Shown in pieces: positions 1 to 64,000 of a stretch of 64,000 nucleotides of DNA. Source of the DNA: Eledone cirrhosa (lineage: Eukaryota); assembly GCA_964016885.1 (NCBI GenBank), contig OZ024758.1:32426001-32490000 (forward strand), written 5' to 3'. The stretch's first letter is position 1. Each line of letters opens with the position of its first letter. The notes beneath the pieces were generated by a model. It saw only the letters and a list, made by a program, of their open reading frames with translations, was not told the DNA's origin and made no database searches. The translations under genes were made by a program, and so were the position numbers.

Positions 1-13
1 ATACGAAGGAGCC

Positions 14-715
14 ATGGAGAAGTATAAGACCCTCATAGAACTGGACATGAAAGGAATTTGCCTATTATACGGGAGCAAATCATGGAATAGCTTAGATAGG
101 GCTAGACATAAGATAGGGAAAGCCACCTCATGGTACGACAACCAGAGATACCAGAGTGTCATGTTTGTGGACGCTACCCCTGGAGGGAAATTAGCTAACC
201 AGTGTAGAAAGGCCCTGAGAAAGACCCACTTAAAAATAAAGGTGGTAGAAAAGCCAGGAATCACCATAAACTCCCTGATCAGCAAAACCTACCCTTTTAA
301 GAAAACCCACTGTACCAATAGGAAATGTATCATATGTAAGGTGAACCCCCGGATAAACTGTAAAACTAGAAACGTAGTCTATAGCATAAGATGTACAGAG
401 GGTACTTGCAGAAACATGACAACAACATACATAGGTGAGACAGCTCGTAGCATAGGTGAAAGGATAGACCAACACTGGGGGGAACTAAAAGGACGAAAAA
501 ACGGGTCAGTACTATACGAACATGCCAGACAACAACATGACGGTAACATAGACAACATAGAAATTAGAAAAATACCTAAACATAGAAATGACCCAGCAGA
601 TAGGCAAATCAGAGAGGCCAGTGAAATAGAACTTAGAAGACCAAGACTAAACAGAAAGAATGAATGGAATAACAACAACACCCAAACAAACAACACTGAC
701 CTAAGAGAAGTATAA
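14..715 (+). mobile_element. Penelope-like retroelement, 3' part of ORF: Cys-rich linker plus GIY-YIG endonuclease (5' part outside window)
   Basis: ORF has C-x4-C-x2-C linker, NVVY...YIGETARSIGERIDQH (GIY-YIG), HARQQH and R-x3-EA...P-x-LN C-terminal motif. It is followed by (TAAA)n, an HHR-like motif at 973-1014 and a tail to ~1225 resembling 3117-3143. Confidence 0.9.
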
Positions 716-972
716 ATAAATAAATAAATAAAATAAAATAAATAAATAAATAGATAAATAAATAAATACATACACAAGCACAATAACAACAAACACATAA
801 ACACACACTAGTCACCCAATCACGAACACACATCACACATCAAACAAAACACTAAACGCATGCGCAAAGAAGACAAAATAAAATAAACAAACAAGCAAAT
901 AAATAAATAAATATATAGACAGACTTAATAAAAATGGCGTAGACATACAATGCAACGGGAGGAAACAATAGC

Positions 973-1014
973 ACCACTGACGATGTTGCAGATGTGCAAC
1001 GACAGATTTATGAT
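973..1014 (+). ncRNA. Degenerate type I hammerhead ribozyme in Penelope 3' region
   Basis: CTGACGA-T-GTTGCA(GATG)TGCAAC-GACA-GATTTA: perfect stem II, but the GAAA box reads GACA. Confidence 0.6.
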
Positions 1015-1243
1015 AAACTATATATATGTGTTTGTGTCTATATTGTATCTGTATTATTTTTGACCGTCGGTCAGTCAATGGCAACATTGAGGACCGAGTA
1101 AGTTAGATTACCGATATAAAAGACACAGAAGCGAAAAGCGAAAACCAACCAAACAGTGAGTGTGTTCTGTTATTAATTCTGGCAATATTACACAAATATG
1201 ACCCTCCCCAAGTATAACAATATATATACACACATATATATAT

Positions 1244-1302
<59 letters not shown>

Positions 1303-1312
1303 TATATATACA

Positions 1313-1646
1313 CATCATTTCATTTTACATCCGCTTTTTCCCTGCTTGCAAGGGTGGGACGGGAACTGATTCTGGCTTGATTTCTACAGCTGGATGCCCT
1401 TCCTAACACCAACCTCATTTACAGTGAGTGCTGGGTGCTTTTTTGCCATGGCACCTCCACGACCACTTTGCAGTGGAATTATATGGACCCCAGTCCCTAT
1501 CATCTCATTACTACAGCTGAGTAAACTGGAGCAATGTGAAATAAAGTGTCTTGCTCAAGGAAACAACACATCACCAGGTCTGAGAATTGAACTCACAACC
1601 TTTCGATTGCAAGCCCAATGCTCTAACCACTAAGCCATGTGCCTCC
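1313..1646 (-). mobile_element. tRNA-derived CORE-like SINE (family A)
   Basis: Reverse complement of the 5879 copy: A box TGGCTTAGTGG, B box GAGTTCAATTC, CORE-like CCTTGAGCAAGACACTTTATTTCACATTGCTCCAGTTTACTCAGCTGTA, RTE-type tail. Confidence 0.85.
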
Positions 1647-1659
1647 ATATATATATTCA

Positions 1660-2068
1660 TATACAGAAGACCCGCCTTGCCTAAGTAAAAAGTGAAACCT
1701 ACAGTCAGTAGGCACCTCCTAACCAAAAATACACTCCCATCACACTAACCCTACCCCAGCTCTTTCTCTGTAAAGTTATGTTGGTGCCACAACATCCATT
1801 TCTAAATAAATGAGGTCGTGTAGGTGTCACGACAATAAAAACACACAGTCCACGCTGTAATGTGGCCGTGTAGGTAACACGGTAAAAACCTCCCAGTCCG
1901 CACTGTAAACGTGGTTGGTATTAGGAAGGGCATCCAGCCATAGAAAACCCGCCAGACAGTCCTATACGAGCAAGACAACCAATTTTGCCTCACGTGGGAC
2001 AATTCCCGTCTAAACCCATGCTAGCGTGGAAGATAGACGTTAAACGATGATGATGATGATGATAATGA
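1660..2068 (+). mobile_element. RTE LINE 3' UTR fragment
   Basis: Similar to 48588-49025, which starts with RTE ORF end WRYAVIQKTR; ends in (GAT)n tail. Confidence 0.6.
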
Positions 2069-2074
2069 TATATA

Positions 2075-2598
2075 GATATATGGACATGTGATGCGTATGA
2101 AGGATGACAGCTGCATAAAAAGGTGCAGAGCACTAGAAGTCGATAGAAACCGCAGAGTGGGGAGACCCAAGAAGACCTGGGATGAGGTGATAAAAGCCGA
2201 CCTTACCCAATTACACCTCTCAAAGGCGATGACACACGACCGTGACCTCTGGCGTCACAGAGTACCCGACCTCCCATGGATACAAGCCAAAGCTGAAGCA
2301 TATAGACAATATGCCCCACACCCTTCCACTGCAAAGTGGTCGTGGAGGTGCCATGGCAAAAAAGCACCCAGCCCACACTGTAAAGTGGACGTGTAGGCGC
2401 CATGGAAAAAAAGCACCCAGCACTAACTGTAAACACAGGTTGGTGTCAGGAAGGGCATCCAGCTGTAGAAATCAAGCCAGAATCAGTTCCTGTATGAGCA
2501 AGACAAGGTCAGTCAACCAGACACTGCCCACAACCGCACAATCCGTTCAACCCATGCTAGCGTGGAAGAATGGACGTAAAACGGTGATGATAATGATG
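2075..2598 (+). mobile_element. 5'-truncated RTE LINE (ORF C-terminus plus 3' UTR)
   Basis: GHVMRM...GRPKKTWDEVIKADL...DRDLWR is a typical RTE C-terminus; 3' UTR with AAGGGCATCC module and (GAT)n tail. Confidence 0.8.
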
Positions 2599-2860
2599 AT
2601 ATATTCATATATATATAAATAGATATTCATATATATATATTCATATATTTCGTTTCTGAATTTGTTTCGCAAGATTCTTTATCTGAAAACGTGTGTTGAA
2701 AGCGATATTGTTATACTTTGGGAGGGTCATGTTGCCAATAAGAAACACACGCACCAGTTGCTTTCACTCCAATTTATTATAAATTAAATTTATAAATTTA
2801 AGAATTTATAAATTTCCGGTTGGTTGGTTGGTTCCACAACCGGACGGTTGTTCATATATT

Positions 2861-2903
2861 GTCAAAGTTCTTTCGTCACACTTTCTGTGACCTCTTCAGT
2901 GAC
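2861..2903 (-). ncRNA. Type I hammerhead ribozyme (minimal, Penelope-type)
   Basis: Minus strand GTCA-CTGAAGA-G-GTCACA(GAAAG)TGTGAC-GAAA-GAAC-TT-TGAC: both core boxes and stems I, II and short III present. Confidence 0.75.
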
Positions 2904-2962
2904 TGGGGATTCTTTTCTTTGTTTTGTGCCTCTCCTTTATTCTGTTCTGAAAAGAATCCCCA

Positions 2963-3005
2963 GTCACTGAAGAGGTCCCAGAATGTGTGACGAAAGAACT
3001 TTGAC
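2963..3005 (+). ncRNA. Type I hammerhead ribozyme (second arm copy)
   Basis: GTCA-CTGAAGA-G-GTCCCA(GAATG)TGTGAC-GAAA-GAACTT-TGAC; one stem II mismatch. Confidence 0.7.
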
Positions 3006-3150
3006 AATATATGAACAACCGTCCGGTTGTGGAACCAACCAACTGGAAATTTATAAATTTAATTTATAATAAATTGGAGTGAAAGCAACTGGTGCGTGTG
3101 TTTCTTATTGGCAACATGACCCTCCCAAAGAATAACAATATCGGTTTCGA

Positions 3151-5240
3151 CCCTGAAGTTCATCCAGTTTGACATAGATAGTTACTACGCCTCTATCTCC
3201 CCCATACTCTTAAATAAGGCACTCATATTAGCTAAATCTAACACTAGCCTCACTAAAAAAAGAAATAGACATAGTTCTAGCGGCACGTAGAACCATTATC
3301 CAGTTCGAAGTCTCCCACTGGACCAGAACCAACCGTCCTGATAACTTTGATATCACGATGGGGTCCAGCAACTCAGCGCAAGCAACTTACCTGGTTGGAA
3401 TATACCTTTTCCATAAGCTTAGGGACGAGATACCGGCCCTACAAGGAGGTGTATATAGGGACGACACCCTGTTTACCGTTAGGAGCCATAGCCCTCGTAG
3501 GATAGAGAACCTTAACAAGCATATACACAGGGTCTTCAAGTCATATGGCCTATCCGTAACTATAGACCTCAACCACCAGGTTGTCAACTTCCTGGACGTG
3601 ACCCTGGAGATGAGTACGGGCCTATACAAGCCATACCATAAGCCTGGAGAGAGCCTTTCTTATATTAATTATGCCTCCAACCACCCTAAGCAGACTCAAC
3701 TCCATAGTCTAGAGCATCTCACATAGAATCTCGAGGCTCTCCGCCAATGAGAATATCTTCAACCAAGCGGCAGATTACTACAATAGGGCCTTGATAAGCG
3801 CTGGCTTTAACCAAGGAATTTCCTACATCACTAATGCTAGCTCCAGAAACCACCCCCCTCATAAAACGAACGTTATAGTAAGCCATACCTATAACCGATC
3901 ACGCGGCGACTTCGTAGGAGTCGGATAAAATAGAATAGATAATCGCACTAAGGAACACGGCTGCAATGTTAATTACACTGGCGATGGTATAGGTAACTTA
4001 CCACACAATAAAGATCACGACCCCGGCGACAGTGACCACTGTAGCCTACTCGAATGATTCCCCTACTATAAAATCAACAAAGGCGACGGCCTACTACCAA
4101 CGCCTTCCAACCAACATCTTCCTGTACATGGAAGAGGTAGGAAGAGTGCACCCGAGCATAAAGTGAAAGGGGCACATAACGGGCTACAGTGCATTAACAT
4201 GCATAAGAATGGTCACCTTGATGGAACCACCCGTAGCAAACGCACACGGACACGTAATCGCCACCGTAACGTCCTATGGTTCCATCCCCCCTTCTCTCGA
4301 AGTGTGGCCTCCAACATACCCCGGATATTCTTCGAAGCCTTAGAGAAGAACTTCCCGCCCAACCATAGGTATAGATAAATCCTTAATAGGAACAATATAA
4401 AAATATCCTTCTCTACTACTCCTAACCTAGCAGACATCATAGGAACAACTAATCACAGTAAGATCACCAAGACACAGCACCTTAGCATATACGCACCTAC
4501 ACCTGACAATAACTATATCGGCCTTAATGACTCCCTAGCAGCATCCAATAGTGCTGGCAACAGCCTCTACAGACGCAACCAGAATAACTGCCACATGACT
4601 GGGGAACATGCAGGACATGATGTGCGGAATAATAATGGTACCACCCCGCGCACAGTGGGTTATAATGGTGCTAACGACAGGTGCGGGAGCGTAGATAACA
4701 ACGTAGATAGCAATAATGATAGCCTTACCGTGGGAATTAGAAGGGACCGTGACAGGGGACGCTGTCCCCTTAGAGGATACTGCTTGACTGATAGGGTTAT
4801 ATATAGGTGCACAGATACTTTGAGCTTGTTAATTGTAGGGTATCAATATGAGTTAATAACTCTGTATTTTATTTGTATTCGGCTCCCTAACTAGGTGAGC
4901 TTATAAGTTGAGTGTAATAAGGCTATTATTTCTAGCATACCCACTCACACCACATATAGCGTGCAACCCACGAGTTGTATTATTTATTCCTGTGAGTTGT
5001 TGTTAGATGTGTTTTGTTTCATTTGATCTTATCTCTCGCTGAGGAAAGCCTACGGATTATCTTTTACAAACACAATTTTCAGATTAAATCTCTAATCTGT
5101 CCGAGAGATGAAATGGTTATTGATACGGTCTGTATATAATTTTATATCCTACTGTATGTTTCAGGTTAAATATATAAAACATTTGTGGCATTCTCTACCC
5201 TCGTAATTTTAGACACAGAATTTATTGTTTATGTCTACAT
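3151..5240 (+). mobile_element. Degraded Penelope-like element (RT, linker, start of GIY-YIG, 3' tail)
   Basis: LKFIQFDIDSYYASI (RT motif A), TMGS, GVYRDD, VNFLDVTL, YINYASNHP, WFHPPFSRSVASNI, CPLRGYCLTDRVIY; frameshifts and stops; HHR remnant at 5031-5109. Confidence 0.85.
5031..5109 (+). ncRNA. Hammerhead remnant lacking the GAAA box
   Basis: Stem I ATCTCTCG/CGAGAGAT, CTGAGGA, stem III CAGATTA/TAATCTG and GUC site are intact; the 3' side of stem II and GAAA are missing. Confidence 0.65.
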
Positions 5241-5368
5241 ATATTATTATATATATATGGTAATTGTTCCAAATCTTAGTCAACATATTACAGGGATTGT
5301 TGCAGGTTTATTTTTTGTCCCCCAATCCTCCCAACAACCACAACTTTAGCAAAGGAGTTTGGGTTTAA

Positions 5369-5802
5369 CCCTTTAGCATTTACATAAGGATAAATATATA
5401 TCAAATTTATAAAAACCATAGAGCAAATATTTATTAAAATAACAGATTACAGTTTAAACAAAGAATCGCTGCTTTCACCCTTAAGGGATCTTCTGAAACA
5501 GGAGTTTCAGAAGATCCCATTAAGAGTGAAAGCAGCGATTCTTTTCTTACTTTTTAATCTGTTATTTTAATAAATATATATATATATATAATTGGTGGAA
5601 GGAATATAGTGAAAAATATTTTTACTATTGTATTTTCATGGTAAAAGCTTTATCTAACATAATAGTGAATCTAAGAGATTTTGATATTATTTATTCTGAG
5701 AACAATACCTTAACATCACTATGAATGTCTAGTTACGGCCGATTTGAACAGAATGGGGTGAGAGAATTTTGGCTGGATACAGCCAGTTTGAATGCTAAAG
5801 GG
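5369..5802. mobile_element. TTAA-flanked piggyBac-like MITE carrying a ~240-bp insertion
   Basis: TTAA-CCCTTTAGCATT...AATGCTAAAGGG-TTAA; body matches copies at ~18160-18354, 48570-49393 and ~54825-55040. Confidence 0.8.
5427..5577. repeat. Hairpin with HHR-like motif (copy 1; identical copy inside 6989-7228)
   Basis: Palindrome centred on AGGA (5500-5503); arms read CAGAAGA-TCCC..GGGT-GAAA-GCAGC; unfolded relative at ~20833-21090. Confidence 0.8.
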
Positions 5803-5878
5803 TTAAATTAAATATAATAAATATTTCATGTGTTCAAATGTATAAAATATTTGCTGTGGAAATGTTAGATATTGTCAT

Positions 5879-6218
5879 GGAGGCACATGGCTTAGTGGTT
5901 AGATCATTGGCCTTGCAATCGAAAGGTTGTGAGTTAAATTCTGAGACCGGGTGATGTGTTGTTTCCTTGAGCAAGACACTTTATTTCACATTGCTCCAGT
6001 TTACTCAGCTGTAGAAATGAGATGATAGGGACTGGGGTCCCTATCATTCCACTGCAAAGTGGTCGTGGAGATGCCATGGCAAAAAAGCACCCAGCACTCA
6101 CTGTGAATGAGGTAGGTGTTAGGAAGGGCATCCAGCTGTAGAAATCAAGCCAGAATCAGTTCCCGTCCCACCCTTGCAAGCAGGGAAAAGTGGACATAAA
6201 ATGATGATGATGATGATG
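5879..6218 (+). mobile_element. tRNA-derived CORE-like SINE (family A), full length
   Basis: GGAGGCACATGGCTTAGTGG head, B-box region, CORE-like block, tail ending in (GAT)n. Confidence 0.85.
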
Positions 6219-6849
6219 TCATACATAGTAGATATCATAGTAGATATTACAGACTTCCTGTGGATTATTACTGCACAAGGTATTATTATTGGTATTGCAT
6301 CAATAAGACATTAATGTGAAATTATAAGACAGAACATTTTTATCTAGCATTAGAAACTTTACAAAGTCACTTGAAGGTAAGTTAGTGGCAGAAAGCAGCC
6401 CTAAATGATATTCTTAGGTAAGAAACCTCAAAATTACAGACGAGAGAAAATGAGAAGTTGTGGTGTTCACATATTTACTACTTCCATTAACAGGAGGAGA
6501 GGCTCCAACTGACAATCAAAACCAGGAAGTAAATGCCATAGCTGAAAATTAATTGCTGTTCCATAGATATTAATAGATATTAATTTTATATATAGGATTG
6601 AAGTCAGATTTGAAAAGGAGAGAATATGGAATGTGATATTCCCTCTAATACTGACTTCTCACATTGACATAAGGGCACATATTTATAGCAAAGTATTTTG
6701 CCAATTCAATCAATTGCAACACATGTGTGATATTTTCATTTATCCAAAAGAACATCGAATGAAAATTAGGCAAAATATTTTGTCTAATGTTCAACTGATT
6801 CTAACATTCTAAGTATTTAAATACTGATTGTAACATAGGGAGAAGGCCA

Positions 6850-6880
<31 letters not shown>

Positions 6881-6882
<2 letters not shown>

Positions 6883-6921
6883 TACGAGCTGAGGATCCGC
6901 TAAGGTGAAACAATTGTGTAA
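6881..6921 (+). ncRNA. Hammerhead remnant in (TA)n
   Basis: ATTACGAG-CTGAGGA-TCC(GCTAA)GGT-GAAA-CAATTG-T-GTAA: palindromic stem III; cleavage nucleotide and first stem I bases apparently deleted. Confidence 0.6.
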
Positions 6922-6962
6922 CCACTTCTACATATATATATATATATATATATAATAAATGA

Positions 6963-7228
6963 GAAGACTAAAATCCGAAGAGGGCTCGATAAGGATAAAT
7001 ATATATCAAATTTATAAAAACCATAGAGCAAATATTTATTAAAATAACAGATTACAGTTTAAACAAAGAATCGCTGCTTTCACCCTTAAGGGATCTTCTG
7101 AAACAGGAGTTTCAGAAGATCCCATTAAGAGTGAAAGCAGCGATTCTTTTCTTACTTTTTAATCTGTTATTTTAATAAATATATATATATATATAATTGG
7201 TGGAAGGAATATAGTGAAAAATATTTTT
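6963..7228. repeat. Fold-back element in (TA)n (likely donor of the 5384-5623 duplicate)
   Basis: 6989-7228 reads identical to 5384-5623; its 5' part matches 20833-20905. Confidence 0.8.
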
Positions 7229-7327
7229 TTCATTTCATTACAAAAATATGTATTTTTCTTCAGCAGCGACATTACCTATATGTTTATTATATGTCAGCAT
7301 ATTATATGTTTTCATATTATATATGTA

Positions 7328-7517
7328 TATATACTACTAAAAGTCTGTGATTGCTTGCTTGTCTGTAATGTAATACAGCCAAAATACTAATGTAATACAG
7401 GGAAAATACTTTGAAAGGAAGTTGACCCTGAAAAGAGAATACAAATAGTAAAACAAGTTTCGCATAAATTGGAGCATGTGTTCCCGAGATATGGGGTTTC
7501 TGGGTACCTTCATAAAT

Positions 7518-7555
<38 letters not shown>

Positions 7556-7895
7556 GGAGAGAGAGAGAGAGAGGGAGGAAGAGATAGTGGTTGTGAGAGA
7601 GTAGATTCAAAGAGAGACATAAAGAGAGGGAGAGGAGACAGAGAAGGAGAATGGAAGAGAGAGAGAGAGAGAGAGAGCGATCTGGTGGTGGTGTTGTGTA
7701 AATATATATGTGTGTGTGTCTAGACCAGTGTATATAGATCACAGACATCCACATATATATACACATGTATACACACACGTATATATATATGGGCCTTCCA
7801 GTTTCATTTCACATTATATACATGTCTGTGTATATTTTAATTATTTAAAAATTATTTTTAAGTGAACATGACCCACCGGGTCACGGGTGGTCTGG
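7328..7895 (+). mobile_element. Possible non-autonomous Helitron-type element with internal (GA)n
   Basis: 5' TATACTACTAAAAG...TGTCTGT resembles the 22169 element; 3' GC hairpin GACCC-ACC-GGGTC followed by CTGG-T. Confidence 0.35.
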
Positions 7896-8353
7896 TATAT
7901 ATATATTTAGGGAGAGGTATAATCAATTATAAAAAGGGAGTATTTGACTAGTAACATCAGGAAGAATGAAAGGCAAAGATTCCCTTGACAAGATTTGAAA
8001 TCAGAATGTAAAAGTTCAAAACAAAATAATGTAGCATCTGCTTTACTAATTCTGCCAATCTTCTCCACAAAAAAAGAAAAGAAAAAAGAAAAAAAAACTG
8101 CAAAAAATATAACTAATTAATAAAAAAAACATTAGCAGAAGTGAAATACTGATTTCATTTAAAAAAAATTTATATTGGTTAAGTAATGAGACTGTAAAGA
8201 ATTTCAAAGAGATATTAATTATTATGCAATAGTCAACAACTATATATATGTATATAAATTTTGAGTATATGTTGGTGGTTGACCGACACCTCAGTATGCA
8301 GATTGGAGCACTCGACGTAGTACGCAGGTTGGTTTGTTTACTCCGGAGTAATG

Positions 8354-9168
8354 TAAAATAATTAAGTCAAATATGTAAAATTTGGCTTCGTTTATTATAA
8401 ATTATAGATATACTGTTATATATATATATAGATATACTGTTATATATATATATAGATATACTGTTATATATATATATAGATATACTGTTATATATATATA
8501 TAGATATACTGTTATATATATATATAGATATACTGTTATATATATATATAGATATACTGTTATATATATATATATAGATATACTGTTATATATATATATA
8601 GATATACTGTTATATATATATATAGATATACTGTTATATATATATATAGATATACTGTTATATATATATATAGATATACTGTTATATATATATATAGATA
8701 TACTGTTATATATATATATATAGATATACTGTTATATATATATATAGATATACTGTTATATATATATATAGATATACTGTTATATATATATATATAGATA
8801 TACTGTTATATATATATATAGATATACTGTTATATATATATATAGATATACTGTTATATATATATATAGATATACTGTTATATATATATATAGATATACT
8901 GTTATATATATATATAGATATACTGTTATATATATTTTGGTGACAGCCATCATTGGAAAGACAGATACACATGTTGTTGAAGTCTGTTTTACTCCATCAA
9001 TACATCGATATGTCCAGCTCCTAGTTGTGCTGTTATTCCTCTGAGGAACTGGAATCAGTTCCTCAGAGGTGACAGCCAATGATGGCTGTCACCGAAATAT
9101 ATATAGCTGTATATCTATAATTTATAATAAACTAAGCCAAATTTTACATATTTGACTTAATTATTTTA
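8354..9168. repeat. Fold-back element (arms 8354-8956 and 9076-9168) with HHR remnant and inner palindrome 9038-9069
   Basis: Arms are reverse complements apart from the tandem expansion; the right side has GGTGACAGCCA(ATGA)TGGCTGTCACC-GAAA-TATATATA. Confidence 0.8.
8407..8935. repeat. 24/26-bp minisatellite (GATATACTGT-TATA...), ~22 copies
   Basis: Directly visible tandem array. Confidence 0.95.
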
Positions 9169-10954
9169 TATATATATATATATATATTATATATGCATAT
9201 ATATATATGTGTGTATACTGTTTATATAACTATATATAGTGTATATAATATATATACATAGTAAATATGCAGATGATACATTGTATAATGTTGTTTATAT
9301 GTATATATGACTTTTTTGTAATATAAATTACTTTGAAATGGCTGAAATGCAATGTTCAAAATATACAATTAATAATAAAGAAAATAACAATTAAACCTGC
9401 AGTACAAACAAATAAGATAAACTGGGATTAATATACCCCCATCCTCAACTGGGATTAATGTACCCCTCTCCAAAAAAAACAAATAAAAAAACAATAAAAA
9501 ACAGTGCTGTAATGAAGTATCAAATGAAAATCGTGAGTTGAAACATGTATTAAAAGAACATTGTATTTCAATACTATGTATTGAAACGTCTGTGTTATGT
9601 GTAAGTCAGTCCTCCATTTTAATACATTTACAATATATTTTGAATTGAAGTTTTGTAGTATCCTGTAGGTAAGCTGCATTCTGGTTTTTGAGGTCATATT
9701 TTTGTGGAAAAAGATGTTACTTACACACAAGTGTATATGATATATACAATATAATTCATATACATACACAAACACACACATATATATATATATACACACA
9801 CACATATGTGTGTGTGTATATATATTGTATACAAAATGATTATGATTTTATATATATATATATACACACATATATCTATTTACATAAGTTAACCTCCCAT
9901 TGTCAATAGCCATGTTTGATTTATGTAATCAGAATCTCCTGATCTGTCTGTTATATCTCTGTGAGTACCAAATGTTCCCACTCCAAATAGCCACTTTATA
10001 AATATTGCAGAGTCCAAATCCTATTTGTATGTTCTTCAAATTTAAAGGCTTCTACATCAAATACAGTAAGGATGATTAATTTAGACATGATATTGGAAAT
10101 TTGGAATCCCAATCTCAGATACATGACCAATAATCGATCTATGAGTAATATGAGTTGAGTGTTATTGAAGGGTCAGAAGTCATCAACAGTGGAGATAAAG
10201 AAATCAGGCTTTTAATAGGAGGGTTGGCGATACAGATATTCTGTTTGTTTTTGTTTTGAGTGAAGTATTTGACAGTATGGCTTTACACAAAGAATATTTC
10301 ATCTCATCTGGATATTGAATTGATGAGTGAAAAATAATTTTGCTGCACTAGGATTAAAATAGGATTGGTTTTTAGTCCTCTAAATCAAAAGAGATTTCAG
10401 GAATTAGTGTAGTATCAACTGGAAGGTAAAAGTGGTGGGATTGGAACATATAGTGATTAAATTAAAGACACAAAACAAATTTTTAAAACAGTAGGGGAAA
10501 AAAATAGGACACAAGTAGCAAGCAACATGGAACTCAAAAAATAGGACACAAGTAACAGGAAACATGGAACTCAAAAAGAACATAGAAAAGAAAGAATCAA
10601 ATAAATAATATATATGGAAATGCAGAAAAGTTATGTGAATAAAGACAGATTTGCTCACCAGATGATTATCAATCAACTAACTGAAATTTATCCACTAAAA
10701 CATTACAAATATTGTTTTGGATTTTTTTAGCTCTTTTGTGTATGTGTGTGTGATGTCTGAATGAATATCCTCCACCTCTTGGTCCTGGCTGACAGGATGG
10801 AGAATATATTGCCCCAGAGGATGGCAAGGGAGATGTGCTGGAATAACCACTCCACCTCACACCTGCAGGCAGCCAACTCTGCTTTGATAGCAGCAGGCAA
10901 ATGAAATGAAGGTAATGCAATGTTTTGGTTTTGTGAATCAAGTAAATAATAATA

Positions 10955-11136
10955 ATAATTGTTTCTACTTTAGGCACAAGGCCAGCAAATACTCAGTACA
11001 TTACTGGTATTTTATTTTATCGACCCCGTAAAGATGAAAGGCAAAGTTAACCTCGGCAGGATTTGAACTCAGAATGGCAAGGGCCGTAACTCTATGCTAC
11101 AAAGCATGGTGTGTAACCCTCTACCGATACTGCCAA
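10955..11136 (-). mobile_element. tRNA-derived SINE (family B)
   Basis: Reverse complement of the 55805 copy; GCCTTTCATC..GGGGTCGATAAAATAAA central block. Confidence 0.8.
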
Positions 11137-11154
11137 TAATAATAATAATAATAT

Positions 11155-11890
11155 CATCATTAGTTTATGTGTTTTTCCATGCTTGCATATAGATTAGATA
11201 GGTTTTCTACAACACAACACCTTACCATTTGTTGCAGTTCTTTGACATATCCTTTGTGAATTTCAGCTTCTTGAGATCAGCTGTCACTATTTCTTTTTAT
11301 GCTATCCATGTTCTTTCTCTTCCATAGGTTCTTTCCACTTGGATCATTTGGCACTTATTTAACATTTGTCATCCTCCACAATGCCAATAGAAGCCCCTTA
11401 TTCTCTCCAGTACTTCTGATTCCTTTTATTCCTAGTTTTTCTATCAGTTCACTTCTGTTTCATTGTTTAGGCACTCTAATAAGCTTCCCTAATTTCTTTC
11501 CAGCCTTTGTAAAGCCTCTAAATACAATGTCCATGTTTTGATACAATGCAGCATTGTACTTCATATATAAGCATCATACACTCTATCCTTTAGTCAGAGA
11601 GAGAATCCTTATGTTCTTATGGTGGTAACAATGCTTTCAAAACACTCACTCTACAGCTAACAAGGCCACAAAAGTAACAAAAGCTATTAAGTAATTCTTA
11701 GGACCTTTCCAAGCATTTGAAAGAATTTCTTCCATGAGTGCTAATACTGCTAACTACACCTGTGCAATTCCTACGTATGAAGTCCTTCTTTTCTGTTAAC
11801 CTGCTGAGATCCCATGACACTTCTTGTGCATCCATAGTCTAAATTAAGTATAGAATTCCTGTTAATTCCCCTTTTTTGGCACACTGTGCA
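11155..11890 (-). mobile_element. Highly decayed RTE LINE 3' portion
   Basis: Minus strand LWMHKKCHGI matches the Cys/His segment of the 13779-15460 RTE; RTE-like tail near 11160. Confidence 0.5.
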
Positions 11891-11999
11891 GAGTCACTTC
11901 TCAAATGCTATCAATAATAAATTGTTTTCTCTGTATGCTGGACTAAATATCAACTTTGTGTTTCTAAAGCAGATGACATATTTATGTAAGTAAATATGC

Positions 12000-12000
<1 letters not shown>

Positions 12001-12030
<30 letters not shown>

Positions 12031-12050
12031 TGTATGTGTGGGTGTGTATG

Positions 12051-12117
<67 letters not shown>

Positions 12118-12124
12118 ATGTATG
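12001..12124. repeat. (TATG)n/(TG)n compound microsatellite
   Basis: Directly visible. Confidence 0.95.
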
Positions 12125-13143
12125 TTTGTTGCAATGACTTTGTATGTATGTATGTTGGCATGTTGGGTGACTTTGGACATCCTGCAGGACTAAAAAAAAA
12201 AACCTGTCAAAGGCCAAAGGAACTCTTAAGAGTTAATAGCCATCCAAAATCACCGGGAGAGATGACCCCTTAGCCTTTATCAAGGCAGAATTCTAGGAGA
12301 AGGAAAACTCTGATATAACACCTGCAACCCTGATGGTATCCAATGATGTTGACTTGTTGTTCTTTTTGGTAAATATCATCTTGGTTAAGAGAGTGGGACT
12401 GACTTTGTGCAGTGCCTTTGCTCACTATAAAAGCTTCATGGCACAGGCATTGCTTTATATCTGGAGATCTCTCTGCACTTGTCATCACATGGTACCAAGG
12501 GCCCAGCACTATGTGTCATTAATTGTTACAAGTGTAGTGTTTGTACCAGAGTTTTCAAGTCGCTGGCTGGACTAAAAAGTCACACTCGTTCAGCGCATTG
12601 GTAGGGGTTCTCCTACATGGATATGAAATAGTGGCCGTACTCGAAAACGAGTTGGCAGCCACCATGTATGTATGTATGTGTGTGTGTGTGTGTATGTATG
12701 TATGTGTGTGTGTGTATGTATGTATGTGTGTGTGTGTATTGATGGTTGCAAAACATACACATTCATCCAGAAGTTTCAAAATCAGCTAAATGAACGAACA
12801 TCTACATGTTAGGAAAGACGCATGATGAAGATAATGACACACACACACACATACATGAAATATAAGTATTGTATCAATGTACAATCTAACTTATTAATAA
12901 TCTTGAATAAATAAATGATGTAGTTTGAAGATTTTAATGCTGTTTTATATTAGGTTAAGGTTTATTGTTAGTAATTGAGAGCAAAGGTTTCAGCCGTTCA
13001 TAAACAATATCACCCCAACCTGAAGGGTGTCATGGATAAATCAAGTGGAGCCAATTAAGACTTTCTATTAGACATTTTGGAATTGTTATTCTAATATAAT
13101 ATAATTCAGAATATCTTTCAGATTGAGACACCATTTGACGACT

Positions 13144-13190
<47 letters not shown>

Positions 13191-13253
13191 GTCCCAAGGC
13201 TCTGATACCATCAACACTATACACACAGAGCTGGCATATCTAAGAACTGACTA

Positions 13254-13309
13254 ACTGCCTGATGAGTTCATAGCCATTCAATGGCTATCATCGAAATATA
13301 TATAGCAGT
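13254..13309 (+). ncRNA. Type I hammerhead ribozyme with palindromic stem III
   Basis: ACTGC-CTGATGA-GTTCATAGCCAT(TCA)ATGGCTATCATC-GAAA-TATATA-TA^GCAGT: complete core, 5-bp stem I; lies in a ~165-bp insert flanked by (TA)n. Confidence 0.85.
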
Positions 13310-13350
13310 AAATAAAGGATTATGAGTTCATGCAATTGACTTATGTTTCG

Positions 13351-13384
<34 letters not shown>

Positions 13385-13385
<1 letters not shown>

Positions 13386-13535
13386 ATCTAAGGCGGGTAA
13401 AATTCCCGAGATCCATGGACGAGTTCTCTCCAGCGGTCTCTGTCCCTCATTATCGCTGCCATGTCCTGTATCTCCAAGAGACCAGTGTCTGTCCTTAGGG
13501 CATCAACATACGTTAACCTTGGTCTTCCTCTTCTA
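13385..13535 (-). mobile_element. Short 3' fragment of a second RTE-clade LINE
   Basis: Minus translation [19 protein letters not shown]...MRDRDRWRELV. Confidence 0.7.
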
Positions 13536-13724
13536 GTGTAAATATATATATGTGTGTGTGTGTAAATATAAATATATATATATGTAAATATATATATATA
13601 TATATGTATGTAAATATATATATATATATATATATGTATGTAAATATATATATATATATATATTTATTAAAATATATATATATATTTATTAAAATATATA
13701 TGTATATATATATATATATGTATG

Positions 13725-13778
<54 letters not shown>

Positions 13779-13780
<2 letters not shown>

Positions 13781-15460
13781 CATCATCATTATCATCATTT
13801 TACATTCCCTGCTTGCAAGTGTGGGACGGGTCCTATTCAGCACAGCATCTCTCTACTTGTCACGGTCCTTCGTCATCTTCTCCGTGAGCTTCAGCGATCT
13901 GAGGTCTGCTCTCACCACCTGTGCCCATGTTTTCTGTGGTCTACCTCTACTACGTCTTCCTTCAACTGGCATTTGCTGGCACTTCTTCACCCATAGGTCA
14001 GTCTCCTCTCCCACACACCACAACTTATCCCTCTTATACAGTTTCTCTCTCAACTCATCCATGCTCGGTCGTTCACGCACATCCAATGGAGCATGCTTGC
14101 TTCATTTCTCTCCAGCCGTCGCATATCTTCTGCATTTACTACCCATGCCTCACTACCATGCAGCATTGCACACCTCTCACAGGCATCATATAACCGGCCT
14201 TTCGTACGCAGGCTCCCTAAACTTCTTCCAACCCATCCTTATTCTAGATACTATGGCCTCGGAACACCTGTCTCCCAGGCTAATCTGATCTCCTAGGTAC
14301 TGGAAGCTATCAACCACTTCTATAACACCTACCTGCATTTGAGAAATGGGTCTATCAATGCGACTTCTACTGTCTAATTTCCCTGTACATCTACTGCATA
14401 CGTATTTTTCCCTATCTGTTAGTTTGCTTGCTATCCCACTACATCTCTTGTGTACCCAAGATCTGCATTGTGTGCATTTTATAAAATTTATGCCAGTTCC
14501 TTTTCTGCATTTTGAACATGGCCATTGCTTTGATGACATCAGAGTTTTGTCCTCTCTTCTACTCATCAACACTTTTGTCTTAGCTAGGTTCACTCCCAGT
14601 CCTCTTGCTTCCAACTGCTGTTTCCATAGCCAGAATTTATGCTCTAGCTCCTCTACTGATTCTGCTATGAGAACCCTATCAAAGGCCTGCTCTAGGTCAA
14701 CAAAAGCTAAGTATAGTGGCTTATTCTTCTTTAAGAACCTCTCTTGTAGTTGTCTCACTAAGAAGAGGGCATCTGTTGTACTTTTCCCAGGCACAAAACC
14801 AAACTGCATCTCGTCTAGTTTGACCCTTTCTCTAATTAGTTGTGCTAATATCCTTTCTGCCACTTTCATAACCTGATCTCTCAGTTTTATACCCCTATAA
14901 TTGCTCCTCTCCAGAGCATCCCCTTTACCTTTGTAGCAATTTATGAGAATACTGCTGTACTAGTCTTTGGGTATGACACCGCCAGCGGCCTTACCATTTT
15001 TCATTTCCTTAATTGCCTCTTGGACCCTATATTCGTTAATCTCAATAGCTGGTCCCTCTGTCAGATCTACCAAGGGTAATTTCTCTCTCTCCCATTCGTT
15101 CTCTACATTCATCAGTCTCTCATAATGACATTTCCAGGCCTCCTTTTTCTGATCATTCGTGACACTAAGTACACCGGCATCATCCCGGACACATTTATCT
15201 CCAACAACATCCTGATTTGCATTGACACACTGCCTTGCAATGTGGAACACCGCACGCCTCTGATCTTCCCGTCGCAGAACATTGGGAAACCTCCTACTCT
15301 TAGCCTCTCTGCGTGCTAAGTACACCTGACGTCTAGCTTCTCTCTTAGCAGCTGTGTATCCTTCTCTACTCCCACCATTTTCCAAGCATTCCATACTAGT
15401 CTTTTGTCTCTAATGGCCTTATCTACTGTGCTGTTCCACCACATCACAGGTTGGAGCTCT
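13779..15460 (-). mobile_element. RTE LINE, 5'-truncated and internally deleted
   Basis: WWNSTVD, MKNGKAAG, MQFGFVPGKSTTDA, AFVDLEQAFDRV joined directly to LIAESVEEL (QG and YADD motifs missing), C4HC3 finger, GRPQKTW; (GAT)n tail next to (TA)n. Confidence 0.92.
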
Positions 15461-15499
15461 ACTTGTTTCTTCAGTATATTTAGTCGTTTTGGAAGCCTC

Positions 15500-16190
15500 A
15501 ACAATGCAGATGGGTAAATCTCCGGTTAACAGAATCAGGTGGTAATGAGAAAGATGTACGAGGAAGCGTAGAAGGAGACGTAGAGAGCGTAAAGGAACGT
15601 AGGAAAAGTGTAAAAAATAATAACACAAGATAGAGTTACCTTGGAAGCGATTTTATAGTCCCTATATTTCGGATTTCACATCCATCAACAGGGGGTTTTT
15701 ACGAGGGGGCAAAAGTTGTGTCGGAGAAGGACAACACATGGCCTTCGTTGTTTACCATGAGCGTACAACTGAAATACTCTATTGGGCACGTGTGCGTGAG
15801 AAATTGTTGTGCGGAATTGTCAGGTAAAGTTCAAAGCAGTTCTTCTATACTAGAGTAGTGGGGTGGTGGTAGTGGATTTGCGTGTACATATCATCCCTGT
15901 CAAATCCTTGTCAGTGGTAGGCATGGTGATAGTAGTCTGCCTGCACATTGTCGGTCAGTGCGTGGTGGACATGATATACACCAAATAACAATTGCTCGAT
16001 TGTCACTGTGTGTGTGTGTTCCATTTATTTACACCAGCCATCTTGTCTTACTTCTCTCGGATCGATTATTAATTCGTGGTCCAAGACGTTTGATCCAGAG
16101 TGCCTCCTTGATCCTTAAAGTGCCGACATCGCATCCTGTCGCTAACACTGTGACAATAGACCTTCTGTCTTTGTCTCTGCATTTGGTTAT
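15500..16190 (-). mobile_element. Penelope-like element 3' end (GIY-YIG C-terminus plus tail)
   Basis: Minus ORF LRIKEALWIKRLGPRINNRSE matches the PLE EA-x-x-I...P-x-IN motif; HHR downstream. Confidence 0.75.
15660..15694 (-). ncRNA. Minimal hammerhead with A6U substitution
   Basis: Minus strand CCC-CTGTTGA-T-GGAT(GTGAA)ATCC-GAAA-TA-TA^GGG. Confidence 0.65.
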
Positions 16191-18039
16191 GTGTATGTTA
16201 ATGTATATATATACATAAACATACACATATTACTTATATGCATGTAAGTAAAAATGTACATGCGTTTCCTATGTTTGTGTGGGTCACGTGTCCCTTCATT
16301 ATCAGAAATATTATTATTTAGTAGCAATTTTTTATCTGATGCATTTTTATGTGGAAAATAGAGAGAGATTCAAAATTGAGCAGGTCTTAAGAAATAATGA
16401 TCACACAATAGAAACAAGTTGAAGCAGATGGCCATGCAGAAGGTTACAGTCAATGCAAAAGGTGAAACCTAAGCGGAGTACCAGGAAGGTAGGTAGATAG
16501 GTGGTCATGCACATATTTTTCTCAGAAAACATGTATTACAATAGGGTCCAAAAATTTGCAAACAAAAAGGATTTAAAAAAAATTTACTGCACTCTCTTCA
16601 CCCTTTTGTTACCAACCCAGCCAAAACTGGATCTGGTTCTATGAAATAAAACCCTCATTTTAAAGGTTTCCAATTTAAATTAAAATTTCCAACATAATTT
16701 TATATATAAAAAAAACTTACATTGATTTACTATGTTAGTAATGAAATAATTAATAATTCAAGTAAATCCCTCAAAATTTTTCATAAATTAATTAGATAGT
16801 ATATATTTCATTAGAAATACAGTCATGAAAGGGTTAAACTATTTGAATTAGAACTAGGTTGTATTTAGAAAGAGAATAATTCAAGTAAAATTTTAAAATA
16901 TTTTAGAAGAGTTATAGTCGTTGTTTTCATTAGTTAAACAGTTTACTGTTTTTATATTCCTGAAACATACTTTCAGTCATAAAATAGTAGATTCTGAGAA
17001 AATCTGTGATGGTTTACATTGGCAAAAAACTGATACCAGCTATTGAAATAGTGGAATTAATTTGATACCTAGAGGAAGAAAAGAAATCTAATGTTTCAGG
17101 AACATTCCAGTTGATTCAGGTTTTGAAAATGTGCGCCAGTGATTATTATATGTTTAAGTTATAATATTTCAATGTGTTATACATTGACTTTGCACATCTA
17201 AATATTAAACTTACTCAGTATGAAGATTTGTTTTGCATTTGAGTGTATCTAGTTCACTTGTAAAAATCCATACAGAATGTATTTCTGTTTAATCTAATAT
17301 CCAAATAGATATTGTTCTCTCTTTATCTTCAAAACTATTCAAAGATAATTTTGAATTCTCAGAGTAAAGAGTTCAGAGATACACTCTTAGATTATTAACT
17401 GACAATTCAAGTGTTATTAATTGTTACATTTGGTTCTTTGCCATACTGTACTTACTTTTACAACAGATATTGACATTTCGAAATGGTATAAACAGTCATG
17501 GAAAATTTCTCCTTAAGTGCCACTGGCAATGATCAAATTTCATAGGTCATCAACAACATGTTGTTTGTCAAAGTATACCATCCCTAAACTTTTATTAACT
17601 CTTAACATCCTGTAATGATTTAGTAGATAATATCTAAGAACTGGTTTGTTAATTCAAATGCTTATAGAATGACAGACACACATCTCTGTACACACATGTA
17701 AATAAATACAGCCTGAGTAGAGTTGTTCTTTATTTATCGAATTCAAAAGGATGAAAGGCAAAGTTAACCTCAGTGGGATTGGAACTCACAAAGCATTGAT
17801 TTAGAACAAATACAAAGGTTTTTTAATCAGATACCCTAACGACTCTGCCAATTTGCTGCCTAATTTGGTATTCTCTGACCTAGCATCATCTCAAGACTGA
17901 AGAAACCTGGTTAATTAAATCTTCAGCATTTAACTGCTACTTTATTTAATCAAGTCCAGAAGGATAATAAAAGGCAAAGTTGACCTCTGCAGGATTTAAA
18001 CTCAAAATGTAAAAGGTTGGAATATATATATAATAATTC

Positions 18040-18354
18040 CGTTCTGAGTTCAAATCCCACCAAGGTTAGCTTTGCCTTTCATCCTTACAGGGTCGATAAA
18101 ATAAAGTACCAGTAATGTACTGGGGTAATTGCTGGCCTTGTGCCAAAAATAGAAACAATTATTTTATATTTACTATTATGTTTTCACAGTAAACATTTTA
18201 CCTCACATAATATCGAATCTATGAGATTTTGATATCATTTATTTTGAGAACAATACCTTAATATCAATATGAGTGGCTGGTTGGTTACAGTCGGTTTAAA
18301 TAGAAAGAGGTGAGACAATTCTAGCCAGATATGTCCGGTTTAAATGCTAAAGGG
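18040..18354. mobile_element. Family B SINE fragment joined to a TTAA MITE half
   Basis: B box and central block 18040-18160, then MITE body ending AATGCTAAAGGG-TTAA. Confidence 0.7.
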
Positions 18355-20729
18355 TTAATAATCCCTTGACGCAGCTGCATTTTTTATGAACCCACCTAAT
18401 ACATATTGTCCCTTTATATTCCAACACTCTTCCTGTACACAGCGACCATCTTGTAGTTTTCCATCTCACCACATGCTTTACTATTTGCCAATCTACTGCT
18501 TGGATATTAACAATATTATAAATAACAAAATAAGTAACTAAATTTCTATCAATTTATTATCATAATTTGTTGGTGAAGTTAGAACATATTGTTACATGCA
18601 AATTAAAATTATTTGACATGTGATGATCAGATAATTTATTAACTCAATAATTGATATTGGTGAGAGCAGTAATCTTCTCACTACTAACAGAAGTTAGTCA
18701 CCAAAATTCCATTATAATCTATTTTCTAGGGACCAGCCCCACCACCACATCTGTAACCAGCTAAAATCTATTTTCAATTGATTAATTGATTAATCTATTT
18801 TGATGTGCACTTCTATTGTTAATAATCATCATTCACTGACTGTTGTCCCTGTGAGCAAGGGTTGGACAAGTTTTCACAGATTGATTCAGTACTCAAGCAG
18901 GGTTACTGAAAGATTACATCTGGCTTACATGCAATTCCACACTTTACTAACTGTGTTTTATCTTAACATCAGCACTAGCGAAGTTGTTATGTCTTTGACA
19001 AAGCTGAAAAGTCATCCTGACCTTTTGTTTGATATGCTTTCTATGGCTGAATGCCCTTCCTATCACCAACCACTTTACAGGGTGTACTGGGCGTGTTTAT
19101 TGTGTAGATCACCAACACTAGAGAGGTTGTCTTACCTTTGACAGGTCTATTTTGTGAGCTGGCCATTATATACAAATTTAGTATTAAGCTACTAGAAGAT
19201 AACCTCTGAGAGATGTTTGTGACTAAGTTTCAAATTTTAGTTGAAGCAAATTAACATTATATAATGTCATTCCTCTCATCTATAAAATCTATGGCTCTGA
19301 ACCTAAGTAAGACATTAAATAACTTGCAATAGTGTATGGAAAAATCAAACATTTGAACATTTTACTTGACTTTAACCCTATTATGTAGACCTTCAAAAAT
19401 GGAGATTAACAGATAATCTCTTTAAAAATGCCTAATTCCTATAAAAGTTAAGGATTTATTCTCTTTCATGTGTTGTCATACACACTCACACATACAGATT
19501 TTATTAATGAAGTCATATATTTAAATACTTCAACTTAAGATGTCTTTCTGTTAAACCTTTTCATTTGCACACATAGTATTCTTTTTTAATTGTACTTCAG
19601 CACAAACCTATAATTGTTCCATATTTATATGAAAAGATTAGAATAATAAAATAGGAAGATTCCTCATTTAAAAGAAATAAAAAAAACAAAATATATAATC
19701 TTTAAAATAATTTCTCTTGAAATTTAAATAAAATTATCTTTACATGTTTAAATGAAAATCTTCGATTTGAAAGAGCTAATTATTAATGTTATTGATTAAT
19801 CAAATGGAAATCCTTGTAAATCAAATGGAAATCCTTGTAAATTAAAACTGATTGTATTCAAAATTTCAAATCAAAAGATTGCAACATTTCCATCCTGTTT
19901 ACTATTAGAGGAGATATTACAAATAAATGTTATTTTATTAAATGATATTTTGAGGAGAACTATGATCCTTTAGCAGAAAGAGATAGCATAGGGTTGAAAG
20001 AATTTCTTGCTTTTCTTACTCTCATCTATCTTTCTATTTTTCTACCGCTTATTCTATCTTTTGATGAAGGACTATTGTCAAAAACATTAAGACCCTTATA
20101 TCAAACTAATATATATAATCCTTGTACTGTATTTTGTGGTTTTCCTTGTTAACTTTTTGTATAAATGTATCGAATGATAATTTAGTTATGTATTTGTTTG
20201 ATAACAATGAATGAATGAGAACATTGTTAACTTCAAAATACACCTGCTATGATATTTTTTAATAATGGTAGTTTCAAATTTATTCAAAACTTACAATTAT
20301 CAAAGTATCAATTAATTACTAGGAGAACATTTTAAAAATCAAGTATAGAAAAAAATGTTTCTTCAGGAGTGCAGTAGATTGAAGAGAAAGTCAGAACGAG
20401 GACCAGAAGAACCAAATAAACCAATAAGGAAATATGGCATGCGATAGTTTAGAGACAAAAGTACAAAAGATAGCCATTTGTTTTTCAACCACAGAAACAC
20501 TTTTCTAATGCAAATCTTCCTGAGAAGAATATTTTAAAGAAATGTAAACTTAAGATATTACTAAATTACAATTACTTTAGCTTTGAGCCTTTTACAGTTT
20601 ATACTTGTCCACCTTTTCAGTCTCCAAGGATACTTTATCCAATTTTCTCAACTATTATTTCTATGGATTACCTATTATAATTATAGTCATTTGCGTTGGG
20701 ATGACTACATTTGAAATTTTCCAAATGGA

Positions 20730-20760
<31 letters not shown>

Positions 20761-20832
20761 CCAGTCAACTGGATGTTTATATATATATATATATAAACAT
20801 CCATATATATATATATAGTAATAATAAAAATT

Positions 20833-21090
20833 TGAAGACTAAAATCCAAAGAGGGCTCGATAAGGATAAATATATATCAAATATATAAGAACCGTTGAGC
20901 AAATATTTCTTTGCCAGGGAACGTTTCCACGAACCAAAGTATCGTCTTCCTGTCTTCCTCCGGTTGCAACGTTTTTTGAAATATCCACTTCTGCATTTAC
21001 AGATTGACTTTGTTAGTTTCAGAAGATCTCGTTAAGGGTGAAAGCAGCAATTCTTTGCTTAAACTTTAATCTGTTATTTTAATAAATATA
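20833..21090. repeat. Unfolded relative of the 5427-5577 hairpin element, in (TA)n
   Basis: Shares GAAGACTAAAATCC..GAGGGCTCGATAAGG and GTTTCAGAAGATC..TAAGGGTGAAAGCAGC..TTCTT blocks. Confidence 0.7.
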
Positions 21091-21172
21091 TATATATATA
21101 TATATATGAGATTCGTGATGATTTCTCAAGAATGAAACAGTTCTAGTCCTGTAGAATCACATCTATATTAAA

Positions 21173-21205
<33 letters not shown>

Positions 21206-22051
21206 TATATACAACTTGCAAGCAGGGAAAAGCGGACGTAAAATGATGATGATGATATATATATGTATAAATATATCGACATCGATCAACTTTTGTCAAA
21301 TCAGACTGGGGAAACAATGTTTCCATTGGTCTTTCCAATTGCTAATACTATTTATTGGTTGCAACTCCAGGTAGAAGGAACAACATGAAATAAAGTGTCT
21401 TGCTCAAGGATATAATGCATCGCCCGGTCCAGGAATCAAACTCACAACCTATATATATATATATATATATATTAATAATAATGTATACTGTACTGTGGAC
21501 TACATTGTAGAATTATTTACTTAGTTGTTTTGCATATTTTCTGTGAAAGTAAACCACAGATTTCTAGAAATGCTAAAGATCTTCACTTTTAAATAAGGTT
21601 CTATTAAAACCAAATGCAAATGTCTATGTAGAAGCGGGAGGGAGAGAAATTTTTTTTATTATTTTAGATACAAATGTGAGCCATTATTCTTCTCCAAAAC
21701 TATCATTACAAATAATTACTTTTGTATATATATATGGTCTGGGCAATAATACACACAATATTACTGGTATACCTTATATGGAACACAGAATATTCCAATT
21801 TTCCATAATAAAATTGTAAATAAAAGTGAGTTTAATAATAAAATAAACAGTTGAAAAAAATCATGACAAAAGAAACATATTGTTAGATTGGAAGAAGGTA
21901 AAGGGGTATGTAAAATAGTTTTAATCAAACCACACACTTCCTTAGTAGAGAGTTATAGTAGTTCCCAAAGTTAGTGGGTAATGAATGTTCGTTGATTGTA
22001 GAAAAGAAGAGGTATGAGAGGCATGCAAATACCAGTACAAATTAAGCCAAC

Positions 22052-22135
22052 CTTTCACGGTCATCTTTCTCCAAACCAGTCAGATTGTAATAAGCAAAAT
22101 TTCTCCTCAGAATGGTGGGTTTTCTCTCAACATGT
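22052..22135 (-). CDS. SLC4A2: SLC4 anion exchanger (AE2-like), coding exon 9 of those found
   Basis: ttatttcag|A CAT GTT...GAA AG|gttgg; phase 2-2; extends LLLKH into K-HVERKPTILRRNFAYYNL, similar to AE2 HSH...FPRNISAGSL. Confidence 0.75.
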
Positions 22136-22168
22136 CTGAAATAAGGAGTCGTGGCAACACAGTGATTA

Positions 22169-22986
22169 TCTTTATATATATAAAAGCGAGGATGTGTGTG
22201 TGTCTGTGTACAACTTTGCATGCATAAGGCTTTCACAATTACCAACTGAATTTGACCAAATTTTCTGTGCACGTTGCACAGGTCGCTAAGATTGTCACGT
22301 CACAAACATTTTTCAAATTGACCCACGTTGAGCAATAAAAAATCGATTTCAAAATCATCGGTAGAAAAATTGATGTAAGGGAGATAACAAACTTTATTGA
22401 CAATCCTTATAAAAAAGGGAGATAACCTTTTCACCAAATATGCCCCATAAAAGAAAGTATGCACATATTGGCTATCTGTCGAAGAAAAAGAATCATCTAT
22501 CCTGAAGTGCTTTAGTGTTAACAAAAAAACTTATTACAGCTCTGCCTTGACTTCACCTTACTCATTACAAAACATACCAATGAATATGTCATGCAGGATA
22601 TTTTGGATTATAAGTTAAAAATTTAACCATACACAGCAAAGGATGCTCTCAAAGAATAGATTTTCTCTTATTCTACTCTCATTGTTTTTTTGTTTGTATA
22701 CAACTCTGCTTTCATTACAACTTTTTGTACTTTAGCAAAACTGCCTGTTTTTTTTATAGATTTGCGACTTGTATTGTCTTTAATCATTTGTATAACTACA
22801 TCCTGTTCAGTGTTTTCCTTCATTATCAACATAGTTTTATGTGTACAAAGATTGCACTAAATATTCGTTTGCATTAATTATTGAAGACTTCTGCTTATTT
22901 TGACAAATAATGTTCTTCTTTTATTTCCTAGCTGTATATTCTTAGCATAATTTCAAACCCCGAGCAATGCCGGGTAAATCTGCTAG
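22169..22986 (+). mobile_element. Non-autonomous Helitron
   Basis: A|TC 5' end, 3' hairpin CCCGAGCAATGCCGGG (22959-22974), CTAG|T end, no TSD. Confidence 0.8.
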
Positions 22987-24419
22987 TTATTAATAAAGCA
23001 AATAAGCTGGTCCTCAATTGGAATCTTAATGAGAGTGAGAGACCATTTGGTATGAAGGCTAAAGTTGTACTATTTAGCAAATCAAACAAAAACTTTCAAC
23101 ATTTTTTGTAAAGCATTATTGGAAATTCTAATGTGACTTAATCAATATTTGTGATTTCTCTTAGTAGTTGATGAAAGAGAATTTATGCATATGCATGTAT
23201 ATGTGCATATGTGCACATACATATTATCTCTCCAACAATAAAAATAAAATGATTAACTGCATTAGAGATATATTTGTCTGAAAATGCAAATTTCAACCAA
23301 ATATTAATCAATTTATGATATAGATACTTATGATGAATTACTAATAATTCATTGATCAAAATCAAGATTTCTTTTTGTTTTAACATCCTTCCCTATCCAA
23401 AAATAAGGCCATAGAGATATAAGCTCTTCCTTAATTTAGATACAGCATATTTGAACAAAAGCTGGAATATATATTCCATGTTTCTCTAGAGAGAAAAAAA
23501 AGTACAAAGACATCAATGTTTGTGAAACAGCAATTTTTGTAGCAAAACTAAATTCCTGTTTATTATGTTTTTTCTTATCAGGAAATCTATAACTGTTCAT
23601 TTCCTGGCAAATAACAATGAAATGAGAAAGGAAGGTAACAAGAAAAATATGAATAAAAAATATTCTGCTAGTGATGAAATAATGGTTTCTGATTTAGGCA
23701 AAAGACCAACAATTTGGAGGAAAGGAAAAGTTGATTAAATTGAGACCAGTGTGTTACTGGTACTTTATTTTATCAACCCCGTAAGGATGAAAGGCAACGC
23801 TAACCTCGGCAGGATTTGCAATCGGAATGTAAAGGGCTGTAACTCTATGCCACAAACCTTGTTGACTGATGCTCTAACAATTCTGCCAAACTATTGCCCT
23901 TACTAGTGATGAAATAATAAAGAAGAAATAAGTCTTCTAAATTTGTTCACACTGGCTAGAATAAAAGTGAGCTCTCTTTCTCTCTCAACATAAAAACAAA
24001 TGAACAATAATTTCTCTCAACATCAAAAATAGACGGGAAATAAACAAGAAAACTGCCAACTTTCACAAATTTATCATTCTTATTACTGATAAACATTCAT
24101 TAGAATGACACCAGAGAGGAACTACTCCAAATTATTACCAGCTTCAAGAATTTTGACTAAAATGAATATCTTGCTTAACGTCCATCTTCCACGCTAGCAT
24201 GAGCTGGACAGTTTTGTCCCACATGAGGTGAGATTGGTCGGTAGACCATGTCTCCCTCATACAGAACTGTTCCTGGCAGGTTTTCTACGGTTGGATGCCC
24301 TTCCTAACACCAACCACATTTACAGTGTGTACTGGGAGGCTTTTTACCGTGTCTCCTCCACGACTACTTTATAGTGTAGACTGGGTGCTTTTTCTACTCT
24401 GGAATCTACATATATATAT

Positions 24420-24900
24420 ATCATCATCATCATCATCATTTTATTTTACACCCACTTTTCCCTGGTTGCAAGGGTGGGACGGGTTCTTTTCAGCATGGCA
24501 TCTCTTCATTCGCCACGGTCCTTTGTCATCTCCTCTGTGATTTTAAGCGATCTGAGGTCTGCTCTCACCACCTCCGCCCGTGATTTTCGTGGTCTTCCTT
24601 CCACTAGGATTTCTTGGCACTTCTTTACCCAGCGGTCATCCTCCATGCAGATCACATGTTCATACCAGCGCAGTCTTCTCTCCCACACACTGCAGTTTAT
24701 CCCTCTTATATACAGTTTCTCTCTCAACTCGTCTATGCTTGGTCGTTCACACACATTGACATTGCACATCCAACAGAGCATGCTTGCTTCATTTCTCTCT
24801 AGCCGTCGCATATCCTCCACAGTTGCTGCCCATGTCTCACTGCCATGCAGCATCGAGCATCTCACACAGGCATCAGATAACCAGTCCTTCATTCGTAGTT
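24420..24900 (-). mobile_element. RTE LINE 3' fragment
   Basis: MLHGSETWA...RLRWYEHV...GRPRKS...DRGE; same family as 13779-15460; (GAT)n tail. Confidence 0.85.
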
Positions 24901-25623
24901 TTGATCTGTATCGATCTAGCCTGACTCTGCATAGCAGATCCACTGATTAGCCAGATTTGTATTTCAGCAGACAGGCCAGTCAGTTTCCTGTATACGAATG
25001 AATGTACCACGCAAAAATGTGTGATCAGAAATATTTCTGCATTCCTGGGTCTTCAAATAATTGTTTCTGATTTAGGCACAAGGCCAGCAATTTTGGGAGA
25101 AAGGAATGTCAATTAAATCAACCCCAGTGCATTACTGGTACTTTAATTCATCAAACCCATAAGGATGAAAAGCAAAGTTAACCTCAATGGGGTTTGAACT
25201 GAGAATGTAAAGAGCCTGAATAAATGCCACAAGCATTTTACCCAATGCTGTAACGATTCTGCCAATCCAAGGGTTTTCCTGGTTCTTTAAATAATGTTTG
25301 CTTTTTTTTTTAAACATGAAATTTAAAGAGACATTGATCCATGTTTGGAATCTAGATTGATGTGTATGTTTCGACTAGACTTGCTATTTCCTGGCTAAAC
25401 AAATACTTTAAGGAAGTGGCATAATCTCATTATTTAAGAGAGAAAACTATTAAAAGAAAACTATTTGTTAGCAAATGAAACTTAGTATTTGTGAAAGTTC
25501 GAAATAAATATATTGTAAAGAAAAGAACATTTAGAAAGTGGAGAGCAGAGTCTGAAAATTGAATTAGAAGACTTAGCTATAACTTTCACTAAATAAAATA
25601 GTCCAATAATATCAGGATATATA

Positions 25624-25821
25624 TCAGGGTAGACTGAAAAGTTCATAGGCTGACCATGAAGGAATAATGCTAGAGCTGCGAAATCTTGCATACATTAATT
25701 TCAACTGTTCTTATTAATAACTGCATTATTTCTTTCCAGGGACTATGTTGAAAAATATACATCATTTGGTCATTCTATTAGAGTATCTTGGTTAGCCTAT
25801 GAACTTTTCAACTGACCTTCA
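25624..25821. mobile_element. mariner-type MITE
   Basis: Imperfect TIRs AGGGTAGACTGAAAAGTTCATAGGCT / AGCCTATGAACTTTTCAACTGACCTT; relatives at ~35195-35320 and ~45128-45402. Confidence 0.65.
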
Positions 25822-26434
25822 TAGTTCCCAGGTACACAAATGTTTCATCTAGATGAAATTGTTATTGCTGGCATGTGTCATTGTCATTAGGTTCACTTTG
25901 CCTTTCATCCTCACCAGGTTGATGAAATAAAGTACCAGTAATGTACTGGAATAATTGCTGGCCTTGTGCCAAAGGTAGAAACAATTATTACTAAATTTTA
26001 CTTCAGATATCAGGACATAGTCTTTCTTTGTTAGCAGAGTGTGCTATCTTTATTTTATATTTTGATATTTATTGATAACCATTAGACAAAATATTGACGT
26101 TTTTACGTCTGGTTTCCCACACATGCACTTGACATGATCCTTTGTCCTCTCCTCTGTGAGTCTCAGTGATTTGAGGTCATCACAACCAATGCCCAGATCT
26201 TTCTTTTCTACATCTATTGTGGATTCCTTCCACTGGCATTTCCTGGTACTTATTCACCTAACAATCATTGTCCATACCAACACAGTTTTCCCTCCTGTAC
26301 ACCACCTCAGATTCCTCTTAAACCCATCTTCTCCTTCAAATTGTCCAAGTTCTGCCTTTCTCTCACACTTACATATCTAACTACAATATTAGCAATACAA
26401 ATTCATTTTCTCACTAGCTCATCATGATGTAGAA

Positions 26435-27131
26435 CAGAGGTTCTCAAACATTTCCCCCCTCCCTCCACCCTCACGACCACATAATACCCTCAGTGCTCCT
26501 ACCCCTATTTCCAGAGAGACCTACCTACTCACAAATTATAAATAATATATAATAAATAAAATCATTAATTTACAATCGTTTCTCTGGCGACCAGCTCGAG
26601 GCACGATCGATGTGATGATCGAAGCTGACTCTGCAATACATATATATCATCATCATCTACGTCCGCTTTTCCCTGCTTGCAAGGGTGGGACGGGAACTGA
26701 TTCTGGCTTGATTTCTACAGCTGGATCCCCTTCCTAACACCAACCTCATTTACAGTGAGTGCTGGGTGCTTTTTTGCCGTGGCACCTCCACGACCACTTT
26801 GCAGTGGAATGATAGGGACTCCAGTCCCTATCATCTCATTTCTACAGCTGAGTAAACTGGAGCAATGTGAAATAAAGTGTCTTGCTCAAGGAAACAACAC
26901 ATCACTCAGTCTGAGAATTGAACTCACAGCCTTTCGATTGCAAAGCTATAACAAATAACATAATATATACTATGTATAAATAAATATTATATATATATTT
27001 TTTTACTATATTTATATATAATATGTATCATTTGATATCTAATATACTATTATATCATCTCTGCAGCCCCCCGAACCTTCTTAATGCCTCCCAGGGGAGG
27101 GGGCAGGTAGCACCCACTTTAAGAACCTCTG
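26435..27131. mobile_element. hAT-type MITE with nested family A SINE (~26648-26944, minus)
   Basis: TIR CAGAGGTTCT...AGAACCTCTG; 8-bp TSD ATGTAGAA/ATGTAGAG. Confidence 0.8.
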
Positions 27132-27642
27132 ATGTAGAGGAAGGAGCTATTTTAACATATGATACCCATATAACATAAAAAAACAACTCCAGATAGAAAA
27201 ACATTATTTGGAAATTAGCCATCTTATATAGAAATCCCTACTAATACATAATACAGAAGATTAATTGTGGAAGCTATATTAATAAGAAAATCTAAGGCAA
27301 ATATCCAGAAAGTGATAGAACACTCTAGTAACAAACAAAGATCATTTCCTGATTCCTGAAAGAAATTTAAAATTAATAGTCAAAATTTAATATCCAGCAA
27401 TAATGACATAACACATCAATTATATGATTGTCATTTACTATAAAATGGCAATAACAGGCTCACGTGACTTTATCCTGTAGATTACGCTGTAAAAATATAG
27501 AAACTAAGAATTTTACTGTTCTGAGCAAAATGTAAAAGAGACTGATTAGAAAGAACAAATAATAAAAACAACAACCCATTATACATTTAGTCGCTCATCT
27601 TTTTAATTATATATCATCATTATTTAACATCCGCTATCCCAT

Positions 27643-27673
<31 letters not shown>

Positions 27674-27680
<7 letters not shown>

Positions 27681-27775
27681 GGGCAGGAACTAAGTATCAA
27701 TATAACATCATTATGTTTATTCGTGTGAATAAATATAATGATGTTATATTGATACTTAGTTCCTGCCGTTTATTA
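27674..27775. repeat. Near-perfect hairpin (~49-bp arms, GTGT loop) in (AAT)n
   Basis: Direct reverse-complement match. Confidence 0.9.
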
Positions 27776-27940
27776 TATTATTATTATTATTATTATTAAC
27801 ACTCTGCTTCTTAAAGATACCGACTATGGTGAAATACCAAACGTAGAATTCCACTTCAGCAGCCAAACCCAAATATTAGCATTGCATGCTCAAAATCGTG
27901 AATCATCAGTAACTAAACATTATACATCAATAACCTGAAT

Positions 27941-28268
27941 GGAGGCATATGGCTTAGTGGTTAGAGCATTGGCCTTGCAATCGAAAGGTTGTGAGTTCAA
28001 TTCTCAGACCGGGTGATGTGTTGTTTCCTTGAGCAAGACACTTTATTTCACATTGCTCCAGTTTACTCAGCTGTAGAAATGAGATGATAGGGACTGGGAT
28101 CCATATCATTCCACTGCAAAGTGGTCGTGGAGGTGACACGGCAAAAAAGCACCCAGCACTCACTGTAAATGAGGTTGGTGTTAGGAAGGGCATCCAGCTG
28201 TAGAAATCAAGCCAGTATCAGTTCCCATCCCACCCTTGCAAGCAGGGAAAAGCGGATGTAAAATGAAA
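27941..28268 (+). mobile_element. tRNA-derived CORE-like SINE (family A)
   Basis: Matches the 5879-6218 copy. Confidence 0.85.
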
Positions 28269-28282
28269 CTAACTAAAACTAA

Positions 28283-28308
<26 letters not shown>

Positions 28309-28316
<8 letters not shown>

Positions 28317-28510
28317 AACAAAAGATGGTTAAAAGAGTTCCATGTATTTTATTATGCGCATTTCAAAAACAAATATCATCATGCAATAATATTTGTGTTT
28401 TTATCAGATAAAACAGGAAGACATGATATGAAGGTTAAAGACACTTGTGGATAGTGCAGTTTTAAATCAACATACATGGAACTCTTTTAACCATCTTTTG
28501 TTCTTATATA
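28309..28510. repeat. Inverted repeat (~38-bp arms, ~125-bp spacer) at (TA)n
   Basis: TATATAAGAACAAAAGATGGTTAAAAGAGTTCCATGTA and its reverse complement. Confidence 0.85.
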
Positions 28511-28727
28511 TTATGTATACTCCAGTCCTACAAACTGTAGAGTGCTTCTTATCCAATATCTGCATTGCTTTATTGTACTACAATAAAACTCACCTCCTAC
28601 ATATATATACATATATATACATACGAGAGAGAGAGAGAGAGAGGAGATAGAGAGAACTGGTGCCATGATTAGATACACCCAGAACACACTGTGAATGAAC
28701 AGAAACAACACCTTTAGTTGTGCCAAG

Positions 28728-31004
28728 AATATGACAAACTCTATAGTTGCTAGTGCTAGCAATATGACATACTCTATAGTTGCTAGTGCTAGCAATATGA
28801 CATACTCTATTGTTGCTAGTGCTAGCAATATGACATACTCTATTGTTGCTAGTGCTAGCAATATGACATACTCTATAGTTGCTAGTGCTAGCAATATGAC
28901 ATACTCTATAGTTGCTAGTGCTAGCAATATGACAAACTCTATAGTTGCTAGTGCTAGCAATATGACATACTCTATAGTTGCTAGTGCTAGCAATATGACA
29001 TACTCTATTGTTGCTAGTGCTAGCAATATGACATACTCTATAGTTGCTAGTGCTAGCAATATGACATACTCTATAGTTGCTAGTGCTAGCAATATGACAT
29101 ACTCTACAGTTGCTAGTGCTAGCAATATGACATACTCTATAGTTGCTAGTGCTAGCAATATGACATACTCTGTAGTTGCTAGTGCTAGCAATATGACATA
29201 CTCTATAGTTGCTAGTGCTGGCAATATGACATACTCTACAGTTGCTAGTGCTAGCAATATGACATACTCTATACTTGCTAGTGCTATCAATATGACATAC
29301 TCTATAGTTGCTAGTGCTAGCAATATGACATACTCTATTGTTGCTAGTGCTAGCAATATGACATACTCTATAGTTGCTAGTGCTAGCAATATGACATACT
29401 CTATAGTTGCTAGTGCTAGCAATATGACATACTCTACAGTTGCTAGTGCTAGCAATATGACATACTCTATACTTGCTAGTGCTATCAATATGACATACTC
29501 TATAGTTGCTAGTGCTAGCAATATGACATACTCTATAGTTGCTAGTCCTAGCAATATGACAAACTCTATAGTTGCTAGTGCTAGCAATATGACATACTCT
29601 ATAGTTGCTAGTGCTAGCAATATGACAAACTCTATAGTTGCTAGTGCTAGCAATATGACATACTCTATAGTTGCTAGTGCTAGCAATATGACATACTCTG
29701 TAGTTGCTAGTGCTAGCAATATGACAAATTCTATAGTTGCTAGTGCTAGCAATATGACATACACTATAGTTGCTAGTGCTAGCAATATGACATACTCTAT
29801 AGTTGTTAGTGCTAGCAATATGACATACTCTATAGTTGCTAGTGCTAGTAATATGACAAACTCTATAGTTGCTAGTGCTGGCAATATGACATACTCTATA
29901 GTTGATAGTGCTAGCAATATGACATACTCTATAGTTGCTAGTGCTAGCAATATGACATACTCTATAGTTGCTAGTGCTAGCAATATGACATACTCTGTAG
30001 TTGCTAGTGCTAGCAATATGACATACTCTATAGTTGCTAGTGCTAGCAATATGACATACTCTATAGTTGCTAGTGCTAGCAATATGACATACTCTATAGT
30101 TGCTAGTGCTAGCAATATGACATACTCTATAGTTGCTAGTGCTAGCAATATGACATACTCTATAGTTGCTAGTGCTAGCAATATGACAAACTCTATAGTT
30201 GCTAGTGCTAGCAATATGACAAACTCTATAGTTGCTAGTGCTAGCAATATGACATACTCTATAGTTGCTAGTGATAGCAATATGACATACTCTATAGTTG
30301 CTAGTGCTAGCAATATGACATACACTATAGTTGCTAGTGCTAGCAATATGACAAACTCTATAGTTGCTAGTGCTAGCAATATGACATACTCTATAGTTGC
30401 TAGTGCTAGCAATATGACATACTCTGTAGTTGCTAGTGCTAGCAATATGACATACTCTATAGTTGCTAGTGCTAGCAATATGACATACTCTATAGTTGCT
30501 AGTGCTAGCAATATGACATACTCTATAGTTGCTAGTGCTAGCAATATGACAAACTCTATAGTTGCTAGTGCTAGCAATATGACATACTCTATAGTTGCTA
30601 GTGCTAGCAATATGACATACTCTATAGTTGCTAGTGCTAGCAATATGACAAACTCTATAGTTGCTAGTGCTAGCAATATGACAAACTCTATAGTTGCTAG
30701 TGCTAGCAATATGACATACTCTATAGTTGCTAGTGCTAGCAATATGACATACTCTATAGTTGCTAGTGCTAGCAATATGACATACTCTATAGTTGCTAGT
30801 GCTAGCAATATGACATACTCTATAGTTGCTAGTGCTAGCAATATGACAAACTCTATAGTTGCTAGTGCTAGCAATATGACATACTCTATAGTTGCTAGTG
30901 ATAGCAATATGACATACTCTATAGTTGCTAGTGCTAGCAATATGACAAACTCTATAGTTGCTAGTGCTAGCAATATGACAAACTCTATAGTTGCTTGTGC
31001 TAGC
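28728..31004. repeat. 33-bp minisatellite, 69 copies (AATATGACATACTCTATAGTTGCTAGTGCTAGC)
   Basis: 2277 bp = 69 x 33; very homogeneous; flanks are halves of an AAGGGCATCC-type retro-tail. Confidence 0.98.
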
Positions 31005-33412
31005 ATAACATGCACCAAGTAGTTTTGGAAAGTGACTGCTGATAGGAAGGGCATCCAATTATAGAAAACATGCTGAAAATAGAATTTATGATTGAGATGT
31101 GATCTCTAATCTATTTGTGCGAGTGTGGGGAGAGAGAGGTAACTCTGAATAGGAATATATTCGCTCATGATAACACCAGAGTAACAAGATTCAGCAGTTA
31201 GCCACAATAAAGAATATCATCATCATCACCATTTAACGTCCATTTCTCATGCTAACATGGGTTAGATGTGTAGTTGTGAATGAAACCAGGTCAGATGACC
31301 ATGTCTTGCTCATACAAAACTTGGTTTCTTTGGCTTGGTTTCTATGGCAGGATGCCCTTCCAAATGCCGACCACATTTACAGTATGTACTTTTTGTCATG
31401 ATATATATGTATGTATATATACGCACACAATAAGTATGCTTATATTGAAATGCAGATGTGTTTTTTCTGCCATTCCTTCCTCTTCTCTTTCTATTTTATC
31501 TTTATTTCTAACTTTATCTTACAATGAAGGACTAGTATCTGAAATGTTAAGACTCTTTTCACGCATTAAACTAATATATTTCTCCAATGTACTGTTTTGT
31601 TTGTTTACCTTTTACACACACACACATATATATAAACATACTTATCTGAAAATAAATGATAATTGATTAAAAGCCTAAAAATACATTAGTGAGGAGTATA
31701 TTTTACAAAATGCGTTGTCTGAATTCTATAAAATTGATCGCTAATAAGAATTAGTTTTTCAGTTATTTTTCATTTACTGCCTGTAGAGAAATCATGACAA
31801 TTTCCACAGATCTCAATTTAAAATTCCATAGAAATATTGTTTTGGCACTAGTTATTCATTACTTAAGACAGAATTATATTTGTTTAATAATGTAATCTAA
31901 CATTCCTAAATGGGATGTTTATGTAATAAACAAAAACAACTTTATATCATCAATTGATATGTTTTCTGCAGAATCGGATGAGAAAATGACTACAGTTTAT
32001 TTTAAAAAAAATGCTATGTAGTAAATGAAGAAACTTAAAGAACTCATATAAATTATATTCAATAATAAAACAATAACTCTTCACAAGATCAACAATGTTG
32101 AACTTATAGTACACTGGCAAGTTATAGATACCTGCTTGATAATCATTATCATTGTTTAATGTTAATTTTTCCATGCTAGCATGGGTTAAATGAGTTGTCC
32201 CACTGTGAGACAAACCAAATCAGATGACCATGTCTTGCTCATATAGGACTGATTTTGGCTTGGTTTCTATGGCTGGATACCCTTCCTAATGCTAACCACA
32301 TTTACAGTGTGTATTGGGTGCTTTTTGACACCTACAGGACCACTTTACAGTGTGATTAATCTATATTTTCTATATGAGTGTTATATACAAAGTTCTCAGA
32401 CAGTCAATATAAGTCAACTAACTGTGAAAGAATCTAGAAATAAATAAAAATGTGAATTATAAAACTGTTAGCTGATTAGTTATTTCAAGGTACTCTGCTG
32501 TATTTGTGTGAGAGAGCAACAGCCATCAATTTACCAATGTCCTAAGAACCAACAAATTAAGGCAACATCCAACAAAATGGAATCACAAGCTGTCAACCAG
32601 TTGTTTACAATCTGTTTTCCTTTTTTTATGTAAAGATGAGAAATGTGTTCTAGTTTAATACATGAGAAATGTGTTCTAGTTTTCCTCGCAATTAATGAAT
32701 ATTGAATTATTAAATTAAGACGAATGTCACATAAATATCAAATTATTTTAACCAAATTGCTTAAATGGAGATGAATTCTTCTCACTGTTCCTGGAACTAA
32801 TAACAGTCATTAAACATAAAAGAAGCTTAACTTAAAAATGACATTCAACTATAGATCAACACTAAATAAAAGTGTAAACTGATGATTTCTGTTTGTGAAA
32901 AAATACAACAGTAAAATACAATTAACAGAACTAATTAAAATACAGACAATTGCTTAAAATATTATTAGTGAAAAAGCTTATAATATTAACATAATTTCAT
33001 AGAAAACAAACTAGTCTATTCTGTAACTGGCTTGATAATATAACTGAAATAAAATTTAATATTTAATGTAGAGATACTGGGTTTGATATTATAGCACAAG
33101 GAAAAAAATGACAGAAAAAAAACTTTATTTGTAAATAATACAACAAATATAAATTAGTTAAGTTAACAGATGAGAAGTATTTTTCTTATCAGAAGATAAT
33201 AGAAAAATATAGGCAAATATACTTTAAATAGAAAAGATGGAGTGTGAAACAAGATAAGAAATTTGTTAAGATTGGACAAGAATGAAGATAGTTAAACTGA
33301 ATTATTTTACTTACTTAAATTTTTTTTGAAAAGATTAATCATTATAAAGGAATTTATTTATTTCAACTGAAAATATCATTGTTGTTTAAGTGAGAAAGAA
33401 TAAAATGCTTAC

Positions 33413-33548
33413 TTGTGTTTCAGCAATAAAGTTCTGAGAACATTGCCTTTGTCTTCTGGCTGAATAAGATCATATATATCCATCTGCTCAACAATATTAT
33501 GAGCAATTGACTTTAAATCAGTACTTTCCAAATCTAGTAAAAACACAC
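33413..33548 (-). CDS. SLC4A2: SLC4 anion exchanger (AE2-like), coding exon 8
   Basis: ttttcag|...|gtaagc; GVFLLDLESTDLKSIAHNIVEQMDIYDLIQPEDKGNVLRTLLLKH matches the band 3 cytoplasmic domain; phase 1-2. Confidence 0.95.
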
Positions 33549-33604
33549 CTGAAAATACAAAAGGTGTGATAGAGAAACAATGTTAATAAATAGGACCTAT
33601 TCAT

Positions 33605-34170
33605 ATTAGCAACACAACACATTATCAACAATAAGTTGTTAGCAACACAACACAACATATTATCAACAATAAACTGTTAGCAACCCAACACAACACATTA
33701 TCAACAATATGTTGTTAGCAACACAATACAACACAACACATTATCAACAATAAGTTGTTAGCAACACAATACAACACATTATCAACAATAAGTTGTTAGC
33801 AACACAACACATTATCAACAATATGTTGTTAGCAACACAACACAACAAATTATCAACAAAAAACTGTTAGCTACACAACACATTATCAACAATAAGCTGT
33901 TAGTAACACAACACAACACAACACATTATCAACAATAAGTTGTTAGCAACACAACACAACGCATTACCAACAATAAACTGTTAGCAACACAACACATTAT
34001 CAACAATAAGTTGTTAGCAACACAACACAACACATTATCAACAATAAACTGTTAGCAACACAACACATTACCAACAATAAACTGTTAGCAACACAACACA
34101 TTATCAACAATAAGTTATTAGCAACACAACTCAACAAATTATCAACAATAAGCTGTTAGCAACACAACAA
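33605..34170. repeat. Variable-unit minisatellite (TTAGCAACAC[AACAC]nATTATCAACAATAAGTTG)
   Basis: About 15 units of 33/38/43 bp, differing by 5-bp AACAC steps. Confidence 0.92.
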
Positions 34171-35678
34171 ACCACCAGTCAGAAATTAATGTTTTGAAAA
34201 TTATTGAATGTTTAATAAATATGCCAAAGTTTGAAATTTTATGAGAAAATATCTTTTTAAGTATAAATGTAAGAAATCAACAAAAGTTTTTTAAAAAAAC
34301 CCAACAATATCTTCACCCCTTTGTACTTGACTATTTCATGTCATATATTTTACAATATGTAAATGGAGGTGGGAGGCTCACCACCACCATTTAATGTCCA
34401 CACTAGCATGGGTTAAACATCATCATCATTTTATATTTGCTTTTGCAAGCAAGAAAAAGCAAATGATGATGATGATTTGTGATAGTATAATCAAGGCTTG
34501 AAAGAACCCTGAGTTCCCACGACCATGTTGGTTATGAAACATATGACATGAAATAGCCAAGTAGAAAGTGGTCAGGATATTTAAGAAAAGTGACAAATGT
34601 TAAAATTGTATATCATCCAGTCAAAAGAAGGTATTTCTTCACAAGAGAGTTTTAGGTGTTGGAGAAAACTCCAAAAGTGTAGTATATGAATTCAATCTGA
34701 TTAGTAGAGTTAACTTCATCTTTTATCGATAAAACTACCAATCAAATACTGGGGCTCATTGAATTAATTCATAAATTAATCTTCCAAAATATATATCAGA
34801 CCTGTCAACTCTCCCCGTCCGCTCTCCTTTGGGGTGGGTGAGAGATGTCTTCTCTTGTGAAAATGGGTATAGCTTTCATTATGTAAAATCTCCCCATTTT
34901 GTGGAACTTTTGTTCATGGCACTCCTCATTTGGGTTTTTAGAGGTTGGCAGGTCTGATATGGTGGATTGGTAAAAGTGTTAGAGTGCTGGTCAAAATTCT
35001 TTGTAGCATTTGATCCAGCTCTTTATATTCTGAGTTCAAATGCCACTGAGGTTAACTTTTATTCTTATCCTTACTTGGTTGATAAAATAAAACCCCAGTC
35101 AAGTATTGGGGTCAATGTAATCAACTTATCCCTTATCCTAAAATTGCTGGTCTTGTACCTAAACTAGAAATCCTTATTTTATTTATACATAAAGACGAGG
35201 TCTGTCTGAAAAGTTGATAGGCTGACTATGAAGGAGAGATGCAAGTGCTGTGAAATCTTGCTTGCATTAATTTCAACTCTTCTTATTAATAACTGCATTG
35301 TTTCTTTCCAGGGACTATGTTTTTATTTTATTGGTCCCATGAGGATGAAAGGCAAAGCTAATCTTGTTGGGATTTGAACTCAGAATGTAAAAGGCCATAA
35401 CTATATGCTGCAAAGCATGTTGTCCAACACTCTACTGATACTGCCAATCGACAAGAATGTAATAATAAAAAGAATATAAATGTCTTGAGAATTTAAGAGT
35501 TGCTTCCAATATTTTAGTTTTAGGTGTGGCTAAATGTAGAAAATAAGCTGTAGAGATTAGGTGATAATGTTTATAATCTTAAGCTAAGAGTAAAAGGTGT
35601 GAGGTGATAAAGTGTGTAAAATCAAATAAAATTCAATACACAAGGAAGCTATTAAATAAAAGATAAATTAAATATAAT

Positions 35679-36026
35679 GGAGGCACATGGCTTAGTGGTT
35701 AGAGCCTTGCAATCGAAAGGTTGTGAGTTCAATTCTCAGACCGGGTGATGTGTTGTTTGTCTTGGGAAAGACACTTTATTTCACATTGCTCCAGTTTACT
35801 CAGCTGTAGAAAAAATGAGATGATAGGGACCCCAGTCCCTATCATTCCACTGCAAAGTGGTCGTGGTGGTGCCACGGCAAAAAAGGACCCAGCACTCACT
35901 GTAAATGAGGTTAGTGTTAGGAAGGGCATCCAGCTGTAGAAATCAAGCCAGAATCAGTTCCCGTCCCACCCTTGCAAGCAGGGAAAAGCGGACGTAAAAT
36001 GAAATGATGATGAATGATGATGATGA
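35679..36026 (+). mobile_element. tRNA-derived CORE-like SINE (family A)
   Basis: Matches the 5879-6218 copy. Confidence 0.85.
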
Positions 36027-36199
36027 TAACATAACAAAAATCAACAAATATTTGTTGCTTATCAAGTGTTATGAAATATTTACTAATAATAAAGTGGGTT
36101 AATTTTCATATGAAGGGAAAGTGAGCAGAAAAACATGTTTGACTTCATCAGCATTAAAATTTACTCATTTGAAAATACAAGGGAATATACTTAGTAAAA

Positions 36200-36378
36200 T
36201 AATTTTCTACTTTTGGCACAAGGCCAGCAAATCACCCAGTATATTACTGATACTTTATTTTATCGACCCCGTAAGGATGAAAGGCAAAGTTAACCTCGGC
36301 GGGATTTGAACTCAGACCGTAAAAGGACGTAACTATGCTAGAAAGCATGGCGTCCAACCCTCTACCGATACTGCCAAT
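36200..36378 (-). mobile_element. tRNA-derived SINE (family B)
   Basis: Reverse complement of 55805-55988. Confidence 0.85.
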
Positions 36379-36445
36379 AGTAAAATAATACAAGGAAGCT
36401 AGAGAAACAGTGAAATAAATTTCATGTTGTGAGGAATACACCTAC

Positions 36446-36632
36446 CTTGTTCAAGCCCTTTTCGAAGTTCTATTAAGCTATGAAAAGACAATGAAGCTAC
36501 ATGAGGTTTGCCCCATCTCTCTGCACCTTCTTCAACATCTTCTTCAAATTTGATCCAACGAGCCTTCTCTCTCCATTCCCAGTCCCAATCATTTTGGTCT
36601 CCAACATGAAGTTCATCAAGTTCTACAAAGAG
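36446..36632 (-). CDS. SLC4A2: SLC4 anion exchanger (AE2-like), coding exon 7
   Basis: gtgcag|...|gtagg; LFVELDEL...[38 protein letters not shown] is the SLC4 signature; phase 0-1. Confidence 0.97.
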
Positions 36633-37179
36633 CTGCACAAAACCAGCAAATAAATTGAAATTTTACAAAGAAGGGAAAAATAAATATTGCTAATAACAAT
36701 AGTAATAAAATGTATGTTAACGTCAATGACAAATTAAGATGAGAAGAAGCTAGCCATTGCCAGTTGAGAAGAGTTGGCCATTTATTTTTTTATATGGCAG
36801 TGTTCATAAGTATTCTCAGGGTCTTGTGATTAGTGGAGGTTACCTTCAGAGTAGACCTGAATGCTTGCAATAAAATTGGACAGCTAAAAGTACTCAAGAG
36901 CAAAGTGGTGGTGATAAAGTCTACTATCTAAAAATATGAACAGTCCCTATGACAGATTTCCATACAGTTTTCACCTACTTCCCTCATAACGCTTTGATAG
37001 AAGACTTGTTCAAAATGCCACACTGGGATTGAACTCTAATTCATACAGCTGCAGAACAAACTTCTTAACCACACAGCCATGCATTTGCTGCTAAGTGGTT
37101 AGGTTGTTTTAGCAAGATAATCAGAAAAACTCAAACTCAGTGCTGTCATATCAACAATCATTATCAATGTCACTTTATG

Positions 37180-37294
37180 ATCTGAGTTCAAATCCCGCCG
37201 AGGTTGACTTTGCCTTTCATCCTTACGGGGTCGATAAAATAAAGTACCAGTAATGCACTGGGTAATTGGTGGCCTTGTGCCTAAAGTAGAAACA
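37180..37294 (+). mobile_element. 5'-truncated family B SINE with 20-bp TSD
   Basis: TSD ATTATCAATGTCACTTTATG at 37160-37179 and 37295-37314. Confidence 0.9.
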
Positions 37295-38320
37295 ATTATC
37301 AATGTCACTTTATGTTCACTTTTTCATGCTTGCATGAGCATGAATTATATGGATATTGTCTAATACAATTAGTTGCAGTCCTTCATAAGGTTCAATTTCT
37401 TGAGCTAGGTTTTCTTTACTTCTTCCCAAATCTTTTTTTGGGTTTTCTTTCCACTTGGATTTACACTTTAATACTCCATATGACATTAAACATTTTTCAA
37501 ATTCCAGTATTAGTCATAATTTAGTAATAAAACATCATATTGTGTGACCAGTGATTGAAAAATAACTATTAAGCTCAATATTATTGAATCTATATATAAA
37601 TTTCTTGATTCTGTCACAACATATAAAGAGAGAGAAGTATTTGACTACCTCATACTACTCCTCTCTCTTTACATCTGCTGCCTGTGTGAATGTATGTATG
37701 TGTAAAAGGAAGGAAGGAAGGAAGGGGTGGTGAAAAAACTATAGCAAAATAGCAGCTGGCCTTCTATTTGTTATGCTGTGTATGTTTGTGTGAATGTGTG
37801 TGTGTAAGTGTGTCTGTGTTTGTGTGAATGCATGTGTGTATTTGTGTGAATGTGTGTCTGTGTGTGTGTGTTTGTGTGAGTGTGTGTTTGTAAGTGTGTC
37901 TGTGTTTACACGTTTATATTTATATACTCATACATATAAATGTATGCATATGCACATACACACATGCACACACATAAACACACGTCAGCATGTTGAAAAA
38001 AATCCTAGTATATTTTTGTAAAGTATATTTTAATCTTCAACTGTAAATATGTATTATTACTAGGATTGTAACATTTTCAATTAATAAATAACATACTGTA
38101 AGATAAACAGTATCTTTGAATCTCTTCTATGAAATCATAGAAAGTAGTCCACAGATTTATGGTTTATTTATTTGGCAAATAATGGCAAACTTCTGATTTT
38201 CAGTTTAATAAACAGAGAAATATTTATGTCTTTAAACAGTTTATATAAATGTCTAGCCAAGATAATGCAAAATAGAAGATATTAAAAACAACTGTTTCTC
38301 ATATAATTAATATATCTCAC

Positions 38321-38469
38321 CTCATGTGGACTATGGTCAAACTTTTTCTTTGGCTTTAAAATTTTCTTCTTTAATTTTTCTGTCTTGCTGAGGTGTACAA
38401 CGGATGCTATTGCACTATGTTTAGCAATTTTGTGTCTTCTGATACCTCTCACATCACCCCATCGATGAC
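38321..38469 (-). CDS. SLC4A2: SLC4 anion exchanger (AE2-like), coding exon 6
   Basis: gaacag|...|gtgag; SHRWGDVRGIRRHKI...FDHSPHE matches AE2 SHRFEDVPGVRRHL...PHE; phase 1-0. Confidence 0.95.
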
Positions 38470-38714
38470 CTGTTCACATAATTAAATCAAAATATGAGTA
38501 ATTTTTTTTAAAAATTGTTAATCACAAGCAATATATTAATTCTTAAGGCCCTGTACTCTGAAGACTCTTCAGAGGAACCTCATTTCGGCTGCTTGTATTC
38601 GCAATTGTATTCTTTCAGTCATTCCCCAAGATTCATGACCATAAGTAAGGGTTGGCACAAATACCGAATGAAAATAGCTTTTACGCCTACCCCTTGTTCT
38701 GATTACAAGCTCAG

Positions 38715-38985
38715 AGATAATAAAGTTGGTCTAGGTAGAGCTGCTACTTCTCCTACTTGAGAGAGCACAGCTCTGATATTATGGGCAAAACCAACCAGTA
38801 GAAGACCCAGGAGTAGACCACGAGCAAGATGGTTGGATAACATCCATGCCCTTGGCTGGTATGACTTGGGGATCCAGCCGGATCTGTTGGAGACAGTTGC
38901 TTCTGATAGGACCTGATAGAAGGAGTGTTTGAGGACTTTATCCCCATAAACCTCCCAGGAATACATAGGCGAAGAAGAGGAAGAG
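38715..38985 (+). mobile_element. Decayed RTE-clade 3' fragment (relative at ~45640-45960)
   Basis: AKPTSRRPRSRPRARWLDNI-like translation; purine triplet tail. Confidence 0.5.
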
Positions 38986-40006
38986 TGTCCTGTACTGAAA
39001 TGAAACTGCATTAGCAAAATATTCTTTTAAAAGTATAAAAAAAGAACAATCACATTAAAAATTAAAATCTTTACTCTAAAACTGCAAATTTTCGTAATGA
39101 TTGGAGACTTTTTCTTTATTTAAACCGTATGGAAATTTTGTTGACAGGATCTAGTTGGAACTCCTCTCTGTTACCTCAGCTTTCAAATATTTCTGTTATC
39201 AAAGTTATAGCTAATATATTATACAGTATTTAAAAGAAATGTTGCCAATGTAAGTAGAAACTTCTAAAAGCTACAGATGTAAAAGAATTGACATGAGGAA
39301 GTGCATCTGGCTGTAAAACATTGCCTCAATAAAGAAGATGATGATGATAACTGGAGCTAAAGTCCTGTAAAAGTCATGGCTAAATTATTTTATGCGAACA
39401 TCTATATAAAGGTTCATAATAAGACATCATGAGGAACAGTTCAGCAAATTTTGTGGGGAAGGGGAATTGTCATGCAACTTCAATAAATGTAAATTCTGGC
39501 ACACTTATATCCTTGATATGTAATTCTTGATCCACTGTCTAGATCCATGTTTGATTTATGATTCAAATTCAGTTCAACATAACTGAATCAATGGAGTCAG
39601 ATAGAAAACAGAATATGTTTTATATATTAAACAAAAAAAATGTTTAACCTGTTGACTGCTGCATATATTTTACACAGCTACAGTTGCTGTGCCGCTTTTT
39701 TTCTTCTTCAGTAAAATGACTATTTTTTAAACAAACATTTATCAACAACACATATCTGAATGATTGACAAATGTCACATCAATAAACTAGTAATCCCCTC
39801 TAGCTTTGAAGTGATGAACTATTGGAAACGAGTTCAAACATGTTAGGACAAGTTATTTCATCAACAGTACTGAAGAGGTCAAGTCATTATTTTCTATTGT
39901 GATACTATATGGGAAGTTACAAATGCAAAATTCAATTCCCCAAACCCCACCATCTCCTTGCCTGCTGGCTTTTGAGCATACTGAAAGAGTAGAGTTCTTT
40001 ACTTAC

Positions 40007-40296
40007 TTGCCATCTGATCAAGATCAGACTTCTGTAACGTTAATGCTTCTTCAGACTCTGTAGGTACCCTGTGCAATTTCTCATCCAAATCAACTTCACT
40101 TCCTGCCTGTCTGCGCATTAACAAGTCTTGCATTCGAAAATGCTCATGATGCCGGTGATGGTGGCCATGATGATGTCCATGATGTTCATGATGATGATGA
40201 CCATGTTTGTGCTTGTGACCTTTGCCCTCTTTATCACTGATTTTGTCTTTTGCCTTATCACGAGCTGGAGACATTTCTGGTGTTTTGTGTTTGAAA
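40007..40296 (-). CDS. SLC4A2: SLC4 anion exchanger (AE2-like), coding exon 5 (poly-His)
   Basis: cttcccttag|...|gtaagt; ends PTESEEALTLQKSDLDQMA, similar to AE2 EA..L..ADLDLMK; phase 2-1. Confidence 0.92.
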
Positions 40297-40323
40297 CTAA
40301 GGGAAGTAGAAAATATAACTTAA

Positions 40324-40431
40324 CCTTCTAGAGGCTGAATTATTTTATGAATTGCTTCCCTTGATACTGTATTATGTATTAAGGGGAGATTACTCTACCG
40401 GCGTATTCAGTTGCCCGCAGTGCTAAGGGGG
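40324..40431. mobile_element. Short TTAA-flanked MITE (inverted copy at 50099-50196)
   Basis: TTAA-CC...GG-TTAA; shared core GCTTCCCTTGA..TGTATTATGTATTAAGGGGAGATTACTCT. Confidence 0.65.
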
Positions 40432-41002
40432 TTAACAATACTATAAGAAACATGCATAGGGTCATTTTAAATAATAATGGTTTCTGATTTAGGCACAAAG
40501 CCAAGAATTTTTTTGGGAGGGGGTTAGTCGATTAAATCTACGCCCAGTGCATTACTGGTACTTTATTTTATCGGCCCTGTAAGGATAGAAGGCAAAGCTA
40601 ACCTTGGTGGTGTTTGAACTCAGAAAATAAAGGGATGTAACTATATGCCACAAAACCTTTGTCCGACACTCTACCATTACTGTCAATCCACCACCCATTC
40701 CACCATGATAATAATGGTCTCTAATTTCGGCACAAAGCCAAGAATTTGGGAGGAGGGGGGCTGGGAAAGTTGATTAAACCTACCTTAGTACAATACTGGT
40801 ACTTTATTTTATCCACCCCATAAGGATGAAAGGTAAAAATAACCTCATAATACAATGAACAATCAATAAATATTGGTTTCAAAAATTGATCAAAATTACT
40901 TCATTAAATTCTGAATTATGAGTAGAAATGAGTATAGAAATTGAAAGAAAGATATTTTGAACATGTGTTCTCTACTATTTAAACTATATATAATGAATTA
41001 AT

Positions 41003-41503
41003 TATCCCACAAATAAACACATTTATTAACTATCCCTTAAATAAACACATTTATTAACTATCCCTCAAATAAATATATTTATTAACTATCCCTTAAATAA
41101 ACACATTTATTAACTATCCCTTAAATAAACACATTTATTAACTATCCCTTAAATAAACACATTTATCAACTATCCCACAAATAAACACATTTATTAACTA
41201 TCCCTTAAATAAACACATTTATTAACTATCCCTCAAATAACTACATTTATTAACTATCCCTTAAATAAATACATTTATTAACCATCCCTTAAATAAACAC
41301 ATTTATTAACTATCCCTTAAATAAACACATTTATTAACTATCCCTTAAATAAACACATTTATTAACTATCCCTTAAATAAACACATTTATTAACCATCCC
41401 TTAAATAAACACATTTATTAACTATCCCTTAAATAAACACATTTATTAACTATCCCACAAATAAACACATTTATTAACTATCCCTCAAATAAACACATTG
41501 ATT
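41003..41503. repeat. 28-bp minisatellite, ~18 copies (TATCCCTTAAATAAACACATTTATTAAC)
   Basis: Directly visible tandem array. Confidence 0.97.
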
Positions 41504-43114
41504 ATCACAAAAAGTCAATCAATGTATGTTAGTGCAGGACAAAAGCTTTCAGAATTTAAACAAATTTAAAAATAAAATAAAACTATATTAATGGACTAGA
41601 AAATGTTGCTCTACATTATAACATTAAGAAAATGTTTTATATTGCTATTAAGAAGGCATTAAATAAATGTATTAGTAGATGATAAAAGCATATATTTTCA
41701 TGGAGAATAATATTTCACACATCAAATAAATATAAAGGACTGGCAAATGGATTTAATATTGAATTTATCAGTGAAGGGTCATATATTGATAAGACAAATA
41801 AACAAAATACTTTCACCATTCCTAACATTTATATTATTGAAGTTCTGTGATGTCAATGATCTGACTTAAACCACCCAGCCATTGATAATTTATAAGTCAG
41901 GTGAGCACACTAACCAGATAGATTTTATTCTCACCAGAAGTTGATTGTAAACACAATCAGAAGGTGGCTGTAAACAAAAGTCGCTTTCTGGTGAGGAGTG
42001 CACCTTCTAACATAACTTAGTAATTGGAAACTCTAGAGTTAGAGCTGCAGAAACTCAGGGACAGAAAACAATTTGGAGGAGCAGGACATCTAAGGAAGCT
42101 CTTGACTGGTTACAAATTCAAGGGTGTCCTGCTTGATGCTTTTGACAGTAAGGAAGAGAAGAGACAAGAGTGGGAGTTTCTGAGAGAAGACAGTCTGCTG
42201 AAGGCCACATAAATGATCTGTGGTCAGAGTAAGGTTACAAGATGAAAGAGTGTGACTTGGTGGTGGAATAGTAGAGTGGATGAGTCAATTAAAGTTAAAA
42301 AACAAGCTTAGATAGACTGGTAGAATGAAGGAAGCAGAGAACAATACCAAAAGGCTAGAGAAGAAGGTAGGCATAAAACAGAGATGGTGATGATGATGGT
42401 GAGGATGATTAATGTTATAACTTAGGGGACATATTTGAAGAGTATAGATAAAATAAAGAACTAGTATTTATTTTCATTGTTGCTATAATTAATAAACTTT
42501 TGCCAGAAATTAAAGAGAATGTTGGACATGACATTTTTATGACACTTCAGTTCTAACAAAATTGCAATTTGCTTTATTTGACACACAGAACGACATGCTT
42601 ATACAATATAATAAATATTCTTATTTCAAAATATAGTTGCTACAATGCAGATAACTATAACAATAGTCAATAACTGTAGATAATTATTTCTTTATTATTT
42701 ATTTAGAACAATTATTTCTTTATAATTCATTCACTTAACGAGTGGGGTGGAGCTTGTCAAATTGGGCCGAGGAAACAATGTTTCCATTGGTCTTTCCAAT
42801 TGCTAATACTATCTGCCGGTCACAAATCCAGGCAGAAAGAACAACATGAAATAAAGTGTCTTGCTCAAGGACATAACGCATTGCCCGGTCCAGGAGTTGA
42901 AATCACAACCACACAATTGCAAACCCAATTCTCTAACCACTCAGCCATGTGCTTTCATTGTAAATAATAGTTGAATAAAGTACTCCTAGAGATGGAGAGA
43001 GTGAATAGAGACTGTATCTTCAAATTACCCAATGATTTGTAAGTCAACAAAGTCTTGTTTAAATGTTTATATATTTTTTAAATTGTTTGGATTATAGAAA
43101 TAGTTTACAATATA

Positions 43115-43327
43115 CCATATATACTTGAATATAAGCAGATCCAAATATAAGCTGACCCCCATTTTCCTATTTTATGTCTGAGAAATGGGCACAAATCCAA
43201 ACCTCATTTATAAGCTGAGGCAGCTAATCAACACATTATGTTTAGATGACATATATAAGCCGATCCCCACATTTTAGTAGTTAATTTTTTGTCACATATT
43301 GCTCAACTTATGTTCGAGTATATACAG
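43115..43327. mobile_element. Tc1/mariner-pogo type MITE (second copy 49462-49652)
   Basis: TA-flanked imperfect TIRs CCATATATACTTGAATATAAG / CTTATGTTCGAGTATATACAG. Confidence 0.7.
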
Positions 43328-43385
43328 TAATTATTTTGTAAAAATTGGAGGAATATAAACATTGAAATAAGAGTTAATAGTATAC

Positions 43386-43500
43386 CTTGGTGCAGATGAA
43401 GAGGCAGATGGTGTAGTCTGTTTCATTAACCCTCCTTTACTGACATCTGAATCTGTCCTTTTAACCCACAATAAATCTTCTTGACTGGCCTCCTCTTCTC
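43386..43500 (-). CDS. SLC4A2: SLC4 anion exchanger (AE2-like), coding exon 4
   Basis: atttcag|...AG|gtata; open as GEEEASQEDLLWVKRTDSDVSKGGLMKQTTPSASSSAP; phase 1-2 exactly bridges exons 3 and 5. Confidence 0.82.
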
Positions 43501-44571
43501 CTGAAATACCATTATTGGATTATAGAAGATTTTTCAATCATAAAATATATTGTGATCAATATTACATGTCTAGAAATTATAATAAAATTCTCAAAGCAAA
43601 GCATCTCATTAAATAATGATAAACAAAAAGAAAGCTGTTTCTTAATTAGTTTTTCATTTAGTAAATCTTATTAGAGGAATTTCAGAGTTATCTTTTCACA
43701 AATATATCTCTCACTACAGAATATAAAGAACGAGATTGAGGCAGAATCATATTCTTTGCCCATTGATAATAAAATTCAATAAAGTAAACACAGAATTCAC
43801 CAAGGAAATCTTCTTTGCAAAATAGGATTTTTTTAAATATTACTTTTTATTCTAACATAAACATGACTTTAATAGGTTTTGAAATAAGTAAATGCTATTT
43901 ATTTTAAAATAAATAAATGCATGTACATAAGCACATTATTTTAAAAAAAGTATTTTTTTACCACAAATAATTGAAGAAATCATAGATATATATAAAATAT
44001 GTTTGGAAAGGTTTGAAAGAAAAGTAGAACATTTTTAAATCTAAAAGATGCAGGGCTCAAGACCAATGCATGTGTATCTAAACTGGTTGTAAAGAATGTA
44101 ACATGTGATATATAAACATTGTTGTGTTGAAAATTGAGACAAAGTGTTAGTTGAAAACAAAGGACAGAAATCAATATTTTTTTACTTGTCTGCTGTCATT
44201 GACATTATTTGGCTGTTTTAACAGCCATTCTTGCAGTTTTCAAATTATTTCTATGAATTTCAAATACACTAACACTTCATCTCAATTTTCAAGATATCAT
44301 ATATATTATATATTACTTTTTTTACAACCAGTATTGGTCATGGGCACTGCATCTTTTTTTTTATAAAAGAAATGTGCTACTTTTCTTTCATACCTTTCCA
44401 TACATATTATATATATTAGAAGAATATATGGTCCCTCATTTACAAATAAAATAGTATTAGGTTTCTGAGTGTAAACTTTAAAATGAGTTCTCAAAGTTTA
44501 AGCAATCTTAATTATCTGTAATTTCATCAACACAGTCCACAAAATTGTTGAATATAAAAAAAAAAACTAAC

Positions 44572-44965
44572 CTAACTGAAAGTTTACTTTAAGAGATGGT
44601 TGACTGCCTCTCATTTCATCTGTCTCCTCTAATGATAGTCGTGGATGAGCTGCTTGTTCAGAGGGTCGAGGTGCTTCATCAATTTCAAACATCGATGTTG
44701 GCTCGGGTGAGCCAGAGGCTTGACGATTGAATTTTTGTGCAGCAACAGACTTGGAAGATGCATATGATTCAATTGATGGTTGATGCCTCATCAAAAGAGG
44801 TGAATCTTCAAATGAAGTTTGCAAAGATGCTACATCTGCACCACGATCACCTTCACCAATGTAGAAACCAACAGCCAATTCAGGAATATCAGCCTGTGAA
44901 TCTTGCATTTCAATTGAATACATATTGGAAGCCATATCAAAATCTGCATCATCAGAATCAATATC
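44572..44965 (-). CDS. SLC4A2: SLC4 anion exchanger (AE2-like), coding exon 3
   Basis: cctttgcag|GAT...TTA G|gttag; acidic disordered segment with VGFYIGE and KVNFQLG motifs; phase 0-1. Confidence 0.87.
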
Positions 44966-46282
44966 CTGCAAAGGGGCAAAAAATGTCATATTTAAGAGAT
45001 ACAATGAGGTAATTCATGTGTGGGATAAAAAAATAGTTATCATACTTAGAAACTTTGCAGTATATAATAAATATAACTAAATTAAAATGAAATTCTAGAG
45101 TTATCTAAGAAATATTTACAATATATTTGAGGGTCAACTGAAAAGTTCTTCCCTCATAGCAAAAGTTGGATGAGTTTTCACTGACCGATTGATGCAGCAA
45201 TTCTGTTTAATTCTATATATGACCCAATGTCAAGAGGGTCAGCTGAAAGGTTCATAGGCTGTGAAATCTTGCATGCATTAATTTCAACTCTTCTAAATAA
45301 CTGCATTGTTTCTTTCCAGGGACTAAGTTGAAAAATAAACCTCATTTGGTCATTCCATGAGAGTATCTTAGTCAGCCTATGAACTTCTCAGTAGACACTC
45401 GTACGTACATATATTACACTAGGAATTTGTTTATCAATTCATCAAACCAACAAAATATTATAGCAATGGTGGAATTATTGGTGAGAAATATTTATTAATA
45501 GTTAACTCACATCATTAAATCTATTGAAAAATGTCAAACAGAAATTGATGTTTTCTTCTAAGAATCTATTTGCCTTTTTAAGAATATGATCACAAATACA
45601 ATCAGTCAAAATGAGGTTTCCCTGAAGGGTCTATGAAGTAACATTACTCGATAGAGGGGTTAGCTTGGAGATCAGAAAGTCACTCCATGTAGAGCCACTA
45701 CTTCTCCAAATTGAGAGATCATAGCTCTGATATTAGAAACATGTAGTGGTTAAAATGTTTCAGGAAAGAATCACTGGACAAATTTTATGGCCAAAACCAA
45801 CCAGCAGGAAACCAATAGGCAGGAGACCCTGAGAAAGATGATTGGAGATAGTTGCTTCTGAAAGGACCCACTGGAAGGCTTGTTTGAGAACCCTGCCCCT
45901 ACAACCCTCCCAGGAATAAGTGGATGGAGGAGGAGGAGGAGGTGGAAGAAGAAGATGAATGAATCCACCTCAAAATGCATATACAAAAGTGTTCATAATT
46001 AAATTAAAATCTTTATGAAAATATCTTAATAACATGAAGGATAACACGACAGTTCGGTATTTCAAAAGCATGTTAATAAACCAATAGATAAAGTTAGAGA
46101 TATTTCCCCAACTTCTTCCAAAACCTTGAATATGCTAAAAATAAAGAGAAGTATGAAGACATTAACAACATTTGAAATATAGCCAAGAAAGAACTTTTTT
46201 CTTTCCTTTGGATAAGAATAAATAAATGACATTTTATACATTTCTAGGAACGTTAGTTAAAACACATTGGTTTGAAATTCAC

Positions 46283-46470
46283 CTCTTGATATTCTTCAAC
46301 ATCTACTTCAGGAATAACTGGTGACTGAGCAGCTATTTTGGATGGAAAACTTCTGGCTCCCTGAAATTTCTTTTTCACTTTTCTTTTTATTCCTTTCATA
46401 GATTTGAATGAGCGGCTGGTCATTGATTTCAATGGATGGTGGACGTGGGGAAAAGACATTCGGCGATGGT
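46283..46470 (-). CDS. SLC4A2: SLC4 anion exchanger (AE2-like), coding exon 2
   Basis: aatacag|...GAG|gtgaa; NHRRMSFPHVHHPL matches AE2 YHRQSSHHIHHPL; phase 1-0. Confidence 0.92.
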
Positions 46471-47439
46471 CTGTATTATAGAGAAAATACATAAATGGTG
46501 GATAATAAAAGTATGTGACTGTTTTAAAACCAAGGAAGATAAAGAAAGTAAATACAGTCATCATCATCATCACCACCACAATCATTTAATGCTTGTTTTC
46601 CTTGCAAACATATATAGTTATTTAGATAAGATGCTTTTATATTCCTTTTAGAAAAACAGTTCAGAATATTGATTTTAAAAAAAAAATATTTTATTTATGC
46701 AAAATGTAAAAATAATTTTTCAATTAGGATCGAAAAATAAAATATATAATTTCATTAAATAATCTCAACAGAGGCAATTTCAAATTTTAATTCCTTTCTA
46801 ATTCTTTTTTTTTTATGGAAACCAATGACTTTCTTCATTAAATTAGAAGCAATATAGAAAAAATGGTGATATTTTAATACAATAATTGGTAATATCTCAA
46901 CAGAAACCCACTAATCAAATAATAACAACAGCACCATTAATAAACTTAAAGAAATAAAGAAAGAAATATTTTCCTGATTATTATTAGTTGTATGTTTTTT
47001 TTCATTGGGTTCAGAGCAGAATTAAAGAAAATAATTATGATTTAAAATGATAAATACTGAAGAATCTAGTTTCTAGGTTTCTAAAATAGGAAAACCTTAC
47101 AAATGAAAAAGACGCTTCATTCAAGTAAGATCTAACAGGTAGTAGCATAACAGAGATGTAACAATGTGAACAAAAGCAATCAAAGACTGGAAGATTGAGC
47201 AGTCTTTTGATATAATATAGATAATGAATGATTCAACAATTATTACGTAAAGTGTTACAAACTTTACATTGAGTGATATACATTAAACAGGATGATAATA
47301 ATGAGAAGATTATATAATGGAGACTAAGATCATCATCATCATCGTTTATATAATTATATTATAAGCAATAAAATACTGGATTTAGGCAAAGGTAATTTCA
47401 TTTTGAATTAAAACAAAGTATAGGCCAAAGTATATTCCC

Positions 47440-48135
47440 CTTTGGTCATGACTGATCGTAGGTTTTCACCTAGAAAATTCCCCTGAGCGAGGTATTTTTG
47501 TGGAAGATCAGCAGTCGCCTATGACAGTCTACTCTCCTCACCGCCAATATTGTCCAAAGGAAAAAAACCTAAAGCTGTTACAGCTTGGCACCAGTGATGT
47601 CACGATTCATTTTTTCCAGCTGAGTGAACTGAGGCAACATGAAATAAAGTGTCTTGCTTAAGTACACAATGCACTACCTAGTCCAGAAATTGAACTCAGA
47701 ACCTCAGACTTGTGAGTCCAACAATATAACCACTAAGACACACACCTTTACAAAAGCAAAAGAGAAATTTGCACCATTATTATTTATGATGTTGTGTTGT
47801 GTAATGAAGGTGCATGGCTTAGTAGTTAGAGTGTTTGGGTTACAATTTGAGGTTGTGAATTTGATTCTTAGACTGAGTGATGCATTGTATCCTTGAGCAA
47901 AACACTTTATTTCACATTGCTCCAGTTTTCTCTACTGTAGAAATGAGTTGCGACATCACTGGTACCAAGCGGTATCAGTCATTGTCTTTAACTTTGACAA
48001 CATCGGTGGTGTGGAGAGAGGAGACTGGTATGCATGGGTGACTAATGGTCTTCCACAAACAACCTTGCCCAGACTTGTGCTTCGGAGGGGAAATTTCTAG
48101 GTGCAAATCTCATGGTCACTCGTGAACAAAAGGGA
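47440..48135. mobile_element. Head-to-head inverted pair of older CORE-like SINEs (~47440-47750 minus; ~47805-48135 plus)
   Basis: Both have a tRNA head, CORE-like block and the same 3' body, in opposite orientation. Confidence 0.75.
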
Positions 48136-48164
48136 TCTGTAGAACAGTCACAAAAAGCAAAGTA

Positions 48165-48489
48165 CAGTAGAACCTCATCGTGAACAAATCAGTTCATGAA
48201 CAATTTTTCCGCACATAAAACACCTTGGTTCATGAATAGTGTCTCAAGTAACAAACACACAAGCCAGCAATAACGGTTGGCAACAAGCTGGGAGTATTGG
48301 CAGGAAAGCCCCACTTGATGTGTAGTTAGTTACAATAGTGATATCTATTTGTCTTTTACACACAATCACTATCTCTCACTGTATTTCTTTCTCAACATTT
48401 CATATGGGAAAAACAGTTTTGGTTTACGAACATTTTGGGTGACAATGGCCTTCAGGAACAAATTAAGTTTGTGAACCAAGGTTCCACTG
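48165..48489. mobile_element. Tigger/pogo-like MITE (second copy 55450-55772)
   Basis: TA-CAGTAGAACCTC...GGTTCCACTG-TA. Confidence 0.8.
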
Positions 48490-48569
48490 TATTTGTTATC
48501 TATAGTTTGACTGAATCAATTTGCTAAAATATTAATAGCAATATCACACCTGTAGTAGAGATTATTTAA

Positions 48570-49393
48570 CCCTTTAGCATTTAAAATGGCGCTACGCAGT
48601 AATACAGAAGACCCGCCTTCCCTTCGTACAAAGTTAAACCTACAGTCAGTAGGCACCTCTTAACTAAATATACACCCCAACTCACTACTCCTACTCCAGC
48701 CTACAACTCCCAGCAACACCACCCTTTCTCTGTAAAGTCCTGTTGGTACCACAACATCCAGTAAAATCTAAAGAGGTCATGTAGGTGTCATGACAAAAAG
48801 CACCCAGTCCACGCTGTAAAGTGGTCATGTAGGAGACACGGTAAAAAGGCTCCCAGTCCACATTGTAAATCTGGTTGGTGTTAGGAAGGGCATCCAGCCA
48901 TTGAAAACCTACCAGATACAGTCCTATATGGGCAAGACACGGTCACCCGATCAATTTTGCCTCAAGTGGGACATTCCCATCTAACCCATGCTAACATTGA
49001 AGATAAACATTAAACAATGATGATTATGAAAATTGGCAGTATCGGTAGAGGGTCGGACGCCATGCTTTCTAGCATAGTTATGTCCCTTTACAGTCTGAGT
49101 TCAAATACTGCTGAGGTTAACTTTGCTTTCATCCTTACGGGGGTCGATAAAATAAAGTACCAGTAATGTACTGGGTAATTGCTGGCCTTGTGCCTAAAAG
49201 TAGAAACAATTATGATAATATCCAACCAGAATTCTTTCACCTCTTTCTGTTCAAACCAGCCATAACTGGCCACTCAAAATAAATGTTCTCAAAATAAATA
49301 ACATCAAAATCTCGTAAATTCGATATTATGTGAGGTAAAGCCTTTACTGTGAAAATACAGTAGTATATATAAAATAAAGTAAATGTTAAAGGG
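48570..49393. mobile_element. TTAA MITE with nested RTE 3' fragment (~48588-49025) and family B SINE (~49032-49212)
   Basis: TTAA-CCCTTTAGCATTTA...TAAATGTTAAAGGG-TTAA interrupted by two retroelements. Confidence 0.8.
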
Positions 49394-50778
49394 TTAAGCA
49401 AGTGGATAGTAATAAAGACTCCAGGATATTTTACTTTATCTATTCATAATCCAATTATTTACTGTATATACTCAAATATAAACAGACCCTTCTATTTTAT
49501 GTCTGAAAAATGGGCAAAAATCTAAACCCCATTTATAAGCCAAGGCAACTAATGAACATATTGTTTAGATGGTGAATATAAACCGACCCCCACCAATTTA
49601 ACCATTGATATTTTGGTCACATATTCCTTGGCTTATATTCGAGTATATGTGGTAATTCGTCTTATAGACTTGTGCCCTTTCATTCATGTACATTACATAT
49701 CCAACAAAGTATGCATGCTACATTTCTTTTTAGCCACCACAAATTGGGACTGCTTCTTACTTACAGAGCTAAAGACTTCTTGACATGTTTTTTTGATAAG
49801 ATCCCTATGGTTGGCTGCTCTTCTATCACAATCTACTTGACAGAGTATACTAGGTGCATTTACCATGTAGATCACCAACACTAGAGAGGTTGTTGTGCAC
49901 TGGACACAACTAAAGAGTCCTCTTGATGTTTTTTTGCATGGTTTCTACAGTTTGACACCATTCCTAACACCAACTACATTTACAAGGTGATATTATAGTG
50001 GGGCATGGAGCACAACATTTAAGAACCACTACTCTACATACTAGAAATATTAGCCCAACCACCTTTAAACTTCACTTTATCCTATAACTTCACTTTAACC
50101 TATAACACGCTGTTGATGACAAAAGAGTAATCTCCCCTTAATACATAATACATTGTCAAGGGAAGCAATACATAAAAAAATTCAGCGTGCTAAAGGTTAA
50201 AAAAGGACACACTGGAAAATGTAGTCCTTGCTATGCAAAATAAGATGGTCATAGCTAGAATGAATAAATACCATAAAAAATAGTAGTTTGGTCCTAAACA
50301 AAAACAACTTAATGACCTAAAATAATGTTTTGGAACATTCCAATAATAGTTGCTGAAGTAATGGTTTAAGGGGTTCAAATTTAAATATAGCTTCTATACA
50401 CAACAATGCAGTTTTTTGTTTCAGCCAACATAGTTGAAAATGGATATCATTTAATGTTTGTGGTCAAGTGATTCCTTATAGGAAGGTTATCCATCTACAA
50501 AAATATTTATTTCCCAAATCCATATACAAATACCTTATATTTATAATATAAGATACCTGATGAATTTAAGCAACGAGAACTGATCAGTAAATGTTATACA
50601 AAGTAATGTATGGCCGTGCCCCAGCATGACTTCAGCCTGGAACGTGTAATAGAATAATAGAGTAACTAAGAGGAATGTGATCAATGGAGAATATGTTTGA
50701 AGAGAGTCAGTTGTGCAACAACAAAAGAAAAAGAGGGTTATGATAAAGTGACATAGCATTTAAAATAAACAATCTTAC

Positions 50779-51094
50779 TTTTATAATCATCTTCTCCAAA
50801 CCGGTGCTGATCTTTACAGACTTCTCCTGTTGATAGAGAATCAATGTTGAATCGTGGTGGAGTTTCAAATATTTTTTCCACCTCATCATGCAGTGTGGAG
50901 ATATGGCCCATGCAAGCACCCCGGTCCATTGCAGAAATATGTGAGATTAGTGGTTGTAATTCCACTTCTTCCTGATTTACTGGGTTCTCCTTAACAGAAC
51001 CTACTCCTGGAGCTTCATTGAGGGCTGTGTCAGACAGAGTTGACTCGGGATGGCTACCGAGTCCAACTTTGAGGCAGCCATCCTCCATTTCATC
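50779..51094 (-). CDS. SLC4A2: SLC4 anion exchanger (AE2-like), first coding exon found
   Basis: ctgttgcag|GAT GAA ATG...AAA A|gtaag; ends RFGEDDYK, similar to AE2 GEEDFEY; in-frame ATG at 51088 may be the start. Confidence 0.88.
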
Positions 51095-53790
51095 CTGCAA
51101 CAGAGACAAAAATAAATATATGAACACATGTTGATAATAAGTTATTGATTTTAATTCAATTTAATTTACTTCTTGATTATTTAGAATATTAGATCATCAA
51201 TTATCTCTTTCAACCTTACTTTTATTGCAAACCAAAGTTTTTTTGTAATATTTAGAGCAGAGAAAAAGTAAAAAAATTTACTACGCATACATGTGATGAA
51301 TGGCATATGCCAAACATTCTTAATGAATTGAAATGTTTCTCTTAGAGAAAGAAAACATTAGCCTGGTGGCATTCATTAATGACTCACATATAAATAAAAA
51401 AAATAATAAATTCAATAGATTAAGAATTTTTAAAAATTAAAGGAAAATCTGATCTTTGTTAGTGGGGATGGTGATAGCAATGAACATGTTTCAATCTTAT
51501 TAGCCCTTGTCAGTGAGACATAGACAACATGCACAGAGTTGAGCAATAAATATAGGTTTTTGCATATAGAAAAAAAAAAGGTTATGAATAACTTGTCAAG
51601 TAGCAATTTGCATAGTAAAAAAATCACCCTGAGACATAATATAAGGTTTAAAAAAGATGAATGATGTGATTTTTCAGAGTGAGAGTAAATGAATATGCAT
51701 GTGTGTATATATAAATATATGTGTGTGTGCGCGTGTGTGTATGTGTGTATGTCTATGTATATATATCAAAAGTGGAAGTATACATTCAAATCTCAACAAA
51801 TACTTTTGTATATATATATATATATATATATATGTCTGTGTGTGCATATAATTATGTACGTATGTCTGTATGTGTATGCATGCATAACATACAGAGACAC
51901 AAATACATTCCTAAATTTATTTTCAACTGTATTTTCAGCTTGTTATTTGAAAAACGTTTTTGTCTAAGGCAACATTTAACATGCATCATATATATGTATG
52001 GGGAGAGAGATTCTGACTGGATACAATGGCAGCAGCAGCAGCATTGTAATAATTCAACTCAAGATGCATAACATTTATAAACATTCATGTAAAAATTTAA
52101 AGGAAATAAATGAATGCAAAAAAACAAACAAAAAAACTGGAAGGAAAAAATGTCAATTCATTGAAATGATATCAGAGAATTGAGAAATGGAGACATGACA
52201 AGAGTATAAATGGCAAACAGAGATTTTTATGACATAAACAGTATAATATAGGCTTCTTCATTGAAATTCTTAATCTGGTATAAATTAAGGGAAATATGAC
52301 TTGGTGCATTATTATCAATTTATCAAAACTGTTTTGGTTTCTGATATTCAAAGAAGATGAAATTGTAGACAGTGAAATGAAGCCAACATATTTCAATGAG
52401 AAGATAATGTTTAATTAGAGAAAATATCATTCAATACAAAGATATTCCTTCAAACTTGATAGAAACATCATGGAGACATTAGGATTATTTCTAAAACCAA
52501 GGCTAAGAGAAATAAATCAAATGTTAAGTCTGTAAAACAAATCAATACAAGGCAATATTGATCGTAATATAATTAATTGGATTATCAGACAGGAGAGGAA
52601 GGTTTGAATTTATAATCTGGTGAAAATCTGTTGCTGAGTCAAGACAAAGAATGATGTAGCTGATATTTCACTAATTTTTTCTGCAGGTTTAAAACCCATA
52701 ACATTTTTTCAATAAAAATAATTATATTATCATCATCATCACTTAATGTCCGCTTTCCCTACTGATAAGGGTTGGATGGGTCTACATAGACCAAGTCAAT
52801 ACTGAAGTGGGGCCACTGACATCCCAGACAAGCTCGGGGAGGTCTGTATCCGGCTTACATACTGTCATTATCGAGTGCAGAGGTGAAGTTGTCGTATCTT
52901 TTGACACAACCTGAAAGATGATCCTAACCCCTCATTTGGCAAGCTTTCTATGGCTTGATGCCCTTCCTATCTCTAACCACTTTACAGCATGTATTGGGTG
53001 CATTTATCATATAGATCACCAACACTAGAGAGGTTGTTGTGTCTTTAACACAGCTGAAGGGTCCTCTCAACCCTTTTAGGCATGGTTTCTACAGTGAAGT
53101 GCTCTTCCTGTTGCCAACCATCCATACAGAGAATACTGAGTGCATTTTCATGGCACCATCACAACCATAACCCTAACCCAGCTGTATATAATCATACAAA
53201 CTGACATCCACAAATATTTAGTCTCACTGTAAAGCTAGGCTTAGGATGAGGGTTGAGCCAGCATATCTATATTCCATTCTGTATTGTAATCAAATAATTA
53301 TTGTCTGTCAATTTTGTACCATTATGTGACTCTGTACATATTTCTTGACATTTTAATAACTAACCTTCAGCTACAACCATTAACAGTTTGAAAAGGGAGG
53401 TAAGTGAATATTGATACATTCTTAAATAAGCTGATGAAAAATTTGTCATAGATTTACCTCCACAAAAGATGCTATATTCCAAGAGGCTATATTTTTTAAA
53501 TGACCATATAATCATGTGGAAACTTGTACAATACTTGTCTGAATATAAAGTTTTATTCTTTTTATAACTTTTCTAAATTTTTATGAAATTATTAATCATA
53601 TTGACCATTTGTAAAAATTGTAAATAAAATGAGATGATTCTTTTTGATACACTGTATATGTTTATTTAACATATGGATATGATACTGCATCATCATCATC
53701 ATTTTACGCCCGCTTTTCCCTGCTTGCAAGGGTGGGACTGCATATACATATTTATTCATAACCCTTGCTCTGTTGGTACTGTAATTATTA

Positions 53791-54370
53791 AAAATAATTG
53801 TTTCTACTTTTGGCACAAGGCCAGCAAATACCCAGTACATTACTGGTACTTTATTTTATCGACTCCGTATGGATGAAAGGCAAAGTTATCCTCAGCGGGA
53901 TTTGAACTCAGACTGTAAAGGGACGTAACTATGCTGGAAAGCATGTCCGACCCTCTACCGATACTGCCAATCCACTGCCCAAAAAATAATTGTTTCTACT
54001 TTTGGCACAAGGCCAGCAATTACCCAGTACATTACTGGTACTTTATTTTATCGACCCCGTATGGATGAAAGGCAAAGTTATCCTCGGCGGGATTTGAACT
54101 CAGGCTGTAAAGGGACGTAACTATGCTGGAAAGCATGTCCGACCCTCTACTGATACTGCCAATCCACTGCCCAAAAAATAATTGTTTCTACTTTTGGCAC
54201 AAGGCCAGCAATTACCCAGTACATTACTGGTACTTTATTTTATCGACCCCGTATGGATGAAAGGCAAAGTTATCCTCGGCGGGATTTGAACTCAGACTGT
54301 AAAGGGACGTAACTATGCTGGAAAGCATGTCCGACCCTCTACTGATACTGCCAATCCACTGCCAAAAAAA
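53791..54370 (-). repeat. Three tandem 192-bp copies of family B SINE
   Basis: Period of 192 bp, few substitutions; a diverged fourth SINE follows to ~54580. Confidence 0.93.
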
Positions 54371-55804
54371 TAATGATTTCTAATTTAGGCACAATGACAA
54401 CAGATTTTGAGGGAAGGGCAAAGTTGATAACATCAACCCCAGTACTTTACTGGTATTTTATTTTATTGACTCCAGAAGGATGAAAGGCAAAGTTGACCTT
54501 GGAATATGAATGTTGAATGTAAAGAGCCATAAGAAACATTGCTGACCATTGCCTGATGTTCTACCGACTCTACTACCACTGTATAGTTCTTGAAAATTAT
54601 AAAAATATGTTTAATATGGATTGCTGAAAAAGAAATATAGTAATGGAGGTAAACGTGTTTCGAGCATAAATGAAGATAAGAAGGACTCAAATGTAGTCTG
54701 AATGATTAGCAACACTTTTATAAAAAGGGTTTTATCAATAATTATAAAATTGAGTAGATTAAAGGTATTTGTGAAGCCCGCATAGACACCATATTTTATT
54801 GTTGAATAAACCTGCATCTTTTTAATCCCAATTAGCATTTAAATTGGCCATATCTGGCCAAAATTTTCTCACCTCTTTCTGTTCAAACTAGTTGTAACCA
54901 GCCGCTCATACTGATGTTCTCAACATAAATAATATCAAAATCTCATAGATTCGATATTATGTAAGATAATTATATGAGGTAAAACCTTTACTGTGAAAAT
55001 ATAATAGTAAATATAGGGTAATGCAAATGGTAATGGGTTACAGAAGCTGAAACAGATTTGAATAGTTTCATTTAGGTGTATCCTACAGCAGGCATGTGCA
55101 GCCTTTGTCAAGCAGTGAGTCACATAGGATGTGTAAGGCAGGCCACACTACTGAAGAATTCAAGGCAATTTTGAAGTTAGGCGTGCCTTTCAGAAAGCCA
55201 AACAGGCCACATGCTGCTCGTGGGCTGCAGTTTGCCCATGACTGTTCTACAGAGAATATATAAAATCCAAGTAAGAATAGACATGATAGTATAGAATGTA
55301 CTTGTAGTTTGTCAATTTTAATTTTTTTGCTGAAACTACCAGCCAATTGACACTTGGAGAAGGTACTTGATTCACTTCTGTCTCTTGAATATTACCAATT
55401 GCATTATAGAGCTTCTGTTGCAGGGATTGGAAGAGCTTAATTATATATACAGTGGAACCTCAGTTCACAAATATCTTTCATCATGAACAATTTTTCTGAA
55501 CATAAAACATCTTGGGTGATGAACAATATCTCAAGTAATGAACACACAAGCCAGCAACAACAGTTGGCAACAAGCTTGGAGCATCAGTGGGAAGTGCTAC
55601 TTGTTGTGTAGTTAGTTACTGTGGTGATATCTGTCTTTCACACACAGTCTCTCTCTCTCACTGTATTTCGCTCTCAATATTTCATATGGGAAAAATAATT
55701 TCGGTTTACAAACATTTTTGGTGACAAATGGCCACCAGGAAGGAATTAAGTTGATGAACCACGTTTCCACTGCATATGTATATCATTATTTATCACCAAT
55801 AAAG

Positions 55805-55988
55805 GGCGGTGGATTGGCAGTATCGGTAGAGGGTCGGACGCCATGCTTTCCAGCATAGTTACGTCCCTTTACGATCTGAGTTCAAATCCCGCCGAGGTTG
55901 ACTTTGCCTTTCATCCTTACGGGGTCGATAAAATAAAGTACCAGTAATGCACTGGGTAAGTGCTGGCCTTGTGCCTAAAGTAGAAACA
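55805..55988 (+). mobile_element. Full-length family B tRNA-derived SINE with 20-bp TSD
   Basis: A box TGGCAGTATCGG, B box GAGTTCAAATCC; TSD ATTATTTATCACCAATAAAG at 55785-55804 and 55989-56008. Confidence 0.92.
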
Positions 55989-56907
55989 ATTATTTATCAC
56001 CAATAAAGACTAAGAAATAAATTAAAAACATGATCATACTAACATATCAGTCAATAGAAAATTAGTGTATAGAAAATTAGTGTAGTAAAAACCAAAGCAC
56101 AAATATATAGAACCTATTGGTGGGGTTTAAGCCTCAAAAACCCCTTAGTGACAGAATGCTTGCATTATGGTAGATTCTTCAGAAACAAAAGCAAGAACTA
56201 AAATACAATCTGATATACTTCATAATTGTTTCTACATTTGGCACAAGGCCAGCAATTATCCAGTGTATTACTGGTACTTTATTTTATCGACCCCGTAAGG
56301 ATGAAAGGCAAAGTTAACCTCGAATGTTAGTATAAAATGGTTAAAGTTGTGTTTTCTTTTATTAATTAGGATTGTCAGACTGATATTAATTATGACTGTC
56401 AAGTGAATTTAATGAGTTAAGATAGTAATTAGAAATGATTTTGTTAGGTAAATTTGTCAACAAAATCTCATTTTACTTGTAATAGGAATAATATATTAAT
56501 TTCTATAACTTTTATTTACAAAAAAAGAAGTTTATAGAATGTATAGTAAAAAGTAACAAACACCAACAACAACAAAAGCTTAAGAAGAAAAAAATGTCAG
56601 TAACTTTGATAAAATACCTAATTGATATTTTTGATCTATATCATCAGGGAAAAGAAAATTTAATTATTTCTTTTTTGTTGCATTCATAGAATTAGAAATT
56701 TGTGGTAAACAAATTGTGATGTGAAGTAATTACTTGCATTGAGATTGGTAACAAAATACATTGATTTGATTTTACTAGAATTGAATTGGCTTAATCTGTT
56801 AGCAGATGTGAAGAAAACTGTTGTTTTGAGGAGAAAAGACACAATCAACAAGGTTGATATTCTTAACTTATGAAAATTATTTAATATTGAGAGTAAGGGG
56901 GAAGAAC

Positions 56908-56946
<39 letters not shown>

Positions 56947-57261
56947 GTGTTAGGAAAGGCATCCAGCTGTAGAAATCAAGCCAGAATCAGTTCTGTATGA
57001 GCAAGACATGGTCATCTGACCTGGCATCGCCAACAACAGGACAACCCGTCTAACCCATGCTAGCATGGAGGAATGGACGTAAAACGGTGATGATGATGAT
57101 GATGATATATAAATTATATATACATATAAAATATATACATGTGTATATGGGATAACAAGTTATGTACAGCCAACCATGTTACTCTTAAATCTTTCACTAT
57201 ATATATCCGTCTAACCCAAGCTAGCATGGAAGATGGACGTTAAACGATGATGACGATGATG

Positions 57262-57637
57262 ATATATACATATAAAGTTGTATTCCTGTCTGTTTGTTCA
57301 CAAACTATTCCTATAGTTTTGGATATAGACCCCCATAACCATATATATTCTGAAACTACATTATAACCATATATATTCTGAAACCACGATATGATGCCTA
57401 TTCACAAAAGTTTTGAATTGATATTTTGAAAAAATTATTTACAAGAAACAAAATAAGAATAAAATTTAATAATGTAATTTTGATTAGATATATTACAAAA
57501 AATAATGTTTTCCAATTTTTCATGCATTACATTTTACATTGAGTAATATTGAAATGCAGAGTTTTTCTCCATAAAATCATCATTTTCTTACAAAAAAAAA
57601 TGTGTGAAATGCAGCAAGGCATGGGTAATTCGGCTAG
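57262..57637 (+). mobile_element. Possible decayed non-autonomous Helitron
   Basis: 5' TATAAAGTTG..CTGTCTGTTTG; 3' GCAAGGCATGGGTAATTCGG-CTAG|T resembles the 22986 end. Confidence 0.45.
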
Positions 57638-57638
57638 T

Positions 57639-57710
<72 letters not shown>

Positions 57711-57783
57711 GTGTGTAAATGAAGTAATTCCGTCGGAAAGGTCCAGGAAAAAAAGAGTGCTCTATGTAAGTTACAGAGCTTAT

Positions 57784-57956
57784 TAGTTATGTAATAAATA
57801 ACATAAGATAATTATTTAATTTACCAGTGTCTTTATTGAAAAATCCACTGTCAATAAAGACTCCAGGATTTTTTCATTCTGATGAATGAAAGCAATTTGG
57901 GTTGCTTTTAAGAAACCACTGGTAAATGAAATAATTATCTTATGTTGTTTATTACA

Positions 57957-57962
<6 letters not shown>
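57784..57962. repeat. Fold-back element (arms 57784-57829 and 57917-57962) ending in (TA)n
   Basis: Reverse-complement arms; the right arm overlaps the HHR. Confidence 0.85.
57872..57931 (+). ncRNA. Type I hammerhead ribozyme
   Basis: TTTCATT-CTGATGA-ATGAAAGCAA(TTTGGG)TTGCTTTTAA-GAAA-CCACTGG-TA^AATGAAA: 7-bp stem I, GUA site; A.A mismatch at the base of stem II. Confidence 0.85.
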
Positions 57963-58000
<38 letters not shown>

Positions 58001-58005
<5 letters not shown>

Positions 58006-59954
58006 ATGATATTAATAAATGGAAACTATATTTATAAAACCATATTTATTCTATTATAGAGAGCGTACCAAAACTTTGGTATGCTCTCATCAGATAAAAT
58101 ACACAATTTGTTTTATAAATATTGACATGGAGATCTTAATGGTTCAAGTTTTTCCTGGATAATGAAAGGAAAGAGGGGAAAGATAGGAAAAGTCAAATAT
58201 TTCAAATTATTAAGATGAGGTTGAGGTATAGGGCTGAAAAAAAACACGTTAATTTTAGATGCTAGGTAGATTTAAGTAATTATTAGGATATATGTTTCCT
58301 TGAGCAAGACACTTTATTTCACATTGCTCCAGTTTACTCATCTGTAGAAATGAGATGATATGGACTGTGGTCCCTACCATTCCACTGTAAAGTGGATGTG
58401 GAGGTGCCATGGAAAAAAGCACCTGGCACTCACTGTAAATGAGGTTGGTGTTAGGAAGGGCATCCAGCTGTAGAAATCAAGCCAGAATTAGTTGCTGTCC
58501 CACCCTTGCAAGTAGGGAAAAGAGGGCATAAAAATGATGATGATATGTATGTGTAGGAAGAAGAAAGAGAAAGAAAGAAAAGCTTGTATTTACGTGAATT
58601 TAAAAAGAATTAACAGTTTGTAGGAATGGTGGAATATGATTCCAGAATTTAAAAAATTATTTAGCTAAATTATGAGCTATATTATTATATATATAATCAA
58701 TTAGATTATATGAAGAATTATGGTTGTAAGTACATTTTATCTTATTATATTGCAACAGGTTGTAAGTATATAAATATCTAAATAGATTAATAAGTGTGCA
58801 AGTATAAGTATTATTGGTGATTTTATAGAAATAAACCACAATTATTAATTGTTTACATTTCTAATATGAGTTACGAAGGATGTTGATTTTAGATTTTACA
58901 TAAAAAATTTAAGAAAAAGACATAGTTCAAGTTGTAAGGGAAGAACAATTTGTAGATTCAAATATTTTCATCCAACATTGAAAATATTTTCAGAACATTA
59001 TTAATTTAGCAAAATTATATAATTTATCATACAAGTTATTATGTCTATGTTTGCTCAATTGTAAAGGAAAAGATAACTCCAATATTATTTGCTAACCATT
59101 AAATTTGATGAATGATTTTCTTAGAAATCATGTAGAGAAAATTATATATTATTTTGTGTGAGATTATAAGGTATTTTATATTACATGTTTTTCAAGTATG
59201 GGAATTTCAATTATATATTATCTACGTCGAAAGATGTGTGAAAAGTTTGAAGATTAAAGAGAGAAAAATGTATTATTAGATAAGTCGAGAGTGCATTTAG
59301 AAGAACTATCGTAAAGAGGATATCTTTCAGAATGTCAATTAAAAAGTATCAATCTAAAAAAATATATATATAAATCTAAAAAATAGATTAAGAAGTGTAT
59401 CATTAGGAAAATAATATCAATTGGTAAAAATACTAAATTTAAGAAGGAAGATCATTTAAAAAATTTAAATTTTTAAAAGAAAACCTCAGTAAATAACAGG
59501 ATCATTTTAATGATGTTTAAGATGTAGTCAAGTGTAATGAATATTATAGATTAAAAATACTTCGGAAAGTGGATTTTTGGCGATGTCTGCAAGAACTGAA
59601 TAATTTGGTTTTTAAATTAATAGAGTTTTGACAGTTAATTATATAAAAAAAAAAAAATCTACCTACCGTCTAAAAATAACGTTTTTTTTTTTGGCACTAT
59701 ACCTCAACCACATTTGCATATTAATCTTAATAATTTGAAATATTTGACTTTTCCTCTCTTTCCCCTCTTTTCTTTTACTATCCAGGAAAAACTTGAACCG
59801 TTAAGATCTCCTTCCTGGATATGTCAATATTTATAAAACAAACTTTGAATTTTATCTGATGAGAGCGTACCAAAGCTTTGGTACCCTTGAAATATATATA
59901 ATAGAATAAATATGGTTTTATAAATATAGTTTTCATTTATTAATATCATTGATA
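58001..59954 (+). mobile_element. Decayed AT-rich Penelope-like element with ~270-bp inverted termini and a SINE insertion (~58293-58545)
   Basis: 58001-58273 is the reverse complement of ~59655-59954; both arms carry HHR sequence; (TA)n on both sides; interior ORF not readable. Confidence 0.7.
59850..59906 (+). ncRNA. Type I hammerhead ribozyme with palindromic stem III
   Basis: TTTTAT-CTGATGA-GAGCGTACCAA(AGCT)TTGGTACCCTT-GAAA-TATATA-TA^ATAGAA; the opposite arm copy (58049-58099, minus) lacks GAAA. Confidence 0.85.
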
Positions 59955-60042
59955 TTATACGCCAGAAAACCTGTCAAGTGCTTCGAATCAGTTATAAACA
60001 TTTATATTTGTTGAATTACCAACAAATTAAATATCCCTTTTG

Positions 60043-60091
<49 letters not shown>

Positions 60092-60188
60092 AGGGAGTGT
60101 AACTTGGAGTTACTGTAGGTTCACCCGGGTGAGCACTCAGTGTTTAGGTTCACTTCAGTGTCGAGGTGTAGAGCTAGACAGAGTGTAT

Positions 60189-60319
60189 TATAGTGAAATA
60201 AGATAACAAGGACGATTGGTTACTGCTTCATTACGTTTATTGGTTGTGAAACGCGCGTCACCAACCAATAAACGTAATGAAGAAGTAACCGATCATCCTT
60301 GTTATCTTATTTCACTATA
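60189..60319. repeat. Hairpin (58-bp arms) whose loop is an HHR stem III/cleavage motif
   Basis: Arms 60189-60246 and 60262-60319; loop contains GAAACGCGCGTC. Confidence 0.85.
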
Positions 60320-60497
60320 TATGTTATAATATATACATGTATATATATATATTATAATATATACATGTATATATATATATATATTATAATATATAAATGT
60401 ATATATATATATACAAGTATATATATGTATATATATATTATAATATATAAATGTATATATACAAGTATATATATGAATATATATATTATAATATATG

Positions 60498-60683
60498 TAT
60501 GTAGAAGGAAGACGTGGTAGAGGTAGACCACGAAAAACATGGGCGGAGGTGGTGAGAGCAGACCTCAGACCCCTGAAACTCACCGAGGAGATGACGAAGG
60601 ACCGTGACAAGTGGAGAGATGCTGTGCTGAATAGGACCCATCCAACCCTTGCAAGCAGGGAAAAGTGGACGTATGATGATGAT
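60498..60683 (+). mobile_element. RTE LINE 3' fragment
   Basis: [22 protein letters not shown]...DRDKWR plus tail CCCTTGCAAGCAGGGAAAAGTGGACGTA(TGA)n. Confidence 0.85.
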
Positions 60684-61289
60684 ATATATATATATTATAA
60701 TAATAGTTATACCTATATATATAAATAAGATAAGGGTAATATTGTGTATTACCCAATTTCCAGTAAGATAATTAGTTCAATGTAAAATATCAGATATACT
60801 ACAGTGCAGAAAATGTTCTTAATATATCTTATCCTTCTCAATAAATTTATTAATTACCACCCCCTTTTTTTAATTACCTCCCTTTGTCTTAATACATCTA
60901 TTCCTTTCAAATTGTAATGGTCAATATGAATTTGTTTACAATCACACAGTCTTAATGTTTGATGTTTTTTGTAAGCTGATATTTGAATTTCAACGCAGTC
61001 TAGCTTGGTGTACCACTTTAAAAAATGTCAAGCATCAAGTATATTAACTATATATATATATAATCAATCAACATAACTAACTGATTATAAATCATAATAT
61101 TGATCGCATTTATGGAACTGAAACACTCAATATGACACAAGAGAAACTGCACTAAATTAGTACTAAAACTTTAAAGAAAAAGGACTTTAAACTCCATACT
61201 TTTGGACTGTGTATTTTTTGCATATATCTGTTTGAACTGTATAATTCTATACTTATTGCTTACACACCTCACAACTATAGATATTACCA

Positions 61290-63740
61290 TTTTCTACATA
61301 AACTTTATGACTAACATTATAAAACTTTTCGCCTTAATACGCTATTTGACCTTCACTCAACCCCAACAATCCTTTCAGACCACAATATTATTGAAATGCA
61401 TTTACACATTGGTAATGAGCCCAATGCCACAACTCTTAAACAAAAGGACATGCCAAAGCTATGTAGGTATGATTATCACCAGGCAAATTGGGAAACTATT
61501 AACAACCAGTTACAAATCATTGACTGGGATCTCTACCTTACTGGGCCAGATAAACACAAGAAATTCTTAAACAAGATCGAAGAAATATGTGCAAAAAATA
61601 TTCCTCTTAAGAAAACCAAATCCACAAAAAAACCTGTACCACGGGAGCGAAAGATCCTGATGTGCAAAAGGTCAAGACTAAGAAACAAAACATCTAAGCT
61701 GACATCAAAACATGAACTACAGAAAGTCCTTGACCAAATATACAGATTAGAAGACAATCTAAAACAACACTATGATGAAGAACGTAACAATGCAGAAAAG
61801 AGAGCCATAGAAAACATCAAGAAAAATCCAAAATATTTCTACAGTTTTGCAAAGAAATACTCGAATACCAAGTCAACAATAGGACCTCTCCAGAGACAAA
61901 ATGGGGATGTAGTGAATAACCCTATTGAAATGGCAGAAATGTTGGGTCAACAGTATGAAAGTGTCTTCAGTGAGCCATCTAAAACCATGAAGATCCATGA
62001 CCCAGGAGAATTCTTCAAGGATATCGACCATACTAAACCTACCCTATCCGACATTGATTTCAACCCAGAAGACATAGAAAGAGCCATAGACAAGCTCTCC
62101 ATGCACTCGGCTGCGGGGCCTGATGGTTTCAATGCCATGATACTTAAAAACTGCAAGGTACAATTGTTGAAACCCTTTACATGATATGGAAGGAATCTAT
62201 GGAGAATGGCAAAATACCAAATACATATAAAGAAGCACACATAACTCCAATACATAAAGGGGACAGAAAATCAAAACCAAAGAACTACCGACCAATCTCC
62301 CTGACATCACACATTATCAAGGTCTTCGAAAGAATAGTTCGTGGAAAACTGGTTGAGTTCCTGGAATCCAACAATCTGATGAATTGCAATCAGCATGGAT
62401 TCAGGTTAGGTAGATCATGTCTTTCCCAACTACTGGCACACCATGACCAAATCCTAGAAAATCTAGAGAATGGATACAACACAGATGTTATTTACCTCGA
62501 CTTTGCCAAGGCATTTGACAAGGTAGATCATGGCATCCTGGGACACAAACTTCGAAAGCTAGGAGTAGGAGGAAAAGTTGGTACATGGAAATATGAGTTC
62601 CTTACAAATAGAACTCAAACAGTCACTGTGAATGGAACCCATTCAACACCATCACCTGTGACCAGCAGTGTTCCTCAGGGTACAGTACTCGGCCCGATCC
62701 TGTTTCTCATCCTCATCTCTGACATAGATGAAGATACAACCAGCAACGTCTCATCCTTTGCTGATGACACCAGGGTCATGAGACAAATCAAAGATGAGGT
62801 GGATACAGAGGCCTTACAAAAGGACCTAACCACCATATACAAATGGCAGGAAACAAACAACATGTTGTTCAATGATAAGAAGTTTGAACAGATCAAGATC
62901 TGAAAAATACAACAAACTACAGAAACCCATCAGGACAACAAATAATGGAAAAACAGTATGTGAAAGATTTAGGCATCCACATGGGAACCAGCCTAAAATT
63001 CAGAGAACACCTTGACTCAGTCTGTCTTACTGCAAGAAAGTACAGCGGGTGGATCTTGCGCACCTTCAAATCAAGAGATACCTCAACAATGAAAACCCTC
63101 TGGAACAGTATGATACTTCCGAGGATTGACTACTGTTCTCAGTTGTGGTCACCAACAACAAAGGGCCAACTATCTAAGATGGAATCGCTCCAAAGAAATT
63201 TTACCTCATACTTCTCAGAAACGAGGGACCTGGACTATTGGCAAAGACTCAAAACCTTGAAGATGTACTCAATAGAAAGAAGATTTGAGCGAGACCGAAT
63301 TATATACATTTGGAAAATGATAGAGCAAAAGGTGCCAAACTTTGGTATCAAAACCTACCACTCACTGCGCCACGGAAGACGCTGCCAGCTACCACCAATC
63401 AACAAAAAGGCTGGCCAGGCAGCAAAAACCCTGCAAGAGTCAAGTCTGTTGGTTCGAGGGGCACAACTATTCAACTCCATTCCGGTACATGTCAGAAATC
63501 TATCAGGATGCAGTGTGGAATCATTCAAATTGCAGCTGGATAGATACTTAAGCACCATTAGAGATGAACCCCATCTCCCAGGATATACACAACGAGCAGA
63601 AACTGACTCAAACTCGCTCCTACACATGTCAAAATTAAACAGAGAATCCAACCTGGCAACCACACCAGACTCTGAGGGTGGAGTCTTCGACTTGGCCTGA
63701 GCATGGACTCAAACTCAAATGAAATGAAATGAAATGAAAT
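61290..63740 (+). mobile_element. CR1-group LINE ORF2, 5'-truncated, with frameshifts
   Basis: LSDHNII (APE end), SAAGPDG, NYRPISLTS, QHGFR, YLDFAKAFDKVDH, VPQGTVLGPILF, FADD, KDLGI, IDYCSQLWSP; (GAAAT)n tail; breaks near 62182 and 62903. Confidence 0.93.
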
Positions 63741-64000
63741 AATACCTTCGCCTGTAATTAATATATCTTATAACTAATATATCTTATAATACTTTTAATA
63801 TATAACACCTTTAGTTATGCTATCACTACACATTTGTCTTACATTTATTGCATGTTCTATGCTATCATTTATACAATGTAACTGACACTAACAATTCGTC
63901 TTCTCAAATATAATGTATCTTAATAAATGTCCTAAGGATTAAGAATTTATTTATTTAACATTGTATATGCTCCAATGATTCCAGACCTGTGTCTGGAAGA

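Follow-up and report, generated by a model that had tools for sequence, protein, structure and literature searches.

Head-to-head Penelope-like element 3' ends in Eledone cirrhosa pair one long with one short tail

Insertions made of two Penelope-like element (PLE) ends joined head-to-head, tails outward, are already published. The inverted 5'-truncated PLEs described in passages of PMC8557442 and PMC3846280 have head-to-head pLTRs, palindromic junctions, a pLTR hammerhead, a tail at a single end and (TA)n targets, all of which recur in the insertions analyzed here. A PLE protein studied in vitro, a predicted dimer, cuts and extends both target strands and starts at two internal RNA sites, which define the tail; the start site was the same on both strands, and ribozyme cleavage was unnecessary (PMC11167929). 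How PLE integration is completed, and why inverted ends carry a one-sided tail, are stated to be open in passages of PMC8557442 and PMC11167929. The hairpins described below offer a clue to the integration of this poorly understood retroelement.

Hairpins of the window and their families

The window is a 64,000-nt stretch of E. cirrhosa DNA (contig OZ024758.1, positions 32,426,001 to 32,490,000). A sequence-only reading had placed inverted repeats with outward tails at six places within it, and all six are present, with arm-to-arm identities of 90-97% across 46-278 aligned nt. Each consists of two PLE 3' ends arranged head-to-head, and six families (A to F) are represented. The locations given in that reading stand, but the symmetry of its spans does not, an extra 55-100 nt of tail on one arm of each having been overlooked. 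The corrected spans are 2650-3151, 5386-5577, 8261-9171, 57712-57962, 57995-60047 and 60090-60319. Element positions are numbered from +1, the first base 3' of the predicted hammerhead cut.

2650..2948, minus strand: family A long-tail arm, -84 to +198; core at 2899, predicted cut CUU^ at 2865
2948..3151, plus strand: family A second arm, -54 to +153; core at 2967, predicted cut at 3001
5386..5577: family B hairpin; junction 5499-5503 (-45/-46), inside an exact local copy of 6991-7228
6952..7182, both strands: family B hairpin, fuller copy; long arm 6952-7104 (minus), short arm 7108-7182 (plus)
8261..9057, minus strand: family C long-tail arm, +156 to -166; 22 tandem loop III/cut-site units at 8405-8935, internal deletion at 8956
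9058..9171, plus strand: family C short-tail arm (-41 to +66), preceded by a short self-copied patch
20817..21089, both strands: family B inversion absent from the sequence-only reading; almost no duplicated sequence
57712..57840, minus strand: family D long-tail arm; most of the hammerhead deleted
57841..57962, plus strand: family D short-tail arm, -84 to +38; hammerhead whole
57995..59651, minus strand: family E short-tail arm reaching about -1350; interrupted by a later insertion at 58296-58543
59655..60047, plus strand: family E long-tail arm from -242; core at 59856, predicted cut at 59900
60090..60246, minus strand: family F long-tail arm, +161 to +3
60246..60319, plus strand: family F short-tail arm, -14 to +60; with just the hammerhead's 3' half, GUC^ cut predicted at 60259/60260

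The fold points of the shorter hairpins had been placed close to the ribozyme. The family B fold proposed at 5499 agrees with the junction found. The family A junction lies at 2948 (-84/-54) rather than at 2917, the 31-nt 'spacer' being more of the long arm. For family C the proposed fold at 8956 is an internal deletion, and the true junction is at 9057-9065 (-166/-41). The proposed family D fold at 57829 most plausibly marks a deletion at a CAC microhomology, with the junction at about 57840 (-77/-85; -19/-84 by BLAST alone). The family E junction (59651/59655) corresponds to about -1350/-242. A family F fold 2-3 nt from the cut is correct for one arm of the junction at 60246 (+3) and wrong for the other (-14). 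Of the six window junctions this one alone falls within 5 nt of a predicted cleavage site, on a single arm. The hairpin at 5386-5577 is not a separate insertion, because the 238 nt at 5386-5623, which take in flank, duplicate 6991-7228 exactly. In the fuller copy at 6952-7182 the junction sits at the 5' edge of hammerhead helix I, and GG precedes A at -46. The arms at 20817-21089 run from +21 to +116 (long, minus strand) and from -154 to +29 (short, plus strand).

GIY-YIG-type reading frames were traced for three of the six families. A family A copy, L138, gave a Pfam GIY-YIG match above the cut-off (E=3e-6; one of four proteins scanned matched), families B (L307) and F (L042) have YIG-motif frames recognized by eye without a Pfam match, and no GIY-YIG-type frame was seen within 1.5 kb for families C, D and E. 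A PLE RT/EN-like remnant at 3200-4810 follows the second family A arm, and RT-like fragments were seen in L042 and at window 3200-3900. The CxCX5C linker read in the L307 and L042 translations, combined with insertion into (TA)n, matches the Hydra clade as that linker is defined in a passage of PMC8557442, and the CX4CxxC linker of L138 and a related frame at window 1-712 matches the Neptune form, CX2-5CxxC. As scored with an imperfect end regex, (TA)n lies at one or both ends of 32 of 34 family F and 15 of 17 family B elements. All six families carry a predicted type I hammerhead motif (core, helices, NUH triplet) near the 3' end, with A replacing U4 in family B and with a long loop II and a 3-bp helix I in family F. 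The first motif scan caught only those of families A and E, the other four coming from family comparison, and an Rfam search returned no hammerhead match for any of the six. Exact matches to the family B tail alone number 39,443.

Tails, arm ends and junctions across the genome

Junction distributions were drawn from tail-only patterns; a hairpin-shaped query was set aside for this purpose because it favours short loops. DNA-query samples for families A to E (30, 24, 24, 24 and 24 scored, of 40 each) are biased in that the anchor arm must carry the full tail. Second hits of the same pair, L073 (the L072 locus) and the duplicated loci L141 and L163 were left out, and 'inverted arms' consisting only of microsatellite were scored as solo (L117, L120, L123, L103, L315, L357).

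One long and one short tail are combined in 125 of 128 elements. The pairing holds for 53 of 54 family F elements, against 50% expected from solo copies (P=3e-15), and for 22/22 in family B. The arm with the short tail generally extends further 5' (34 vs 13 with 6 ties in family F, 15 vs 4 in family B), a pattern that simple snap-back could not yield. Junctions in 54 elements comprise 25 overlaps, 6 blunt joins and 23 inserts, and in 7 of 53 family F elements, which are inversions, hardly any sequence is duplicated.

Arm ends show little relation to ribozyme cleavage. Among the 256 ends sampled genome-wide, those within 5 nt of the cut number 11; 121 of the 128 elements continue more than 10 nt beyond it. 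In family F, 9/108 ends lie within 10 nt of the cut where 8.7 are expected outside the pile-up described below (P=0.85); in family B, 1/44 lies near it. These counts speak against a self-cleaved RNA end as the stop for cDNA synthesis, and we argue that ribozyme cleavage does not set insertion ends. Nor is a stop at the structured ribozyme supported, because reverse transcriptase meets the fold from the +1 side and the ends pile up only once it has been traversed.

Ends instead cluster at one site per family, 45-170 nt upstream of the cut, in solo and paired copies alike. The family F pile-up (-120 to -90) holds 38 of 108 paired arms (P=3e-6) and 24 of 61 solo copies; it falls within a T-run and could be a microhomology hotspot. 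The densest 15-nt windows elsewhere are -50 to -36 in B, -171 to -157 in C, -124 to -110 in E and -111 to -97 in A, the pile-ups of A, C, D and E resting on the biased DNA-query samples. In family B the site is the 5' edge of the ribozyme, and 296 loci have both arms reaching -46 with at most 6 nt between them. A fold at the ribozyme, with recurring junctions, is right for this family; the cleavage site as its cause is not supported.

Among the first 50 of these symmetric family B loci as listed, counted by hand, a non-genomic G replaces T just 5' of A(-46) in 31, the extra G is on both arms in 13, and one-base centres are G/C in 15 of 16. The signal is strong in B only; C and E show it occasionally, and in F, A and D it is ambiguous. 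In the passages of PMC4859970 on L1 and SVA, an untemplated 5' G marks a copied cap; the family B G may likewise be the signature of a capped RNA end and suggests a capped start site. B -46 and E -120 also resemble 3' splice acceptors, and an intron ends at helix I in D. virilis (passage in PMC4209133). This reading of B -46 was not adopted, because no donor giving the observed upstream bases occurs in 1056 nt of family B.

The two arms of an element appear, from their variants, to derive from one subfamily. Indel markers agree between arms in 27/27 and 8/8 callable pairs and disagree in 2 of 21 callable pairs of the hairpin-query sample (L002, L019), and family C divergence is 4.1% between arms of one element vs 9.8% between elements. 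The same concordance could arise if subfamilies had been active in separate periods, or if one arm had converted the other. Some bases at C +54 to +64 that looked specific to one arm proved to be an alignment artefact. Some junctions (window 9058-9064, L187, L197) contain a short self-copied patch, which demonstrates brief fold-back of cDNA ends; later deletions, seen in window elements C and D, blur junctions.

Near-symmetric loci with identical junctions number 296, 214 and 76 in three families. The sequence-only reading had named such recurrence as the mark of a mobile unit; the recurrence was found, the common descent that a mobile unit would imply was not, identical junctions arising independently in different subfamilies and orientations. 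The one-base centre of family B lies on the long arm in 9 loci and the short arm in 6, the three-base centre on each in 4. Variant sharing in 35 B loci is 0.226 for same-junction loci vs 0.221 for others, and identical junctions in 20 C loci are spread over several subfamilies. Neither set showed a shared junction together with shared mutations, as descent from a master copy would give. The single whole-hairpin duplicate is L187/L196, with unrelated flanks and a junction that occurs just twice genome-wide. Same-junction loci thus form no lineage apart from that pair, contrary to the proposed mobile, ribozyme-defined non-autonomous class, and the hairpins likely form anew at each insertion. The accompanying view of them as PLE-derived MITE look-alikes, most likely from retrotransposition, was borne out.

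A twin-priming model and its alternatives

The preferred reading, given a probability of about 0.6, is that cDNA synthesis is primed by both target strands once nicked, begins at the two PLE start sites already known, and ends with the joining of the two cDNAs. Under this reading, the GIY-YIG endonuclease of the element would introduce a nick into each strand of a (TA)n target. The nicked strands would then serve as primers for reverse transcription of uncleaved element RNA, one from the distal and the other from the proximal site. The template could be one RNA or two RNAs of the same source. Synthesis of each cDNA would proceed toward, and often arrive at, the capped 5' end of an RNA started in the pLTR; the 3' ends of the two cDNAs would then be fused by end-joining, all within a single insertion event. 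The capped start, double priming and end-joining are what we infer beyond the observed structure, tail pairing, junction positions, extra G and independent origin of identical junctions. The strict long/short pairing does not follow from the in vitro work, where start sites did not differ between the two strands (PMC11167929), and target-site duplications are illegible because element ends lie in (TA)n.

Self-priming or fold-back into a hairpin cDNA, perhaps from off-target or antisense RNA, with the endonuclease later clipping the tail on either strand, is unlikely. It accounts directly for arm concordance, fits the self-copied patches, and builds on published passages that propose it for palindromic PLE junctions (PMC3846280) and interpret the tail as endonuclease resolution (PMC8557442). 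However, symmetric centres of 0-1 nt leave no loop for snap-back, and the G on both arms, the non-duplicated inversions such as 20817-21089 and the two discordant pairs also count against it; the short arm's longer 5' reach would require clipping on either strand. Full symmetric palindromes whose junctions are scattered by later deletion of unstable inverted repeats are improbable as a general origin, and such deletion is more an add-on than an alternative. Microhomology-bounded arm deletions do occur in window elements C and D and at several loci, and complete symmetric units number in the hundreds, but scatter and pile-up are equal in solo copies, one arm is often still complete, and tail pairing and extra G are left unaccounted for.

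A mobile class whose cDNA is halted by a self-cleaved or structured ribozyme end is very improbable, and its cleavage-site part is already refuted in these samples by the end counts. The one arm at 60246 lying 3 nt from the cut, the family B folds with their recurring junctions, and the hairpin L187/L196 are what it would explain; the B centres lying on either arm, the even variant sharing, the several C subfamilies and the mere two occurrences of the L187/L196 junction stand against it. That the hairpins are assembly or library fold-back artefacts is scarcely credible. The listed contig pieces bridge no window junction in 2640-5700, an absence that proves nothing; reads from other copies swamp that interval. 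Arm divergence is 3-10%, the arms are asymmetric, and their ends fall at positions fixed for each family; joints between opposite strands occur at many positions in X1/X2 contigs (possibly the assembly's own sample), and one occurs in X8/X9 raw reads (9 and 3 reads, one start each).

The insertions set constraints from in vivo events that can be counted: tail pairing is strict, either arm may be the longer, and a G resembling a copied cap occurs on both arms. These constraints favour double priming, and the established in vitro system offers a way to test them. A wider proposal, put forward tentatively at slightly less than even odds, is that twin priming at two fixed start sites, one per strand, is normal PLE integration. 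It would explain the one-sided tail and inverted pLTR, replace antisense self-priming and mass-produce identical, non-mobile, MITE-mimicking start-to-tail palindromes, with whole-hairpin remobilization rare. A PLE literature search of main texts found no in vivo evidence for twin priming in print; Fig. S2 of PMC11167929 may bear on it.

Comparison with known systems

An optional tail at one end and an inverted 5'-truncated copy, a trait of EN+ PLEs, are seen here in 125/128 elements. Compared with the inverted 5'-truncated PLEs of PMC8557442 and PMC3846280, as their passages describe them, many insertions here are just 130-500 nt without an ORF and the tail extension is 55-100 rather than 30-40 nt; strict long/short pairing, 5'-end pile-ups and extra G are absent from those passages. 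The in vitro Poseidon PAc system (PMC11167929) shares two internal starts that set the tail, extension of both strands and an uncleaved RNA template. That study left aside cDNA joining and strand-specific start choice, and the linkers here are Hydra-like and Neptune-like, unlike that of PAc.

In L1 twin priming and opposite-orientation two-cDNA insertions, according to passages of PMC11702581 (the original model being cited in PMC4859970), both DNA ends are extended by reverse transcription and end-joined with microhomology or inserts. The second L1 primer anneals at variable internal sites, giving inversion with little duplication. In the hairpins here the second start does not vary, and the two arms are often copies of one sequence. 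Animal non-LTR retrozymes, as described in 10.64898/2026.07.22.740005, are likewise non-coding PLE pLTR derivatives with type I hammerheads. They form head-to-tail tandem arrays, whereas the elements here are single head-to-head pairs; head-to-tail full-hammerhead units were not found, the array at 8405-8935 repeating only loop III and about 10 nt of tail.

Such hairpin units could be mis-called MITEs, which they resemble in being short and non-coding, with an inverted-repeat look, a TA context and hundreds of near-identical units. For annotation, recurrent identical junctions are here no evidence of a mobile family. The identical terminal inverted repeats of MITEs are lacking, with outer ends that differ in 125/128 elements; the centre of symmetry is the junction itself, and identical units arise independently.

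Repeat families and architecture

Inverted repeats had been proposed from the sequence alone at six places in the window, and a window inverted-repeat search recovered all of them (6/6), with arms 90-97% identical when aligned to each other. In the 3.0-Gb animal assembly containing the window, they represent six different repeat families of Penelope-like elements (PLEs), labeled A-F. Real genomic copies served as the family reference sequences, with positions counted from the predicted hammerhead cut (+1 being the first base after it). In all six families, a type I hammerhead motif precedes a tail that can end at either of two points, giving a long and a short form.

Head-to-head hairpins (forward-strand window positions) and their junctions (arm positions)
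2650-3151: family A hairpin; -84/-54, both arms mapped
5386-5577 and 6952-7182: family B hairpins; -45/-46, both arms mapped
8261-9171: family C hairpin; -166/-41, both arms mapped
57712-57962: family D hairpin; -77/-85 after internal deletion (-19/-84 by BLAST alone)
57995-60047: family E hairpin; ~-1350/-242, both arms mapped
60090-60319: family F hairpin; +3/-14, both arms mapped

Long copies in families A, B and F have GIY-YIG-type frames upstream, so that three or more of the families correspond to the truncated ends of autonomous-type PLEs. Pfam matched GIY-YIG for family A only (one of four proteins scanned), and none of these frames appeared in C, D or E over a distance of 1.5 kb. The CxCX5C linker of B and F fits the Hydra definition and the CX4CxxC linker of A the Neptune definition, as worded in the available part of PMC8557442.

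The predicted family B ribozyme (5503-5553, 7108-7158) has the core CAGAAGA, with A at the conserved U4, and a full helix III; the U4-to-A core is fixed in this very abundant family. Window 5386-5623 duplicates 6991-7228 exactly over 238 nt, flank included, and this local copy sits inside another repeat, 1.6 kb away. A PLE 3' end related to family A occupies 2-1140, with a CX4CxxC linker, a GIY-YIG-like frame and, near 975-1010, a hammerhead-like motif; it has in common with family A an AA(A/G)ATGGCG motif near the family A pile-up of arm ends, which we take to be YY1-like. A degenerate PLE RT/EN frame (3200-4810) adjoins the interrupted short arm of element A, and hammerhead-like fragments of further families lie at 6881-6930 (related to a flank of genomic copy L188) and 13254-13313 (related to family C). 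At 8405-8935, 22 tandem units of palindromic loop III, cut site and ~10 nt of tail lie inside one arm and probably arose by (TA)n slippage. Further short inverted repeats with (TAA)n or (TA)n flanks (27650-27798, 28313-28509) possibly represent head-to-head ends from other families; none contained a convincing hammerhead. A long frame at 61330-63700 resembles, by eye, a CR1/L2-type LINE reverse transcriptase. In genomic copy L409, a family C arm switches into a family F tail, which suggests a nested insertion or an inter-family template switch. Two family B copies (L288, L313) look reverse-transcribed from spliced RNA, with two different upstream donor-like sites (~-892, ~-860) spliced onto a single acceptor at ~-142, unlike most long copies, which keep this intron-like stretch.

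Arm ends and the cleavage site

The sequence-only reading placed the fold points of the short hairpins ~0-60 nt from the cleavage site and suggested a possible ribozyme-defined non-autonomous class. Of the six window junctions, one is no more than 5 nt from the cut. Arm mapping showed that the head-to-head junctions are not at the proposed fold points 2917, 8956 and 57829. Family F was sampled with tail-only patterns (142 and 194 exact genome matches); the 100 listed from the first and the first 30 from the second gave 115 scored elements, 54 of them head-to-head. Here 9/108 arm ends fall within 10 nt of the cut, about the 8.7 that would be expected outside the pile-up (P=0.85), and 38/108 paired arm ends pile up at -120 to -90 (P=3e-6), where 24/61 solo copies also end. 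In family B (39,443 tail matches; 67 elements scored, from the first positions among the matches listed), 1/44 arm ends lies within 10 nt and 15/44 at -55 to -35. Pooled with the A-E DNA-query samples, 11/256 ends lie within 5 nt of the cut and 115/256 within 60 nt, and 121/128 elements reach more than 10 nt upstream. These counts contradict a fold point at the cleavage site; the 0-60 nt distance does hold for many ends, as a consequence of short cDNAs. By the same counts, the RNA template was mostly uncleaved, as it is in vitro (PMC11167929). A structure-induced stop would place ends on the +1 side, which lacks enrichment. The evidence does not support a cleavage-defined class, and the window hairpins are ordinary PLE insertions.

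In family B, ends pile up at the A with which helix I begins (-46), inside TTAGTT, which we take to be initiator-like. Both arms reach -46 with no more than 6 nt between them at 296 loci. Among the first 50 of these listed, a hand count found the genomic T that precedes this A replaced by G on one or both arms in 31 and on both in 13, and one-base centers were G/C in 15/16. Untemplated 5' G in L1 and SVA is read as a copied cap in the available part of PMC4859970. We infer from these bases that the pile-up would mark where a capped RNA begins, within the pLTR, where the accessible text of PMC8557442 places the Penelope transcription start site. Near-symmetric loci number 214 in family C (33/50 listed with a common self-complementary center, a few with extra G), 76 in family E (CC(A/T)GG center common to 22/50 listed) and nine in family D. 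Two points weigh against a capped start: extra G is not clear in F, A or D, and the sequences at B -46 and E -120 look like 3' splice acceptors too; in D. virilis, the intron ends at helix I (PMC4209133, in the portion available).

Tail pairing and origin of the junctions

On sequence markers, both arms of an element share a source. An indel marker agreed between arms in 27/27 and 8/8 callable pairs (14 and 5 pairs were not callable), minority bases were common to both arms at 19/2054 columns versus 0.14% in permutations (six from one locus), and family C arms differ by 4.1% within versus 9.8% between elements. Arms were discordant in 2/21 callable pairs of the hairpin-query sample, so two RNAs may sometimes serve as templates.

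A long tail is paired with a short tail in 125/128 elements; in family F this holds for 53/54, versus half expected by random pairing of solo frequencies (P=3e-15). The short-tail arm extends further 5' in 34 versus 13 family F elements (6 ties) and in 15 versus 4 of family B. Since a fold-back copy cannot outreach the strand copied, neither case can be explained by the proposed snap-back of a target-primed first strand. The 0-1 nt centers, and the G seen on both arms, suit the joining of two complete cDNA ends. Junction scatter is widened by short fold-back patches, present at some junctions, and by subsequent deletions. In vitro, PAc cuts both strands and extends them, using two start sites, with no difference between the strands in start site (PMC11167929). 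Self-priming on an antisense template is the published alternative (PMC3846280). Inversions with almost no duplicated sequence (7/53 family F elements and window 20817-21089) resemble L1 twin-priming products as described in the available part of PMC11702581.

Elements in pairs with matching ends and gap number 4/128. At 35 symmetric family B loci, the single-G center lies on the long arm in nine and the short arm in six, a three-base center on each in four, and same-junction loci have no more common variants than other loci; 20 identical-center family C loci spread over several subfamilies. Identical junctions therefore arise repeatedly: the same junctions do recur at many loci, by repeated origin and not as a mobile lineage. 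The exception is two whole family C hairpins (L187 at 43.33 Mb and L196 at 41.97 Mb, 1.36 Mb apart on one contig, C15), ~97% alike, with unrelated flanks and a common complex junction found only twice genome-wide, which may be remobilized or DNA-copied.

Read support and known systems

Opposite-strand joints at -110/-4, -104/+10, -92/+91, -90/+14 and others (15 of 35 joints shown) occur in contigs from sequencing runs X1/X2, possibly the assembly's own sample, and one in X8/X9 raw reads; the listed contig pieces did not bridge the window's own junctions. Strict tail pairing, cap-like G and twin priming for PLEs were not found in the literature searched, which covered article text from some of the journals; the available parts of PMC13282606, PMC12910113 and PMC5680766 add nothing further on mechanism. 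The counts of ends, tails and centers bear on the open question of how PLEs integrate. The head-to-head architecture of PLE ends is already published (PMC8557442 and PMC3846280, in the parts available), and the hairpins are neither MITEs nor tandem retrozymes as portrayed in the accessible part of 10.64898/2026.07.22.740005.
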